A stretch of 64,000 nucleotides of DNA from a virus (lineage: Duplodnaviria > Caudoviricetes): the IMG/VR virus record IMGVR_UViG_3300014205_000170, positions 96,001 through 160,000 of that record. One strand, written 5' to 3'. A program made the translations under genes and the position numbers. Positions 1-64,000 of this stretch are shown here, piece by piece (within the stretch, counting starts at the first letter, position 1; every line of letters begins with the position of its first letter). The notes under the pieces were generated by a model. That model did no database searches. It was given only the letters and a program-made list of their open reading frames with translations, and was not told the origin of the DNA.

Positions 1-2
1 AA

Positions 3-227
3 GCCAAAGAAGTTAATCCATATGGTTGTTATGGAGGAAATAGACCTCATCCTATGGATTTTGAAGATAAAGATGAGTTTGCACAAAGACATCAACAATT
101 TGAGGATTACGAATCAAAGTTAAGAATGTTTGAAATTGAATTGGGTGTTCTTAAAGGATTTACACCACACAGAAAACATGATGCGGAAATTTTAGAGAAT
201 GGAAAAATTAAAATATTAGTTAATTAA
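3..227 (+). CDS. 3' part of a hypothetical protein truncated by the window edge
   Basis: Open frame from position 3 to TAA at 225-227, abutting the next ATG at 230. Confidence 0.6.
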   Translation, partial: AKEVNPYGCYGGNRPHPMDFEDKDEFAQRHQQFEDYESKLRMFEIELGVLKGFTPHRKHDAEILENGKIKILVN

Positions 228-229
228 TT

Positions 230-574
230 ATGAGTACAAATGAAAAAAAGAATTATCCTGAAATTGGGACAAATTATAGACACTATAAAGGTGGTAAATA
301 CAATGTATTGACATTAGCTAAACACAGCGAAGCTTCAAATGTTAAAGCAATATTTGAAAAACTAAATTCAACAAAATTAAGTCCAGAAATAAAATTCTTA
401 ATAAAAGAGCTTGAAAAATCTTTTGAAGAAAATTTAGTAATTTATAAATCAATTCACTTTGGAAGTGTTCATGCAAGACCATTACAAATGTGGTTTGATA
501 AAGTAAAAGATAAAGAAACCATGTTAGGAGATGATACATTTAGATTTAAAGAAATCAAAGACAACAAAGATTAA
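230..574 (+). CDS. DUF1653-family protein with an internal insertion
   Basis: YRHYKGGKYNV..AKHSE ... LVIYKS..G.VHARPL.MW.DKV ... RF signature. Confidence 0.75.
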   Translation: MSTNEKKNYPEIGTNYRHYKGGKYNVLTLAKHSEASNVKAIFEKLNSTKLSPEIKFLIKELEKSFEENLVIYKSIHFGSVHARPLQMWFDKVKDKETMLGDDTFRFKEIKDNKD

Positions 575-576
575 TA

Positions 577-825
577 ATGAGCAAATTCAAGAAAATAGTA
601 GAACGACCTTTAAAAACACTGAGTTTGAAAGAAGGAGAAAAATTATCTAAAAATCCCAACAAACCAATCATTCATATTAACGGAGAAGGTAAGCAATGTT
701 ATTTATGGATTGGTAATAACAATAAAGGAGATAAATTTTGCTATGCTACAGTGTCTGGACAAAAAACTTTAAAGAAGTTTGCTCAAACTTTATTAAAGAA
801 ATTAGAAACTATAAAAAAACAATAA
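577..825 (+). CDS. hypothetical protein
   Basis: ORF tightly packed in the + gene run. Confidence 0.6.
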   Translation: MSKFKKIVERPLKTLSLKEGEKLSKNPNKPIIHINGEGKQCYLWIGNNNKGDKFCYATVSGQKTLKKFAQTLLKKLETIKKQ

Positions 826-827
826 AA

Positions 828-1418
828 ATGTCTAGTGGCGATTATGGTGATTATATTAGGGCGTTTGCTGGCTCAGAATTAGATATGAACTATCTATTTT
901 CCCAAATAACGAAACAACCAATACAAGAAAAAACAAATTTAGAAATTTTACAAGAAAATTTTTCTGATTTTTTTTATAAATCCGGAATAGTTGAAAACAA
1001 TTCTATGGCAAATTTATGTGCCGCCCATACTATTGAATTTGCAAATCAACAATGTGAAAAACTACACAAACTTCTTCTTGATGAAATAAAAGATTTAAAG
1101 GACAGAGAGTTAGAATTTAGATATAAGGAAGAAAAATATTTGGAAGAACTTGCAACTTTAAACTCTATCATGCAAAACACGAATGAAGAGACTGTTTGTT
1201 ATGCAGATGTTGTTGAATTAAAACGTGAACTCAAATTAGAAAAAGAGAGAAATCGTTCTTTAGCGCAAAGAGAAGTAAGTTGGCCCATTCCAAAAGGTGT
1301 TGTTGAACCTCTAGATGATTTTAAACCAATAAGAAAATCACCATATGCAGATGAGGGTTCTTGGTTCGGCGATGCTAAGTACAATCCAGATTGTGATTAT
1401 GACGACAAGCCTTTTTAA
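828..1418 (+). CDS. hypothetical coiled-coil protein
   Basis: ATG at 828 directly follows the previous stop; E/K-rich helical middle. Confidence 0.6.
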   Translation: MSSGDYGDYIRAFAGSELDMNYLFSQITKQPIQEKTNLEILQENFSDFFYKSGIVENNSMANLCAAHTIEFANQQCEKLHKLLLDEIKDLKDRELEFRYKEEKYLEELATLNSIMQNTNEETVCYADVVELKRELKLEKERNRSLAQREVSWPIPKGVVEPLDDFKPIRKSPYADEGSWFGDAKYNPDCDYDDKPF

Positions 1419-1434
1419 CAAATTTCAATATTTT

Positions 1435-1463
1435 GTAACAAAATTGTCTTAAAATTCGTTTAA
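1435..1463 (+). promoter_or_regulatory. ECF-sigma-type promoter GTAAC-N17-CGTTTAA
   Basis: Intergenic; one of 10 copies of the bipartite motif. Confidence 0.7.
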
Positions 1464-1471
1464 ATATATGA

Positions 1472-1759
1472 ATGAAAGAGCCTAAAAAATCCAAGAAAAC
1501 GCCATCACTATTCGATTATAGTGAGTTTACATGGGGCTTTAATTCATCGGTGAGCGGTAAAAACCTCCATTCTGTCTCTAGACACTCAAGAAAAGAAAAA
1601 CTTACCGAATGTAGATTACACGTTACAGACAAAATAACGAACTTAGAAGAAAACTACACAATTCCGGCTGGACATTATTCTAAAAAAGAAATGCAAAAAT
1701 TACGTCAAGACGCACTTGACAAAACAATATTATCTCTAATGAAAAAAAGAAAAAAATGA
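1472..1759 (+). CDS. hypothetical protein
   Basis: ORF directly after the promoter motif. Confidence 0.6.
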   Translation: MKEPKKSKKTPSLFDYSEFTWGFNSSVSGKNLHSVSRHSRKEKLTECRLHVTDKITNLEENYTIPAGHYSKKEMQKLRQDALDKTILSLMKKRKK

Positions 1760-2307
1760 TTGGAGAACTAAAAAATATTGAAAAAACTCAATTACTATCT
1801 CTATTACAAGATGAAGCAAAATGGCATACATTAGATGTTAATTATCATCCACCAAGAGTTGAGCGTTTATGGACTCAAATGGGAAAGAACCGGTTATTAC
1901 TTCACGTTATTCATCCTTGTACTTCTGAAGAAGCTTTATATCATCCACACCCATGGCCATCTGCTATTCATATTTTAAGTGGTGAATACGAAATGGGATT
2001 AGGTGTGAAAGCCTCAAACTTCATAGGACCAACTGAAAAATTTGCTGGGAAAAATCCAAAAATATATGAAATTGCAAAGGTTATATTAGGTGCCGGAAGT
2101 TATTATGAAATGCTTCAAAAAAGAGGATGGCATTTTGTAAGACCAATTAGCATTCCTTGTGTATCTCTTATGTTAATCGGAGAACCTTGGGATAACGAAG
2201 AAGAAAATGGTCAACCAAATCCAGAAGGTGGACTTTTTGAGATTTTATCAGAAAGAAAACAAGAAATTTTAACCACAGCAATAAAATTAATTACATGTAT
2301 ACATTAA
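1756..2307 (+). CDS. cupin-fold (cysteine dioxygenase-like) protein
   Basis: HPHPWPSAIHILSGEYE and a downstream WHFV motif. Confidence 0.55.
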   Translation: MIGELKNIEKTQLLSLLQDEAKWHTLDVNYHPPRVERLWTQMGKNRLLLHVIHPCTSEEALYHPHPWPSAIHILSGEYEMGLGVKASNFIGPTEKFAGKNPKIYEIAKVILGAGSYYEMLQKRGWHFVRPISIPCVSLMLIGEPWDNEEENGQPNPEGGLFEILSERKQEILTTAIKLITCIH

Positions 2308-2636
2308 TCCAGATATTACATAATACAGAAAGAAAAACATGGCATCCAATTTTTTACATGGAAAGTCCATTACCTGGCCAAGACCTTTCTAATGATTTAA
2401 TACGTTTTAAGTCAAAAGGACATCACACTAGTGGTTTTGTAACATTAAAAGCAGCAATCGCAGAAACAATAGTTGTGGAGTCTAGATTAGTTGGACAAGG
2501 TCACACTGTTTTTTGTGAAATTGAGCCATTATTATCTTGGGATGGTATTGAAGTACCGGTAAGTACCACCTTAAGAAGTTTAGAAGAATTAAAAAACTTT
2601 AAAAATAAAACTGAAGGGAATCTTACACATGAATAA
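2295..2636 (+). CDS. hypothetical protein
   Basis: ORF overlapping its neighbours in the gene run. Confidence 0.55.
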   Translation: MYTLIQILHNTERKTWHPIFYMESPLPGQDLSNDLIRFKSKGHHTSGFVTLKAAIAETIVVESRLVGQGHTVFCEIEPLLSWDGIEVPVSTTLRSLEELKNFKNKTEGNLTHE

Positions 2637-3396
2637 GGAAGAGTTAATACAAGTGTTTGAAGATACAAAAAACCTTTGTCAAAATATACCGGCACCAAGT
2701 ACACAAAAATCCATTCACACAATGTCTAGAGATGTTGAATCGGAAAAACTTACGCAAAAAGAGGGATTAGTTATAATAGAACCTTTAGATACGGTCACAG
2801 CTTTAATTAAGTATTCTAAGAAAGAAAACAATAATGGTATCTTTAAACAGAACGCAGTTCTAAATATGGCCAGCTCAAAAAGACCCGGAGGAGGTGTTCA
2901 AAACGGTTCTGTTGCTCAAGAAGAATGCTTGTTTAGATGTTCAAACTTATATCATATTCAAAAAGAATTTTATCCAATAGATTCAAAAGAATTTATTTTT
3001 AGTAAAAATGTTAGTTTTGTCAAAAATGGCAACTATGAAAGAATAGAACCAATTTTGGCTGACGTTATTACAATGCCAGCCATTAATTTAAACAAGAATC
3101 ATATTGATAATGTAATAGTAAAAGATTCTATTGTTGACTATGAAGAAAGAATGATTGAGAAAATTAATAAAATTTTTGATATTGCAGAGGAGAATTTAAA
3201 TAAAAATTTAATTCTTGGAGCTTGGGGGTGTGGGGTTTTTAAAAATGAACCTAAAGTCGTAGCAGAGTTTTTTAATATTGTATTAGAAAAGAAAAGATTC
3301 TTTTTTGATAAAATTATTTTTGCAATTATAAATGACCAAAATTCCGTAGCAAATAACTATCAAATATTTTTAAATACTATTAAAACAAAATATTAA
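2629..3396 (+). CDS. microbial PARG-type macrodomain (TIGR02452/DUF2263 family)
   Basis: LNMASSKRPGGGVQNGSVAQEECLFRCS and LILGAWGCGVF motifs. Confidence 0.88.
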   Translation: MNKEELIQVFEDTKNLCQNIPAPSTQKSIHTMSRDVESEKLTQKEGLVIIEPLDTVTALIKYSKKENNNGIFKQNAVLNMASSKRPGGGVQNGSVAQEECLFRCSNLYHIQKEFYPIDSKEFIFSKNVSFVKNGNYERIEPILADVITMPAINLNKNHIDNVIVKDSIVDYEERMIEKINKIFDIAEENLNKNLILGAWGCGVFKNEPKVVAEFFNIVLEKKRFFFDKIIFAIINDQNSVANNYQIFLNTIKTKY

Positions 3397-3595
3397 AATG
3401 GGTTGGAAATCGAGCAAAGACATAACAAGAGAAGAATCTATGAAAATTATATTAGACCGGTTATACATGGCCTCAAACGATGAACTCTCTCATATCTTGC
3501 TTAATCTTGGTTTTGGAGATGATATAAATCTTCCACACTATGGATATAATTTTAATGTAGTAGATAAATCAGAAGATAATAAAGAATTATAAAAT

Positions 3596-4660
3596 ATGGC
3601 ATTCAAGAAAAAAGCACCATTTGTTATAAGATTTAATCACTATGAATCTTATCCTCATAAAACACTTACACATATTTTTGTTAATGATGTTTATTTCAAT
3701 TCTACTAATTCTATAAGTGGTGGTGGTTACAGTGACAAAAGAACTCTTAATGAAATTATACAAGTAAATATTTTAAAACCACTGCTCGAAAATACATGTT
3801 ATTATTTTGAAAATACTGTCGATTCAAATTATAAAGAAAAAAAATGTCAAATATTTGAATATAAAATTCAACTCGGAAACGAAAAAACAACTCTTGAAAG
3901 AATAAAAGAAAAATTTGCTCTTAAAACAGAACGATATTATTTTGAACAAAGTCAAATTGAAACAATTGAAAATAACATTATAACTTCTACTTTATCAAGT
4001 GAAACTCATAAAAAAGAAGAAGTTTTTAATTCAAATATCGAAAAACAAACCTTGGCTTTGAAACAACACTTTGAAAATTTTTATGGAGTTCAAATAGAAA
4101 TAAAAAATCAACCTACTTTTTTGGATATAAATAAGACAGACTCATGGCGTGCATTGTTGCCTTTTAAATATAAAATCAAACAAGTTTTAGATGTTGAAAA
4201 ATTAAAAACAAAAGCAGAAAAAATAGATTTTTTTGATAGATTTAACTTAGTATTAGCAGATATTGAAATTGATAAAAAAAATGAATATGATGTATTGAAA
4301 ATGACAGTATCTCCATCTTATTCAAATGTGTTACTCTCAGAAGCAGTATTAGGGTGTATGGAAAATCCAATATATTTACACATTATTAAAACGCATGAAC
4401 AAGAATTTTTAAATGATTTTGTTGCATTTAAAAAAATAATTTTTGATAATTTCAAACAATCATCTCGTTCTAGGGGAAACTTTATATTTTTAATGAATTT
4501 TCACAAGATAATGCCAGAACTTTATAAGCAAATGTTTGGTACTTTATCTTATGGTTTAGTTCCGGCTTTAATTACAATGAAAGAAACAGTTGGATTTTCT
4601 AAAAACATTGATATACAAGATATTTATAATGATAGCAATAACCTTCCAGAACAATTTTAA
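3596..4660 (+). CDS. hypothetical protein
   Basis: 354 aa ORF, no motif recognised. Confidence 0.65.
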   Translation: MAFKKKAPFVIRFNHYESYPHKTLTHIFVNDVYFNSTNSISGGGYSDKRTLNEIIQVNILKPLLENTCYYFENTVDSNYKEKKCQIFEYKIQLGNEKTTLERIKEKFALKTERYYFEQSQIETIENNIITSTLSSETHKKEEVFNSNIEKQTLALKQHFENFYGVQIEIKNQPTFLDINKTDSWRALLPFKYKIKQVLDVEKLKTKAEKIDFFDRFNLVLADIEIDKKNEYDVLKMTVSPSYSNVLLSEAVLGCMENPIYLHIIKTHEQEFLNDFVAFKKIIFDNFKQSSRSRGNFIFLMNFHKIMPELYKQMFGTLSYGLVPALITMKETVGFSKNIDIQDIYNDSNNLPEQF

Positions 4661-4663
4661 ATT

Positions 4664-6352
4664 ATGTTAGAAATTTTAGTCCCAAGAATAGAACATGATA
4701 TTAAATATCAAGCTAAAGATGGTCAATTTTTTGAAAATAAAGACAATTGCATACGACATGAGCAAGAACTAGACTTTGCATCCTTTGTGTTGGATGAAAA
4801 AAAAGTACAAGGTCCAATCACAGAAGAAAATTGGCAACATTGTGTTTATGATTTATTAAATCAATTCTATAACAATCCTATCAAACATGCATTCCTTTTA
4901 CAAAAAGAAAATTATTCAAGAAACGATTGGAAAAAAAATGAAAAAACAAACGAATATGAAACTGTAATAATAGAATTTGATATTACCCAAGTTAAAATAT
5001 TGTTTTTAGAAGCTTTCAAAGAGGTTTATAACTACAGAGAAATTTTCATAGATAGAATGAGACATGATAGAAATAACTATCAAAGAATAAATATATCTAA
5101 TCTAGAATCACATACTGGGTCATATGTTGGTTGTAAATTTAAATTAGACACTCCGTTAGAAAATATATACAAATTCATCTTAGATAAAAAATTATTATCG
5201 CTTGAAGATTTATTAGAAGATTTTAAAAAAACAATATACACCACTAAATATAACCGATTGTCAGGTAAATCTGAAGAACGTAAGCTCACGTTAGAAGAAA
5301 TTCATAATTCTTTTTCTTTAACACACTTTCATAATTGTTTTAATGCTAACTGTACTACTTCTTTAGATATTGCAATAAAAAACTTAAACTTAAATTTAAT
5401 GTTTTGTTTAAATTATATAACAACCGGAAGTTATGGAGGAGATATAAATAACACATTAAGAGCAGATTTTTTTACAAGATTATGCTGTTTTCGTTTCACT
5501 TATAAAAGCAATTACTCTAACACCATTATATCAGCAGATGATACAAAAAGAATTAAATGGATTAAATATTTAATTGAAAAAAACATATCTTTAAAACTAT
5601 TTAAATATTATTATTCTTATGATGAAATGCATAATAATGAAATAGATTTTAAAACTAATTCTAATGTTATTTATTTAACAATAGACGATTTAATTAAAAA
5701 CGTTGAAAGAGAGGCGGATAATCATAAAGTGTTTTTGTTTCAAAAAACAAGTAAAGAAATTATATCTTTATTACGAGGGATAACAAATAATATTTTTACC
5801 ACTAATAAAAAAAATAAAAAACCATATTCTTATTTTGTGCTAGAAAAAGCATTTCACGAAGTAGTAGAAAAACTTTCTGATTATCCAGAATTGAACATTG
5901 TAGTTGATAGAGATAATTTTTCAATTATAAGAATAATTGAAGAAAATAAAAGTTATGAATTAAATAAACATAATGAATATAGGAATTTTAAGCAAATAGA
6001 AGCTCAATTTCATTTATCTCTTTTTAATGCAAGACAACATTATGCTGGTCATGATAAAACGAAAGTTAAAGATGAAATTACTATTCACTACACTTCTAAA
6101 GAAGATAGATATGATAGTAAAAAAGATTCTGCATTAAGGACGAGACTGTTTATAAACGATTATAAAAACAAAGAAGATAAATTAATTTCGGAAATAATTT
6201 TTCAATTAAATGATAAAAATCCATTAGGACAAGATGGATTGCAAAAAATAAAAAGTCTCGAAGAGACACTCCTTCAAATGGAAAAACAAAAAGAAAAGCT
6301 ATTAGAAGAAAAAGAAACTTTAGAACGTTTAATACCTAAAAAGAAGAAATAA
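4664..6352 (+). CDS. hypothetical protein
   Basis: 562 aa ORF; N-terminal Y.A.DG.FF....C..HE segment common in phage proteins. Confidence 0.65.
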   Translation: MLEILVPRIEHDIKYQAKDGQFFENKDNCIRHEQELDFASFVLDEKKVQGPITEENWQHCVYDLLNQFYNNPIKHAFLLQKENYSRNDWKKNEKTNEYETVIIEFDITQVKILFLEAFKEVYNYREIFIDRMRHDRNNYQRINISNLESHTGSYVGCKFKLDTPLENIYKFILDKKLLSLEDLLEDFKKTIYTTKYNRLSGKSEERKLTLEEIHNSFSLTHFHNCFNANCTTSLDIAIKNLNLNLMFCLNYITTGSYGGDINNTLRADFFTRLCCFRFTYKSNYSNTIISADDTKRIKWIKYLIEKNISLKLFKYYYSYDEMHNNEIDFKTNSNVIYLTIDDLIKNVEREADNHKVFLFQKTSKEIISLLRGITNNIFTTNKKNKKPYSYFVLEKAFHEVVEKLSDYPELNIVVDRDNFSIIRIIEENKSYELNKHNEYRNFKQIEAQFHLSLFNARQHYAGHDKTKVKDEITIHYTSKEDRYDSKKDSALRTRLFINDYKNKEDKLISEIIFQLNDKNPLGQDGLQKIKSLEETLLQMEKQKEKLLEEKETLERLIPKKKK

Positions 6353-6361
6353 AAAACTTTA

Positions 6362-6772
6362 ATGAATATAAATCCTAAAAATATAATTTCTACCGGTTGT
6401 TGTGAAAAAGCAAATCAATTTAAAACAGTATATTTAGATTTTGATTATGAGGAACACAAGCAGTCCGATTGTCACGCTACTCTTAAACCGAGATGGTATT
6501 CGAAAGGAGTTCAAGAAATATATGAAGGTTCTAATTATTTTTTAATTAGTTCTGTTGAGGTTACATTTTGCCCATTTTGTGCCAAACAAGTTCCTGAAAT
6601 TGAAAGAAATAAAAAGGCTCCAAAAAAGAGAATTCAAAATGGAGATGGAGATTATTGTCACACTTGTGATGAACGTTTAATGAGCTGCGATTGTTTACCT
6701 CCGACATTTAGTTGGAAACCGGTTGGAGTCGAAGTATTCATTCCTAGTCCTATTAAAAGAAATGAAGATTAA
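6362..6772 (+). CDS. Cys-rich zinc-binding hypothetical protein
   Basis: CC, CPFC and CHTC..CDC motifs. Confidence 0.6.
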   Translation: MNINPKNIISTGCCEKANQFKTVYLDFDYEEHKQSDCHATLKPRWYSKGVQEIYEGSNYFLISSVEVTFCPFCAKQVPEIERNKKAPKKRIQNGDGDYCHTCDERLMSCDCLPPTFSWKPVGVEVFIPSPIKRNED

Positions 6773-6788
6773 TAATTAAAACAACAAC

Positions 6789-7136
6789 ATGGAAACAAAC
6801 ACACAACAAAAATCCGACATTGCTTTTGAAGATTTTGCGAAAGCTGATATTCGTATTTGTAAAATCCTAACAGTAGAAAAAGTAGAAAAGGCAGATAAAC
6901 TTTATAAACTTACTGTTGATACTGGAATTGATAATAGAGTAGTAGTTAGTGCCATTGCTCATAAATTAACTCCAGAACAAATTCTTAACAAGAATATTCC
7001 TTTTATTTTAAATCTACCGGTACGCTCAATTCGTGGTATAGAATCTCATGGTATGATTTTATTAGCCGGAAATCCTGATAATGATTTTTATGTTCTTAGT
7101 AATGAGAACGCTGCCCCAGGAACGGTTGTAATATAA
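6789..7136 (+). CDS. stand-alone tRNA-binding OB-fold protein (MetRS C-terminal / Trbp111 / CsaA-like)
   Basis: FEDFAKADIRI..I..VEKV.KADKLYKL.VD.G, NLP.R.IRGIESHGMILLA, PGT motifs. Confidence 0.88.
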   Translation: METNTQQKSDIAFEDFAKADIRICKILTVEKVEKADKLYKLTVDTGIDNRVVVSAIAHKLTPEQILNKNIPFILNLPVRSIRGIESHGMILLAGNPDNDFYVLSNENAAPGTVVI

Positions 7137-7138
7137 CT

Positions 7139-7166
7139 GTAACTTTTTAACAATCACTACGTTTAA
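7139..7166 (+). promoter_or_regulatory. ECF-sigma-type promoter GTAAC-N16-CGTTTAA
   Basis: Intergenic, 5 nt before ATG 7172. Confidence 0.75.
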
Positions 7167-7171
7167 TAGAT

Positions 7172-7717
7172 ATGAAGGTCAAACCTTGTATATTATCTAT
7201 TATTCCTTATACTCCGGACGAGCTTACGGATGGTATTGTAATGTATAACCTCCAAAGTAAGGAAATTGATTTTCTAAAAGCTGGTACAGCCTTTATGCAT
7301 CCATTTGTACCGGTTAAACTACGCTTAGTCTTCGAAAGGGAAATTTTGGCCTCAGAGAACCAAATTGGTCTTATTTATTCGGAAGACCCAGAAGAAATTC
7401 TACTTGATGCTTGGCACTATCATACAAACGTAAGTGGAGGACACACATTTGAAACATTCAAACGGTTATGTGTAACGGACCGAGAATTCGCTAATTTATG
7501 GCTTTTTAGACCAAATGACGCAAGCAACCAATATATTGACATTCATACTGGTCATCTTAATGAAATCATTCAGAATGATTGTAAATGCTTTATAGAAGTT
7601 GAGGATGACCCAGAAGAAGAAATATCCAATTCAGTAGGTATGATTGATGTTTCATTAAAAAGATATGCTCCTAAATTTATTAATAATAAAATCATAATAC
7701 ATTTAAGAAAACCATAA
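7172..7717 (+). CDS. hypothetical protein
   Basis: ORF directly after the promoter motif. Confidence 0.65.
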   Translation: MKVKPCILSIIPYTPDELTDGIVMYNLQSKEIDFLKAGTAFMHPFVPVKLRLVFEREILASENQIGLIYSEDPEEILLDAWHYHTNVSGGHTFETFKRLCVTDREFANLWLFRPNDASNQYIDIHTGHLNEIIQNDCKCFIEVEDDPEEEISNSVGMIDVSLKRYAPKFINNKIIIHLRKP

Positions 7718-7742
7718 TAAATTTTCTAACTTTCAGTTTTAT

Positions 7743-7793
7743 AAGGTCTAATTTCTTATCTTTGTATAGATGTTGAAATTAGACCTTTTTTTT
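7743..7793 (+). terminator. 13-bp inverted repeat plus T-tract; the loop contains a TATCTTTG promoter element
   Basis: AAGGTCTAATTTC (7743-7755) pairs with GAAATTAGACCTT (7775-7787), followed by a T run. Confidence 0.55.
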
Positions 7794-7795
7794 GA

Positions 7796-8035
7796 ATGAG
7801 TAACAATAAACACATAAGCAATACTAAAACTATTAGCCAGAAAAAGTCTAATGAGCTATATCGAGTAGTTGATAAAACTATTATGGATGCTCGTATAGAC
7901 ATTAAGAAGTACATTGACACGCACAACCTGTCTAAACATCATGATAAAATAGATAAGATTCTTTTTGATTGCGGAATTAATGCTGCACAAGGAGCAATTG
8001 ATGTATTTAAAAAAACGAACAATGGAAACAACTGA
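7796..8035 (+). CDS. hypothetical protein
   Basis: ORF preceding ArgRS. Confidence 0.55.
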   Translation: MSNNKHISNTKTISQKKSNELYRVVDKTIMDARIDIKKYIDTHNLSKHHDKIDKILFDCGINAAQGAIDVFKKTNNGNN

Positions 8036-9266
8036 AAAAAACCAAATAGATATACACACATTTAAAATCATTCCTGAACATTTAGGAAAAGGTTTTGGTT
8101 TTTGTGTTTATGGAGAAACTTCTGAAGAAGTGTTGGAATTGGCGAAAGAATGTAATTTTAAAGTTGAGCCAGCTATTTCTGCAAAAGGCCATCAGTATAC
8201 AGATTTTTTTCCTACCGAAAAAACGGATTTCACTAAAATGTTTCCTGCATTTAAAAAATTTAAATACATGGATGGTTTTAGTCCAAACTTAAATAAACAT
8301 TTACATATTGGACATTTTTCCAATCTTGTAATTGCCAAAGCATTTCAATCATTGGAAGTCGCAGAAGTCTATTTTTCTATTCTTGGAGATACACTATCAA
8401 CAGAAGTGTCACTTAAAGCGGAAGCATTAGCGAAATTCGCTGGACATTGTATAACATTTGAATATAAATCAAATCCAATTTATTTTGCATCTGAAATGGT
8501 GTATAAAGGAGATTTATTAAAAGATGGCGAAGGAGATTATGCCGGTACAAAAATTGTTGAGATTGGTGAGGAAAAAATTGTTGTCATAAAACAAGATGGG
8601 TCTACATCTTATTTTTATCAAGATTTAGCTTTAGCTTCCGAACTTAATGAATCTACTCTTTACTTAACAGGCTATGAACAAGAAAATCATTTTAATACGC
8701 TTAAAAAGATTTATCCGCACATCCACCATGTTGGTTTGGGACTATTACGTTTTCAAACTCGAAATGAAGAAGGTAGTTTAGAGGATGATAAAATGTCAAC
8801 TCGTCTTGGAAATGTGATATTTCTTGATGATTTTCTAAAAGACTTACAGAAAAAATTTAATGATGATATAAAATTGTGTTATAACATCTTTGCAGGATAT
8901 ATTTTAAAAAACAATCCCAAGTCAGACAAAATGTTTAATGCTGACACAATGGAAAATCCAAAAAATTCTCCAGGATTATATTTGAGTTATACTATGGCGC
9001 GTTTAAAAAGTGCCGGAGTGCCAGCTACAACGAATGAAAATTTCATAAAACAGTTCTTAACGTTTAATTACTTAAAAAGTAAACACTCATTGAATCCTAA
9101 ATATTTATTTGATGCTTTAATTGATTTGTGTAATCAAATTAATCAATTGTATGGAATACATCAGATAAGCGAAAATGAAAAAAACAAAGAAATGTTTTCA
9201 GTTTTATTAGGAGACCTGTCTTTGGGAATGAAAAAATTAGGATTGTTTGAAATTGATAAAGTATAA
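8022..9266 (+). CDS. argS: arginyl-tRNA synthetase, shortened (414 aa)
   Basis: SPNLNKHLHIGH (HIGH), KQDGSTSYFYQDLA, KMSTRLGN (KMSKS-like) and GLYLSYTMARLKS motifs. Confidence 0.85.
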   Translation: METTEKNQIDIHTFKIIPEHLGKGFGFCVYGETSEEVLELAKECNFKVEPAISAKGHQYTDFFPTEKTDFTKMFPAFKKFKYMDGFSPNLNKHLHIGHFSNLVIAKAFQSLEVAEVYFSILGDTLSTEVSLKAEALAKFAGHCITFEYKSNPIYFASEMVYKGDLLKDGEGDYAGTKIVEIGEEKIVVIKQDGSTSYFYQDLALASELNESTLYLTGYEQENHFNTLKKIYPHIHHVGLGLLRFQTRNEEGSLEDDKMSTRLGNVIFLDDFLKDLQKKFNDDIKLCYNIFAGYILKNNPKSDKMFNADTMENPKNSPGLYLSYTMARLKSAGVPATTNENFIKQFLTFNYLKSKHSLNPKYLFDALIDLCNQINQLYGIHQISENEKNKEMFSVLLGDLSLGMKKLGLFEIDKV

Positions 9267-9272
9267 TAAATT

Positions 9273-9437
9273 ATGTGGAAAGCAATTGCGAATTTAATAA
9301 ATAAGTGGGCCTGTATGCATCAGTGGGATAAATTATTCGAAAGAGATGTGAAAAATCTTGGTTCTAATGAAAATTACACAAGTATAACTTATTGTTGTAA
9401 AAATTGCGGTAAATTTAAAAGATGGAAATCATCTTAA
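9273..9437 (+). CDS. small Cys-rich protein (54 aa)
   Basis: MWKAIANLINKWACMHQW...CCKNCGK fills the intergenic gap; below the ORF-track cut-off. Confidence 0.55.
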   Translation: MWKAIANLINKWACMHQWDKLFERDVKNLGSNENYTSITYCCKNCGKFKRWKSS

Positions 9438-9450
9438 AAAAACATAATGA

Positions 9451-9696
9451 ATGATTAAAATAAAAACCATACATTTTCTTGCTCATGAGGATGATAGCAA
9501 ATATGTTGCTGCTATTAAAGAGCATGAAGATGAGATACAAAAGTTTTTTATTTTAATAGAGTCAGAAGGACACACATTTATTAGTATGAACGAAGTGTCT
9601 TATGGGAGATTTAAAAATAACAACAGAACAAAAACAACAATATTATACCGAGAAAATTTGGTAAGAAAAGTCATTGTAGAGAAAAAAAGAAAATAA
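9451..9696 (+). CDS. small paralogue 1, C-terminal RKVIVEK motif
   Basis: Ends ILYRENLVRKVIVEKKRK. Confidence 0.7.
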   Translation: MIKIKTIHFLAHEDDSKYVAAIKEHEDEIQKFFILIESEGHTFISMNEVSYGRFKNNNRTKTTILYRENLVRKVIVEKKRK

Positions 9697-9905
9697 TGGA
9701 ACGGAAAGTGTTTCAAGCAAATGTTTATAATAGATTAGATTATGATGAATCAATTAATAAAATCTTGAAAGAGATAACAGAAGAAGGACATACTTTAGTT
9801 TCATACGCGACTATGATGATTGGGTCTGAAAGAATGCAAACAGAAGTGATATATCGAGAAAACTTTGCTAGAAAAGTTATTGTAGAAAAAGAACAAATGG
9901 CATGA
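9696..9905 (+). CDS. small paralogue 2, C-terminal RKVIVEK motif
   Basis: Ends VIYRENFARKVIVEKEQMA. Confidence 0.7.
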   Translation: MERKVFQANVYNRLDYDESINKILKEITEEGHTLVSYATMMIGSERMQTEVIYRENFARKVIVEKEQMA

Positions 9906-10144
9906 TTAAAAGAAAATTATTTAAAGGTAGTGTTGGAGGAGAAGAAGTATTTGACAAATTAATAGATGATTTTTTTAAAGAAATAGCAGACAATGAATAT
10001 ACAATAATACACTACAATACTATTGCTTGTGGATATTCAAAAGGATATATTGATAAATTAAGAACAGAAATTATATATAGAGAGAATACTGTAAGAAGAG
10101 TTATTGTAGAAAAAAACAAAAAAGAAAATGAGAATACTTTATAG
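9902..10144 (+). CDS. small paralogue 3, C-terminal RRVIVEK motif
   Basis: C-terminal IIYRENTVRRVIVEKN. Confidence 0.7.
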   Translation: MIKRKLFKGSVGGEEVFDKLIDDFFKEIADNEYTIIHYNTIACGYSKGYIDKLRTEIIYRENTVRRVIVEKNKKENENTL

Positions 10145-10343
10145 ATTGTTAATGTGTTTATTGTATGTTGGTGTATTTTTGTCAATAATTATGGAACCTG
10201 TGATTTTTATATTTCTTTGGATTTTAACAGGAAAAGATAATTTAACAGGTTCTATAGTGGATTACATTTTAAAAAAGGAAGATGAGTGGTTTGGATGTAA
10301 AATAGTTCGACAAATTTTAATAGAAAAAACAATATACAAATGA
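10128..10343 (+). CDS. small membrane protein, C-terminal RQILIEK motif
   Basis: Hydrophobic N-terminal half; motif at 10308-10328. Confidence 0.6.
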   Translation: MRILYRLLMCLLYVGVFLSIIMEPVIFIFLWILTGKDNLTGSIVDYILKKEDEWFGCKIVRQILIEKTIYK

Positions 10344-11095
10344 AGCAAAGAACATTAAAAATAAGACTTGGTGATGATGACCCAACACCAATTAAATTGA
10401 ACGAGAAAGAGCATAAAACATATGTTAAAGCAGTTCAAAACTTATCGTTGGCATTAAATACTCTTGGTGGTTCTCTGTACGAAAAAGGAGAAGGGGTTCA
10501 AAATACAGCAAATACTATATGTGCTTCTTTGGATTTATATGCTGCAGATATTCAAAAAATTCTTAAATATGATTCAAAACTATTAAGAGATAAAGAAGAA
10601 CGTTATAAAGAAATTCGTGAACTAAATCAAGAAAACAGAGAATTACGAGAAGAAATTGGCAAAGCGGTAACAAACGACCATTTAAGAGAAAAGCTTAAAT
10701 GCATGGTTAAAACAATTGAAAATTGGTGGAACGATAATCACTTAGGTTATAGTGAAGTTAAATTTTATGGAAGTATTATTCATGTCGAGTTTAAAGTTGC
10801 AATGTACATTCACCTTGATTTAAACACTGCTGCTGAACAAGAAGAATTTATTAAAAAACATTCTTCTGAACTAGGGTTAAAATTAGCTCCTGTTAATCCT
10901 AATCGTTATGAAACACGTCCAGATTTAATCGATAATGAACATAACAAAAAAATCATTGATAAGTTGGTTAAAGCTAGATTTCCATCTGCGAAAATTGATA
11001 CAATTCAAATTCGTTATACAGAAAATGATATGGGTGAAGCAACCTCAAGAATTTTAAGTTTTAGTTATTATCTAAGAAATTACGATGAAGTCTAA
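10340..11095 (+). CDS. hypothetical phage protein with coiled coil
   Basis: 251 aa ORF; ERYKEIRELNQENRELREEIG helix. Confidence 0.65.
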   Translation: MKQRTLKIRLGDDDPTPIKLNEKEHKTYVKAVQNLSLALNTLGGSLYEKGEGVQNTANTICASLDLYAADIQKILKYDSKLLRDKEERYKEIRELNQENRELREEIGKAVTNDHLREKLKCMVKTIENWWNDNHLGYSEVKFYGSIIHVEFKVAMYIHLDLNTAAEQEEFIKKHSSELGLKLAPVNPNRYETRPDLIDNEHNKKIIDKLVKARFPSAKIDTIQIRYTENDMGEATSRILSFSYYLRNYDEV

Positions 11096-11501
11096 ACAGG
11101 TTATAGTTTTAAGAAAAGATTTAAAAAATGCAAAGGGCGAAAAAGTTCGGTCTGGTAAATTGTGTAGTCAAGCTGCGCATGCTTCTCTAAAAGTTATTAT
11201 TGATTTAATGCGCCAGAATGAAGATGCAGTGCAAACACAATTAATATTAGACATTAAAAAAGACTCTGCTTTGAATGATTGGATAAAAGGACATTATACT
11301 AAAATATCTGTAAGCGTTAATTCAGAAGCTGAATTATTACAAATATACAATACCGCAAAAGAAAGTGGTTTAATTTGTTCTTTAATTACAGATGCTGGCT
11401 TTACTGAATTTGAAGGGATTCCGACACTAACAGCTGTTGCAATAGGTCCAGCTTGGGAAAATGAAGTTGATGCAATTACCGGAAAACTACCTTTATTATA
11501 A
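11085..11501 (+). CDS. pth2: peptidyl-tRNA hydrolase, Pth2 type
   Basis: KQVIVLRKDL, GKLCSQAAHAS, ITDAGFTEF, TAVAIGP, ITGKLPLL. Confidence 0.9.
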   Translation: MKSKQVIVLRKDLKNAKGEKVRSGKLCSQAAHASLKVIIDLMRQNEDAVQTQLILDIKKDSALNDWIKGHYTKISVSVNSEAELLQIYNTAKESGLICSLITDAGFTEFEGIPTLTAVAIGPAWENEVDAITGKLPLL

Positions 11502-11520
11502 AAAAATAACTCAAAACAAA

Positions 11521-12198
11521 ATGCAAGAATTAATTACAAAAAAACTCGAAGAATTAACATCTAATGGAAAATTAGATGAAATCATAACTAAAGAAATCAC
11601 TGCTGCCTTACAAGATACAGCTAGAGAAGCTTTGCGTTCTTACGGCGAAGTAGGAAAAGCATTAGAAGAAAAATTAAAAAAAGAACTCTTATCTAATATT
11701 GCAGGTTTGGATTTTACGCAATACGCGAAAACAATGACTGATTTGATGGAGTCTAGTTTAAATAAAAGTATTATTGAATATGGTATTGAGCCTGCAAAAG
11801 AAATGATTAACAGATTTGTTGGGCAGTTAGAAAAGAAAGAATGGAAATTATCAGAAGTAATAGAAAAATTCAAAGAAAGCTTTGTTAATGAAGATGACCG
11901 TGATGAATCAGGAGTTATTTCCCTTGTTGTAAAACCAAGTAGTTACGGTTCTGTTTGGATTGGATTTGACGAAAAAGAAGGACAAAACTCAGATTACAAT
12001 TGTAAATACAGACTGTCCGTTGATGATAAGACAAACAGAATGTGGTATTTTACAAATGATAAAGAAAAAATCACACCATTGACTGAATCTAATTTGACTG
12101 GATTTGATTTCTTCTTATTTAAATTATATGCTTGTCAGTGTACTTTAATATTAGATGAGGAAGAGTGTGATTTAGAATGGTCTACTTATAATAATTAA
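11521..12198 (+). CDS. hypothetical phage protein
   Basis: ATG at 11521 after the Pth2 stop. Confidence 0.65.
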   Translation: MQELITKKLEELTSNGKLDEIITKEITAALQDTAREALRSYGEVGKALEEKLKKELLSNIAGLDFTQYAKTMTDLMESSLNKSIIEYGIEPAKEMINRFVGQLEKKEWKLSEVIEKFKESFVNEDDRDESGVISLVVKPSSYGSVWIGFDEKEGQNSDYNCKYRLSVDDKTNRMWYFTNDKEKITPLTESNLTGFDFFLFKLYACQCTLILDEEECDLEWSTYNN

Positions 12199-12210
12199 AA
12201 AACAACAATT

Positions 12211-12789
12211 ATGGAAACTATGACATCAGGAGTTGCTCTTTCAAAAGAAGCTATTAGTATTTTAAATTCTCAAGAATTAAAGAATATAGAAGCATTCGCT
12301 ATTAAAGTCCATCATGATACAAATCATTATTATGATGATTACCTTCCTTATGAATTTCATTTAAGGATGGTGGTAAAGGCAGCTAAGGATTTTATTTACT
12401 TAATTCCGGTAGATAAGGTATTCACTGTAATAGCAGCAGCGTTTTTACATGATGCTATTGAAGATGCACGACAAAATTACAATAGCATTAAGAAAGCTAC
12501 CAATATTGACGTAGCTGAAATTGTTCGTGCTGTTACAAATTATGGTCGCGGAAGAGATAGAAACGAGAGAATGCCAGATTCTATTTATGAAGATATTTGT
12601 AAAGTTCCTTTTGCAACATTTGTGAAATTATGTGATAGAATTGCAAACGTTCAATATTCTAAAATGACAGGCAGCGATATGTTTAATAAGTACAAAAAAG
12701 AGCATACTCACTTTAAAGAAAAACTATATGTTCAAGGCGAGAACGAACCTCTTTGGGATTACTTAGATACATTATTCAAACAAGATTAA
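12211..12789 (+). CDS. HD-domain phosphohydrolase (RelA/SpoT-HD, Mesh1-like)
   Basis: PYEFHL..V, AAFLHDAIED, VKLCDRIAN. Confidence 0.8.
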   Translation: METMTSGVALSKEAISILNSQELKNIEAFAIKVHHDTNHYYDDYLPYEFHLRMVVKAAKDFIYLIPVDKVFTVIAAAFLHDAIEDARQNYNSIKKATNIDVAEIVRAVTNYGRGRDRNERMPDSIYEDICKVPFATFVKLCDRIANVQYSKMTGSDMFNKYKKEHTHFKEKLYVQGENEPLWDYLDTLFKQD

Positions 12790-12976
12790 GATGAGATTTA
12801 TAGTAATATTTTTTTCTCTTTTTGTTATGAGATTTTTGTTTCTTCCAATGGATGTGCCTGGAAAATTTAGTTTTCCTTATCATATTTTTATGGGATTGTT
12901 TGTTGGAATGACAGCAATATTATTAGACAACAATTGGGATAAAATAAAAAATAAATTTAAAAAGACAAAATAACAT

Positions 12977-13642
12977 ATGGGATACAGCACAAGTTTTACT
13001 GGACAATTATCATTTACTAAAGAATTAAAAGCAAGCGAATTAGCTGAGTTAAGAAAATTTTTAGAAGAAGATTGTAGAGACCATCCAGAATGGAAAGCCA
13101 CACATCTGTCTTATATTGACTTACAATTAACTAAGGATTTCACAGGAATTGAATGGAATGGTGCAGAAAAAACATATGACCTTGTAGAAAAAATTAATGT
13201 TGTTATAGAACAAATGCGTAAAAGATTTCCAGATTTTGAATTAACCGGTACTTTATTGGCGCAAGGCGAAGAAATTGGAGATGTTTGGAAACTTGTTATA
13301 GAAAACAATGAAGCTGTTGAAAGAAAAATTGACTTAAGTCATAAAAAGAAAATTAAATGTCCACATTGTGAGGAAGAATTTTTCTTAGAGGACACAGAAG
13401 ATGATATTAAGGATTCAGTGGGGAAAAAATGTGTTTTCCTTTTCTCAGGTTTTAGAAATGAAGAATTATCTTCAAAAGTAATCAATGAAGGTTATGCAAT
13501 AGCAGAAGATTTTTCTAAACAAGTAACACACCTTGTAATGAAAAATGTTTCAGCAGACTCAACAAAAAAGCAAAAAGCTCAAAAACAAGGATGTAAAATT
13601 TGGTCCAAAGAACAACTTGAAGAATTTTTAAATGATAAATAA
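12977..13642 (+). CDS. phage protein with zinc knuckle and C-terminal BRCT domain
   Basis: CPHC; FLFSGFRNEEL...G....FSKQVTHLV......TKKQKAQKQGCKIWS.E BRCT pattern. Confidence 0.65.
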   Translation: MGYSTSFTGQLSFTKELKASELAELRKFLEEDCRDHPEWKATHLSYIDLQLTKDFTGIEWNGAEKTYDLVEKINVVIEQMRKRFPDFELTGTLLAQGEEIGDVWKLVIENNEAVERKIDLSHKKKIKCPHCEEEFFLEDTEDDIKDSVGKKCVFLFSGFRNEELSSKVINEGYAIAEDFSKQVTHLVMKNVSADSTKKQKAQKQGCKIWSKEQLEEFLNDK

Positions 13643-14058
13643 TGAAAGTAACCATTAAAGTAGAAAAAGAAGTTGAAATTACAACATTAAAAGTAAAAGC
13701 CGGTGTGCGTTATTACGAAGATGCGACTGTTGATGGTGTTGAAGATTCAAAAGGAGATTTAATACCATGTAAACAAGGAGAGTTATGGTGCCCTATCATT
13801 GATATAGATAATGGTGTAATAATAAATTGGAAACAAGGAGTAAAAGCCAAAGTACACTATAAAGTTTGTGATGCTGGTAATTATTATCTATTAGATAAAG
13901 ACAACAATATTGTATTGTCACTTGAGGATGGTTATGTACCAAGAATAATGTGTCCTGAAAAAGGTGGTTTTGGTGACTACATTATTATGAATATTGATGA
14001 ACATGGTAAAATAGCTAATTGGAATCCAGATATAAAAGATTTTACTAATGAAGATTAA
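13642..14058 (+). CDS. conserved hypothetical phage protein
   Basis: VRYYEDATV.G, W.P.IDID.G.I.NW, KVCD.G.Y, GDYIIM.I...G.I.NW pattern. Confidence 0.65.
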   Translation: MKVTIKVEKEVEITTLKVKAGVRYYEDATVDGVEDSKGDLIPCKQGELWCPIIDIDNGVIINWKQGVKAKVHYKVCDAGNYYLLDKDNNIVLSLEDGYVPRIMCPEKGGFGDYIIMNIDEHGKIANWNPDIKDFTNED

Positions 14059-14067
14059 AATATAATT

Positions 14068-14571
14068 ATGGGAATAGATACAAATATACATATTGGTCCT
14101 TTTATGATTGTAAAAGGGACAATAACTTTCGAATCAGAAGAATCTGTTGAAACATGTTCAAATGAAAAATGCATAAATTTTGTCAAGAACAAACAACTTG
14201 CACAAGGTTTTTGTCCTAAATGTGGTTCACCAGTTGCAGAAAGAAAATATACTGACTCGGAAGAACTTGATGCAAGTGATTTGGTTTATCACGAAAAATA
14301 TTATAATAATTTTGAAGATAAATTGGTGTGGACAGACCCAATGGGTTGTGATAATGGAGTTTTCATTACTAATCAAAATATGCCAAGCGAAATTGATGTA
14401 GAAAATTTTGATTCAGAAAATTCTTTCGCTATTGACCTTACTAAAACAGATTTTGATAAACAAATTAATTGGTTTAGTGAACATTACAAAAAGCAAATAG
14501 ATATTTTAAAAAAGGAATTTGGTGAAGAATCTATTGAGATAAAATGTGGTATAGTTCAATGGTTTTCATAA
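14068..14571 (+). CDS. zinc-ribbon hypothetical protein
   Basis: C..C and FCPKCGS motifs. Confidence 0.6.
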   Translation: MGIDTNIHIGPFMIVKGTITFESEESVETCSNEKCINFVKNKQLAQGFCPKCGSPVAERKYTDSEELDASDLVYHEKYYNNFEDKLVWTDPMGCDNGVFITNQNMPSEIDVENFDSENSFAIDLTKTDFDKQINWFSEHYKKQIDILKKEFGEESIEIKCGIVQWFS

Positions 14572-14792
14572 TGAGTCGAGCAACAAGAATAATGTTAATA
14601 GAAAAGCATTTTGACATAACTCCTCGTTTTTCTTTTACTCATCGTGGAATAAAAGAAGCAGGAATATTTATTAGAGAAATAGGTGGCATTGAACAAATGT
14701 ATGAAACTTGGCCACCTTGGTTTAATCCAACTGTACTAGGTATAATTCATAGAGCAAATAACTTTTGGGAAAGATTAAAAAACAATGAATAA
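14571..14792 (+). CDS. small protein, N-terminal RIMLIEK motif
   Basis: ATG 14571 overlaps the previous stop; begins MSRATRIMLIEKH. Confidence 0.6.
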   Translation: MSRATRIMLIEKHFDITPRFSFTHRGIKEAGIFIREIGGIEQMYETWPPWFNPTVLGIIHRANNFWERLKNNE

Positions 14793-14804
14793 CAACTAAA
14801 CTAA

Positions 14805-15266
14805 ATGGAAGCACTAGATAAAATAGAAACAGTACTTGAACATATTCAAAATGTTCAAAAAAATTGCTATAAATTAGGTTTAAAACTAATTAAAATGGGT
14901 GAAATTGAGCTAGGTAGAAACTTAATAGCCAATGGTCAAATCCATGATAATAGTAAATTTAAGGGTATTGAATTTAAACACTTATTTCATGGCGACCCAA
15001 TTTTAAAAGATGCTATTGAGCACCACAGAGCAATTAATCCACATCATCCTGAATTTTGGGGCGACTCTATTCATAAAATGCCAGAATTGTATTTAATTGA
15101 GTTTGTTTGTGATACAACAGCTCGTTCTCAGGAGTTTGGTACTGATATACGGACCTGGCTTAAAGAAGATGCAACAAAGAAATATAAATTCAAAGTTGAT
15201 GATGAAGTTTGGAAAAGAATAATTTATTATTTAGATTTGTTGTTATCACCACCATTTCAAAAATAA
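14805..15266 (+). CDS. HD-like protein (DUF5662-like)
   Basis: HI..V, HDNSK, HHRAINPHHPEFW, MP...LIEFVCD. Confidence 0.65.
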   Translation: MEALDKIETVLEHIQNVQKNCYKLGLKLIKMGEIELGRNLIANGQIHDNSKFKGIEFKHLFHGDPILKDAIEHHRAINPHHPEFWGDSIHKMPELYLIEFVCDTTARSQEFGTDIRTWLKEDATKKYKFKVDDEVWKRIIYYLDLLLSPPFQK

Positions 15267-15669
15267 TAACTCATGAAAATTCTCTCTGAAATAAATCAAC
15301 ATCGTTCTATAAAGGGATATTTGTTTTGGACTGCTGCTTGTGGTTGTGCCACTTTTATAGCGATTCAAGATGCTTGTAATGAAAATAAATTATATTGGAT
15401 AGTGGTTCCAATTGTTGCAATAGCTTTTCTCTTTAATCTTGGAGGATTAATTATAAAATTAAAAAACATACAAATATATGACAACGGAGCAAAGAAAAAA
15501 ATTAATCGAAGAAGGCAAAGACGATTTAGTTCGTTCTTATGATTTATTGAAAACTGGCTATGCCGGCATTAACCAAAAAGGAAACATTGTAGATAGACGT
15601 TATGTACGTAATGCTATACCAATTCCTCAAAATGAAATGTTTGATACACCAGCGCCAAAAAAAGTTTAA

Positions 15670-16671
15670 ATGAACAAAGAATTATTAGATTACATTCAAA
15701 AACTTTCTAAAAACGATAAAAAGACTTTATCTCAAAAAGCGTTAAAAGTATCTGAGGAGTGTGGTGAATTAGCAAAAGTAATTTTGCCTTACGACAATGC
15801 TGCTGGTACAACACACCGTTTTATTGAAAGTGAAAAGATTTTAGAAGAATCTGTTGATATTATTTTAACTGCTATTTCTATGGCTTACGAACTAGGTTAT
15901 TCACATGATGAAGTAGAAGAAATGATGTGGGCTAAAGCAGAAAAATGGCATGGCATTCAAACTAAAGAAGAAAAAGTCGACTATCCTATACCTTATGAAA
16001 TTCATATTACTATAGATTTAACTGATGCCTTAAATCATGAGTATTACAAAAAACATAACTTAGGATGGGAACATGCTGTAATAGATTTTAAAGAAAAATG
16101 TGAAGTTGCCAATGTAAAACCAATAATTCTTGATTTAGAGAATGATGGGGAAACAGTTATGAAAGATGTTATGACTTCTTCAAAACACTTTGGAAATAAC
16201 ACAAGTGCATATGAGGAATGTAATCGAATTGCTAAATTTTTTGAAGTTCGTAACTTTAAAGTTTTACGTAAAAAAATAGAAACAGTACCTTGGCATCCGG
16301 CTGCTCCTGTTGTGAAAGATGATAAAATGCCAAAAAATTGTTATTTTGAATCTCATATCAATTGTGTGATTAAAGAAGAAGAAAAACAAAATCTTAATAT
16401 AATTGCACAACTTCATGATGCTCACTTGTCTAAAAATTTCTTTAAAAAACTAGAAAATGGTAAGTTTGTCAATATGATTACGTATAGAAAACATAATGGA
16501 ACTTACAATGAATTCCTTCAAAATATTGAACATTTAAAAGAAACATTAAAAAATAAGAATATTCACTTTGAAAAAATTATAACTGAATTTTCTATATATG
16601 ATACTAAAGTAAGTCATGATTTTTTATGGTTAACAAAAAATAAAAATGAACAAACCGAGATACACCATTAA
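15670..16671 (+). CDS. MazG-like NTP pyrophosphohydrolase fused to a second domain
   Basis: LKVSEECGELA ... EESVD N-terminal MazG motif; C-terminal YEIHIT/RKKIE/YFESH domain. Confidence 0.7.
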   Translation: MNKELLDYIQKLSKNDKKTLSQKALKVSEECGELAKVILPYDNAAGTTHRFIESEKILEESVDIILTAISMAYELGYSHDEVEEMMWAKAEKWHGIQTKEEKVDYPIPYEIHITIDLTDALNHEYYKKHNLGWEHAVIDFKEKCEVANVKPIILDLENDGETVMKDVMTSSKHFGNNTSAYEECNRIAKFFEVRNFKVLRKKIETVPWHPAAPVVKDDKMPKNCYFESHINCVIKEEEKQNLNIIAQLHDAHLSKNFFKKLENGKFVNMITYRKHNGTYNEFLQNIEHLKETLKNKNIHFEKIITEFSIYDTKVSHDFLWLTKNKNEQTEIHH

Positions 16672-16978
16672 GGGAACGTATAAACAAAAATATGAAAGCC
16701 CATTAAATTTTAGACAGTGGGATGTTATTTTGAATAGAAAAACAGGAATTGTATTATTGCAGTTTTCTGGAGAAAATTTACAAACAAAATGGCATTTAAC
16801 TCCACAAAATCCTGATTTAAAAAAAATCATTTCATTTCACAATGAAAAGGAATGGGAAACTTTAAAAGAAAAATGCAAAGCAATTTTAAAAATTCAAAAA
16901 GAAAAATTTCCAATTCAACACGAGGAGCAACAAAATATAGCAGAAACAGAAAAGAATTTTTTGTTAACTAAAGTTTAA
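16646..16978 (+). CDS. hypothetical protein
   Basis: ORF in the gene run. Confidence 0.5.
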   Translation: MNKPRYTIKGTYKQKYESPLNFRQWDVILNRKTGIVLLQFSGENLQTKWHLTPQNPDLKKIISFHNEKEWETLKEKCKAILKIQKEKFPIQHEEQQNIAETEKNFLLTKV

Positions 16979-16979
16979 T

Positions 16980-17384
16980 ATGGCAAAACACAACAGTACC
17001 GCTTATGGAGAATGTCCTAAACATAAAGGACAAAGTATGCTTAATTGTTCGGAATGTAGTATAGAAAATTTTGATTTTATGAAAAACATAAAATTCAAAG
17101 GTGATTGGAAAAAACTAGACATGACGAAAGTTTTTGAGGAAGAGAAAAAGCGTAAAGAAAAAGAGAAAAAACGTCTTGAAAAAGAAAATAAAATAGAAGA
17201 AAAAAGAATAACAGATATTAAATGTCCGTGTTGTAAAAGCACAAAAAAACAACCGGTTAATATTTCAGTTAGAAATGGTCCTTTAGTTGTTGGAGGACAT
17301 AATTCTATAAATAAATTGGCTTCCTATATTGTATGTCAAGATTGCGGTGTAATGTATGTAGATTTACACAAAAAAGGAGTTTAA
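16980..17384 (+). CDS. zinc-finger hypothetical protein
   Basis: CPKH..CSEC and CPCC...CQDCG. Confidence 0.55.
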   Translation: MAKHNSTAYGECPKHKGQSMLNCSECSIENFDFMKNIKFKGDWKKLDMTKVFEEEKKRKEKEKKRLEKENKIEEKRITDIKCPCCKSTKKQPVNISVRNGPLVVGGHNSINKLASYIVCQDCGVMYVDLHKKGV

Positions 17385-17391
17385 GTTAATT

Positions 17392-17419
17392 GAAACTATT
17401 AAGGAGGTTCTTCGTTTAA
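17392..17419 (+). promoter_or_regulatory. ECF-sigma-type promoter GAAAC-N16-CGTTTAA
   Basis: Intergenic, 6 nt before the LeuRS ATG. Confidence 0.75.
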
Positions 17420-17425
17420 TCCTAT

Positions 17426-18700
17426 ATGTTAAATTCTTCTATGTATATAGCTGTCATGTTCCCATATCCAAGCGGAGCAGGTTTGCACGTTGGTCATTAC
17501 TATAACTATTCAGTTATCGACTCGTATTGTCGTTACAAAAAATATTTACAAGTTCCTGTTTTTCAACCTTTTGGGTATGACAGCCATGGTCTTCCTGCAG
17601 AAAATTTTGCAAAATCAGTAGGAAGAGACCCAAAAGATGTGACGTATGAAAACATTGAAAATTTTCGAAGTCAAATGTTAAAAATGAACACTGGCTTTAA
17701 AGAGCTTTTAATCACTTCAGACGCATCTTATGTAAAATGGACTCAATGGTTGTTTTTACAATTAAAAGAGCGTGGGTTAGCCTATAAAAAGACTGGCTTA
17801 GTAAATTGGGACCCAATTGACCAAACAGTATTAGCAAACGAACAAGTAAAAAACGGTATTGCAGATAGAAGTGGCGCTAAAGTAGAACAGCGCGAAATGG
17901 AACAATGGTATTTTAAAATTACCGATTATAAAGACCGGTTGATAAAAAACTTGGATACAATCGATTATCCAAAATCTACCATAAATGCTCAAAGAGCTTG
18001 GTTGGAGAATTTACATGATTGGTGTGTATCTCGTCAACGTAAATGGGGATGTCCTATTCCTGTTGATGGCGAAACGGATACGTTGGATACTTTTGTGGAT
18101 AGCAGTTTCTATTTTATACGTTATTGTGACCCAACTAATGAAAATGAATTATGTGCTAAGAATAAGTATAAACCGGTTGATTTGTATGTAGGTGGTCCCG
18201 AACATGCTTGTATGCATTTGATTTATGCCAGATTCATCAATATGTTCTTGTATGACATTGGAATTGTTTCCCAAGAAGAACCTTTTAATAAAGTAATTCA
18301 CCAAGGAATGATTTTGAATGAAGGGCAGAAAATGTCAAAATCAAAAGGCAATGTTGTCAATCCTGATAGTTATGACTCAGATGAATTAAGATTTTATTTA
18401 ATGTTCATTGGACATTATTTTGATGGTGGAAGCTGGTCCGATAAAAACATATCCGGAATAAAAAGATTTATTAATCGCATGAAGGAATGGATGAGTCGTT
18501 CTGGAGAAGAAACTATTGACTTAACCACCTTCAAAAAACAAATATTCGATTATACAGAAGCTTTCAAGTTTAATAAAGTTGTAAGTTCATTTATGATTTT
18601 TTTAAATGATAATAAAGCTAAAAACGTAACTCCTGAATGTAGAGAAGAAATTATTTCTTTGCTTGAAATCTATATGCCAGGAATTAAAAATAAATTATAA
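17426..18700 (+). CDS. leuS: minimal leucyl-tRNA synthetase lacking the CP1 editing domain (424 aa)
   Basis: MFPYPSGAGLHVGH, GYDSHGLPAEN, TVLANEQV, DWCVSRQRKWG, DTLDTFVDSS, GGPEHACMHLIYARF, KMSKSKGN. Confidence 0.9.
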   Translation: MLNSSMYIAVMFPYPSGAGLHVGHYYNYSVIDSYCRYKKYLQVPVFQPFGYDSHGLPAENFAKSVGRDPKDVTYENIENFRSQMLKMNTGFKELLITSDASYVKWTQWLFLQLKERGLAYKKTGLVNWDPIDQTVLANEQVKNGIADRSGAKVEQREMEQWYFKITDYKDRLIKNLDTIDYPKSTINAQRAWLENLHDWCVSRQRKWGCPIPVDGETDTLDTFVDSSFYFIRYCDPTNENELCAKNKYKPVDLYVGGPEHACMHLIYARFINMFLYDIGIVSQEEPFNKVIHQGMILNEGQKMSKSKGNVVNPDSYDSDELRFYLMFIGHYFDGGSWSDKNISGIKRFINRMKEWMSRSGEETIDLTTFKKQIFDYTEAFKFNKVVSSFMIFLNDNKAKNVTPECREEIISLLEIYMPGIKNKL

Positions 18701-18701
18701 G

Positions 18702-19073
18702 ATGGGGTATTCAATTGATTTAATAGACAGAGAAAAATCTATAGATGAAAAAACTGTAGATAAAATTATCAAGAAATTACCTAAACGATTGTTGGGTCAT
18801 TTTGGAGGTTCTAAAGAACAATGGGGATGGTCACTAAGAACAGACCTAAAATTAGATGAAAATAAAAATGGAATTAAATATTTAAGTGTATCAGGTTCTT
18901 TTGGTGGGTCCGGTGAATGGGCATTAGATATGGTTGTGGCACTACAACAACTCCTGCAAAGAGAAGGACATAAAATAGAAATTTTCTCTACTGATTTTGG
19001 TTTTTGTAATAAGAAGTTATATACTTGGCTCGGATACAGTGCTAAAGAATTAAAAGATGAAGAAAGTTTTTAA
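18702..19073 (+). CDS. hypothetical protein
   Basis: ATG at 18702 just after the LeuRS stop. Confidence 0.6.
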   Translation: MGYSIDLIDREKSIDEKTVDKIIKKLPKRLLGHFGGSKEQWGWSLRTDLKLDENKNGIKYLSVSGSFGGSGEWALDMVVALQQLLQREGHKIEIFSTDFGFCNKKLYTWLGYSAKELKDEESF

Positions 19074-19592
19074 ATGAAAAAATTTAATTCTAAAGATTAT
19101 TGTATTTTTAAAATTAGATATTATGCTAGTGACTACCTTTTGAAAAAATGGCGAGAAGGTGCAGCTCAACCAAAGCAACATTATTATAGAGCAGAACAAT
19201 TAACTAAATTCAAATGGGAGTTAATCAAAAAAATAACCGGAAGAACACATAATTACTATTGGAAATTATATATGGTCGAAACAACTGAGTGTGTTTTTGA
19301 TGAATTAGTTGAATTTCATAATGTTCTAACACTTGATAATGAAAAGTATTTTCTTTTATTAATACCTGTAAAAAAGAAAAAATTAATAGAATGGGTAAAA
19401 GAAAATGTAAAATTACCATATATAATTTTAAACAAAACACGTTCTTATTTTTATTTTGAAAGGTTAAAACATAATGTTTCAAACAACGGAAGAAGAGAAA
19501 GAGCAAAACAATTTTCAGAAAAGAGATTATTAAAATGGTTTAAAGAAGATAATACGAGAAAATTATTAATTGAAAAACACCATAATGGATAA
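19074..19592 (+). CDS. hypothetical protein, C-terminal RKLLIEK motif
   Basis: Motif at 19557-19577. Confidence 0.6.
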   Translation: MKKFNSKDYCIFKIRYYASDYLLKKWREGAAQPKQHYYRAEQLTKFKWELIKKITGRTHNYYWKLYMVETTECVFDELVEFHNVLTLDNEKYFLLLIPVKKKKLIEWVKENVKLPYIILNKTRSYFYFERLKHNVSNNGRRERAKQFSEKRLLKWFKEDNTRKLLIEKHHNG

Positions 19593-20235
19593 TATAAAAA
19601 ATTTTTCCAAAGAATTAGAAGCAATAATACAAAAAAACGAACGCTTAGAAAGAGCGAATGAAATGTATAAACAACAATTGTTAGTTATTGCTATTAATAA
19701 TGGTGGCAGATTAAAACATTTAGATTACGACGACTTAAATAAAATAGATATGACTAAAATATCTATTGGTGTAGGATTCACCAGCCTCTCTGTCTCAAAT
19801 ACCGAAACAAATAAAATATTAAAAAGTTGGGATGAAGTTCCTTTAAAAAAAGAAAAAAAATAAATAATATGCAATATACAGAAAGCCAAACAGAAAAACT
19901 CACTTCAATAGAACAATGGCTTGTTCCAATAACAAATACAGTTATTGAAATAAGAAAGAAACATCATATTGATGTTCGTAAAGATGTTTATGAATACTTC
20001 ATAGGTCGTAGTTTTACTTTTCGGGAATTAAATGTTGATAGGACTATTGCTATTTCAAATATGGTTAGAAGAAACCACTTGTATGGTGAAGGCTCTCGTT
20101 TATTAACCGAATCCATTGAAAATATTGAAACCTTTCTGAAAGATGTAAAACAATTTGAATCTTCTGAAAATATTGTTTTATCAAACAAAGGTTGGATAGA
20201 TTATTTTAAAGAAAAGTTCACTTTTTAATAAGAAA

Positions 20236-20652
20236 ATGTTTCCAACATTTACTCATACATTCACTTATAAAGCATTACCTTTAAAAAGACAGTATAGTAA
20301 AAACAATTTTAAAATTCAAAAGTTTCATCGACTAGGTTGGTATCATGTTTTTTATAACGAACACTTAATTGGAACTTTTAGAAATGAATTTACTGAATTT
20401 GGTTCTGGACTAATTAGTTTATGGTCTACTTCTTTTAAAATGGAATTGGGCGCATTTGAAGATATGGCGATAGGCGGAACAGTTATTTTTAGATTATTAG
20501 ACACAGATAGGGTAAAACTACATATAATTGATGTTTTTCCGGAAACGTTTCAAAAATTTGTTTTCGCAAAATCTGTATTAGTTGAAAAACAAAACAAAAA
20601 TGTATTTCCTATTGCTCAACGTGTATTGGCTAGGACATTTATTAATGTATAA
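20236..20652 (+). CDS. hypothetical protein, KSVLVEK motif
   Basis: Motif at 20569-20589. Confidence 0.55.
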   Translation: MFPTFTHTFTYKALPLKRQYSKNNFKIQKFHRLGWYHVFYNEHLIGTFRNEFTEFGSGLISLWSTSFKMELGAFEDMAIGGTVIFRLLDTDRVKLHIIDVFPETFQKFVFAKSVLVEKQNKNVFPIAQRVLARTFINV

Positions 20653-21214
20653 TACTTTTAAAATATTTGAAATTTTACCACCTTTACCAATAGTTTCTGT
20701 AACTACCAGGGAAGTTTTATTTGAAAAACATAAAACATTGCAACTTAAACAAACTTATGAAAGACTTCAAAAAACTTTTCTTAAAAGAGGTGAATATATA
20801 TGGTTTGCAAATTGCAATACTTTTGAAATTACCAAATACGTGATTGCAAAAGTGCCGACAGAAATAATTTATAGACAACTAGACAGAGAAAACAGAATAA
20901 CTTTTTTTAGTCGAAGCGGTAAAGATGATATTTCTATTGGGTGTCAAAAATTTTTAGACTCTTTTGATGCTCAAACAGCAATTCCTGTTCAGGTTTTTGG
21001 AGTTTCGGATAAACAATTAATTTGTTCTTCTCAACAAAATGCTATTCTTGCATTGAAAATTTATATTCCACAAGCCATTAAAATGTTAAATGAACAGATT
21101 CAAAATTCAATCGAATTTCAATCTGCATTTAAAGTATTTGAAAAAAGAAAAATAATACAAAAACTATCAAAACTTCAAAAAAAAATTAATAGGTTCTTAT
21201 TAGAAAAAAAATAA
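20645..21214 (+). CDS. hypothetical protein, N-terminal REVLFEK motif
   Basis: Motif at 20708-20728; C-terminus NRFLLEKK is a near match. Confidence 0.55.
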   Translation: MYNTFKIFEILPPLPIVSVTTREVLFEKHKTLQLKQTYERLQKTFLKRGEYIWFANCNTFEITKYVIAKVPTEIIYRQLDRENRITFFSRSGKDDISIGCQKFLDSFDAQTAIPVQVFGVSDKQLICSSQQNAILALKIYIPQAIKMLNEQIQNSIEFQSAFKVFEKRKIIQKLSKLQKKINRFLLEKK

Positions 21215-21215
21215 T

Positions 21216-21223
21216 TATATTTG
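21216..21223 (+). promoter_or_regulatory. Bacteroidota sigma-A -7 element TATATTTG
   Basis: Intergenic, 4 nt before GTG 21228. Confidence 0.6.
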
Positions 21224-21227
21224 TATT

Positions 21228-21536
21228 GTGAAATTTATTCCTACAACATCAACTTTGAAAAATCCTTTACCGGACCCAGCAGCTTCACATCCTTTTATAC
21301 AATCATTAGGTGAAAACTATGAAGACATAATGTGCTATTGTTTAGGAGAACATTGGAGAGCAACTTCTTTAAAAGAATCCCTTAATTGGTTTAACAAAAG
21401 ACTCGGAATTACTATATCTGAAACCACTAATGTTTTGGAAACAAGTCAGATTATAAAATCAAGATATGAATGGCTTCTATGTTATCATAGATACAGAGAA
21501 GTATTAATAGAAAAAACACATAACATTTTAAGGTAA
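21228..21536 (+). CDS. hypothetical protein, C-terminal REVLIEK motif
   Basis: Motif at 21495-21515. Confidence 0.6.
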   Translation: MKFIPTTSTLKNPLPDPAASHPFIQSLGENYEDIMCYCLGEHWRATSLKESLNWFNKRLGITISETTNVLETSQIIKSRYEWLLCYHRYREVLIEKTHNILR

Positions 21537-22114
21537 TGGGTTGCGATATTCACACATATGTAGAAACTAGAAAAACTTCTAAACACAAATGGAGATTGTT
21601 AAATAAAGAACATTTTTCAAAATTTGATTATAGTTTAAAAGCTTTTATTAAAAATAGTACTTCTTCCCCTTTTTCCTCAAGACATTATGCATTATTTGGA
21701 GTTTTAGCTGGTGTTCGATATAATGACATAAAATCATTTGGTAAACCAAAAGGAATTCCAGATGATGTATCTTATTCAGTGGGAAAATTTTGGAAAGCCG
21801 AGGAGGGTGATGCACACTCAGCATCTCATTTAAGTGTTAAAGAATTAATCGAATTTAATTTTTTTGAAGAGATGGAATATGATGATAGCTTTTATGAAGA
21901 GTTTTCAATTCATCCACATAAATTTGGTAACACATTTGGAAACAGGGTCGTTTGCATTGAAAAAGAAAGACCTAAGAACATATACATGCATAAAAAATAT
22001 AAACAAACTTTAAAAGCTTTTATTGGAGAATTGTTTTTTGTACAACTAGATGAAATGTGTGATTTACATCAAGACCCCGAAAATGTTAGATTAGTATTTT
22101 GGTTTGATAATTAA
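21536..22114 (+). CDS. conserved phage protein (MGCDIH...RLVFWFDN type), internal RVVCIEK
   Basis: MGCDIH, R.Y.LF..LAGVR, KG.P.D.S, HS.S.L...EL, RLVFWFDN. Confidence 0.7.
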   Translation: MGCDIHTYVETRKTSKHKWRLLNKEHFSKFDYSLKAFIKNSTSSPFSSRHYALFGVLAGVRYNDIKSFGKPKGIPDDVSYSVGKFWKAEEGDAHSASHLSVKELIEFNFFEEMEYDDSFYEEFSIHPHKFGNTFGNRVVCIEKERPKNIYMHKKYKQTLKAFIGELFFVQLDEMCDLHQDPENVRLVFWFDN

Positions 22115-22614
22115 TGTCAATTCTTGATAACAGAACATATTATGTAGGTCATTTTACATTTACTCCAAATAGAGCCGGAGATACGCGAGATTTTATGGTT
22201 TTATATGCTGATGAACCAATAGGGACATTTTCAACAAGACAATCGGTCAAATCCACATATTCTCACAAAAACAATGAACCTTATTGTTATGAAATTTTTG
22301 AATTCCCTATTCTAGATGAAGAAAAAATTATTGTAGGTAGTTTTAAAGTCACTCTATTTCATTTGACTAGAGACCCTTATAACGATTTAAAAGAGAATGG
22401 TTTTAATAAATTAAAAATAGATAATATTCAAATCGATTTGTCAAAATCAGATTATATTAAAAAAAAATTTGTATCTCCAAGAGAAATATTAACTGAAAAA
22501 TATCAAGAAATTACTATAAATATTTACGGTCAGGTATATACAGTCAGAAAAGGTATCGCTCGATACAATAAAAACACCATAAATCAAACCTATTATAATT
22601 CTTTCCTTTTATAG
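22114..22614 (+). CDS. hypothetical protein, REILTEK motif
   Basis: Motif at 22480-22500. Confidence 0.55.
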   Translation: MSILDNRTYYVGHFTFTPNRAGDTRDFMVLYADEPIGTFSTRQSVKSTYSHKNNEPYCYEIFEFPILDEEKIIVGSFKVTLFHLTRDPYNDLKENGFNKLKIDNIQIDLSKSDYIKKKFVSPREILTEKYQEITINIYGQVYTVRKGIARYNKNTINQTYYNSFLL

Positions 22615-22624
22615 ATAATTTCTT

Positions 22625-22632
22625 TAAATTTG
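22625..22632 (+). promoter_or_regulatory. Bacteroidota sigma-A -7 element TAAATTTG
   Basis: Intergenic, 4 nt before ATG 22637. Confidence 0.6.
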
Positions 22633-22636
22633 CTAT

Positions 22637-22867
22637 ATGGCAGATTTTAAGATAAGATTCAATACTGAACATAAAAGTTCTGAATTAAAATGGCGAGTTT
22701 TAATAGATGAGGAAGAATATTTAGCAAAGCAAATCAATGTAAATTGTCCTTGTAAAACAAGTGAGGATTGGATTTTAATTAATGATTTTCCGGCTTTAAA
22801 ATACCACATTAGTTGCGAATCTGAAAAGTGGGATTGGAGCGAGGATAAAATTTTAATAATTTCTTAA
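22637..22867 (+). CDS. hypothetical protein
   Basis: ORF directly after the promoter. Confidence 0.6.
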   Translation: MADFKIRFNTEHKSSELKWRVLIDEEEYLAKQINVNCPCKTSEDWILINDFPALKYHISCESEKWDWSEDKILIIS

Positions 22868-23027
22868 TGAGGAAAATCAAACAATACTTTAGGATTTTCT
22901 GGTTCTATATCTCTAATAATCAGTGCAGTTTTTGTAAACAATGGTATCCAAAAGAACATTATGTGAAAGATACCATATTTGTTAAAAAATGCCATAAATG
23001 CTTTAAAAATAACCTTTAACCAGATTA

Positions 23028-23055
23028 GAAACATTTAAGCAATTCTTACGTTTAA
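23028..23055 (+). promoter_or_regulatory. ECF-sigma-type promoter GAAAC-N16-CGTTTAA
   Basis: Intergenic, just before the 23060 ORF. Confidence 0.7.
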
Positions 23056-23059
23056 TACC

Positions 23060-23398
23060 TTGGTGGGTGATTTACTAAAAAACAAAGAAGTTACAATAAA
23101 AAAAGCTAGGTTTTGTTGGGGTTGTGCCTCAAAAAAAGAACCTGGCACAATAATGAATTATCTGGTCTACGTTGAAGATTCTGACCTTTTAACATCATAT
23201 TGGTGTGAAGTATGTAATGCATATTTTAATTCACATTCAGAATATTTGGATGACGGTATACTGTATGGGGAACTTAAAGGAGAAAGGTCATATGAAGAAT
23301 TTAAGCAAGATTATTTACATCCAACACGAGAAGTACTTTTTGAAAAAAATATTGAATTTTGGAAAGGGTTTATGGCAAGAATAAAATTACACAAATAA
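23060..23398 (+). CDS. zinc-binding phage protein, C-terminal REVLFEK motif
   Basis: KKARFCWGC...YWCEVC; motif at 23327-23347. Confidence 0.6.
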   Translation: MVGDLLKNKEVTIKKARFCWGCASKKEPGTIMNYLVYVEDSDLLTSYWCEVCNAYFNSHSEYLDDGILYGELKGERSYEEFKQDYLHPTREVLFEKNIEFWKGFMARIKLHK

Positions 23399-23401
23399 AA
23401 T

Positions 23402-23863
23402 ATGAAAAATCAAGAACAAACATTTTTAAAAAAATACTGGAATTTAATATTTGTAATTTTAATTACTCTTTGTGCAATTTTAGCACTTGCTTTTGCATTG
23501 TCATATTTTGAAAAAAAGGATGAGCTTATTAAAATTCAAAATCAATATAACAAACTTTTTTTAGAAGAATCAACCATTAATAGTACTTTAAAAAAACAAA
23601 CAGTTCGTGCGGATTCAATGAATAAAATTTTAAATCGTATTGGAAAGTATATGCCAATGGCAGCTTCTCTTCAATATAGAGATTCTGTATGTTCAAAACT
23701 ACCATATAAAACCGGAACTGTTATTTGGCTAAAACCAGATTCATTAAAATGTGTTATTACTTCGTTTGTAATTAAAGGTAGTCAATGGCAACACAGTGTA
23801 TCTTACTTAGTAAAAGATAGTTCCGGAAAGGAAAAAGAAATTTCTCCTGAAATTATTTACTAA
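23402..23863 (+). CDS. membrane-anchored hypothetical protein
   Basis: Single N-terminal TM helix followed by a coiled coil. Confidence 0.6.
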   Translation: MKNQEQTFLKKYWNLIFVILITLCAILALAFALSYFEKKDELIKIQNQYNKLFLEESTINSTLKKQTVRADSMNKILNRIGKYMPMAASLQYRDSVCSKLPYKTGTVIWLKPDSLKCVITSFVIKGSQWQHSVSYLVKDSSGKEKEISPEIIY

Positions 23864-24300
23864 TGACCATTAGAAAAAGAATAAAAAATAAATGGCATTC
23901 TCAATTAGGGGATTTTTTATTTAAAAGGGCCACATATCATCCAACGGGTGAACGCTCTTTTGAAGTGTGGTATAAACATGATTTTATTGGTGATTGTTTT
24001 TTAGGGAATTCTTATTGGATAAAGACCATTGACCCTTTCCCTGAATCTATATCTTCTAATTATAAAGAAGAGGATTTAAGAGTCGCAAGAATAGATATGA
24101 GACTTGAAGCTAATAAAGAATTTATAAGTGGACATGTTGGTAGATTGATTTACACAGGACTTAGAAATCAATTTCCAGAAAAAATTCTGTATGTTGAATT
24201 ACATGATAATATTTTAAAATTAAAAAACAGCATTGTTACAAAAACAGTATTTGTAGAAAAACTCAAAAAAAAATTAGTTCCAAAAGAAGATGAGTTTTAA
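23863..24300 (+). CDS. hypothetical protein, C-terminal KTVFVEK motif
   Basis: Motif at 24241-24261. Confidence 0.55.
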   Translation: MTIRKRIKNKWHSQLGDFLFKRATYHPTGERSFEVWYKHDFIGDCFLGNSYWIKTIDPFPESISSNYKEEDLRVARIDMRLEANKEFISGHVGRLIYTGLRNQFPEKILYVELHDNILKLKNSIVTKTVFVEKLKKKLVPKEDEF

Positions 24301-24751
24301 GAAAAAAAACAAAAAGAATAAGGGTGGTCCTAGAAAAAAATGGTCTAAAACCAAAGGAGATTTCACTGTAAAACATCCAATTTATGATGGAGGAGATGTT
24401 TATATTGATGTATATTATAAAGATGAATTAATAGGCATTGTTGAATCTTATTCAACACTTAGATATTTAGACCAAACTGATGAATATGAACTTGTAATTA
24501 ATTCAATACAAAAAGAAGATGCAGTCGAAATTTTTCGTTCGAGAGTTATTGGTTTTATGAAATGCAGAGGATTATCTCATAGATTACCAAAAGTAATTGA
24601 TAATATATATTTAAGTGCAGATTGTGAACTCATTTTAACAAAATGTTTATTAATAGAAAAATATTTCGAAAATAATCAAACACGATTTGTTGTGGGACTA
24701 TCACCTATAAGACGAAGAAGAAGAGTTGCAGCCAAAGGACCTGACCGTTAA
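24290..24751 (+). CDS. hypothetical protein, KCLLIEK motif
   Basis: Motif at 24641-24661; N-terminus resembles the preceding ORF (K.KW...GDF......Y.....V.YK...IG). Confidence 0.55.
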   Translation: MSFKKKNKKNKGGPRKKWSKTKGDFTVKHPIYDGGDVYIDVYYKDELIGIVESYSTLRYLDQTDEYELVINSIQKEDAVEIFRSRVIGFMKCRGLSHRLPKVIDNIYLSADCELILTKCLLIEKYFENNQTRFVVGLSPIRRRRRVAAKGPDR

Positions 24752-25149
24752 TGTTAAACAACAGAGTAAATATTGATAAATTTAATTATACTTTTAAAGT
24801 ATATTCTGAAGAAGAAATTAAACAAGTTCGTTTTAATGTTATGAAAATAATTATTGTAAAGAACAAAGGACATGCTAGAGCTATTCGTAAAAGAACAAAA
24901 TGTAATGAAGTAATAACCGGAGATATTTTTTATAGTGAATCATGGTGGTTAGAGGCAGAAGAATTTAAATTTCTTCCTCCCACAAAAACAGGAATGGCCA
25001 TACAAAGGAACAATGAAATAATTTGGTACTCAATTCCTGGCATTCCAAAAGGAACCGCTAAGCGTACAATATTATTTGAAAAAAGCCCCAGAACACGTTT
25101 AAAAATAAAAATAAAACACACTCAATTATCAAACAAATATGATATTTAA
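24751..25149 (+). CDS. hypothetical protein, RTILFEK motif
   Basis: Motif at 25063-25083. Confidence 0.55.
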   Translation: MLNNRVNIDKFNYTFKVYSEEEIKQVRFNVMKIIIVKNKGHARAIRKRTKCNEVITGDIFYSESWWLEAEEFKFLPPTKTGMAIQRNNEIIWYSIPGIPKGTAKRTILFEKSPRTRLKIKIKHTQLSNKYDI

Positions 25150-25477
25150 AGATTTATTAAAATACGTAGACCATGAAACATCGTGGTTAAAATCGTATGG
25201 TCTTATAGAAGAAAGAAAAAAAGACCTTTATAATGATACCAATTTTTACGAACGCTTACAGCGCGTACATACCAATTCTAGAACAGTAGCATTACCATTA
25301 AGGTGTGCTGCTGTCTATATTACGAGTAAGAAACCGGTTTTAGAATCAACCATTGAAGAATTGGAATGTGTATCTGGACCAAGAAATCATCAAATTAATG
25401 TTTATACTCCATTGGAGTATTTCTTTGCTAAAAACATAGAAGGATGTGAAGATTTAAAGGCAATATTGCGTTCTTAA
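25139..25477 (+). CDS. hypothetical protein
   Basis: ORF in the gene run. Confidence 0.55.
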   Translation: MIFKDLLKYVDHETSWLKSYGLIEERKKDLYNDTNFYERLQRVHTNSRTVALPLRCAAVYITSKKPVLESTIEELECVSGPRNHQINVYTPLEYFFAKNIEGCEDLKAILRS

Positions 25478-25502
25478 ACATTTACAATGAAAGCCATGAC
25501 AA

Positions 25503-25510
25503 TATATTTG
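25503..25510 (+). promoter_or_regulatory. Bacteroidota sigma-A -7 element TATATTTG
   Basis: 4 nt before ATG 25515. Confidence 0.6.
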
Positions 25511-25514
25511 TCAC

Positions 25515-26051
25515 ATGGCTTTGGTTCAATCAAAAAAGGTATTATTTGAAAAAACATCTAAATTATCTTCATCGATAGGATTTAGATTTGTGAACAACAT
25601 TGCATTTATTACTGATAAACACATAGCTTTTCATTTTAAAAATGATAATTTAAATTGCATATTAGTATGGACATCCCTTCAAAAAGAGTGTTTTCATACA
25701 GATAATGGCCTATCTAATAAAATGAATCATTTTTATGAGAAAACCATAAATCAAAACAACTTCTTTTATGAGGGTTTAGGTTTAATGTCTGAAACATCTT
25801 TCATCAATTCAGGGTTTAAAGAATTATCAAAAAATGCTAATGTTTGGGAAACAATAAATAAATTATGTTTAATTGGAGAAATCGTCAAAATAAATGTTTT
25901 AAAGTATTTAGATAACATTTATACTGTAGATGATGCCATAGCCTCAACAACACTGTCAACAGACCATTTATTCAACACTTTAAAGACTCAGTTTGTTAAT
26001 TTAACAATGAATGAATTTCAAAGAAAATTTCAAACAATTGGAATACCATAA
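25515..26051 (+). CDS. hypothetical protein, N-terminal KKVLFEK motif
   Basis: Motif at 25533-25553. Confidence 0.6.
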   Translation: MALVQSKKVLFEKTSKLSSSIGFRFVNNIAFITDKHIAFHFKNDNLNCILVWTSLQKECFHTDNGLSNKMNHFYEKTINQNNFFYEGLGLMSETSFINSGFKELSKNANVWETINKLCLIGEIVKINVLKYLDNIYTVDDAIASTTLSTDHLFNTLKTQFVNLTMNEFQRKFQTIGIP

Positions 26052-26066
26052 TTTAAATAAAATCAT

Positions 26067-26074
26067 TATCTTTG
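26067..26074 (+). promoter_or_regulatory. Bacteroidota sigma-A -7 element TATCTTTG
   Basis: 5 nt before ATG 26080. Confidence 0.6.
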
Positions 26075-26079
26075 AGTAA

Positions 26080-26550
26080 ATGAACAAGACCACTAAACCC
26101 ACTATTATAGACGACATTGTATTTGAAGTGCAATTTGCATTGTGTGATGTCCTATATAGAAAACTTTTGAGTTTACTGGCTTCTACTCATACGGAAACTT
26201 TATTATTACCTTTTAATGAATTATATCAATTTCGTTTAAGTGCGGAGTTAAATGCAAAATATGCTTTAAGTTTTTATTCTAAAAGAACGAATAATAGTCA
26301 ATCTTATGAGGATATGTTGGATTTTAAAAAGAAAATTTCTATTACTGAAATTCAGGACCCAGTAATATTATTTATTTTAGAACAAAAATTAGAAAATAAA
26401 CCTGAGCTTTATTCTGCGTGGGCAGAGACAGTAAAAAAAGCTATTAAAAAGTTAATGGAAGAAGAAAAAAAATTTAAAAATATTTTAGAGGATATTAAAA
26501 ATTTACCTTTTGATTCTCCGACACGAGAAGTAATTATTGAAAAGAATTAA
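26080..26550 (+). CDS. hypothetical protein, C-terminal REVIIEK motif
   Basis: Motif at 26524-26544, one residue before the stop. Confidence 0.6.
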   Translation: MNKTTKPTIIDDIVFEVQFALCDVLYRKLLSLLASTHTETLLLPFNELYQFRLSAELNAKYALSFYSKRTNNSQSYEDMLDFKKKISITEIQDPVILFILEQKLENKPELYSAWAETVKKAIKKLMEEEKKFKNILEDIKNLPFDSPTREVIIEKN

Positions 26551-26783
26551 TGGAAATTGAATATAAATTATCATATTTTGAAACACCTAAGAGAAAAGTT
26601 TTAATTGAAAAAAACAATCCTAGTTGGTTAGATGCTTATTTTGATACTACATTTTCGGTAGATATAAATGCGCTCTTTTTACAACAAGTGGCTCTACAAA
26701 CCATAATGAAAGATAATATGTTTTCTTCTGTTGGGATACCTTCTCATTTAATAAAACCGTCTAATGAGAATAGTGCTGATTGA
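26550..26783 (+). CDS. small protein, N-terminal RKVLIEK motif
   Basis: Motif at 26592-26612. Confidence 0.55.
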   Translation: MEIEYKLSYFETPKRKVLIEKNNPSWLDAYFDTTFSVDINALFLQQVALQTIMKDNMFSSVGIPSHLIKPSNENSAD

Positions 26784-27390
26784 AAAAACATTAGACAATA
26801 AAGACCTTTTAAATTTAAGTGACACTCTTAAAAAAGCCAATCTTGTTACTGAAATTGTGTTTTTTTCAAATGACCTTATAATTTTTAGAGGTGAAAATAC
26901 TTTTATAAAGAAAGCAAATCATAGAAAAGCTTATGATGTAAAAACACAAAGAATAATTGCAATATCTTGTATGGCTTTACCCCAAAAAGAGTTTCTATAT
27001 TTAAGAAATAAAATACACTCTTTGGATATCTCAAATTATTATCCAAAATTTGATGGGATACCATATAGATTTATAAATTTACTAGGTCATGATAGGGTAT
27101 TGAAATCATTTCAACCAAATGAATTTTACGAACAACATGAAAAAGAAATAATAAATTTAATTTTCAGCAGTCATATAACTTTAAAAAAGAGTGTTAAAGA
27201 ATTTTTATCTTATGATTTAAATAATATGAGAGATAGTATAATCAAGGAAATTTTTAAAAATTATTCTAATGTGTATAAATTTTATCGTAAGCAAATAAAT
27301 ACACAAATTATTGAAGATGAAATCGTAAAAAAAGCTAAACAAATGAGATTATTAAATTTAAATAAAAATGGAAAACAACAAGTGGCTTAA
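26764..27390 (+). CDS. hypothetical protein beginning M-RIVLIEK
   Basis: Motif at 26767-26787, directly after the initiator Met. Confidence 0.6.
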   Translation: MRIVLIEKTLDNKDLLNLSDTLKKANLVTEIVFFSNDLIIFRGENTFIKKANHRKAYDVKTQRIIAISCMALPQKEFLYLRNKIHSLDISNYYPKFDGIPYRFINLLGHDRVLKSFQPNEFYEQHEKEIINLIFSSHITLKKSVKEFLSYDLNNMRDSIIKEIFKNYSNVYKFYRKQINTQIIEDEIVKKAKQMRLLNLNKNGKQQVA

Positions 27391-27681
27391 AAGAAAATTT
27401 CCAAATTCTTTTGAACGTATAAAGAATTTCTTAGACGATAACCAATTTCAACAGTTTAAAAATTACAAATTTAGAATTGGAATTTTAAAAGAAGACTTAA
27501 TGAACTGTCAAAACTATCCAAAAGATTCTATTTTTTTATATAAGATGAATAAAGTTTATTATAAAAATAGGTGGACTGGAGACTATGATATGTATTTAGT
27601 TTTTAAATGTCAAAAAGGATACACAGCAAGTGGATACCATGGATTCATTTGTAGTGGAGTAAAATACGAAGAAGTCCTATC

Positions 27682-28662
27682 TTAATTAAAAAGTTCTGCC
27701 ATTCCCGGATGACGTTTAAGTAAATCATCTTTTTGTTCTGTATGTAATGGGGTAACTCTAATATTTACTTGATGTGCAAATTCAGGATACTTACGCAAAA
27801 CTTTATACAATTCATCAGGAACAAAAAGAGTTGGTTTTTGTGAATAAAGAGTATTAATGTTCTCTAAACTTAAATCTTTTAATTCAAAATTACTATCCGG
27901 TTTATAAGTGCTAGGATTCATGGACTTAATACCAATGGCAGTATCTAAAAGAAAATCTATTATATAAGGATGATATTCAGCTTTTGGTTTAGTATTCATT
28001 CTTCCTCTTAATTGAATTAGATTACCTTTATGTACATCTCCAGTTAAAACGGGATTCTTATATTTACGCAAAGAATAAAGTCTTCCAACCCCATTACCAC
28101 AATGACCCATAGCTCTTGCTTCTGCTGGACAATTGCTAGACAAAAGGTCAAGCCAGTAAAAGCCATTAGGGTACGTTTTAATGATATTACCGGTTTCATC
28201 AACAATAGCTGCCGCTTTTAATCTTTGTACTTCTAAATGCCAAGCCTCAGCTCTACGTATAGCCTCTGCATAAGAAAGGGTCTTTAAATTGATTTCATCT
28301 GTTTCTGGGGCTAATTCTCTACGATTTTGAAGCCAACCCATTACTTCTCGAAATGCTCCACCAAAATATGCCTTTTGTCTTGAAAGTTGATTTATTAAGG
28401 AAGGGGGAGTTTTATCTCCTGCTAATTTTAATAGCATAAAATGGGCTATTGCTTCTTTATTACCAGAAATCTTTTTAACAGCTTCTGCTTTAAAGGTATT
28501 AGCTATCCAAAGTTGAAACTTTTCAGGATATTCAGAGGTAATCCAATCTGATATAACAGAGGGTAATTTGATTTTATCCACTATAATATTAGTGTTTTTG
28601 TCCTCTGTAATAAGAATTTGCCTTACTTCTTTGATTATCTGTGTTTTAATTTGGCTTTTCAT
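27682..28662 (-). CDS. PcfJ-like domain protein with a putative virion-type N-terminal leader
   Basis: EARAMGHCG...LYSLR...QLRGRMN.KP pattern; N-terminus IIKEVRQILITE; inverted relative to neighbours. Confidence 0.55.
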   Translation of the reverse strand: MKSQIKTQIIKEVRQILITEDKNTNIIVDKIKLPSVISDWITSEYPEKFQLWIANTFKAEAVKKISGNKEAIAHFMLLKLAGDKTPPSLINQLSRQKAYFGGAFREVMGWLQNRRELAPETDEINLKTLSYAEAIRRAEAWHLEVQRLKAAAIVDETGNIIKTYPNGFYWLDLLSSNCPAEARAMGHCGNGVGRLYSLRKYKNPVLTGDVHKGNLIQLRGRMNTKPKAEYHPYIIDFLLDTAIGIKSMNPSTYKPDSNFELKDLSLENINTLYSQKPTLFVPDELYKVLRKYPEFAHQVNIRVTPLHTEQKDDLLKRHPGMAELFN

Positions 28663-28667
28663 ATTAA

Positions 28668-28674
28668 ATAAATA
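28668..28674 (-). promoter_or_regulatory. putative late promoter TATTTAT
   Basis: 5 nt upstream of the ATG at 28662. Confidence 0.45.
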
Positions 28675-28687
28675 TGTTAAATTTTCT

Positions 28688-28715
28688 GTAACTTTATCAC
28701 AAATATAGCGTTTAA
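28688..28715 (+). promoter_or_regulatory. ECF-sigma-type promoter GTAAC-N16-CGTTTAA
   Basis: Divergent intergenic region. Confidence 0.72.
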
Positions 28716-28765
28716 AAATTCAATGAAAACTACTAAAAATTATACATTTATTAAAAAAAAATAAT

Positions 28766-29302
28766 ATGGATGTAGGTTTAAATAACAAAAACACACTTGG
28801 TGAAATAGCGCCGGAATTCAAAGATGTTGTATTCTTCGTAGAAGCTACGAGCGCTGAAAAATTTAATCTTTGGCAGGAATGGTCTGAAGAAAGTAGAACT
28901 AATATCGAACCACTTTCAGATGACTTTATTAATTCTTTACCGGAATCATGTAAACAAAAAATTAAAGACCTCAACGACCAAGTGAAAGATTTTAAACACA
29001 CGAGAGTTAATTGGGAAGAAGTTAGTGCTGGTTTTATGCTTACAATAGGAAAAGTATACAAAAAACCAGTAAGTGTATGTTTTAATTTCGCTTTCATAAA
29101 TGGACATAAAATATGTTTTTATGAATGTACTTCTCAAATGGCTGACCACAAAATGATTGAGGATTGGCTTATTAGCAAATTCCAATTAACACATGATAAA
29201 TATTCACGTTGGAATCACACTAATGCAACAAATTTTCATAATTGTGTAAATAGTCTTGATAGTATTGATAAAGAACCAAGAAATACAATCTATAAAAAAT
29301 AA
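28766..29302 (+). CDS. hypothetical phage protein
   Basis: 178 aa ORF after the promoter. Confidence 0.65.
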   Translation: MDVGLNNKNTLGEIAPEFKDVVFFVEATSAEKFNLWQEWSEESRTNIEPLSDDFINSLPESCKQKIKDLNDQVKDFKHTRVNWEEVSAGFMLTIGKVYKKPVSVCFNFAFINGHKICFYECTSQMADHKMIEDWLISKFQLTHDKYSRWNHTNATNFHNCVNSLDSIDKEPRNTIYKK

Positions 29303-29341
29303 ATTAGAGAGTCTAGTTTACTTATATTAAAGCAAACAATA

Positions 29342-29893
29342 ATGGGATACAGAAATTATATTGGTTCTTTACCAAGAAAAGAATATGATAAAATCAAGGA
29401 TTTTACAAAAGAAGAATTGTATAAATACAAAAATGTAGACAAAGATGATTATCTTGGTGTTTTTGATTTAAAAGAAAAAGAATTATATGAATTTGGAAAA
29501 TATTGTGATTTTGCAAGAGATTTTTTCAAACCTGTTTTTTCCAATAAAGAATTACAAGAGGATTATAATGAGGAACAAGATTGTTATCTTGTCGAAAAAG
29601 ATTTTTTGAAACACGTCATTGAACACTACACAAAACAAACTCAGGATTTTTATCTCGAATTAGTAAAAAACTCTAACAATAACGTAAATAGCATATCACA
29701 ACAAAACTTAGAGAAACTATTTGCTCACATAAGAAGCATGTCTTCCGAATGGAATTATCTCACACCTTTCAAATTAGATGAAGGAGAAAGCATAACAACT
29801 AGCTGGAAATATGAATATGCCATTTTTGAATTGGTTCGTTTGTATAAACATTTTGATTGGGAAAATAACGTAGTAATTTATTATGGTTATTAA
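29342..29893 (+). CDS. hypothetical phage protein
   Basis: MGYR...SWKYEY.IFEL....K.FDW....YYGY pattern. Confidence 0.65.
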   Translation: MGYRNYIGSLPRKEYDKIKDFTKEELYKYKNVDKDDYLGVFDLKEKELYEFGKYCDFARDFFKPVFSNKELQEDYNEEQDCYLVEKDFLKHVIEHYTKQTQDFYLELVKNSNNNVNSISQQNLEKLFAHIRSMSSEWNYLTPFKLDEGESITTSWKYEYAIFELVRLYKHFDWENNVVIYYGY

Positions 29894-29901
29894 TTTTTAG
29901 T

Positions 29902-30456
29902 TTATCTACTATACTTTTTCCAAATTTCTAAATCCAAGTCTGCCGGATTCTTTTTATTCTGTTTGCAATAGTTCAAAAACACCTGTTCTAATTGCAAATA
30001 CTTTTTTTGAATTGGTGTAGATTTTGGTGTTTCTATTTTAAGCTCATCTCTTAACCATTTTAGAATATGAGTATCAAGAACAGCTATGTTTTGATTTGGT
30101 CTTGAATGTAAAATATAAAATCTGGCTGTTTTTGGACCGATGCCGGTAATGCCCTCTAAATCTTGCACAGAATAATTAAACATATCAAGTTGAATAATTT
30201 CCTGGAATGCTTTATTTATTTTTGTATATTGACCTAATTTAGCTTCTTGAATTTTTTCTAGCAATACATTGTTCGAAATGTATGTTTGAATCAATTTAAA
30301 TGGAGATAATTTGTTATTATCCTTTTTGAGAAATAAATCTAATTTTTTAGCTTGAATTGAAGCTGTTTTACCGGCCACTATAATGCAAAATAGAATTAAC
30401 TCTTCTAATTCTTCTTTTGTGCGCTTAAAATTGGTTATGTCCCTTGGGTCTATCAT
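29902..30456 (-). CDS. HhH-GPD DNA glycosylase (8-oxoguanine glycosylase-like)
   Basis: L.GITGIGPKTARF HhH motif, AVLDTHIL, Y.QLE..F, DLEIW. Confidence 0.75.
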   Translation of the reverse strand: MIDPRDITNFKRTKEELEELILFCIIVAGKTASIQAKKLDLFLKKDNNKLSPFKLIQTYISNNVLLEKIQEAKLGQYTKINKAFQEIIQLDMFNYSVQDLEGITGIGPKTARFYILHSRPNQNIAVLDTHILKWLRDELKIETPKSTPIQKKYLQLEQVFLNYCKQNKKNPADLDLEIWKKYSR

Positions 30457-30480
30457 TTTGGTAAAGTTAAGAAAAATTTC

Positions 30481-30488
30481 TATCTTTG
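30481..30488 (+). promoter_or_regulatory. Bacteroidota sigma-A -7 element TATCTTTG
   Basis: Divergent intergenic region before 30512. Confidence 0.55.
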
Positions 30489-30511
30489 TGAGTAATTCGT
30501 AAGCAATTAAT

Positions 30512-30934
30512 ATGGAAGAATTTTTTAAACTTAAACAAGTTGTTTCTGATACTCAACAACAGCAAAGATATGCTGAACGGGAGTTGTCAGATTATATACG
30601 CGATAATGCAAAAAGATTATTTGAAGGGACTTTTTGGAAAATTGAATATACACATGAAACTCAATATTATTTTTGCAATCACATTGTTGAAAATGCTCCT
30701 GGGTTTGGAGACACCTTATGCTTTAGAATAGATTCTTTTAGTATTTCTCACTTTAAAAGGCCAAAAGAAATAAATCAAAAATTCTCAAAAAATTATATAA
30801 CATCAAATTTACATATGTTTAAAACTCAAATCACTAGAGAAGAATATGAAACAAAATTTGAAGTTTTTCGAAATACCTTAAATGAGTTTTGCCATCTAAG
30901 AACAGAAATTTTAATTGAAAAATTTCATGAATAA
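30512..30934 (+). CDS. hypothetical protein, C-terminal RTEILIEK (paralogue of next ORF)
   Basis: LFEGTFWK...ITREEYE...ILIEK. Confidence 0.6.
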   Translation: MEEFFKLKQVVSDTQQQQRYAERELSDYIRDNAKRLFEGTFWKIEYTHETQYYFCNHIVENAPGFGDTLCFRIDSFSISHFKRPKEINQKFSKNYITSNLHMFKTQITREEYETKFEVFRNTLNEFCHLRTEILIEKFHE

Positions 30935-31352
30935 GATAGAAGAACAACATAAAGAACTAAGAGAACATTCAAAGGTCAAGGACCAAGAATCTAAATTAGC
31001 AAACAATAACCTAATACAATTTCAACATCAAAATTCTAAAATTTTATTTGTTGGAAAATTTTGGAAAACTTCTAGCTTTAGATGTGACACATATGCTTTG
31101 TGTAAAAAAATTTCCGATACATATAATTCTTATGCTTTTTTTGATTGTGTCAAATTTAAAAATGAAAATGAAGAACACCTAACTGATACTTTTACATTTC
31201 AAAGAAATATACATGAACCAATTTATAGTATTTGTCAAGAAGAAATTTCAAGAGAAGAATATGAGCAAGTATTAGAAAAACTAACAAAACACTATCGTGA
31301 ATTTGTAAATTATGAACGAATCGTATTAATAGAAAAAAATGAAACAAATTAA
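30927..31352 (+). CDS. hypothetical protein, C-terminal RIVLIEK (paralogue of previous ORF)
   Basis: LFVGKFWK...ISREEYE...RIVLIEK. Confidence 0.6.
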   Translation: MNKIEEQHKELREHSKVKDQESKLANNNLIQFQHQNSKILFVGKFWKTSSFRCDTYALCKKISDTYNSYAFFDCVKFKNENEEHLTDTFTFQRNIHEPIYSICQEEISREEYEQVLEKLTKHYREFVNYERIVLIEKNETN

Positions 31353-31368
31353 CACTTTTTACGTTTAA
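31341..31368 (+). promoter_or_regulatory. ECF-sigma-type promoter GAAAC-N16-CGTTTAA
   Basis: Upstream of the TonB-dependent receptor. Confidence 0.72.
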
Positions 31369-31386
31369 AGAACAAACCCTTTAAAC

Positions 31387-33417
31387 ATGAAAAATCCTCT
31401 ATTTTTCTTTCTTATTTGTTCATTTTTGACTGTAAATGGTCAAAAAGATACCGTAAAAAATCACCAACTAAATGAAATTGAAATATCTGGCGTTCGAGCA
31501 CAACATAAGGACCCAGTATCTCAAAGTAACCTTTTAAAAGATGATGTTTGTAAAAATTATGCTGGTCAAGATTTTGCCTCATTAATTTTAACAAAAGCTC
31601 CCAGTTTAACCGGATATTCAGATGGTGGTAATTCAATAGGATACATGTATCTTAAAATGCGAGGCATTGACCAAAATCGTATGAATTTTACGTTTAATGG
31701 AATTTCTTTAGCAGAACCAGAAGACAATGGTTTTTATCCATCAAATTTTACAGATTTCCTAAATAATGTAAATTCAATACAAATTCAACGTGGTGTAGGA
31801 ATTTCTCCTAGTGGTATTGGTAATTTAGTAGGTTCGGTAAATTTTGAAAGTCCCAACTTATCAGATTCGCTGTATCATGATATTCAATTAGGATATGGTT
31901 CTTTTAATTCAAGTCGAATAAGTGCTTGCATCAATACTGGTATTCAAAAATCAGGTTTTGCAGTTTATGGGCGTTATTCCAACAATTTCTCTTCCGGCTA
32001 TCGTTATAATAGCGGAACCGATGCTCATACTTTTTTTACTTCAATCGGGTATTACGGCAAAAAAGACATTTTTAAATTAACTGCATTTTCTGGAAGTTCA
32101 AAAAATCAAATGGCTTATTTACCAACAAACTTAAGCGATATTCAAAAAGACCCCAGAACAAACTATTTGAATGTAGATGAGAAAGATGATTTTCGACAAA
32201 ACTTCATTCAATTACAGCACACAAGAAACACAGGAAAAAACTCATTCATTACAAGTAGTCTCTATCATATAGATTTACAAGGACAATATGGTGTATTAAT
32301 CAAACCAACTTTATTGAATTTTTCATTGTCATCAAATTTATATGGTGTGATGAGTACATGGAATTTTACAAAGTCAAATTTCAATTTAAAAATAGGAGGA
32401 AATGCATATACATATGTTAGATTTCATTCTATGGCTATTGCTCCGGAAATGAATACAAATATTTATCTGAATAAAGGCAATAAAAATGAGGTTAGTGCTT
32501 TTACAAAACTATCTTATAAATTAAATAAAATTACCTTATTTGGAGATGCACAATATCGTAATACTACATTCTCGTACAAACCCAGTAAAGACTATACAAT
32601 CAATGTTAAACCGGTAAATTGGACTTTTCTAAACCTTAAAGGAGGAATTACTTATGAAGCAAATACTAATTCATCTTATTATGTGTCAATAGGCCAAATG
32701 TATCGAGAACCTACGCGCAATGATATGTTTGCTGGTTTTGATGATGTTGATACTTCTAATTACGCTTTGATAGGTAATCTTTATAGGGTTAAACCGGAAA
32801 GTGTAATAGATTATGAAGCAGGTTATAGATTAAATTACAAAAAATTACATCTTTCTATAAATGGCTTTTATATGGAATTTAAAAATCAAATAGTCCCTAC
32901 CGGACCTTATTCATATATTGGATTACCACTCACTCAAAATTTAAATTCCAATAGTAGACGATATGGTTTGGAAATTGAATACTTCTGTAATCCAATAAAA
33001 AACTTAACACTATCTGGAAACAGCACCATAATGAAAGCCAAAATTGATAAATACACTTCTGATTTTGATTCAACTTCTTATGAAAATATAACGCCATTAT
33101 TAACTCCACAATACATTGTAAATCAAAGTATCTCTTATTCATTTTTAAAACAAAAAATTGATTTGACACTTACAGGACGTTATGTAGGAACTCAATATTT
33201 AGGGAATGATAATAACAACAATTTAATAGTTCCTGAAGCTCTAACGTTTAATGTTGCATTGCTTTTAAATGTAACGAAACGTTTGAATATATCTTTCTTA
33301 TGTAACAACATTACTAATCAACGAATTTACAATGGTGGCTATTCAATAGCTTTAGACCCGTATTATTTCATTGGGGCTCCAAGAAATTTCTTTCTAACTC
33401 TAAAGCATACTTTTTAA
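31387..33417 (+). CDS. TonB-dependent outer-membrane receptor
   Basis: Signal peptide; LNEIEISG; plug motifs MRGIDQNR..F..NGI and IQIQRG; C-terminal N.TN..Y ... GAPRNFFLTLKHTF. Confidence 0.9.
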   Translation: MKNPLFFFLICSFLTVNGQKDTVKNHQLNEIEISGVRAQHKDPVSQSNLLKDDVCKNYAGQDFASLILTKAPSLTGYSDGGNSIGYMYLKMRGIDQNRMNFTFNGISLAEPEDNGFYPSNFTDFLNNVNSIQIQRGVGISPSGIGNLVGSVNFESPNLSDSLYHDIQLGYGSFNSSRISACINTGIQKSGFAVYGRYSNNFSSGYRYNSGTDAHTFFTSIGYYGKKDIFKLTAFSGSSKNQMAYLPTNLSDIQKDPRTNYLNVDEKDDFRQNFIQLQHTRNTGKNSFITSSLYHIDLQGQYGVLIKPTLLNFSLSSNLYGVMSTWNFTKSNFNLKIGGNAYTYVRFHSMAIAPEMNTNIYLNKGNKNEVSAFTKLSYKLNKITLFGDAQYRNTTFSYKPSKDYTINVKPVNWTFLNLKGGITYEANTNSSYYVSIGQMYREPTRNDMFAGFDDVDTSNYALIGNLYRVKPESVIDYEAGYRLNYKKLHLSINGFYMEFKNQIVPTGPYSYIGLPLTQNLNSNSRRYGLEIEYFCNPIKNLTLSGNSTIMKAKIDKYTSDFDSTSYENITPLLTPQYIVNQSISYSFLKQKIDLTLTGRYVGTQYLGNDNNNNLIVPEALTFNVALLLNVTKRLNISFLCNNITNQRIYNGGYSIALDPYYFIGAPRNFFLTLKHTF

Positions 33418-33830
33418 TGTCGAGATACATTGACCCAAATAAAAGACATGTATTAGTAGAAAAAACGAATATCATTTACAGAGGTACACTTAGCATTGAT
33501 GAATATGGTTGTTTGCGTATTTATGACCTTGGAAATAAGAATGATTTTTATTTAATTGAAGATATTTTTATCAACTTCAAAAAAGGTGATAAAGTGTTTA
33601 TTCGATATTATATAACTAATGTAGAAGCGAAATTTAAAGATATACAAAAATCTCAGATACACAAATTGTGTGGAGGAGAGATTGAAGCTTTAAATTTTAT
33701 TTTAAATGCATATTCAGAGGTAACAATAGAAGATTATGATGAAACTCTTATTGTTGGAGGTCATGATTTATTTAGAGAATTGGTAAGTTTTGAAGGTAAA
33801 TACATAACATTAAACATACAAAAAAAATAA
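33417..33830 (+). CDS. phage protein, N-terminal RHVLVEK motif
   Basis: Motif at 33444-33464; C-terminal VGGHDL..EL....GKY. Confidence 0.6.
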   Translation: MSRYIDPNKRHVLVEKTNIIYRGTLSIDEYGCLRIYDLGNKNDFYLIEDIFINFKKGDKVFIRYYITNVEAKFKDIQKSQIHKLCGGEIEALNFILNAYSEVTIEDYDETLIVGGHDLFRELVSFEGKYITLNIQKK

Positions 33831-33871
33831 TCAAATTTGTTAAATTAGAAAAAAACGCTTAATTTTAAAGA

Positions 33872-34453
33872 GTGATTTCAGAATTCATCATAGAAGCATT
33901 AGCTGTAAGTACTACAATATTGTCTGTAATAATATTAGCTAGAGGAAAATCATCTGGGTGGCTTTTTAGTGTTATTGGTTCTGTATTTTATTGCTGGATT
34001 TTTGTTTCTCAGAAACTTTATATGAATGCACTAATACAAATTGTTTTTATTTTACAAGGACTTTTTGGTTTGTTCAAATGGAATAAAGAAGTTCCAGCTA
34101 ATGAACAATTTCATAGCATTAAGTTAGACTTCGCATCATTTTTAATTTTCTCAGCAGTATCACTTGCAGTTTCTGTAATAACAACCACCATTCTATCAAC
34201 ATTATTAGATGCTCAATATCAATTTGTAGACACAACTTTATCGGTCTTTAGTATTTTTGCAACCATTATGCTCATTAAGCGATATATTCAAGCTTGGTTT
34301 ATTTGGATGATAGTTGATGTAGGATATGTTTATTTGTTTTTCGAAATTAATTTGTGGTTATCTACCGGTTTATATTTGTTATTATTCATTTTGTGTATCA
34401 ACGGATATGTACAATGGAATAAAAAAGGTACAATCAAAAATTTCTTAGTATGA
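33872..34453 (+). CDS. pnuC: PnuC-family nicotinamide riboside / vitamin transporter
   Basis: Multiple TMs; LY.....Q......G...W, D......S..A......R....W..W...D, G...W motifs. Confidence 0.85.
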   Translation: MISEFIIEALAVSTTILSVIILARGKSSGWLFSVIGSVFYCWIFVSQKLYMNALIQIVFILQGLFGLFKWNKEVPANEQFHSIKLDFASFLIFSAVSLAVSVITTTILSTLLDAQYQFVDTTLSVFSIFATIMLIKRYIQAWFIWMIVDVGYVYLFFEINLWLSTGLYLLLFILCINGYVQWNKKGTIKNFLV

Positions 34454-35027
34454 AACGTTATTATATAATATCCAGTGTATTGTTTGTTCTTTTATTCTTA
34501 GAAGATTATACTATTAAAACTTTACTAGACCATCCAATAACGCCACCAATTTGGTTGTCGTGTCTTTGTGGATTGGTTTGTCTTAATTTTTTAGCAGTTA
34601 TTACAATGGCTTTTTTGAATTTTATTAAAGATAAAAAATGGTTGTTTAAAATCAGACAATCAGATAAAAAAAATTAAGATGGAAAATATTAATGAAACAC
34701 AAAATAAAATTTATGTTGAAATGGCTGCTTATGAGAAAGAAGTTAAGGAACATAATTTAAAAATAACTCAATCAATAGGAGCTACCAAACAAGATATTGA
34801 TATATTGTTAAACGGTTCTACCATTACAAATAAAATGGAATTAGTAAAAGAACAAAAAGGTATCAAAGATGATTTGGAAAAAAATAAAATATTCAAAGAA
34901 GTTTATGTTGATGAAAAGAAAACTCCTAATGGAGAAAGTGGTGACTACTCTTATAGTGGTCACGTTTATGGAAAATTGAAAAAAAACGAATGGTTGAAAA
35001 TTCCATTTGAATGTTAATCTATACAGT

Positions 35028-36053
35028 ATGAAAAAGCAATATAAACGTGGGTTATTATTAGGAAAGTTTATGCCTTTACATAAAGGGCATCAACATTTGA
35101 TATCTAGCGGTTATGACAAATGTGACCATTTAACTGTATTAGCATGTAGTTTGTCAAAAGAGCCTATTCCTGGTTATTTAAGAGCAAGATGGGTTAAAGA
35201 ATATTGTAATAAATTAGATACTTCCATTAGTGTAGTTGATATGCGCGAAAATTTGCCACAACTGCCAGAAGAACATGAAAAATTTTGGGAAATCTGGTGT
35301 GATGTAATTAATCGCTCAGCTCCAAATGGTTTAGATGTTATTTTTTCTTCTGAAGATTATGGATTTGAACTAGCAAAAAGACTTGGAATAAAACATGAAT
35401 TAATTGATAAAGAAAGAAAAACTGTTCCAATATCAGGAACAGCTATTAGAAATAATCCTTTTGATAATTGGCAATTCATTCCAAATCATGTTAAACCATA
35501 TTTTCTACATCGCATTTATTTTTTAGGCCCAGAATCCACCGGTAAATCAACAATTTCTAAACTATTATCAGAAGAAGAAGAGTTTGAAACAAATTGGGTT
35601 CCAGAATATGGTCGTATTTTATATGAAAAAAATGTTGGAGAACTTTCATTAATGGATTTTCATGAAATTGTTATTAAACAAAGAGAAATAGAACAACAAT
35701 TAGCAGAAAGGTGTTCTAAGCAATTTATGTTTTGTGATACAGAAGTAATAACAACAAAAATATTTTCTAAATTATATTATCCAAAAGAATCTGTTAAATT
35801 AAATCATTTTTTCAATTACCACATTAAAAAACAATTAGATAATAATTGCCATTTTTTCATAATGCATCCAGATGGAACAAAATCTGTTCAAGATGGAACA
35901 AGAAATTATATTAAAGACAAAGAGAGGTTAAAACATTTTACAAAAATTATTTCTGAATTAAAAAACTGGAATGTATCTTACACAATTTTAACTGGAGAAT
36001 ATAACGATAGAATACAAACGGTGAAAAATTACTTAAAGAACATTGTACAATAA
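35028..36053 (+). CDS. nadR: NadR-type NMN adenylyltransferase / nicotinamide riboside kinase
   Basis: GKFMPLHKGH (HxGH), FSSEDYG, PISGTAIR, GPESTGKST (P-loop), PEYGR, FCDTE, QDGTR. Confidence 0.9.
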   Translation: MKKQYKRGLLLGKFMPLHKGHQHLISSGYDKCDHLTVLACSLSKEPIPGYLRARWVKEYCNKLDTSISVVDMRENLPQLPEEHEKFWEIWCDVINRSAPNGLDVIFSSEDYGFELAKRLGIKHELIDKERKTVPISGTAIRNNPFDNWQFIPNHVKPYFLHRIYFLGPESTGKSTISKLLSEEEEFETNWVPEYGRILYEKNVGELSLMDFHEIVIKQREIEQQLAERCSKQFMFCDTEVITTKIFSKLYYPKESVKLNHFFNYHIKKQLDNNCHFFIMHPDGTKSVQDGTRNYIKDKERLKHFTKIISELKNWNVSYTILTGEYNDRIQTVKNYLKNIVQ

Positions 36054-36054
36054 T

Positions 36055-36537
36055 ATGAATACGGAGCAAAAAGATTTTAAAGATTGGGGTGACCATTTTC
36101 AAACACCGGAACACATTTGTAATTACATGGCTTCGTTTCTTCCTCAGAATGCTGGTCTTATTTTAGAGCCAACTCCTGGAAAAGGAAAATTAGTCAAAGC
36201 TTTACAAGCACATGGCACCGTATTCTCTCCAGAAGATTTTAATAAAATGACTAAAAATAACTTTGATTGGATAGTTATGAATCCGCCATTTACTCCAATG
36301 AAACAAGGTTATGAGATTCTATATAAGTGCATGGAAATGTCTGAAAATATTATTGCACTAATGCCATACTTAGCAATTATTAATGGCGAAAAAAGGACAA
36401 AAGACATTATGAATTGGGGTTTAAAATCCATTACACATTTACCAAGAAGTACTTTTAAGGGTAGTAGAGTTCAAACTTGCATTTTAGAAATGAAAAAAGA
36501 TTGGAAGACAGAAACGGTTTTTAAGTTATTACCATGA
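36055..36537 (+). CDS. small DNA amino-methyltransferase (N6-adenine type)
   Basis: FQTP, ILEPTPGKG and MNPPF motifs. Confidence 0.8.
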   Translation: MNTEQKDFKDWGDHFQTPEHICNYMASFLPQNAGLILEPTPGKGKLVKALQAHGTVFSPEDFNKMTKNNFDWIVMNPPFTPMKQGYEILYKCMEMSENIIALMPYLAIINGEKRTKDIMNWGLKSITHLPRSTFKGSRVQTCILEMKKDWKTETVFKLLP

Positions 36538-37097
36538 ATTCATTTTTCAACATAAAACCAGAATTCTTAAAAGAAAATTTTTCTAATCCCCCAATATTCA
36601 AAACTGTATTTGTTGAAAAAACAAGTTTTAAAAAAAATGAACTTTTATCTAGTTTACATTTTTCAGGAGATTGGGACGGTATTCACTACATCGATAACAA
36701 TATTGCATTAATATCTAAGAGTAGTTCAGGACAACTTGTTCTTGTAGGTTATACCACCAGAGAATCTCAAAAATCCAAAGATAATTTTGTCCCCCTTAGC
36801 TTATTGATGAATGACACTATTTTATTATCTATTGTTTTATTTTTAGATGTAAACATTACATCTGAAACTGTTGGTTTCAATAGACAAAATGTTATGAATA
36901 TGCATATTTTTGCTTTATCATGGTTTTATAAAATATTACCAAAATTTCGAGAGAGAATGTCTAAATTTAATAAAGGAAATTTAAGTCATAACGGCGTAAA
37001 TAAATTTATGAGTTACACAAGAAGTAACTTTAAAAATGAATTACAATATTTTAAAGCAGTTCTAATAAAAGCAGAAGACAACAAATACATTTGTTAA
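36534..37097 (+). CDS. hypothetical protein, N-terminal KTVFVEK motif
   Basis: Motif at 36600-36620. Confidence 0.55.
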   Translation: MNSFFNIKPEFLKENFSNPPIFKTVFVEKTSFKKNELLSSLHFSGDWDGIHYIDNNIALISKSSSGQLVLVGYTTRESQKSKDNFVPLSLLMNDTILLSIVLFLDVNITSETVGFNRQNVMNMHIFALSWFYKILPKFRERMSKFNKGNLSHNGVNKFMSYTRSNFKNELQYFKAVLIKAEDNKYIC

Positions 37098-37112
37098 TTC
37101 TTGAAAATAATG

Positions 37113-37120
37113 TAACTTTG
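37113..37120 (+). promoter_or_regulatory. Bacteroidota sigma-A -7 element TAACTTTG
   Basis: Intergenic before 37135. Confidence 0.55.
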
Positions 37121-37134
37121 TAAAAAACTACATT

Positions 37135-37797
37135 ATGCCTACAATTACTCTGCTTTCTGATTCTCACGGACTTCATAATAAAATTCCAAAAGAATGGCTT
37201 CCTGATACTGATTGGATTTTACATCCTGGAGATGTGTCTTCTATGGGAACAATAGACCAAATATCAGATTTTGTAAATTGGTTTAGTACAGTAGGAAATT
37301 ATAAGTTTCGATGCTTTATAGCCGGTAATCATGATTGGCTTTTTCAAAGAAATCCTTATGTAGCTAAATCTTTAATTCCAACAAATGTAACTTATTTAGA
37401 AAATTCAGAAGTCATAATAGATGGTATTAAAATTTACGGAGTACCTCAACAACCAGAATTTTATCAATGGGCATTTAACGTACAAAGAGGTTATATGCAT
37501 AATTATTGGTCTAAAGTTCCTGATGATGTTCAAATTTTATTAAGCCATGGACCACCGGCTGGTATTTTAGATATGACCTTAGAAGGTGATTCTTGTGGAT
37601 GCACAGAAATGTTACAAAGATTGCCTGAACTTAAAGAATTGAAACTAATCGTTTGTGGACACATTCATGAAGCAAGAGGTATTTTTGAGGGTGCAGATGG
37701 TCAAAAAATAGTTAATGCTTCTGTGCTTAATAGAAGCTATAAATTAGTGAATAAACCATTCATCATTGATACTAAAGATTGGAAAATTCTTAAGTAA
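37135..37797 (+). CDS. calcineurin-like metallophosphoesterase
   Basis: SDSHG, H.GD, IAGNHD, SHGPP, CGHIHE, VNAS. Confidence 0.9.
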   Translation: MPTITLLSDSHGLHNKIPKEWLPDTDWILHPGDVSSMGTIDQISDFVNWFSTVGNYKFRCFIAGNHDWLFQRNPYVAKSLIPTNVTYLENSEVIIDGIKIYGVPQQPEFYQWAFNVQRGYMHNYWSKVPDDVQILLSHGPPAGILDMTLEGDSCGCTEMLQRLPELKELKLIVCGHIHEARGIFEGADGQKIVNASVLNRSYKLVNKPFIIDTKDWKILK

Positions 37798-37821
37798 CAA
37801 AATAACTTCTTTTTCGTTTAA
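37794..37821 (+). promoter_or_regulatory. ECF-sigma-type promoter GTAAC-N16-CGTTTAA
   Basis: 5 nt before the RNase H ATG. Confidence 0.75.
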
Positions 37822-37826
37822 TCCAT

Positions 37827-38309
37827 ATGGAATCTCCTAATGTTATTATTTATACAGATGGCTCTTGCATGCCAAATCCCGGAAGAGGCGGATGTGCATG
37901 TGTCATGCTTTATAAGGGACACAGAAAGGAACTAAGCGCCGGATATACACTTAGCACTAATAGTCGAATGGAAATTATGGGTGCCATTTTAGCTTTGGAA
38001 GCCATTAAAAATCCGGAAATTAAAATCATTATCAATTCAGATTCTCAATATTTAGTTAATTCATTCAATAAAGGGTGGTTGTTTAACTGGGAAAAAAATA
38101 AATTTCAAGGAAGAGAAAACGCAGATTTATGGATTAAATTATTAGCTTTATACAGAAAATGTTCAGAGGTTGAATTTGTTTGGGTACGAGGACATAATGG
38201 AGATACGGAAAACGAAAGGTGTGATAAATTAGCTAACAAAGCAGCGCAAAATCCAACACTAAAAGATATTGAATACTTAAAAAAAGTAGAAAAATCCAAC
38301 AATGGCTAA
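37827..38309 (+). CDS. rnhA: ribonuclease HI
   Basis: YTDGSC..NPGRGG, TN.RME, SDSQY, N.DLW, WVRGH.G..ENERCDKLA. Confidence 0.95.
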   Translation: MESPNVIIYTDGSCMPNPGRGGCACVMLYKGHRKELSAGYTLSTNSRMEIMGAILALEAIKNPEIKIIINSDSQYLVNSFNKGWLFNWEKNKFQGRENADLWIKLLALYRKCSEVEFVWVRGHNGDTENERCDKLANKAAQNPTLKDIEYLKKVEKSNNG

Positions 38310-38705
38310 AAAAGATTTAAAAGACATAACTAAACTTACCGAAAAGGAGTTTATCGACTTAGCGTTTTTATCCAGTTGGATAAATAAAAAGTATTGGAAC
38401 GAAAAGTCAGCAAAATATCTTGGAAAAAAATACCAATATAAAACTCTTCAGGTTCCAAAAGAATTTAGAGGAAAACCATATAATGCGAGATTTCATGTGG
38501 TGTATCTTTTTTCAAATCCTTCTATGGAACATCAACTTGATAGAATTTTTGTAGTAGACTTTGAATATAGAAATAAATTTAGACTTTATAATATTTCTCA
38601 AGACAAAAAATCATTGATTAATGTTGAATTATTTCATGATGATTTATTTCAAATGCACAAATATCTTATTGAACACGGTTACGAAATTAAAAATCCTTAA
38701 GAATT

Positions 38706-39008
38706 ATGAGTAAAACGCTTAATAAACAATCTGGAAAATTTATTGGATATCTAACTACGTTTGAGGGTAGCGGTATTGTCTGGGCCGATAATGTAGAAGA
38801 AATTAAAACAGAATGGTGTACCGGCATGGCTATTTTTGAAAGTAATGGTTTAGATGTGAAAAAACTTAAAGAAGCATTTCCAGAACCTCCAGAAAGAGGT
38901 GTTGTATTGGATTATCTAAGTGAAAACTTAATTTTCGTACACCAAGAAGGTGTAATAGTTGGAAAACTCAAACAAAAAAGAGAAACCTTAATAGAAAAAA
39001 CAAAATAA
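38706..39008 (+). CDS. hypothetical protein, C-terminal RETLIEK motif
   Basis: Motif at 38979-38999. Confidence 0.55.
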   Translation: MSKTLNKQSGKFIGYLTTFEGSGIVWADNVEEIKTEWCTGMAIFESNGLDVKKLKEAFPEPPERGVVLDYLSENLIFVHQEGVIVGKLKQKRETLIEKTK

Positions 39009-39704
39009 TATGTCAAAAGGAATAATTGAAAATCAAAAAACAGAAGCAAAAATTTCTATTCAAACAAACATGAATGGTGATGATACACATTATCATGTTC
39101 AAGCAAAAAAAGGAAATTTTGAAGTTATATGTAAAGGAGATGGTACTTTGACAGTTAAATCCTCTTTTAAAACAATGCACTCAGCTATTGGTGGAAGAGG
39201 AGAAGATGATGGACACAACGCTTCTTTTTCTGATAAAGATTGTAAAACACAATCTGAAGTAGCATCAAATATTTTAGAATTATTAATGGTTATTTCTGAA
39301 TAAATGAGCGGACCCTTATTGATATTTATTATTGTACTATTATTCATAATTAGTGCTTTTTTGTTTGAAAATAATCCGGTGACAGCAAGAATTTTTGTAT
39401 TAACAGGCATTTCTTTGACAGTTTGGTTATGTCTAGGAGTTAGTCAAGCAAACGAAAATAAAAAATTTCTTTATGCAACACCAGTTATCTTTCAAGGGAA
39501 AATCGCTTTTATTACAGATGAACAAAAGTTAATAAATTGTTCTGAAGAATTTAAGGTACAATTTAAACCAAATGATAGTATCTATATTTTTAAAGAGTTA
39601 GATAGTTGGGCATTAGGGATACGATGGTCTGGTGGCTCTATTCAGTATAATCTGAACAGATATGAAAAATAAATAGTAATGTTGAAAATCTCATAAGAAA
39701 TTAG

Positions 39705-39712
39705 TAATTTTG
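39705..39712 (+). promoter_or_regulatory. Bacteroidota sigma-A -7 element TAATTTTG
   Basis: Intergenic before 39749. Confidence 0.5.
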
Positions 39713-39748
39713 AGAAGTAGAATAATTGCCAATTCTAGTTTTTAAAAA

Positions 39749-40303
39749 ATGAGACATATAAACATTAAGAAAAAAATCGCAGAAAAAATATTAGAAATTC
39801 TTCCAACTATTATACAAGCTCGATTGTTTTTAGAAGAAGAAGATTTTACAGAATTCACTTGGAATCAAACAGCTTCAAAACCGAATGAGTCTCATGACGA
39901 TAATCTGAGTTTAGCTATTACGATGAATTCTTCTTTTAATTTTACACATGGTTCTATAACTAAATCAACATTACATATTGACCCAGTAAGACAAGAAGAG
40001 TTGGGAGTAATTCAATATAATGATAGATTTCATCCTGGTTTTTTTATAAATCGTCATCAACAATATAGATGTGTAACTGAAAGTTTTGATTTTCATGATT
40101 CAAAATCATTAATTAAGTACCTTTGCTTTCAAGTTTCAATGAGAACTTTAGTAAATTTATGTCACAACATAACACAAGAATTAGAATCTTTTAATAATCC
40201 GGCAAATTTTCACTTAGGAACAGTAAAGAAATTTTTGGATATAGATTCTAATTTTAATATATTTGATTCTGAAACCAGATACGTTTTAATGGAAAAAATA
40301 TAA
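39749..40303 (+). CDS. hypothetical protein, C-terminal RYVLMEK motif
   Basis: Motif at 40277-40297. Confidence 0.6.
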   Translation: MRHINIKKKIAEKILEILPTIIQARLFLEEEDFTEFTWNQTASKPNESHDDNLSLAITMNSSFNFTHGSITKSTLHIDPVRQEELGVIQYNDRFHPGFFINRHQQYRCVTESFDFHDSKSLIKYLCFQVSMRTLVNLCHNITQELESFNNPANFHLGTVKKFLDIDSNFNIFDSETRYVLMEKI

Positions 40304-40307
40304 TCTA

Positions 40308-40742
40308 ATGACTGAGGAGCAAACAAACAAGTTAATTGATATAATTTCTACAATTCTAATTCCGAACGTTTTTGAATTACAAAATTCAAAATTATATCCA
40401 GAACAATTTTCTTTCCACATTTCACATTATGATTTTATTATTGAAAATAATGAAATATTTCTTGTTCGCCTAAGTTTAAGTCCGGGTGGAAGACTCAGAC
40501 ATGATGAAGCTCCACGAATACGTTTGGATTTAAAAGAACTACGAAAATGGGATATTCCTGGACATTCACTAGCAAATATTGATTATAAAAGATTTTTAAA
40601 AATATTGTCAGAAAAATTAGTAAGCTTTATAAAAGAAGCTGAAATTTATCAAAATGATATAAAAGATATTTTTCATTTTGCTAATACAATTTCTTTACCT
40701 TTGTTTAGAACTGTAATCTTAGAAAAACATAAAATTTTTTAA
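40308..40742 (+). CDS. hypothetical protein, C-terminal RTVILEK motif
   Basis: Motif at 40707-40727. Confidence 0.6.
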   Translation: MTEEQTNKLIDIISTILIPNVFELQNSKLYPEQFSFHISHYDFIIENNEIFLVRLSLSPGGRLRHDEAPRIRLDLKELRKWDIPGHSLANIDYKRFLKILSEKLVSFIKEAEIYQNDIKDIFHFANTISLPLFRTVILEKHKIF

Positions 40743-41251
40743 TGAAAAACAAGAATTTATATAACGATATTTTAGATGCTTTAATAGAAAAAGTTATTCC
40801 ATCAATAGTAAACAATCTTCAAGAAATGGGTATGGATAATTTCAGTTCAGCCATATTCGCAAGCTTTTCTTTACCGATTTTTAAATATATCAATCAAGAA
40901 TTTCCTTATCAAATAGATGACCTTCCAAAAGTCAAAACAGCCGACAATCAAGAACAAATCTTTGTGGTATTAAACATAAATTCAAAAGGAGAATTAATAA
41001 TATCAAAAGATGTAAGAACAAATGAGTTGGGATTAACGGAATTGACAGAGCCAATATTAATTTCCGACAATGCTGCTGAGGCTTTTAAAAACATGAATTT
41101 AAATACACAATTATTGTTTTATTTTTCAAACGAATTAACCCAGAGAGTGAAGGTTCAAGAAGCAGATAAGTTACAAATGATTGATTTATTTGAAAATATG
41201 AATAAAGTTAATTTAAAATTAACTCGAAAAACCTTAATGGAGAAGAAATAA
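40742..41251 (+). CDS. hypothetical protein, C-terminal RKTLMEK motif
   Basis: Motif at 41225-41245. Confidence 0.6.
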   Translation: MKNKNLYNDILDALIEKVIPSIVNNLQEMGMDNFSSAIFASFSLPIFKYINQEFPYQIDDLPKVKTADNQEQIFVVLNINSKGELIISKDVRTNELGLTELTEPILISDNAAEAFKNMNLNTQLLFYFSNELTQRVKVQEADKLQMIDLFENMNKVNLKLTRKTLMEKK

Positions 41252-41256
41252 TTTAC

Positions 41257-41264
41257 TATATTTG
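41257..41264 (+). promoter_or_regulatory. Bacteroidota sigma-A -7 element TATATTTG
   Basis: 4 nt before ATG 41269. Confidence 0.6.
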
Positions 41265-41268
41265 CAAT

Positions 41269-41934
41269 ATGGACAACAAGATAAATTGGAGCTCAGAGGA
41301 ATTGAATTTTAATAATGAGAAACCTCTTCAAACACAAGAAGATAAAAAAACCGAAGAAAAAGATAATAAGGCTATTGAATATTCTCCCAGAATAGTTCAA
41401 GAACATGAAGTTATTTTTGATAATAATTGGTTGAAAGTAAAAAGAGCCGGAGGATATATTTATTCTGAACGTAAAGGAGTGGATTCAGTAGCATTCGTAT
41501 TAATTGCTATTAATGCTGCTGATGAGCGTAGAATAGGATTGATAAACGAATTTAAAGACCCAATACAAGATTTTCTCACCACAGCATTTGGTGGTTCAAT
41601 TGACAATGAAAAATACCATAAAGATTTAAGATTATTGGTAAAAGATGAGGTTATTGAAGAAGCTGGATTTGATGTTTCTTTCAATCAAATTGAATATCAT
41701 GGTAAAGCAATGGTTTCAACTCAAAGTAATCAATTTTGTCATTTATTTTCTGTTGAAGTTGATAAAATGAAACAAGGAGATAGAACAACGACCAATGCTA
41801 CAGAATTAAAATCCACTGTCACTTGGCTTTCTATGTCAGAAATAAAACAATTAGATGATTGGAAATCTCAAACTATCATTTTAAGAAGAATGATGTCAAG
41901 AAATGGTTTAGTTTATGTAAGTACTGCCAAGTAG
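41269..41934 (+). CDS. Nudix hydrolase
   Basis: Degenerate Nudix box GGSIDNE.......VKDEVIEEAGF. Confidence 0.7.
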   Translation: MDNKINWSSEELNFNNEKPLQTQEDKKTEEKDNKAIEYSPRIVQEHEVIFDNNWLKVKRAGGYIYSERKGVDSVAFVLIAINAADERRIGLINEFKDPIQDFLTTAFGGSIDNEKYHKDLRLLVKDEVIEEAGFDVSFNQIEYHGKAMVSTQSNQFCHLFSVEVDKMKQGDRTTTNATELKSTVTWLSMSEIKQLDDWKSQTIILRRMMSRNGLVYVSTAK

Positions 41935-42179
41935 CAACGTGAAAGATTGGATAATAAAATCAAACGAGTGGTATGATGATTTACCAGAAAATAAAAGATT
42001 TTTATTTTTTTTAATTGTCATAGGAGGCAGTTTATTGCTTTGCCAATATTTACTGTATTCAAAACAATGCATTTGGGCATTACCAGTTTGGGTTATTGTA
42101 TTTTTTTCATGGCGTTTTGGTTATATCATATTGAAAGAACGAGAGAAACACAAAAAAAAATAAAATTAATTTCAAAGTT

Positions 42180-42446
42180 ATGCCCAAAAAGTATAAAAGA
42201 AAAACCAAAGGAAAATATGACAGAAAAATTATCTGTCAATATTCTCTTGCTGGAGAACTTTTGAGAGAATGGGAAACTGCAACACAAATAACTTTAGAAT
42301 TAGGGTTTGATAAAAGTGCTATTTTAAGATGTTGTAAGGGGTCTCAAAAAAAATCTTACTGGTTTATTTGGAAATTCAAAGACAAAGAGAATGAAGTTAA
42401 AATATTAAACAAAGATAAAAAACAACAAAAAGAAATCCATTTATAA
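42180..42446 (+). CDS. NUMOD1-type DNA-binding domain protein
   Basis: ICQYSLAGELLREWET......LGF....I..CC.G..K.SY.FIWKF. Confidence 0.75.
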   Translation: MPKKYKRKTKGKYDRKIICQYSLAGELLREWETATQITLELGFDKSAILRCCKGSQKKSYWFIWKFKDKENEVKILNKDKKQQKEIHL

Positions 42447-43387
42447 TGAACAGAAGAATAAAGGATTCAAGTGAACTTGATGAAAAATATGTATTATCAA
42501 GAATTGTGGAAGGGAAAACTCTTGGAAGCATTGCACATGAATTAAACACTTTCAAATCTGTTGTTAGAGAAATAGCATCAAATAATGGAATGTGCGCACA
42601 TGGAGATATAATAAATCATAACTCAAAATATGTAAGCCCCATTCAAATAGTACCGCATCCAATTAAAATAAACCAGGTAATAAAACCAGTCCCTACTCAT
42701 GAACCAACAATAAGGGATGAACAAATAAAAAAGTTATTTTCCGAAGGTAAGACACAAAAACAAATTTCTGAGATTTTAGGCATGTCACCGCAATATATAA
42801 ATTTACTTGAAAAAGATTTAGGTATTATAAGACGCAAATTTCTTAAAAGTTTAGATAAGAAATTGATGAAGTTAATCACTAAAGATGTTGAACATGGTGT
42901 GTTTTCTTACACAGAAATTCTCGAAAGATATAATATTAATGACATAAAATTAAGAAAATTAGAAACTAAATACAATTTTCCTTCTTTAAGAAAAATTTTT
43001 GTCAAAAAAAGAGACAAGCTTATTGTAGATTTATACACACAAGGATATACTGCTAATGCTATTTTAAATTCTAATAATAAGTTTTTAAAAATCACAAAAA
43101 ACATCACCGCTCCGGAAAGAATTTATTTACTAATTAGAGAACACGGCAAAAAAAGACATCCTCACATTAAAAACAGAGCTGCTGGTGAATGTGCAGAATC
43201 ACTTAAAACATTTAAGTTAATAGAAGAACTTAAAGATGTTCAAAAGAAAGGATTTAATTATATAGCATTGTATTTAAATTTTAACAACAAAAAAACTGTT
43301 ACAGGTACTACATTTAGCGGCGCAAATGTCCAAGCAAAATACAAACAGTATAAAAAATACAAACAGAAACACAAAATGTTAAAATAA
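42446..43387 (+). CDS. multi-HTH DNA-binding protein
   Basis: GKTLGSIAHEL and GKTQKQISEILGMS HTH patterns; C-terminal IA.YLN....KT.TG..FS..NV. Confidence 0.6.
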   Translation: MNRRIKDSSELDEKYVLSRIVEGKTLGSIAHELNTFKSVVREIASNNGMCAHGDIINHNSKYVSPIQIVPHPIKINQVIKPVPTHEPTIRDEQIKKLFSEGKTQKQISEILGMSPQYINLLEKDLGIIRRKFLKSLDKKLMKLITKDVEHGVFSYTEILERYNINDIKLRKLETKYNFPSLRKIFVKKRDKLIVDLYTQGYTANAILNSNNKFLKITKNITAPERIYLLIREHGKKRHPHIKNRAAGECAESLKTFKLIEELKDVQKKGFNYIALYLNFNNKKTVTGTTFSGANVQAKYKQYKKYKQKHKMLK

Positions 43388-43907
43388 AAAAATGGAGCGA
43401 TTTTTTTCTAATTATAGAATAAATAAAAATGTTGATAGAAAGGCTGTAAATATTTTGATGCAAAATATTAAAAAAAGAACAACCTCTTCTTCTATTTTAG
43501 TATTTACAGCAATTAAAGATTCCCAAGAACAAATTCAAGAAAATTGGGTTATTCAAAAAAAGAAAAATGGAAATTTTAACTTTATGTGTCTAGAAAAAAA
43601 ACCAGACACTCTAAGAACAACAATCTTAAATCATTTATCAAATTCAGAATCAGTAATTGTGGTTATTGTTTGTGACATGAAACAAAAATTAAGTAAAAAG
43701 AAACACATCAGAGAGATGTGGGGCTATAAAATTTTCAATAATGGCAAAGAAACTTCGCTAGAAGAAGTTAGTAGTGAAGATATTTACAAATTTTCTACAA
43801 CAAGTATTGAAACTGGAAAATCTATACCGCCAATAGAGGAAATAGTTTATTGTGGTCCGGATGGAAAAATATGTGGTTGGGATATTAATTAAACTAAAAA
43901 AAATTTT

Positions 43908-43915
43908 TATATTTG
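43908..43915 (+). promoter_or_regulatory. Bacteroidota sigma-A -7 element TATATTTG
   Basis: 4 nt before ATG 43920. Confidence 0.6.
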
Positions 43916-43919
43916 CCTT

Positions 43920-44366
43920 ATGGAAAAAAACATTTTGAATATTAAATTCAATTCTCATGCAGAACTATTGTTTGAAATAATAGACAAAAAAATAAGTATT
44001 ACACAAGAGCAAATAAAATCCAAAACAAGAACCAGAACTTTGGCTGACATAAGACGTGTAATCATAAACATTTTAAAAAAGTCAAATCCTAAAGCTACTG
44101 TATATGAAATTGCAGCTGTTGTTAATAGAGACCACTCTAGTGTTAGCACTCAAACGAAAGAGCATTTCAAATTATATGGAAACAATAAGGAATATAGCGG
44201 CTTATTTGATTTTATAAATAACAACTTTCAAAACATCTTAAATAGCAATAAGCCATTAGTAGAACTATATAAAGACCGGAATTACCTTGAAAGTCGATTG
44301 GAGATAGTTAATCAAGCCATTGTAGAAATGGAATCAAATAAAGAAAACTTTAGGTTTTTGCAGTAA
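43920..44366 (+). CDS. DnaA C-terminal (domain IV)-like DNA-binding protein
   Basis: I.SKTR.R.L...R ... EIA..VNRDHSSV matches the DnaA_C pattern S..R...R...IG...RDHTTV. Confidence 0.65.
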   Translation: MEKNILNIKFNSHAELLFEIIDKKISITQEQIKSKTRTRTLADIRRVIINILKKSNPKATVYEIAAVVNRDHSSVSTQTKEHFKLYGNNKEYSGLFDFINNNFQNILNSNKPLVELYKDRNYLESRLEIVNQAIVEMESNKENFRFLQ

Positions 44367-44387
44367 TTCTATCTCAAAAACTGGTTT

Positions 44388-44415
44388 GCAACATTTTTAA
44401 CAGTTTTTCGTTTAA
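44388..44415 (+). promoter_or_regulatory. ECF-sigma-type promoter GCAAC-N16-CGTTTAA
   Basis: 5 nt before ATG 44421. Confidence 0.75.
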
Positions 44416-44420
44416 AAGTT

Positions 44421-45224
44421 ATGGAACAAACCATAAAAGATATTTCAGTTTATCGTACAGAAATGGCAAAATCTATGATAGACAAGCTGTTTTTTATTGA
44501 TAAAATTAACCCAGGATTAATTGTAGATTTTGGTTGTGCTGACGGTACAATGCTTAAGTACATAAGAGATTTAAAGCCAGATATTATTTTAATAGGGTAT
44601 GATGTTTCCCAAGAAATGATTGATATTGCTAAATCAAAAAATGAAATTTGGCAAGAATATGACGAAGAACAAATCCCAGTATTTACCTCAGATTGGACAT
44701 TAATTGAAAGATTGGTTAAATACCATACCAGCAAAGGCGTAGAATGCGCCATAACACTTTCATCAGTTATACATGAAGTATATTCTTATGGAACAGAAGA
44801 TACTATTAAGCAATTCTGGAAGAGATTATTCAATACTGAGTTTTCTTACATTGTTGTTCGCGATATGCTTTTAAGCAAAAATTCTGTACACGATTCAGAA
44901 ATAGGAGATATTCAAAAAATTTATAATTCTCAAAATCCACATATTGAAGAATTTGAAACAATGTGGGGTAAAATTTCAAACTATAAAAACCTTTTACATT
45001 ATCTCTTAAAATTCAGGTATAACAAAAATTGGTTTAGAGAACTAAGAGAAAACTATCTCCCAATCACTCTTGAAGATATGATGAGTAAAATTCCAACAGA
45101 AAAATATTCATACGATTTTTATTCTCATTACCTTCTTCCTTTTATAGAACAATCAGTAAAAGAAGAATTTGATATTAAATTAAGTGAGCCAACTCATATA
45201 AAATTGATTCTGAAGAAGAAATAA
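44421..45224 (+). CDS. class I SAM-dependent methyltransferase
   Basis: IVDFGCADG, IGYDVS..MI, LSSVIHEV. Confidence 0.8.
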   Translation: MEQTIKDISVYRTEMAKSMIDKLFFIDKINPGLIVDFGCADGTMLKYIRDLKPDIILIGYDVSQEMIDIAKSKNEIWQEYDEEQIPVFTSDWTLIERLVKYHTSKGVECAITLSSVIHEVYSYGTEDTIKQFWKRLFNTEFSYIVVRDMLLSKNSVHDSEIGDIQKIYNSQNPHIEEFETMWGKISNYKNLLHYLLKFRYNKNWFRELRENYLPITLEDMMSKIPTEKYSYDFYSHYLLPFIEQSVKEEFDIKLSEPTHIKLILKKK

Positions 45225-45824
45225 ATACTTATAAATGAAAAAAGTATATAGTAAAAAAGAAATAGAGAAATTATTAAAAGAACAAATTTCAAAATGTGCA
45301 ATGACAATATTTAAAATAAATATGGTTGGTCGTGATAAAGATGATTTTGAAAAGGTTAGACAAACAAAATTAGTTAAATTTTAAAACAGCACTAATGCTA
45401 ACAACAATTTTAACCATCTCTTTAGTTATTTTAGGCATTATCATGTTGATTGGTATTATCAGATTGATTTTTACACCGGCAGATAATATGCTAGATTTTT
45501 TTGTTCACTTAATGTTACTTGATTGGATGGGTGATATATTAGGATGGATTATCGATACTACATGTAATTTAAAAAACGACGATTAATGGAAAATCAAAAC
45601 ATAACTATAGTTCACACAATCAATAAAAAAAACTACGTTCTTATTAATTATTTCATTTATTCAATGTCCGGTGTTACTATAATGCAACATAGAGCAAAAA
45701 AATTTGAATGTATCTTACAAGGCATAACTTGGAAATGGAACTTATTCAGACAATATAGAGTTGCTCATTTATTAGTTCCAGAAGAAAATATAATAGATTT
45801 CAACAACGAAATATTAGCTGAATA

Positions 45825-46256
45825 ATGAGATTGTGGTCTTTAAATCCTAGTTATCTTGATTCAAAAGGTTTAGTAGCTTTATGGAGAGAAACGTTATTAG
45901 CAAAAAAAGTTTTAGAAAATAAAACTGTTGGATATAAATTCCATCCACAACTTCAAAGATTTAAAAACACTGACAATCCTATTTCTTATATAAACGAATA
46001 TTTAAAAGCAATTTATTTCGAAGCAGAAAGAAGAAAATTTAAATTTGATAGAAATAAAATTTGTTGGTCTTTAAACGCTGATTCAATTACTGTAACAAAT
46101 AAACAAATAGAGTTTGAATTTTCACATTTATTAAAAAAACTCAAAATAAGAGATAAAGATAAATTTGAAAAATTAAAAATAAAAACAAAACTTCAAACTC
46201 ATCCTATTTTTAAAATAGTAAAAGGAGGAATTGAAGAATGGGAAATTATAAAATGA
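45825..46256 (+). CDS. pyrimidine-dimer DNA glycosylase / endonuclease V-like
   Basis: MRLWSL.P.YLD.KGLVALWRE.LLA, GY..HPQL.RF. Confidence 0.85.
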   Translation: MRLWSLNPSYLDSKGLVALWRETLLAKKVLENKTVGYKFHPQLQRFKNTDNPISYINEYLKAIYFEAERRKFKFDRNKICWSLNADSITVTNKQIEFEFSHLLKKLKIRDKDKFEKLKIKTKLQTHPIFKIVKGGIEEWEIIK

Positions 46257-46687
46257 AAATTTCATTAGATATTCACGGTGTGGTTGATGCTCTTCCAGAA
46301 GCGTTTGCCTTTCTATCAAAGGCTATTATAAATGCCGGTGGTCAGGTACACATCGTCACAGGAGGTGCTTGGAGTGTAGAATTGGAAAAAAAATTAAATG
46401 ATGCTGGAATAGTGTGGTCACATAATTTTTCAGTATATGACCATTTAATAAGTTCTAATGTACCAACAACTGGTCAAATACAATTTCCAGATGGAACAAT
46501 CCAACAAAAATTTGAAGATGGGCATTGGGATAAGGCTAAAGCAGAATATTGTCGTAAACATAATATTGATTTACACATTGATGATACTTTAATTTATAAT
46601 GAGCATTTTACAACTCCATTTGCCAGGTTATGGACTCACAACAACAACCCAAAAGCTAGTCATAAGGAAGTAAGACATTTGTCTTAA
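46253..46687 (+). CDS. HAD-superfamily hydrolase-like protein
   Basis: ISLDIHGVVD, HIVTG, K...C....IDLHIDD. Confidence 0.7.
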   Translation: MKISLDIHGVVDALPEAFAFLSKAIINAGGQVHIVTGGAWSVELEKKLNDAGIVWSHNFSVYDHLISSNVPTTGQIQFPDGTIQQKFEDGHWDKAKAEYCRKHNIDLHIDDTLIYNEHFTTPFARLWTHNNNPKASHKEVRHLS

Positions 46688-46957
46688 ATGGGGTTTGAAA
46701 ATTTATATAAAAAGGAAGTTTTAATAGAAAAATTTCATAAACTTAAAAAAGATGATTTTATTAAAATAAGAAACAGCTTTTGTGTTGAAACATTAATTTT
46801 CAAAGACCATAAAAATAGTATCGGAAAAGTTCTTTCAATAAACACGGCAGGGAAAGACGTTCTAGTGGTTAAGTGGATATATTTAACTGACAACACACAT
46901 TCATTGCCAACGTTTATACATATAGAGAATGTGATTAAGTATAATTCTAAAATTTAA
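46688..46957 (+). CDS. small protein, N-terminal KEVLIEK motif
   Basis: Motif at 46712-46732. Confidence 0.55.
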   Translation: MGFENLYKKEVLIEKFHKLKKDDFIKIRNSFCVETLIFKDHKNSIGKVLSINTAGKDVLVVKWIYLTDNTHSLPTFIHIENVIKYNSKI

Positions 46958-46987
46958 ACAATAATTTCCTTTTTTCATTAAACTTGC

Positions 46988-46995
46988 TATATTTG
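46988..46995 (+). promoter_or_regulatory. Bacteroidota sigma-A -7 element TATATTTG
   Basis: 4 nt before the topA ATG. Confidence 0.6.
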
Positions 46996-46999
46996 TCTT

Positions 47000-49378
47000 A
47001 TGGCAAAGAAAAAATCAAATTCTGAACAGAAATACGTATTGGTTGTTGAGTCACCCTCAAAAATCAAAAAAATCAAAGAAATTTTAAAAAGTTTGGGCCC
47101 GGATTATAAAAATTATGATGTGGCTGCTTCATATGGACATATTACCGAACTTTCTAAAGGAAGTGCCGGTATCGATAAAAAAGACAACTTCAAACCAACT
47201 TACAATGTTTCTGCTGAAAAGAAAGATGTAGTAAAAACATTACAAGAATTTAAAAAGAATGGATATGAATTTATTCTTTCAAGTGACCCTGACCGTGAAG
47301 GAGAAGCGATTAGTTGGCATATAGTTCAAACTTTAAAACTTCCCATTGAAGATACAAAACGAATCACATTTACTGAAATTACAAAAAAAGCAGTAGAAGA
47401 GGCTTTGCAACATCCAAGACTCATCGATATGAATTTAGTCAATTCACAACAAGCTCGACGTGTTTTAGATAGATTGGTGGGTTTTGATTTATCTGGATTA
47501 CTTTGGAAAAAGGTTCGTCCAAATTTGAGTGCTGGTCGCGTTCAAAGTGTTGCAGTAAGATTGATTTCTGAAAAAGAAAAAGAAATAAACGCCTTTGCAT
47601 CTGATGTTGATTTTAAAACAGTAGGCACCTTTAATAACAAGAAAAACATTTCCATCAAATCAATTCTTGATAAGAGATTTAAAGATAAAAAAGAAGCTAC
47701 TGAATTTTTGAAAAAATGTATTGGAAAAGAATTTGTAGTAAATTCCAAAGAAACAAAGCCAGGAAAGAAAACTCCGTCTGCTCCATTTACAACGAGTACT
47801 TTACAACAAGCTGCCGGAGGTAGATTAGGATTCACTGTTGATAGAACAATGAGAACAGCACAAAAGCTTTATGAGGGTGGTCACATTTCCTACATGAGAA
47901 CAGACTCTGTGATTTTATCAGAAGATGCTGTTAAAGCCATTAGTTCTGAGATTACAACAAAATATGGAGCAAATTATTTAACTAATAGAACTTTCAAAAG
48001 CAAAGCAAAAGGTGCACAAGAAGCTCACGAGGCTATTCGTCCAACACATATGGAGAATACTATTGCCGGAGGAGATTCTGATGAACAACGTTTATATGAG
48101 TTAATTTGGAAAAGAACGATTGCTTCTCAAATGAGTGATGCGCAAGTTGAAAATACAACTGTATATATTGGAACTAGTGGAATTAAAGAACAATTTATTG
48201 CAAAAGGTCAAGTTATAAAATTTGATGGATTTACAAAAGTTTACAATGATGTTGAAGATTCAAAAGAAGAGGATAACGAAGAGAGTGATTCAAAAGCATT
48301 GCCTCCAATTGAAAAAGGTGATAAATTAAATTATAAAGAAATCGTTTCAGCACAATCATTTACAAAACCGGCTCCAAGATTTAATGAACCAGGATTGGTT
48401 AAAAAATTAGAAGAATCTGGAATAGGTAGACCAAGTACTTATGCAGCAACCATTAAAACAATTCAAGATAGAGGATATGTTGAAAAGAAAGATATTCCTG
48501 TAAAAGAACGAAAAATAGAAACTTTAACTTTAATAGCAGACAAAAATACTATTGATGAAAGTGAAAAACTAGATAAGTTTGGTGGAGAAAAAGGAAAATT
48601 GGTTCCCACAGAAATTGCAACTGTTGTTGTGGATTATTTGAAAGAACATTTCTCTGAAATTATGGATTATAATTTTACTGCTGAAACAGAAGGAAAATTA
48701 GATGAAATTGCTGAAGGAAATAAAGAGTGGACCAAGATGATTGGAGATTTTTACAAGCCATTCAGCAAAATCCTCAAAGAAGCTGCTGGTACAGAAGGAA
48801 AAGCTGGTATTAAAGAATTAGGAAAAGACCCAATAACCGGTAAACCAGTATTTGCTCGTATCGGTCGATTTGGAGCAATGGTTCAGTTAGGTGACGGTGA
48901 CAAAGACAGCGACAACAAGCCAAAGTTCGCTAAACTTAAAGAAGGCCAGACAATAGAATCTATTACGATGAAAGAAGCTCTCGAATTGTTAATTTGGCCA
49001 ATCAACCTTGGAAAGCATGGAAATCAAGAAGTTACAGTAGCAATTGGACGTTTTGGACCATATGTTAAAATCGATAATATTTATGCTTCCATCCCAAAAG
49101 AAGAAGACCCTGCCAAAATAACGCTTAAAAGGGCAATAGAGCTGTTTGAGGAAAAAAAGGTGGCAAAGAACAGTAATGTTATAAAAGAGTTTAAAAAGCA
49201 AAACATAAGTGTTTTAAACGGTAAATTCGGTCCATATATTAAGTCAAAAACTGGAAATCATAAAATTCCAGCCGGTAAAGATGCTGAAAATTTAACATTA
49301 GCCGATTGTGAACAAATAATTACTGAGTCAAAAGATAAACCAAAGTCAAAATTCACTAAATTTAAAAAGAAAAAATAA
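47000..49378 (+). CDS. topA: DNA topoisomerase I (type IA) with C-terminal Topo_C repeats
   Basis: VESPSK, SDPDREGEAI, SAGRVQS, ISYMRTDS (catalytic Tyr), QEAHEAIRPT, GIGRPSTY, repeated GRFGPY. Confidence 0.97.
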   Translation: MAKKKSNSEQKYVLVVESPSKIKKIKEILKSLGPDYKNYDVAASYGHITELSKGSAGIDKKDNFKPTYNVSAEKKDVVKTLQEFKKNGYEFILSSDPDREGEAISWHIVQTLKLPIEDTKRITFTEITKKAVEEALQHPRLIDMNLVNSQQARRVLDRLVGFDLSGLLWKKVRPNLSAGRVQSVAVRLISEKEKEINAFASDVDFKTVGTFNNKKNISIKSILDKRFKDKKEATEFLKKCIGKEFVVNSKETKPGKKTPSAPFTTSTLQQAAGGRLGFTVDRTMRTAQKLYEGGHISYMRTDSVILSEDAVKAISSEITTKYGANYLTNRTFKSKAKGAQEAHEAIRPTHMENTIAGGDSDEQRLYELIWKRTIASQMSDAQVENTTVYIGTSGIKEQFIAKGQVIKFDGFTKVYNDVEDSKEEDNEESDSKALPPIEKGDKLNYKEIVSAQSFTKPAPRFNEPGLVKKLEESGIGRPSTYAATIKTIQDRGYVEKKDIPVKERKIETLTLIADKNTIDESEKLDKFGGEKGKLVPTEIATVVVDYLKEHFSEIMDYNFTAETEGKLDEIAEGNKEWTKMIGDFYKPFSKILKEAAGTEGKAGIKELGKDPITGKPVFARIGRFGAMVQLGDGDKDSDNKPKFAKLKEGQTIESITMKEALELLIWPINLGKHGNQEVTVAIGRFGPYVKIDNIYASIPKEEDPAKITLKRAIELFEEKKVAKNSNVIKEFKKQNISVLNGKFGPYIKSKTGNHKIPAGKDAENLTLADCEQIITESKDKPKSKFTKFKKKK

Positions 49379-49583
49379 ATATTATGGGAGCAGCTTATGA
49401 TGCAATGTGTGAAAATGAAGGACTTCAATCCACATTGAATAATAGAAATAAAAAAATAAGAGAACAGAAAAAACTTATCATTGAGTTATGTGAAGGTATT
49501 AAAGAAAATTTAAAAGCAACTCATCCATTATCAATAAAATCAACAAAAATTTTATCTACTTTAATTAAAAAGAAAAAATAATT

Positions 49584-49874
49584 GTGTCAGTATGTAGTTT
49601 ATGCAATCAATCTATGGATGAATGTGAAAAAGATACATTCTGTGCTAGAAATATTTTAAATTCAAAACCACAACTTGTCATAACTAATGAGTGGGGACAA
49701 AAGATAACATACTTTAGTTTTCAACATGCTACCGATGCTATGAAGGAATATTCAGATGTTATTGTTAGACAATTAAATACTGAAACTAGAAAAATGTTGA
49801 TAGAAAAAATTAATACTAAACAATCAGTAAACTCTCAATTATTTAGAACATTATCAGGTATTTTAAATTCTTAA
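49584..49874 (+). CDS. small protein, RKMLIEK motif
   Basis: Motif at 49788-49808. Confidence 0.5.
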   Translation: MSVCSLCNQSMDECEKDTFCARNILNSKPQLVITNEWGQKITYFSFQHATDAMKEYSDVIVRQLNTETRKMLIEKINTKQSVNSQLFRTLSGILNS

Positions 49875-50007
49875 AACAAACACAATGAGTAAAAAAATGA
49901 ATTTATGGAAAAGGTTTTCCAAATGGTGTGATAGAAATTTTAGTTATTATCTTACAAACCCAAATCACCACGACAGACTAAGAAGAAGGTTTGAATTAGA
50001 AGATTCT

Positions 50008-50517
50008 TTATAATTCCACCTCAAAAACATTTAAAATACTAGCTCTTATTATTTTCGTTTCTTTAATGGTCGAGAAGAAAGAACTGTCTATATATAAAAA
50101 TATTGCAAATTGACTTTTTGATTCAATATATTTTTTAAAAGCTCTCATTAAATCAAAATCTTCACCAAATAAAGATGCATTCCAATTTAGTCTATAACTA
50201 TTAACAGAACATGATTTACTCACTATCTTTTCATCTGGACTATACACGTTGTTTGAATAATATTTAAATTTTTTAAAATCATCTTTTTCAACAATAACTT
50301 TTCTTGTATGTATTTGCACATAATCAGAAGCTGGTTTTTGCACAACACAGCCACCCTCAGTAAGAAAAGCAGTAAATCCCGGAGTATTAACAAAAAACAC
50401 ATTTTCTAGTGGAATCTCACTTTTAGCCAACTCATTGGCCACTGATGTATAAAAACCTTCCCAAACTTTTTGATTATTAATATCGAGAAATCGATTTATA
50501 GCCGGATGAAAGTTCAT
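50008..50517 (-). CDS. hypothetical protein, internal RKVIVEK motif
   Basis: Motif at 50284-50304 (-); TATATTTG 5 nt upstream of the ATG (50523-50530). Confidence 0.6.
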   Translation of the reverse strand: MNFHPAINRFLDINNQKVWEGFYTSVANELAKSEIPLENVFFVNTPGFTAFLTEGGCVVQKPASDYVQIHTRKVIVEKDDFKKFKYYSNNVYSPDEKIVSKSCSVNSYRLNWNASLFGEDFDLMRAFKKYIESKSQFAIFLYIDSSFFSTIKETKIIRASILNVFEVEL

Positions 50518-50578
50518 ACTTTCAAATATATAGGTCTAAATTATGAAAATCAAGTTCTTAAAAACAACATTTTGGCCC

Positions 50579-50585
50579 TATTTAT
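50579..50585 (+). promoter_or_regulatory. putative late promoter TATTTAT
   Basis: 6 nt before ATG 50592. Confidence 0.45.
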
Positions 50586-50591
50586 CTCTAA

Positions 50592-51104
50592 ATGAATTTT
50601 CTAAGAAAATATATTCGTAAATTATTATCAGAAGCTATTCTGGACATCCATTACAGCGAAAGACTGTATGACAGATTAATAAACATGAGTACACAAAATG
50701 TTGGTTATGAAATTCCTGGTACTGTTGGAGAATATAAAATAATTGGCACTTATATTATTCCAGATAATATCAAAAGTCAAATTATAGAGAATGCAAAAAT
50801 AATTGAGAAATACAATTTTCCAAAAGCAAAATCTTTTGGTATATTAATAGCTAACATTATAATTGATAAAAATAAAGTAAATTATAATGCTCCGGAATTA
50901 AAAGCAGAAGCTGCTAATAAAGTCTTGGTTTTGGTTGATGAAAAAACTAATAGCAATGGAAATGTGGTTTATGCTATAGTTCGCGAAAACATTCTAAAGA
51001 CAATTTATTTTGCTAAGAGCTATGTCCCACAAGATGCTGCTAAATTAAGAGTTGATGTGATAGTAAAAAATATTGATACTATTAAAACTGGTAAGATTAG
51101 ATAG
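50592..51104 (+). CDS. hypothetical protein with putative virion-type leader (LRKYIRKLLSE)
   Basis: Inverted relative to its neighbours; amphipathic N-terminal leader ending L-x-E. Confidence 0.6.
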   Translation: MNFLRKYIRKLLSEAILDIHYSERLYDRLINMSTQNVGYEIPGTVGEYKIIGTYIIPDNIKSQIIENAKIIEKYNFPKAKSFGILIANIIIDKNKVNYNAPELKAEAANKVLVLVDEKTNSNGNVVYAIVRENILKTIYFAKSYVPQDAAKLRVDVIVKNIDTIKTGKIR

Positions 51105-51117
51105 TTTTAATGTTTCT

Positions 51118-51414
51118 TTAATAAGAACATTCTAATTTTACATTATCCTTTTCAATCCAAACTTCAATATAAAAATGATTTTTAGAGCTCGAATTTGTGT
51201 CCTGTTTTAAAAACTTTTGGTCTATTGAAAATGTCCAACAATCTATATTTTCATAATTAACATAATCAAAGGCCAAATCATCCTTATTAATAGAAACATA
51301 AATTCGAGGTTTATATTTAATGCGGCCTTCTTTCTTTCCTTTAGGAATTAATCCATATTGTAATATGGAATTACGATTTTTGCGCGGAGAAATATGATAT
51401 ACTGTTACTAACAT
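51118..51414 (-). CDS. small ADP-ribosyltransferase-fold (KptA/Tpt1-like) protein
   Basis: VYHIS...N..SIL..GLIP ... IYVS pattern. Confidence 0.5.
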   Translation of the reverse strand: MLVTVYHISPRKNRNSILQYGLIPKGKKEGRIKYKPRIYVSINKDDLAFDYVNYENIDCWTFSIDQKFLKQDTNSSSKNHFYIEVWIEKDNVKLECSY

Positions 51415-51639
51415 TTTATTTTATGTTGATGACAAAACCATTCTTGATTTCGCATATCAAAATTAGAGCCACTCGCTAAATGAGTGCAATTCATAACGGA
51501 AGCATGATTTACTATCATTTTAAGCCACCGGTTACAACCTGTTTCATCAGCTCTTTGATGAGAACATAATACCGGTATAATATCACCTTCCTTTACGGTA
51601 TCAATATCGTAGAGGTATTTTTTCCAAAGAGGTTTTTTA

Positions 51640-52089
51640 TTATTTTTTTTCGTTGACATTTTTTATAATATATGAATTCATTCCAAAATAACATGGTTCA
51701 ATACCCCACTCAATAAATTTCTTTTGCACAGCATTTTGATTTCTCACAGGATAACTATGGTCATGTTTCCAATATCCTTTGTTAGTTTCATTTTGAGGTT
51801 TGTCATACGGGATAAAAATAAATTCTCCAATACTACAATCAAGATTTGGATGAATATGAACGAACATTTTACCAATTCTTTTCTTCTTCATTGAATTTGT
51901 TTTTTTATCAAATTCCGTTTCAAAATCAAAAGTAACTGTTATATCTTCATCGTCAGCTTTGGTATAAGAACCATAATTTCCATTAAAATATGTAAAGTTG
52001 AAATCTGATTTTATTGCATCATCAAAATTCCAAATCATCTTAGCAATTTCAATGGCCTGTTCTGGTAAAATATCCTTTAAACCTTTCAT
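51640..52089 (-). CDS. hypothetical protein
   Basis: ORF directly after the ECF-type promoter. Confidence 0.6.
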   Translation of the reverse strand: MKGLKDILPEQAIEIAKMIWNFDDAIKSDFNFTYFNGNYGSYTKADDEDITVTFDFETEFDKKTNSMKKKRIGKMFVHIHPNLDCSIGEFIFIPYDKPQNETNKGYWKHDHSYPVRNQNAVQKKFIEWGIEPCYFGMNSYIIKNVNEKK

Positions 52090-52095
52090 ACTATT

Positions 52096-52123
52096 TTAAA
52101 CGAAAAATAGGCAAAAACGTTGC
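52096..52123 (-). promoter_or_regulatory. ECF-sigma-type promoter GCAAC-N16-CGTTTAA
   Basis: Reverse strand, 6 nt before the ATG at 52089. Confidence 0.75.
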
Positions 52124-52142
52124 ATTTTAACAAATTATTGGA

Positions 52143-52838
52143 TTAATCGCTAGTACTGTCAGTAATCATAGAATACATGATGGCAAATTGCTGTTCTGCC
52201 TCATCTAGAAGAGTGGCAAATTCTTTTGAGGTCAAATATTCTCTTTGGCGCATAATATCGTTACGATACAATCCTGTAAGAAAAGCACCTATTCCGGCTA
52301 ATACCTTTTTGTGAATCAAAAAGAAGTTAAGAACATGCATGTTGGATGCGGAAACCATTTTGTGAACACATGCGTATTCTTCTAATGAAAATATGCCATG
52401 TCCAATAAATGGGAACTTGAAAATAGTTGTTTTGTATTTACCAGCAAAACTTTGAGCCGTCATTATGTTCTCACAAAACTGATTAAAATCTAAAATTTCT
52501 GTATTAACAAATTCAATCTCCTTACAAGAATCAAAGATAATTTCAGTTTCCTGGTCCTCTGCTACTTCAATGTCTACTAAATAAGAATCGTAAACATATG
52601 CAGTTAGACTCTCTGAAATTTTGACTTTTTCTTTTTCAGAAGAAAAAACTAACCCTCCTGAATCTAAAATGTATTGTTCTATATTGGGATTTTCAAGGAT
52701 GGCTTTTTCAAGACCTAGTTTACAAATTCTTTTTGCAACTATATCACCTTCGGCTTTAGTACTTATTTTAAAAATATCAGCTACATCAACATCTAATTCT
52801 AGTCCTTTTCTTATGTTGAGTGTATCTAAACTAACCAT
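52143..52838 (-). CDS. hypothetical protein
   Basis: 231 aa ORF. Confidence 0.6.
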   Translation of the reverse strand: MVSLDTLNIRKGLELDVDVADIFKISTKAEGDIVAKRICKLGLEKAILENPNIEQYILDSGGLVFSSEKEKVKISESLTAYVYDSYLVDIEVAEDQETEIIFDSCKEIEFVNTEILDFNQFCENIMTAQSFAGKYKTTIFKFPFIGHGIFSLEEYACVHKMVSASNMHVLNFFLIHKKVLAGIGAFLTGLYRNDIMRQREYLTSKEFATLLDEAEQQFAIMYSMITDSTSD

Positions 52839-52842
52839 ATTA

Positions 52843-53445
52843 TTATGTAGAATAAAGCATTGGCCTTAACCGGTTATATTCAATTTTTTTAGTAAGGTGC
52901 TTTTCTATATCTATGTCGAAAAATTCAATAAGCGCTCCTAAGTGAAATAAAATATGCGAAAAACCATAGTCTTGGTCCTTATCAGAAGAAAACATACACA
53001 ATGCTAATGATTCATTTAACCAATGTGATACATTTTCTTTAAAATCATGATTTGGATTTACGTTCCGGAAAAAATAATTTAGTTCAGTTTCAGATAAATT
53101 GTCAAGCCATGGATGAACTGAAACTATATTGATATTTTTACCACCAAACAAATCAGTAATTCTTAAAATTACATTCGCAATTTCATCTTCAAATGTATCT
53201 TTAATATATTCTTTGTAAATTTTACGCGTACCTTCATTTTGATTATCATTAGAATTTTCTAATTGACCTATCATTGCATCAAATTTGGACCAATTAGCTC
53301 TTCGACCTTTTTTGTAAGCCTTTGCAATATCACCAATATTAGAAAAAATGTATAACATTTCTTCTTTTAAATCTTTTTCTTTTTCCCAAAATCCATGGTC
53401 TTTGCCAAGTGTATGAGATGCTTCTATAAGAATGTGGATATTCAT
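52843..53445 (-). CDS. degenerate MazG-like NTP pyrophosphohydrolase
   Basis: HGFWE, EDEIANVILRITDL, DIEKH...K..YNR.RP; several acidic catalytic positions substituted. Confidence 0.6.
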   Translation of the reverse strand: MNIHILIEASHTLGKDHGFWEKEKDLKEEMLYIFSNIGDIAKAYKKGRRANWSKFDAMIGQLENSNDNQNEGTRKIYKEYIKDTFEDEIANVILRITDLFGGKNINIVSVHPWLDNLSETELNYFFRNVNPNHDFKENVSHWLNESLALCMFSSDKDQDYGFSHILFHLGALIEFFDIDIEKHLTKKIEYNRLRPMLYST

Positions 53446-53448
53446 TTT

Positions 53449-54282
53449 TTAATAAGCGATTGGTTGTGATTTATGAACTGTTGGGTGGTTAGAAAAATTA
53501 GATTTTTTTAATTCTATTAAATCAATGTAAGTGTCAGAATTTGCAACTTTTCCTCCTTGATATATGGTTCTATATTTTCTATTTTGAAGAAACATAGGAA
53601 CTTCTGCATTTAAGGTAATGAATTTTTTGTTATATGGATAAGACCTACCTTCTGGTAATTCACCTTCCATTGAACCTGTGTGTTCGTAAATGAAGGTGTG
53701 GTCAGATTCTACTGCCGAATCTATTTTTGGAGCTTTGCCATCATGTCCATCCATTGTTGGAAAATAAAGGAACTCTGTAAAAAATGGCTTATATTCAAAA
53801 GCGATTGGTTGTGCATCAATAGTTTTTTCAGAATCAAAAGTACAAATAGCAAATGACCACCCAGCATATTTGTTTTGGAAAAAGTTTTGTAATTCTTCAG
53901 AGACTACTGGTCTTTTGTTTTCAGGCAATTCATTAATAAATTGCTTAATACCATCAAAATCATTTGATAAACCAACACTATACATTCCAAGCTCAAATTT
54001 CTCTAATGTTGAAATACCTTTTGCGCTTCTTGAAATCAGACCTAAATAATTTTTCATAAAATCACTATTATCAGTAATTTCATCTAAAAATTCTTTATAA
54101 GATTCTGTATTGTGGAACCATTCAGGTTTAGTTTCTCCTGGAATTGGTAAAATCATAGCATTTGGCTTCCCTGATAAATTTACCACTGTATTGCTATAAG
54201 CTATAAAGTGATTTCCGCTTTCAAGTGTTAAGGAAAGAATTTTTGTTTTAGAAAGTTTCGCATGATTTACTGTAATACACAT
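53449..54282 (-). CDS. hypothetical protein
   Basis: MC...AY.N.V.N.....NAMILP.P ... LYFPT.D.HDG pattern. Confidence 0.65.
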   Translation of the reverse strand: MCITVNHAKLSKTKILSLTLESGNHFIAYSNTVVNLSGKPNAMILPIPGETKPEWFHNTESYKEFLDEITDNSDFMKNYLGLISRSAKGISTLEKFELGMYSVGLSNDFDGIKQFINELPENKRPVVSEELQNFFQNKYAGWSFAICTFDSEKTIDAQPIAFEYKPFFTEFLYFPTMDGHDGKAPKIDSAVESDHTFIYEHTGSMEGELPEGRSYPYNKKFITLNAEVPMFLQNRKYRTIYQGGKVANSDTYIDLIELKKSNFSNHPTVHKSQPIAY

Positions 54283-55681
54283 ATAATTTTTTTATTTTAA
54301 ATTTATTTGTTCTTTAACTAAGGAATCAAACATACTCACACCCGTATTTGTAGAAATTCCCCACTTATGTTTGCCATCTCTTGGAAAGAAATAAAATCCA
54401 CGAACAGTCTTTTGTTCAATTGGGAAATTTTTACTAAGTCTTACTTTGATAGTATTACCAACTTTAACTACTGGATGTTTATCTAATGTTTTTTCTAAAT
54501 CAGTATAAACTTTTTTAATCCATTCTTCTCCTTTTTTCAAAGTAACATTAAGGCTTTTCTCAAATTGTTCTATAACAACTTTCTTTTTTGAAAAATCCAT
54601 TTTGTTATCCCATTCTTCTTGCATTACAAGGCTAATCTCTAAAAAATCTTTAAAGTTTATTTTTTTAGGAATTTCAATCAACGTTATAGATGTATTCAAA
54701 CTTTTTATATAAAGACCAACGTTAATTGCTTTTATACCGCAATCTTTGGGGTCTGCTTTTTTTAATTCAGACAATGTAAAATCATCGCCGATAATTGTTC
54801 CATAAGGAATAGAGGACTTTATAAGACCTTTATTTTTTAAAAGTTGGAGAATATAATTTAATTCTCTATTGGTTTTTATTGGTGTATGAAAATTTAATTG
54901 CATAGAACTTTTATTCTTCTTTTAAATGAATTTTATCTCTGCTCAACAAATCTACACACAACAAAATAATTCCATTCATTAGTTCAAGACCAAATTGCGT
55001 TTCATCTTCAATTTCTTTAACTAATTCATTTCCGGTATAAGAACGTTTTCCTTTTGTAAGTAATACTTTATCTTCACCTCTCTTTTTGTAGGTGGATATC
55101 ATTTTATTTTTTAATGCTTCAAAAGATTCTTGTTTCATTTTTTTTATTTTATTTTTTTCTTCATATTACTTAAAAATCTAGCAGGACTTTCAATAACTTT
55201 AAAATGTTCATAGAATCTTTCTTCTGAAACTGCGTTTACATAACCCTTATCTCCTTTTTCAAAAATACGAAGAATTGCACATTCATTTGAAAAATCTACT
55301 TTAAAAAAATCAAAAACTTTTAAATCATCTAGTCCTTCATCGTATGGTAGTTTTTTAATATATTGATATAATTCAAAACCACCAAGATAAATTTTTAACT
55401 CTTTCAAATCAATTTTACACAATTCTTCTAAGGATACACCATCTCTTCTTTGTTTTATTGTTTTTTTACCTTCAAGAATATCCAACACATCCTCATAGAA
55501 ATCGACCGGAGAAGAGAGAACGCTTTCCCAATCTCTCAAGATTGCAGAAGAACCATTATCATCAAATTTCTTAAAAACGAATTTAGCTTGGTCTAACCTT
55601 CCTCTACAATACAGTATTGCTCCTTTTTTGCCATACCTCTTTAATAATGAATTTGCGGTATTTTTTGGGTTGGTCATAATT

Positions 55682-56176
55682 TTACTTAAATGAGTCTTTA
55701 AATTTTTGATTAAAATTACTTAAATCTGATGAAAGTTCAAAATTATTGTTTTGAACGTCTGTTTTCTCTTCTTCAATATCTGGTGTGATTTTTAAACGTC
55801 TAAAAACGATTTGTTTTTTTTCTATAAACGAGAACACAAAAGACAATAGTATCGCAATTGACCCTAGCATAAAACATAATTTAGCTAAATCTAATGCAAT
55901 AATGGTACTATGAGATTCTTCTTCTAATGGTAAATCACTTATCATCCAAAAAGAATTCATTATAGACCAAATCCAAACAGCAACATAATTAAAACGTTCA
56001 CTATATCTAATGTTTTTTGTTGAAAAAATATTCATTACTGCTATTCCTAAAAAAGCAACAACAGTTAACATACAACATACTGCTATGCCATATTCTTTGG
56101 ATAACCAGCAAAAATCCATGATTAACCACGAAATGGTTCCTATAACTTCCGGAATTTGGAAAGATTTTTTATTCAT
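55682..56176 (-). CDS. membrane protein
   Basis: About four hydrophobic segments with repeated W..M..FW. Confidence 0.6.
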   Translation of the reverse strand: MNKKSFQIPEVIGTISWLIMDFCWLSKEYGIAVCCMLTVVAFLGIAVMNIFSTKNIRYSERFNYVAVWIWSIMNSFWMISDLPLEEESHSTIIALDLAKLCFMLGSIAILLSFVFSFIEKKQIVFRRLKITPDIEEEKTDVQNNNFELSSDLSNFNQKFKDSFK

Positions 56177-56598
56177 TGTTCTTCCTTAATTTTATCTTTT
56201 AATGTTTTTTCGTACAATTTTATAGAATAATATCCAGAAATAGTAGAACCAACAAACATTATTGTTCCCCAAAACCACAAATCAAAAGTATCATGAGTTT
56301 GCTCATAATATCTTTTGATACCAACTGTTTCAAAAAGTAATGTTACAATAAGAACATACCAACAAAAATATTTTAAATTTTTTAAAAAATCGTTAATATA
56401 TTTTTTCATTTACACTTATTTACTTCTTTTAAAGAATCAATTTTCCATTGATAATGTAATTGCTCAGTATGTTCCTTTTCAATTTGAACTTTAGCATTTT
56501 GAATAACTGTTTCTTTTGTAACATCAATTGGTGTTGTACAACTCACTATAAATAATGCCACTGTTAATATTAATAATTGTTTTTTCATGTTATTGTTT

Positions 56599-57849
56599 TT
56601 AAGGTGTTAACCGGTCAATATCTCTTGGAAATAAAGTTGCAGCTTTAACACTATCTAAACCACAGATTTTTGCAGTTAATCTTTCAAGTCCAATGGCAAA
56701 ACCACCATGAAGAGGCATTCCATATTTAAACGCTTCCAAATACCCTTCAAATGCTTCGATATTCATTTTAGACGCAGATAAAGTTTCAATATAATCTTCA
56801 TATTTTTCTTTTCTTTGACCTCCAGAAGTAATTTCTATGCCTTTGTAAATTAAATCAAAACTTTCCGTCGTAATTCCATCAGGAGATAATTTTGTATAAA
56901 AAGGTCTTACATCTCTGTGATAATGGGTGGCAAAAACATAATGAGTGTCATGTTTTTCAAACGCATATTTAGCAATTTCTCTTTCTTCTTCTGATGACAT
57001 ATCCAATCCGGACGTACCTAAAATTTCTTTTATCTCACTTACTTTTAAAGTAAAAGCTTCAAAAGGGTTTTCTATAAAAGGAACTGCATTTAAAAAAATA
57101 CCTAAAAATTCTAGTTCTTTTTTTGCATGCGATTTTAAATTGTCAGTAATAGTAAACAAGATTCTTTTCTCTAGTTGAATTAATTCTGTAAAATTTTGAA
57201 ACAGAATAGTTTCAACATCAAGAGATAAATATTCATTTAAATGTCTTGATGAAGCATGTTTTTCAGCTCTAAATACAGGAGCTGTTTCATACACTTTACC
57301 AAAAACTCCACACATTATTTGTTTGTATAATTGTGGCGATTGTGCCAAGTAAGCTTCTTTATTAAAATAATCTAACTTAAATACATTTGTTCCACCTTCT
57401 GCTCCATTAGCCACAATTTTAGGAGTAGATATAGAAATATATCCTTCTTCACTTAAAAAATTTCTAAATGAATTTTGAATAATAGATTGAATTTTAAAAA
57501 TACATTTATTTTTTTCATTTCTAAGAGTTAATGCTCTGTGGTCAAAAATTAGATGTGTATCAGCATTAATATCTTTTTCGTAAATATTAATATTTGGAAC
57601 CGCAGAAGGTTGAGAAAGAATTTCAAAAGAAATTACATTAATTTCCACATCAGAAATAACCAATTCTTTTTTTATCTGTGAAGGAACTTCTTCTCCAACA
57701 ATTTTAACATAAGATTCAGATTTAATAGATTTAATGTTTATGTTTTTAAGCACACATTGATATTGCCCTTTAAAAGTTTCTAAAATAAGAAAACCTCCCC
57801 ATTTAAATTCTTTTTTTTCTCGAACAATTCCGTAGAAATTCTTTTCCAT
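56599..57849 (-). CDS. aspS: aspartyl-tRNA synthetase, short non-discriminating (archaeal/eukaryal-like) type
   Basis: TPKI...GAEGG..VF, YLAQSPQLYKQ, FRAEK..SSRHLNEY.SLDVE, RPFYT, EITSGGQR, HGGFAIGLERL, LFPRD..RLTP. Confidence 0.92.
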   Translation of the reverse strand: MEKNFYGIVREKKEFKWGGFLILETFKGQYQCVLKNINIKSIKSESYVKIVGEEVPSQIKKELVISDVEINVISFEILSQPSAVPNINIYEKDINADTHLIFDHRALTLRNEKNKCIFKIQSIIQNSFRNFLSEEGYISISTPKIVANGAEGGTNVFKLDYFNKEAYLAQSPQLYKQIMCGVFGKVYETAPVFRAEKHASSRHLNEYLSLDVETILFQNFTELIQLEKRILFTITDNLKSHAKKELEFLGIFLNAVPFIENPFEAFTLKVSEIKEILGTSGLDMSSEEEREIAKYAFEKHDTHYVFATHYHRDVRPFYTKLSPDGITTESFDLIYKGIEITSGGQRKEKYEDYIETLSASKMNIEAFEGYLEAFKYGMPLHGGFAIGLERLTAKICGLDSVKAATLFPRDIDRLTP

Positions 57850-58201
57850 TAAGATTGCTTTTTTATTTTATTTAATTCATTACATTTGGCTTCTGCTTGA
57901 GTTGCAGTGTCAAAATATTCCAAAGCTATCGCGATTGTACCGGTGTCTGTTTTATTTCCAATAATCCAACTTTGTGAACCAACATCATAACCATAATCAG
58001 TTTGCAAAGCTAATGTTACTTGTTTTGTTGGTATATTACCCCACTCTCCATTGGCGTAATGAATAAGAAGTGTGCCAAAAGACATTCCGCGCCCAACACT
58101 TTGAATTCTTTGCCATGAACCATCTTCAAGTTGTACAGTATGAAAAGAAGTTAGTTTGCTAACGAGAATTTCAATCGTTCTATCTTTTTTTTGTGTTTGT
58201 A

Positions 58202-58582
58202 TCATAATTTCCAACTTGCTTTGATAGCTTCCTCTTTTGAAGAACCTATAATTTTATATAAATCATTTGGATGCATTCCAGGTTCCCATTCTTTCCCTTT
58301 TGTAATATGAAATTTCTCTGCTTTCATATGACAACTATCATCTTCGAAATGACTTTGTAATTCAACGCGATTAGGCTGATGATATTTACAAAGTGATATA
58401 CCGTTTTCTTTAACATAACCGCCATTTGGCATATCACTACGGTCAGTAATGTGATGAGCATCTAAATATTTTTCTGCTTCATCTTTAGTATAATGAAATC
58501 CACATTGCTTGCATGTGCATTTGTCGCGTTTAAAAACATCTTCTTTGAATTTTTTCCTTATTTCCTTTTTGTTAGAAGACAT
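58202..58582 (-). CDS. HNH endonuclease
   Basis: VFKRD...C..CG ... LDAHHI ... NGISLC ... CH. Confidence 0.8.
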   Translation of the reverse strand: MSSNKKEIRKKFKEDVFKRDKCTCKQCGFHYTKDEAEKYLDAHHITDRSDMPNGGYVKENGISLCKYHQPNRVELQSHFEDDSCHMKAEKFHITKGKEWEPGMHPNDLYKIIGSSKEEAIKASWKL

Positions 58583-58858
58583 AATTTACTTTACAAATTC
58601 CCATTTAATTGTATCAAGCCCAGAAAAGCCATTAAGGGTTGGTAAAATATTCATTGTCCACCAAGCCGTAAAACAAGCTATGTCTTGTGCGATAACATTA
58701 AATGGAATTTCAACCATATCTTTTCCGCGCAGAATAGGGGTTACTTTTACTCCTTGAGATAAATCAATGCAACTTTCAAAATTAAAATAATTGCACATGT
58801 GTGTCAATTTTTTTTTACGTTCTTCTGTTGTGATATAAGCAGCCATTTATTTCTTGAG

Positions 58859-59770
58859 TTAAATTCCAAATTCATTAGATAAATCCATCATAGTTTTGTA
58901 AAGTTCATTACAAAGTTCTTGAGGGTCTTCTATCTTTTTGATTTTTTTCACCTTCTCATTGTAGATGTCGATGAATTTTTGATTATTTTTAGTTTTTCTT
59001 GCTGTAACGTAAGTATGTATGAACTTTGCAAAGTTTTCTTTGAAGTCCATGGTGTTGTTTAAAGCATCCCATTCTTCCGGAGTATACAAAACTATACCAG
59101 CATCTTCAAAAGTATAATAAAGAGAACCCATTGGTCCTTTACGATTCTTTTTACCCCAAGACATTGTTCTGGTGTTCAATTTTTTATCATACACCATATC
59201 AATATGAGCATCCATCATTTGAATAATGGTATTTCTTCCGGCAAATTCACCTTCTTTAGTGTTATGGCCAATCAAAAATAATACAGCTTCATTATCGGCA
59301 ACCCATTTTCTTAAGGTTTTCACAATATAATTACAAGCATCTTCTTCTGAAATATCAGAAAAATCATACATTGCAATTGCTTGAACAGAATCCACAATCA
59401 CCACTTTAGGTTTTAAAACATCAAGTTCAGCTAAAAAATCAGAAAAATGAGGGTGAGATTGCTCATCGCAAATATGAGCATTTGTATGTTTAATATTTTC
59501 TATCACGTTTGAAGTTTGTTCACAAATGTCTTGTGATTCAACTTCTCTTTCATATAAACAAGTTGGAACCTCTGATAACCAATTCATTAAATTAATCATC
59601 AAAGTGGTTTTTCCGGCACCAGATGTGCCTGAAAGATAAATTGCAGAACGTAATACCATTCCACCTTTTCTTGAAAACCAAGTATCAAATTTCGCATTGC
59701 CCGTTTTTAAAGTTGGCACATCAAGGACTTTAACGTCTTGAAGTTTCTTACTTTTTGTCATTGTTTCCAT
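58859..59770 (-). CDS. RadA/Sms-like RecA-fold ATPase
   Basis: TG...FD, GTSGAGKTT (Walker A), VIVDSVQ (Walker B), IGHNTKEGEFAG, KNR.G. Confidence 0.8.
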   Translation of the reverse strand: METMTKSKKLQDVKVLDVPTLKTGNAKFDTWFSRKGGMVLRSAIYLSGTSGAGKTTLMINLMNWLSEVPTCLYEREVESQDICEQTSNVIENIKHTNAHICDEQSHPHFSDFLAELDVLKPKVVIVDSVQAIAMYDFSDISEEDACNYIVKTLRKWVADNEAVLFLIGHNTKEGEFAGRNTIIQMMDAHIDMVYDKKLNTRTMSWGKKNRKGPMGSLYYTFEDAGIVLYTPEEWDALNNTMDFKENFAKFIHTYVTARKTKNNQKFIDIYNEKVKKIKKIEDPQELCNELYKTMMDLSNEFGI

Positions 59771-59789
59771 TTGTTTGCTCTTTTATAAT

Positions 59790-59817
59790 TTAAACGATTC
59801 TTTAAATAAAAGGTTAC
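59790..59817 (-). promoter_or_regulatory. ECF-sigma-type promoter GTAAC-N16-CGTTTAA
   Basis: Reverse strand, upstream of the RadA-like gene. Confidence 0.72.
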
Positions 59818-59885
59818 AAACGAATGTTAAATATTTAATAATGCCATTTCACTCACCACAGCCCATTGTTCCAGATTTGCCCAAC

Positions 59886-59892
59886 TATTTAT
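59886..59892 (+). promoter_or_regulatory. putative late promoter TATTTAT
   Basis: Intergenic, upstream of the inverted prsW gene. Confidence 0.4.
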
Positions 59893-59925
59893 AGGTAACA
59901 ACAAGTAGCTAAAATTGTTAAAATC

Positions 59926-60711
59926 ATGGAAAATAATATGTTCAGCATTTTAATGGCAGTTTTGCCCGTTCTATTGTACTCTTTATTGGTGTATTATATA
60001 GTTCCACAAGGTTTCTTATCTCAAAGAAGAGCCAGATTATATGCCGTAGCAGGCATGTTATCTCCAACATTGGTATTTGTCTTTAATTACATATTTCCAC
60101 ACTGGTCTACGCCAATTGCTTCACCAGACACAATAAACATTATTGGATGTCAAACATTCATCCAAATAGCTCTAGTGGAAGAAGTAGCTAAATTTTTAAC
60201 ATTTTGGTGGGTTTTCAATCAAAGAAGAAGTGCTCTTTATGACCTTCCTATCGCTACGATTTTTTATTGCATGCTATCATCTGCGGGATTTGCTCTTATT
60301 GAAAACATATCGTATTTGATGAATTTTGGAGACCAAGTTTTATTTATTAGAGCCGTTTCAGCTATTGTTACACATATGATATGTGGTGTAATTATGGGTT
60401 ATTTTATACAAATGGCTTTCTCAACTAAAAGAACTTTAATAGAAAAGTTTTCTGTTACCGAAAAATTCAAAATACAACTACATACATTGAAATTCATTGG
60501 TTTGGGTATTTTAGCATCAACTATATTTCATGGAATATATGATTTCAATTTATTTTTACCTTTTAATATATATGCAGAGACATTTACTAATATTATACTA
60601 TTTTTTGGTTTATTTATTTGTATGTTTATGATTATCGATGGAATTAGATTAAGCAAGGATTTAAGAAGTAAAGATTATAAAAAAGATTTAGAAAGAAATT
60701 ATATAGAATAA
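59926..60711 (+). CDS. prsW: PrsW-family intramembrane metalloprotease
   Basis: EEVAK, GFALIEN..Y, RA....TH....GVIMG, FHGIYD motifs; multiple TMs. Confidence 0.88.
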   Translation: MENNMFSILMAVLPVLLYSLLVYYIVPQGFLSQRRARLYAVAGMLSPTLVFVFNYIFPHWSTPIASPDTINIIGCQTFIQIALVEEVAKFLTFWWVFNQRRSALYDLPIATIFYCMLSSAGFALIENISYLMNFGDQVLFIRAVSAIVTHMICGVIMGYFIQMAFSTKRTLIEKFSVTEKFKIQLHTLKFIGLGILASTIFHGIYDFNLFLPFNIYAETFTNIILFFGLFICMFMIIDGIRLSKDLRSKDYKKDLERNYIE

Positions 60712-61335
60712 GCACTTAATGTCCTATGAGAACTATTGAAAGAAATTCAAAAAGAATTATAATAGAAGTCACTAAATCCGAAGTAACACAAAAGGGATTT
60801 GATTTATTGTGGGATGAAATACGCGAAATTTATCCGGATAATTTATATGATATTGATAGTGTAAGTAATGAAGATAACGAAAAAATTATCATTATCAAAT
60901 TAAAAATCAGAAAAAAACATTAAGGCAATACATAGAATTTTTGTGAATTATCTTCTGTTCCAAGCTTAACAATATCAAACTGAACATCTGGAAAAACAAT
61001 AAAATTTTTTTGCTCATAAACATGTAATTTCACATTTGGAAAATATTTTTTTGCAAATGAAATTTGCTTATCAATCATCTTTGTCTTTTCACTTAAAATT
61101 ATTTTCGATTTTTTGTTTAAAAATGACATAAAGTCTATTAAACAACGTGGCGATACTACAACATCACCAATTTTATCTTTCAGTATATAAGAAACAAAAT
61201 CTTTATTTATATCAACAAAACCAAAATCAGTAGGATATAAAACAGTTAATACACCTTTTACCACACTATCAGAAAGGTGATAGTGTATACCACCATGATA
61301 CTCTGCTGTAATAAATTTTTCGCGATGTAAATTCA

Positions 61336-62067
61336 TCACATTCTTTGAATATTAACTTCTTTAATACATTTTCCAGGCACTGTAACATAATCACAAAAAA
61401 TATCCTTTATTTCAAATGCCAACAATTTACCCCCAGGACCAGTAATTAAAAATCGAGTTCCGGAAGCCATATTATGAACCTCTTTAGGTAACTCAATATC
61501 TGTCTCTTCAAAATCAAGATTAATTTTCAATTCTATATGTTCATTATTAAAATTCTTTAAAGTTTCCAAACCGCTCTTATCTAATTTATCTTCTATGAGA
61601 GATGATTTTTCTTCAATAATTTTATCAAATTTTTGAACAAGGTCTTCAAAATATTTTTCTTTTTTCGAAATTAAATCTTCAATAGCTTGTAATTGTTTAT
61701 TTGCTATTTTTAATAATTCATCCTTTTGTATTTCAGATGTTTCTGCAAGAGAATTATTCGCAGTTTCAATTTCTTTTTTAATGTTATCTAACTGTCTTTC
61801 TTCTTCGGAAATTTCTTTTTTTGGATTTTTAATTATTCTGTCGTTATTAGAATAACTTTCAATTAACGTTCTTACGTAAGTGTCGCTTCCAGCTTTTGAG
61901 TCAAAATTTGGATGTGACCTAAAATTATATTTAAACAAAAATGTTTTTATCGCATCAAATTCTTGTCCATTATATTTTTCAACGATATTTGGAACTTCTA
62001 ATTTTTTTGTATGATTATATTTATCATACAAATCTTCTAGTAATGTTTGAAAATGTTCTTTATTCAT
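61336..62067 (-). CDS. hypothetical coiled-coil protein
   Basis: 243 aa ORF; TATTTAT at 62083-62089 upstream. Confidence 0.6.
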   Translation of the reverse strand: MNKEHFQTLLEDLYDKYNHTKKLEVPNIVEKYNGQEFDAIKTFLFKYNFRSHPNFDSKAGSDTYVRTLIESYSNNDRIIKNPKKEISEEERQLDNIKKEIETANNSLAETSEIQKDELLKIANKQLQAIEDLISKKEKYFEDLVQKFDKIIEEKSSLIEDKLDKSGLETLKNFNNEHIELKINLDFEETDIELPKEVHNMASGTRFLITGPGGKLLAFEIKDIFCDYVTVPGKCIKEVNIQRM

Positions 62068-62085
62068 GGTTTCTATTTTTTAATA

Positions 62086-62140
62086 AATACAAAAAGGGAA
62101 TAAATTCCCTTCTTGTATTAGATACAAAATTCTTTGTATC
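62086..62140 (-). terminator. two tandem hairpins downstream of ssb
   Basis: AATACAAAAAGGGAA/TTCCCTTCTTGTATT (62086-62119) and GATACAAA/TTTGTATC (62121-62140). Confidence 0.45.
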
Positions 62141-62165
62141 TGTTTGCCTCCCACCAGTAATATTT

Positions 62166-62636
62166 TTAAAATGGTAAATCTTCTGAATCATCATCAGATA
62201 CTGTCACAGCTGGTTTTACCGGTTGTTTTGTATTAGTTGATTGACTTGTGTTTGCAGCCTTAGTTGTGTTGGTTGAAGTTGTTCCTCCACCATTTTCACT
62301 TGATTTTTTAGAATCCAAGAATACAACACTACTTGCAACAACTTCAGTTGTATATTTTTTATTACCATCTTTGTCGTCCCAACTACGAGTTTGTAGTCTT
62401 CCTTCTACATAAACCTGAGAACCTTTTGTCAAATATTTTGACACGTTCTCACCTTGAGTACCCCAAACTGACACTTTGTGCCATTCTGTAGTTTCTTTCT
62501 TGTTTCCGTCTTTATCTTTGAAAGATTCAGATGTAGCAACAGAAATATTTGCTACTTTATTTCCTCCGTCAAGAGTTTTGAACTCTGGGTCAGCTCCAAG
62601 CCTCCCAATTAAAATTACTTTGTTTACACTGCTCAT
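62166..62636 (-). CDS. ssb: single-stranded DNA-binding protein (bacterial type)
   Basis: VNKVILIGRLGADPE, TEWH, KGSQVYVEGRLQTRSW, acidic tail DLPF. Confidence 0.97.
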   Translation of the reverse strand: MSSVNKVILIGRLGADPEFKTLDGGNKVANISVATSESFKDKDGNKKETTEWHKVSVWGTQGENVSKYLTKGSQVYVEGRLQTRSWDDKDGNKKYTTEVVASSVVFLDSKKSSENGGGTTSTNTTKAANTSQSTNTKQPVKPAVTVSDDDSEDLPF

Positions 62637-62661
62637 TTTATTTCTTTTTATATGTTGAATA

Positions 62662-62669
62662 CAAATATA
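62662..62669 (-). promoter_or_regulatory. Bacteroidota sigma-A -7 element TATATTTG
   Basis: Upstream of ssb on the - strand. Confidence 0.55.
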
Positions 62670-62689
62670 ACGAACAATTTTACAAAAAG

Positions 62690-62723
62690 AAAAAAAACCA
62701 TCGAAATTTTATTCGATGGTTTT
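62690..62723 (-). terminator. intrinsic terminator
   Basis: AAAACCATCGAA/TTCGATGGTTTT stem with an A-run giving a U-tract on the - strand, downstream of the PcfJ-like gene. Confidence 0.7.
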
Positions 62724-62745
62724 AAATTTTGGTTGATAATTTTTA

Positions 62746-64000
62746 TTATGAGTTAAAGAAATTTCCGAAAATTCCTTTTTTTCTTTTGTGTTGACCATTT
62801 TCAGTGAATTGTGGAACATACTCACGTCCTTCTGCTTTGGCTTTAGCTATTTCAGCTTCTTCTTTGGCAGCTCTCTTTTTTCTAAGTTCCATTACTTCTT
62901 CTGCTGATAAATAATCATGCATTCTCTTCTGGTTTCCACTGGCAGGAGAAAGGTCTGAATTACGATTTTGTGAGAACTTAATTTTGTGTTCTTCCAGATA
63001 TTCAACAACAGCAGCTATCATTTCTGATGTAGCTCTTGAGTTCTGATATCCTTTTAATTGGTCAAATTCTAAACCGGTTCCACTTCTCATTAAACCTAAA
63101 GTAGCTCTTTCGTTTGACAATAAATGTTGTACGTGTACTGCAACGTAGTTCTTGTTAACTACACGGTCAAGGTACGTGTATACACAATGACCCATAGTCA
63201 TACCTTCTTTATTTAAGTCTTCCAAAGTAGGAACAACAGTGAATTTTATGTCATCAATAGTCACATTAATATGTTCAATGTCTTTAATTGATTTCTTGTA
63301 AAATTCTGCTTTCTTCGCGTCTTTAATTGCTCCATAACGAGCAGCCAAATCATCATGAACCTCTTTTAGCTCTTTGTTACTTTTGATTTTGTAAATGTAA
63401 TTTGGTAGAAGTTCTAACAAATCCATTGTATTCAAAGTATCAGTATATAAATGTAAAAAATCCGAATTTTGACCTTTGGTTACATTATCAATGTTACGGT
63501 CAAAAATGTGCTTGATGTGTTTCAAAGTAATTCTACTTCTTTCATCAATACGTTGTTTATCCAAGTTACGATAAAACACATATAAACGACCTTGTTCGTA
63601 ATTCTGAAACAAAGTTTCCATATCTGTTTTAGTCACATACTTCTTTCTGTACATACTTAATAAAATATCCATATCAGCCGGTGATGTGATATTTTTATAA
63701 ATAAGTGGACTTACGCGTAAATAATTTGAATCTTCTTCGATGTCTTTTGCTTTAGTAGCATCCACAATTTTAGCTTTTTTAGCTATCTCATCTGTGACAC
63801 CTTTAAGAGCACCATTACTATCATAATTCATTGAAATTTCAAGAATTCTCAAAGGAGATGTAGCATCAAGTTTTTGGTAAATTGCCGAACTCAATAAGTT
63901 TTTGCTTTGTAAAAACTCCTTGAAGAACACTTGTCCTTTTGTTAGTAAAATAGTGGTGATACTTGGATAATCTGCAACACAAAGAAATACCCTTGATAAC
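62746..64000 (-). CDS. PcfJ-like domain protein (5' end outside the window)
   Basis: L.E.HD.L, L..EG..MGHCV.TY, RATL, Q.KG..N motifs; the frame appears to stay open to the window edge. Confidence 0.7.
   Translation of the reverse strand, partial: LSRVFLCVADYPSITTILLTKGQVFFKEFLQSKNLLSSAIYQKLDATSPLRILEISMNYDSNGALKGVTDEIAKKAKIVDATKAKDIEEDSNYLRVSPLIYKNITSPADMDILLSMYRKKYVTKTDMETLFQNYEQGRLYVFYRNLDKQRIDERSRITLKHIKHIFDRNIDNVTKGQNSDFLHLYTDTLNTMDLLELLPNYIYKIKSNKELKEVHDDLAARYGAIKDAKKAEFYKKSIKDIEHINVTIDDIKFTVVPTLEDLNKEGMTMGHCVYTYLDRVVNKNYVAVHVQHLLSNERATLGLMRSGTGLEFDQLKGYQNSRATSEMIAAVVEYLEEHKIKFSQNRNSDLSPASGNQKRMHDYLSAEEVMELRKKRAAKEEAEIAKAKAEGREYVPQFTENGQHKRKKGIFGNFFNS

Follow-up and report, generated by a model that had tools for sequence, protein, structure and literature searches.

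Tagged proteins and the peptide they share

The question raised by this locus is why about 30 otherwise unrelated proteins encoded in a 64,000-nt stretch of phage DNA (the window) should carry the same short peptide, and what might read it. The window is part of a complete, uncultured phage of 518,809 bp from a landfill metagenome, and the observation proved larger than first reported, as the tag was found across the genome in about a quarter of the phage's proteins (204 of 836 ORFs). The regular expression of the original prediction gave 179 in-frame matches in 177 of the 836 ORFs, against 4.1 ± 2.2 in shuffled proteins, and the other frames combined added only 16 genome-wide, about half of them real small ORFs missed by the ORF caller. 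In an unbiased enrichment of gapped 4-mers, R.V..EK ranked top (121 observed, 2.1 expected). A position-weight scan, with a score threshold of 11.2 corresponding to about two false matches per shuffled proteome, returned 207 sites in 204 ORFs. Glu was present in all 207 and Lys in 204, Arg was preceded by Thr or Ser at 93, and 201 proteins had exactly one site, in agreement with the single copy per protein that had been described as usual. The consensus, [T/S]-R-x-V-L-[I/F/T/L/V]-E-K, spans eight residues (T-R-x-V-L-x-E-K in short form) and carries about 18 bits of information. The tag is real and strongly selected; no description of it was found in the literature searched.

All 31 sites listed originally were present at the positions given, 29 of them in the frame of greedily called ORFs, with about 17-18 C-terminal and 7-8 N-terminal copies that match the 18 and 8 first estimated. 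On the plus strand, C-terminal copies were RKVIVEK at 9664..9684 (ORF 9451-9696, three residues from the C-terminus), RKVIVEK at 9870..9890 (ORF 9696-9905, in a tail modelled as coil past the fold), RRVIVEK at 10094..10114 (ORF 9902-10144), RQILIEK at 10308..10328 (ORF 10128-10343, whose product, like few other carriers, has a hydrophobic N-terminal segment), RKLLIEK at 19557..19577 (ORF 19074-19592, retained in the orthologue of relative G001), REVLIEK at 21495..21515 (ORF 21228-21536), REVLFEK at 23327..23347 (ORF 23060-23398, likewise retained in G001), KTVFVEK at 24241..24261 (ORF 23863-24300), RTILFEK at 25063..25083 (ORF 24751-25149), REVIIEK at 26524..26544 (ORF 26080-26550, one residue from the C-terminus), RIVLIEK at 31317..31337 (ORF 30915-31352), RETLIEK at 38979..38999 (ORF 38706-39008), RYVLMEK at 40277..40297 (ORF 39749-40303, one residue from the C-terminus), RTVILEK at 40707..40727 (ORF 40308-40742) and RKTLMEK at 41225..41245 (ORF 40742-41251). 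Two further sites held up with amendment: KSVLVEK at 20569..20589 (+), some 21 residues from the C-terminus, lies in an ORF (20236-20652, +) that the caller had dropped, and the C-terminal copy at 30899..30922 (+; ORF 30512-30934) is a variant one residue longer, R-T-E-I-L-I-E-K.

Towards the N-terminus, again on the plus strand, were RIMLIEK at 14586..14606 (ORF 14544-14792, likely start ATG 14571), REVLFEK at 20708..20728 (ORF 20582-21214), KKVLFEK at 25533..25553 (residue 7, ORF 25515-26051), RKVLIEK at 26592..26612 (residue 15, ORF 26550-26783), RIVLIEK at 26767..26787 (residue 2, ORF 26764-27390), RHVLVEK at 33444..33464 (residue 10, ORF 33417-33830), KEVLIEK at 46712..46732 (residue 9, ORF 46688-46957) and a weak KTVFVEK at 36600..36620 (score 13.7, residue 23, ORF 36534-37097). 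RVVCIEK at 21944..21964 (+) is internal (residue 137 of 192, ORF 21536-22114, retained in the orthologue of relative G002), as is RKVIVEK at 50284..50304 (-) (residue 72 of 169, ORF 50008-50517); REILTEK at 22480..22500 (+) falls at residue 123 of 166 (ORF 22114-22614), and KCLLIEK at 24641..24661 (+) and RKMLIEK at 49788..49808 (+) lie in ORFs 24290-24751 and 49584-49874. The last listed site, KRTLIEK at 60427..60447 (+; ORF 59926-60711), was present but weak (score 14.9 versus the threshold of 11.2), lies inside a PrsW-protease domain and is possibly a chance match. Two weak matches seen only with the position-weight matrix, NNVLLEK at 30253..30273 (-) (score 14.4, ORF 29902-30456) and KIILSEK at 61085..61105 (-) (score 13.2, ORF 60920-61339), are doubtful.

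The next start codon follows many copies at a distance of 5-25 nt, and an AT-rich consensus, TTAATAGAAAAA, can be written for them, as would suit a gene-junction signal in DNA or RNA (a promoter, ribosome-binding region, recombination site or mobile mini-element) whose translation is incidental. However, 22 of 26 near-exact consensus matches were in the coding frame, a second stop-free frame was almost unused, and the third codon positions of the tag track the codon usage of the genome, with no difference for Val (p=0.995), Glu (p=0.43) or Lys (p=0.13). GC-rich codons in relatives (e.g. CGC CGG GTT CTC GTA GAG AAA) give the same peptide. The tag was retained in 25-27 of 30 orthologues, through synonymous changes in orthologues at 28-57% identity. 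Of the 130 core residues compared in 26 pairs of orthologous tags, 105 were identical, against 41.6% identity in the remainder of the proteins, and 38 of these 105 (36%) were encoded by different codons, so that the synonymous variation noted originally was confirmed. A junction signal is considered refuted by its frame-specificity, the codon usage, the GC-rich relatives and the synonymous changes, and is given next to no credence; the codon comparisons indicate that selection acts on the peptide.

Placement of the tag and nature of its carriers

The tag was found in C-terminal tails, N-terminal leaders or inserted loops, away from the part of the protein that is folded or shared with homologues. 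Nearly half of the copies were C-terminal, about a quarter N-terminal, and the tag was internal in about 28% of carriers. The claimed terminal bias was borne out, with 72% of sites no more than 25 residues from an end versus 48% expected; a C-terminal tail of ten residues or fewer followed the tag at 29.5% of sites versus 10% expected, and Lys was never the final residue of the protein among the sites of the position-weight scan. In two AlphaFold models of unrelated folds, the tag formed a low-confidence coil past the last strand, and in tail-tube and capsid-protein paralogues it occupied extensions or insertions beyond the homologous part. The tag is exposed. Its carriers, small soluble proteins that are for the most part unrelated, form 143 BLAST components, with nothing conserved in the flanks of the tag. 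Transmembrane segments were depleted in carriers (4 of 188 versus 55 of 378, p=7e-7), in which no signal peptide or anchor was found. The tag is thus a portable, exposed short linear peptide on about 200 small soluble accessory proteins of a phage clade, as the original prediction of a peptide-level motif on otherwise unrelated proteins had it, and it looks like an address label.

Many carriers belong to tandem arrays of small, rapidly evolving genes, and the 29.5% of tags within ten residues of the stop codon are in operons whose stop and start codons overlap; both points favour readings with no common partner: an intrinsic capping strand, a solubility element, a ribosome-tunnel nascent-chain signal or the remnant of an exploded paralogue family. 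Such readings are nevertheless quite improbable, as the carriers include proteins of independent origin (capsid fragments, tail-tube paralogues, Sm-like versus alpha/beta folds), the distance to the stop codon varies from 1 to 25 residues, a quarter of the tags are N-terminal, and the tag lies outside the fold in models.

Candidate readers of the tag

One common partner probably reads the tag, as an extended strand; in that conformation R, V, the fifth position and K are conserved on one face and L and E on the other. The pattern R-x-V-L-x-E could also be self-complementary as an antiparallel two-strand pair (R opposite E, V opposite L), by which carriers with single copies in flexible tails would zip to each other, or to a protein offering the same strand, giving mixed assemblies. 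This pairing is very improbable, as it accounts neither for the invariant Lys nor for the preference for Thr ahead of Arg, and promiscuous pairing of 200 proteins has no obvious use.

The leading specific candidate is possible but tentative, drawn by analogy with phage T4: a signal like its capsid-targeting sequence (CTS), for head loading with cleavage after the invariant Glu. The tag would dock on the prohead core, possibly in the cleft of the T4-type S77 prohead protease, and so bring its carriers into the very large head during assembly; cleavage by the protease after Glu (P3 = L/I/F, P1 = E, P1' = K) would follow, and the next infection would deliver the cargo along with the DNA. In T4, gp21 cleaves after Glu, as do its relatives, the T4 CTS is a terminal propeptide of 10-19 residues sufficient for head loading, the C-terminus of Alt is also processed, and gp21 itself has an L-I-E site (PMC9026906, PMC5694885). 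Counted for this reading were the T4-type head module encoded by the phage (S77 protease, scaffold and gp23-like capsid protein), the A-L-I/L-E site near the N-terminus of the scaffold, kept in tagged and untagged relatives, and a mini capsid-protein paralogue (G000 432124-432528) in which the tag replaces the stretch from the N-terminal helix to the PMVRR block, in the region where T4 gp23 is cleaved. Also in its favour are the soil relative L255, where most tags lie in N-terminal leaders of 5-20 residues, as in a CTS, and a terminal block (0-40 kb), almost free of tags, that comprises about 100 small genes and has a promoter-like motif of its own. A large cargo set has precedent in SPN3US, with 86 virion proteins (33% of genes). 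However, no known set of head cargo comes near 204 carriers, and tagged genes lie mostly outside the operons taken as structural or late, being less frequent (about 9-13%) in operons that start with the motif found ahead of scaffold, capsid and other presumed structural large genes. The capsid and scaffold proteins, bona fide substrates, have L-x-E only, without the R-x-V...K context. The original suggestion of a T4 prohead protease site type, consistent with the encoded head module, stands as a lead only. Cleavage after Glu would moreover leave the C-terminal tags on the protein.

The tag clade comprises two IMG/VR contigs of one relative, two short IMG/VR contigs and two ENA contigs; no tag was found in 46 further contigs that carry related capsid genes, nor in Lak-like huge phages, and the tag is restricted to one clade among the contigs compared, as a lineage-specific tag would be. 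The S77 protease family, ClpP and ClpC-like genes also occur in tag-less relatives, and none of them is therefore a marker of the tag clade. This distribution favours docking on a hub outside the head, either a phage protein specific to the clade or a complex of the host that all the accessory proteins would have to reach, as do 82 untagged proteins common to G000 and G001/G002 and absent from four tag-less genomes, several of unknown function being well conserved (among them DUF6642, DUF7873 and the products of window 52846-53445(-) and 41269-41931(+)). The gene context of the carriers is also early- or middle-like, most tagged genes sharing long operons with genes for tRNA synthetases, TopA and a NadR-like protein. 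No candidate reader stands out, it is hard to see why some 200 unrelated proteins would need one cytoplasmic partner, and 18 bits exceed typical docking motifs; such a hub is conceivable but doubtful. A degron or adaptor-binding tag, by which an AAA+ protease of the phage or host would unfold and degrade the carriers at a set time, would draw on the encoded ClpP (G000 172455-172985) and ClpC-like ATPase (at about 174 kb) and on the exposed tails of soluble proteins, and ClpX-type recognition signals are said, after Flynn and co-workers in 2003, to lie at either terminus. It is unlikely, as the Clp genes are equally present in tag-less relatives, the tag is never at the extreme C-terminus and is internal in about 28% of carriers, known degrons are short and low in information whereas the tag has five near-invariant positions, and tags are lacking in the gene block that appears to be the earliest. 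Import into a phage compartment, also proposed originally, found no support, because the replication enzymes it would serve are untagged; TopA, the synthetases, the NadR-like protein and the TonB-dependent receptor lack the tag, as claimed.

Comparison with known systems

LPXTG/sortase and PEP-CTERM/exosortase signals are likewise lineage-restricted short motifs found once each near a terminus of dozens to hundreds of proteins, but they precede a membrane anchor and serve secreted proteins, whereas tag carriers are soluble. Viral protease sites (picornavirus 3C LEVLFQ/GP, potyvirus NIa ENLYFQ/G) share the seven-residue layout (P6, P4, P3, P1 and P1' fixed, P5 free) and the exposed location in linkers and tails, and some tag copies (REVLFEK) resemble the 3C site; those sites, however, separate polyprotein domains, the tag is one site per separately encoded protein, and no chymotrypsin-like protease was found in this genome. 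Encapsulin cargo-loading peptides are similarly address-label-like, short and terminal on diverse cargo, and bind the inner face of an HK97-fold shell. Their consensus is of the Gly-Ser-Leu type and unrelated, and encapsulin systems have one to few cargo proteins. Signals for AAA+ proteases (the ssrA tag, ClpX N- and C-motifs) are also exposed, portable terminal labels on unrelated proteins at either terminus, and the phage encodes ClpP and a ClpC-like ATPase; the tag differs in lying off the extreme terminus, sometimes internally, in its far higher information and in a distribution across relatives that Clp genes do not track. The remaining comparison is with the CTS of T4 internal proteins, removed by the prohead protease gp21 (Mullaney and Black 1996, reviewed in PMC9026906). 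The tag differs from it in sequence, with R, V and K as extra invariant positions, in having about 200 carriers rather than a handful, mostly encoded outside presumed late operons, and in being N-terminal in only about a quarter of cases, C-terminal in nearly half and sometimes in loops. Both are nonetheless short terminal peptides on otherwise unrelated small proteins, with a hydrophobic-x-Glu ending of the S77 protease site type, a variable, clade-specific carrier set and a T4-type protease, scaffold and gp23-like capsid module in the same phage.

Frequency, consensus and conservation of the peptide

Every site listed in the original prediction was present at its position, and 29 regular-expression matches in the window lay in the frame of a called ORF. 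Matches that were out of frame or antisense (RKLLMEK at window 34917-34937, +; KAILMEK at 57841-57861, -; KVLLVEK at 60417-60437, -) were at chance level and were not regarded as part of the feature. The window derives from a complete virus record of 518,809 bp with direct terminal repeats and 30% G+C. Across this whole genome (G000), 179 in-frame regular-expression matches were counted in 177 of 836 ORFs, as against 4.1 ± 2.2 in shuffled proteins, in agreement with the predicted excess over chance. The five non-coding frames combined contributed only 16 extra matches genome-wide, about half of which were real small ORFs skipped by the ORF caller. A motif-blind search of gapped four-residue patterns ranked R.V..EK first (121 observed, 2.1 expected). 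With a position-weight matrix, used at a threshold that about two sites pass per shuffled proteome, 207 sites were found in 204 ORFs, 201 of which held exactly one site. The consensus of the 207 sites, with residue counts, was [T65/K35/S28]-[R164/K34]-x-[V158/I29]-[L143/I34/F13]-[I75/F34/T32/L31/V24]-E207-K204, and no conservation was seen in the 14 residues on each side of this tag.

It had been claimed that synonymous codon variation placed selection on the peptide rather than the DNA, and codon use within the tag was indeed that of the genome as a whole for Val (p=0.995), Glu (p=0.43) and Lys (p=0.13), whereas Arg, Leu and Ile deviated slightly. The AT-rich DNA consensus of the tag was almost confined to the coding frame, the second stop-free frame being hardly used, and in a related phage the identical peptide was spelled with GC-rich codons. 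Among 26 orthologous tag pairs, the five core residues were 81% identical, compared with 41.6% across the remaining aligned protein, and identical core residues were encoded by different codons in 36% of cases. A DNA or RNA junction element (promoter, ribosome-binding site, REP/MITE-like insert) would be conserved at the nucleotide level irrespective of frame; this candidate was rejected because of the frame specificity, the genome-like codon use, the synonymous differences between orthologues and the GC-rich versions in relatives. Of 30 orthologues sharing 28-57% identity, 25 kept the tag, and two of the five scored as losses were near variants (RTVMMEK, RYLVTEK). The clear losses were in large conserved proteins, whose match in G000 is probably due to chance. 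The tag is a real and strongly selected feature.

Carrier proteins and the place of the tag

Proteins bearing the tag were small (median 122 residues) and made up 37-40% of all proteins of 80-160 residues, while only 3 of the 127 proteins longer than 300 residues were tagged. A membrane segment was predicted in 4 of 188 carriers, compared with 55 of 378 untagged proteins in the same size range (p=7e-7). A single paralogous family or conserved domain would show homology beyond the motif and a fixed place for it in a shared fold. This reading was discarded because the 177 carriers with regular-expression matches fell into 143 BLAST components (118 of them singletons), flanks were not conserved, Pfam families were few (12 among the 150 longest referenceable carriers, of which only about a dozen matched any) and folds differed, with the tag outside the fold. 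Since the tag scores of the larger carriers of known domain (Acb3-like, PrsW, GT2 and PcfJ) were near the threshold (12.7-14.9) and may reflect chance, no inference was drawn from them.

Carriers that could be named included a paralogue of the head protease, two of the tail-tube protein, and two or three pieces of the gp23-like capsid protein that the phage itself encodes. Three small genes (G000 432124-432528, +; 469916-470308, -; 308534-308767, -) combine pieces of the capsid protein with a tag, drawing on capsid residues of about 29-107, 275-355 and 460-506; tags precede, separate and follow these pieces. The Gol region of T4 gp23 has its counterpart in the first gene. Tagged tail-tube paralogues were located at G000 261867-262433 (+) and 367880-368494 (-) and at 2258-3245 of the ENA contig L254, the tag either extending the N-terminus or being inserted ahead of the last strand. 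The inserted version (…[RK]-x-[VI]-L-F-E-K-K-G…LS[IVF]DR) was shared by the paralogue at G000 367880-368494 and the two L254 copies.

A bias of the tag towards protein ends, also part of the original prediction, held genome-wide: 72% of sites were no more than 25 residues from an end, against 48% expected. About a quarter were this close to the N-terminus and about 46% to the C-terminus, the other 28% being internal, and protein middles were avoided. C-terminal tails of up to 10 residues were three times over-represented and tails of 1-25 residues after the tag were common, but the final Lys was never the last residue of a protein, at least one residue always following it. Compared with the parent protein, tagged tube and capsid paralogues had the tag in added sequence, either inserted or extending the N- or C-terminus. 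Two tagged families were modelled with AlphaFold, one as an Sm-like barrel (mean pLDDT 77.8) and the other as a beta-alpha-beta-beta unit (82.9); in both, the tag lay in a coil that follows the last strand, where pLDDT drops to 55-61. Fold searches with these families returned weak likenesses only (Sm/Hfq-like barrel; ACT-like alpha/beta). From the terminal bias, the place in paralogue extensions and insertions and the coil in the models, the tag is judged to be an appended, exposed linear motif.

G000 has four promoter-like motifs, and 144 of the 204 tagged genes lay in operons with no assigned motif class. The bipartite motifs share an upstream GTAACA box (G000 0-46 kb and 516-519 kb, and the window). 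Nearly all small genes of the 0-46 kb terminal block, where hardly any gene is tagged, were preceded by GTAACA-N(12-20)-CGTATAGTA. GTAACA-N(12-20)-TCGTTTAA stands at the head of operons throughout the tagged arrays; the window has six such sites (near 1463, 17419, 37821 and 44415, +; 52096 and 59790, -). The motif [CA]CTATTTA was seen upstream of the scaffold and capsid genes and of other large genes presumed to be structural, and a Bacteroidota-like TTTG...TAnnTTTG motif was also present. Most carrier genes neighbour translation or replication genes and do not lie behind the motif that precedes the scaffold, capsid and presumed structural genes.

Distribution among related phages

This uncultured phage was traced to one sequencing run only, a DNA run from a landfill metagenome that is its probable source; no RNA run was found to contain it. 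Among named phages, those closest to it in protein sequence are the huge uncultured LR756502, LR745206 and LR756501 and the Lak phages of Prevotella. Its own TonB-dependent receptor (window 31387-33417, +; Plug and beta-barrel, E=1e-21) was 29-44% identical to those of LR756502-type and Lak phages. No loci related through the receptor gene were found in viral_contigs, and 23 kb of the window had no megablast match in the phage collection.

The tag proved to be lineage-specific, a possibility raised in the original prediction. With 80 DNA-pattern matches in G000, it was also abundant in G002 and G001, two IMG/VR contigs of one relative from one sample (63 in-frame sites in 417 ORFs and 33 in 163, respectively), which share about 70% nucleotide identity with G000 in core genes and a median protein identity of 58%. 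The short IMG/VR contigs G011 and G012, with capsid proteins 89-90% identical to that of G000, held 2 and 4 tags; L254 (capsid 89.5%, protease 82% identical) held 4 strong tags in 20 kb, and the ENA soil contig L255 (82.6% and 71%) held 8 in 20 kb, mostly in N-terminal leaders with the pattern [DN]-[AVI]-Q-T-R-x-V-L-[FY]-E-K. In 46 other IMG/VR contigs, with capsid proteins 36-82% identical, 0-2 tags each were at chance level; these include two complete genomes (372 and 388 kb) and G006 (232 kb, 88% complete). The distant LR756502, LR745206, LR756501 and Lak-A1 had 0-1 tags.

An analogous motif was not found in G006, the genes of which are large (median 204 residues). A conserved 147-residue carrier (G000 398783-399226, +) has its tag at residue 11, and its G006 homologue (62293-62757, -) has RRKLILEK at the same N-terminal position, so that this protein may be an ancestral carrier. 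Also in G006 (loci L242-L253), an F-x-G-C-S-S-L / T-N-M-x-x-M-F motif was repeated at about 16-20 places and looks like BspA-type leucine-rich repeats. In LR756502.1 (642 kb; loci L005-L024, e.g. 10-90 kb), about 50 proteins begin MK[HY]LKxY[KN][IE][FS]ES and carry [IL]xDxLx[DE]LxD[DE]G[FY] about 20-35 residues downstream. From their sequences, they look like one large paralogue family, the start of which resembles the T4 capsid targeting sequence (CTS) in being short, beginning MK and ending I-F-E.

Candidate functions and comparison with known systems

The conservation of both strand faces, an information content of about 18 bits and the single exposed copy per protein argue that a single partner recognizes the tag in a groove or cleft. 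Of the specific mechanisms, the likeliest, itself only tentatively put forward, is that the tag would act as a CTS-like signal for head loading and processing. In T4, a terminal peptide of 10-19 residues that ends in a prohead protease site suffices to load foreign proteins into the head, C-terminal processing also occurs, and gp21 and its S77 relatives cut at sites with L/I at P3 and Glu at P1 (PMC9026906, PMC5694885). G000 encodes the corresponding T4-type head module: an S77 prohead protease (358997-359665, -; PF03420 at 359153-359566, -, E=2.9e-32; phrog_207, E=9e-57), a scaffold (357450-358925, -) with the C-terminus ...EIRRMKRLAGISKKVEE, and a gp23-like capsid protein (355857-357416, -) matching T4 gp23 structures with E=3e-22. 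The choice of this mechanism was based on the T4 precedent, on the match of the tag to the gp21 site (Glu at 207 of 207 sites, with L at 143, I at 34 and F at 13 two residues before it) and on one mini capsid-protein paralogue, in which the tag lies some 20 residues ahead of the PMVRR block, in place of the stretch where T4 gp23 is cut. It was kept tentative because the carrier set is very large, the carrier genes are mostly beside translation and replication genes, C-terminal tags would remain on the protein after cleavage, and known substrates of the protease do not share the tag's context (capsid LLE/MLNE and scaffold ALIE, with no R-x-V...K). Nor is the tag generally an N-terminal propeptide of 10-19 residues, with only about a quarter of sites near the N-terminus (L255 being mostly N-terminal). 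A complex prediction for the prohead protease (32-sequence alignment) with a 69-residue tagged protein scored 0.00 and carries no weight for or against binding. A fuller version, more doubtful still, is that this clade of half-megabase phages would pre-pack about 200 different small soluble effectors into its giant capsid by means of one peptide read by the prohead core or protease, for injection with the DNA; the cargo would then include cut-down copies of the phage's own capsid, tube and protease proteins.

It is also possible that the tag is a degron read by a phage ClpC-like/ClpP pair, as ClpP and a ClpC-like ATPase are encoded in both G000 and G001. The ClpP and ClpC-like (AAA_2) genes, however, are equally present in the tag-less LR756502, LR745206 and Lak-A1 and so do not discriminate between tagged and untagged lineages, and the extreme terminal position of ssrA- or ClpX-type signals is not that of a tag with a Lys that is never last and with 28% of its sites internal. 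Equally possible is a reader protein specific to the clade. Phylogenetic profiling gave 82 untagged proteins common to G000 and G001/G002 that are lacking in four tag-less genomes (G006, G008, G015 and, over 400 kb, LR756502). Pfam was run on about 20 candidates from this list and an earlier, looser one, and returned RtcB, a deaminase, a ligase, a methylase, DUF6642, DUF7873 and unknowns, with NAD synthase and NAPRTase from the looser list only; no obvious hub was seen among the 82 proteins or in these Pfam results. A trypsin-like protease (PF13365) was found in none of G000, G001, G002, G006 and LR756502. A Tat signal (S/T-R-R-x-F-L-K) was rejected, as the second position is only occasionally Arg, most copies are C-terminal and carriers are depleted of hydrophobic segments. 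A DnaK site was dropped on account of the invariant Glu and an arrest peptide on account of the varying distance to the stop codon; a TonB box, a clamp-binding motif and a frameshift site were also considered and dropped.

By its presence, the tag groups hundreds of small uncharacterized proteins into a single functional class, whose members are soluble, accessory and probably dealt with through a common mechanism. The tag is also linked to genome size, since tagged genes occupy about 76 kb of a genome about twice the size of the tag-less, 88%-complete relative of 232 kb (capsid protein 82% identical). It offers a simple experimental hook for finding its reader and would also be a portable tool should it prove to direct loading or degradation. 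Apparently, no phage with one sharply defined peptide on a quarter of its proteins has been described, and we know of no larger tag set of this kind. No comparable tag in huge phages was described in the literature searched, and terminal peptide signals do not figure in a 2026 jumbo-phage review, which states that proteins are imported into the phage nucleus without them (PMC13282480). The tag resembles known portable labels (the T4 CTS, Clp degrons, encapsulin cargo peptides and sortase-type signals) in how it works, but it fits the definition of none of them.
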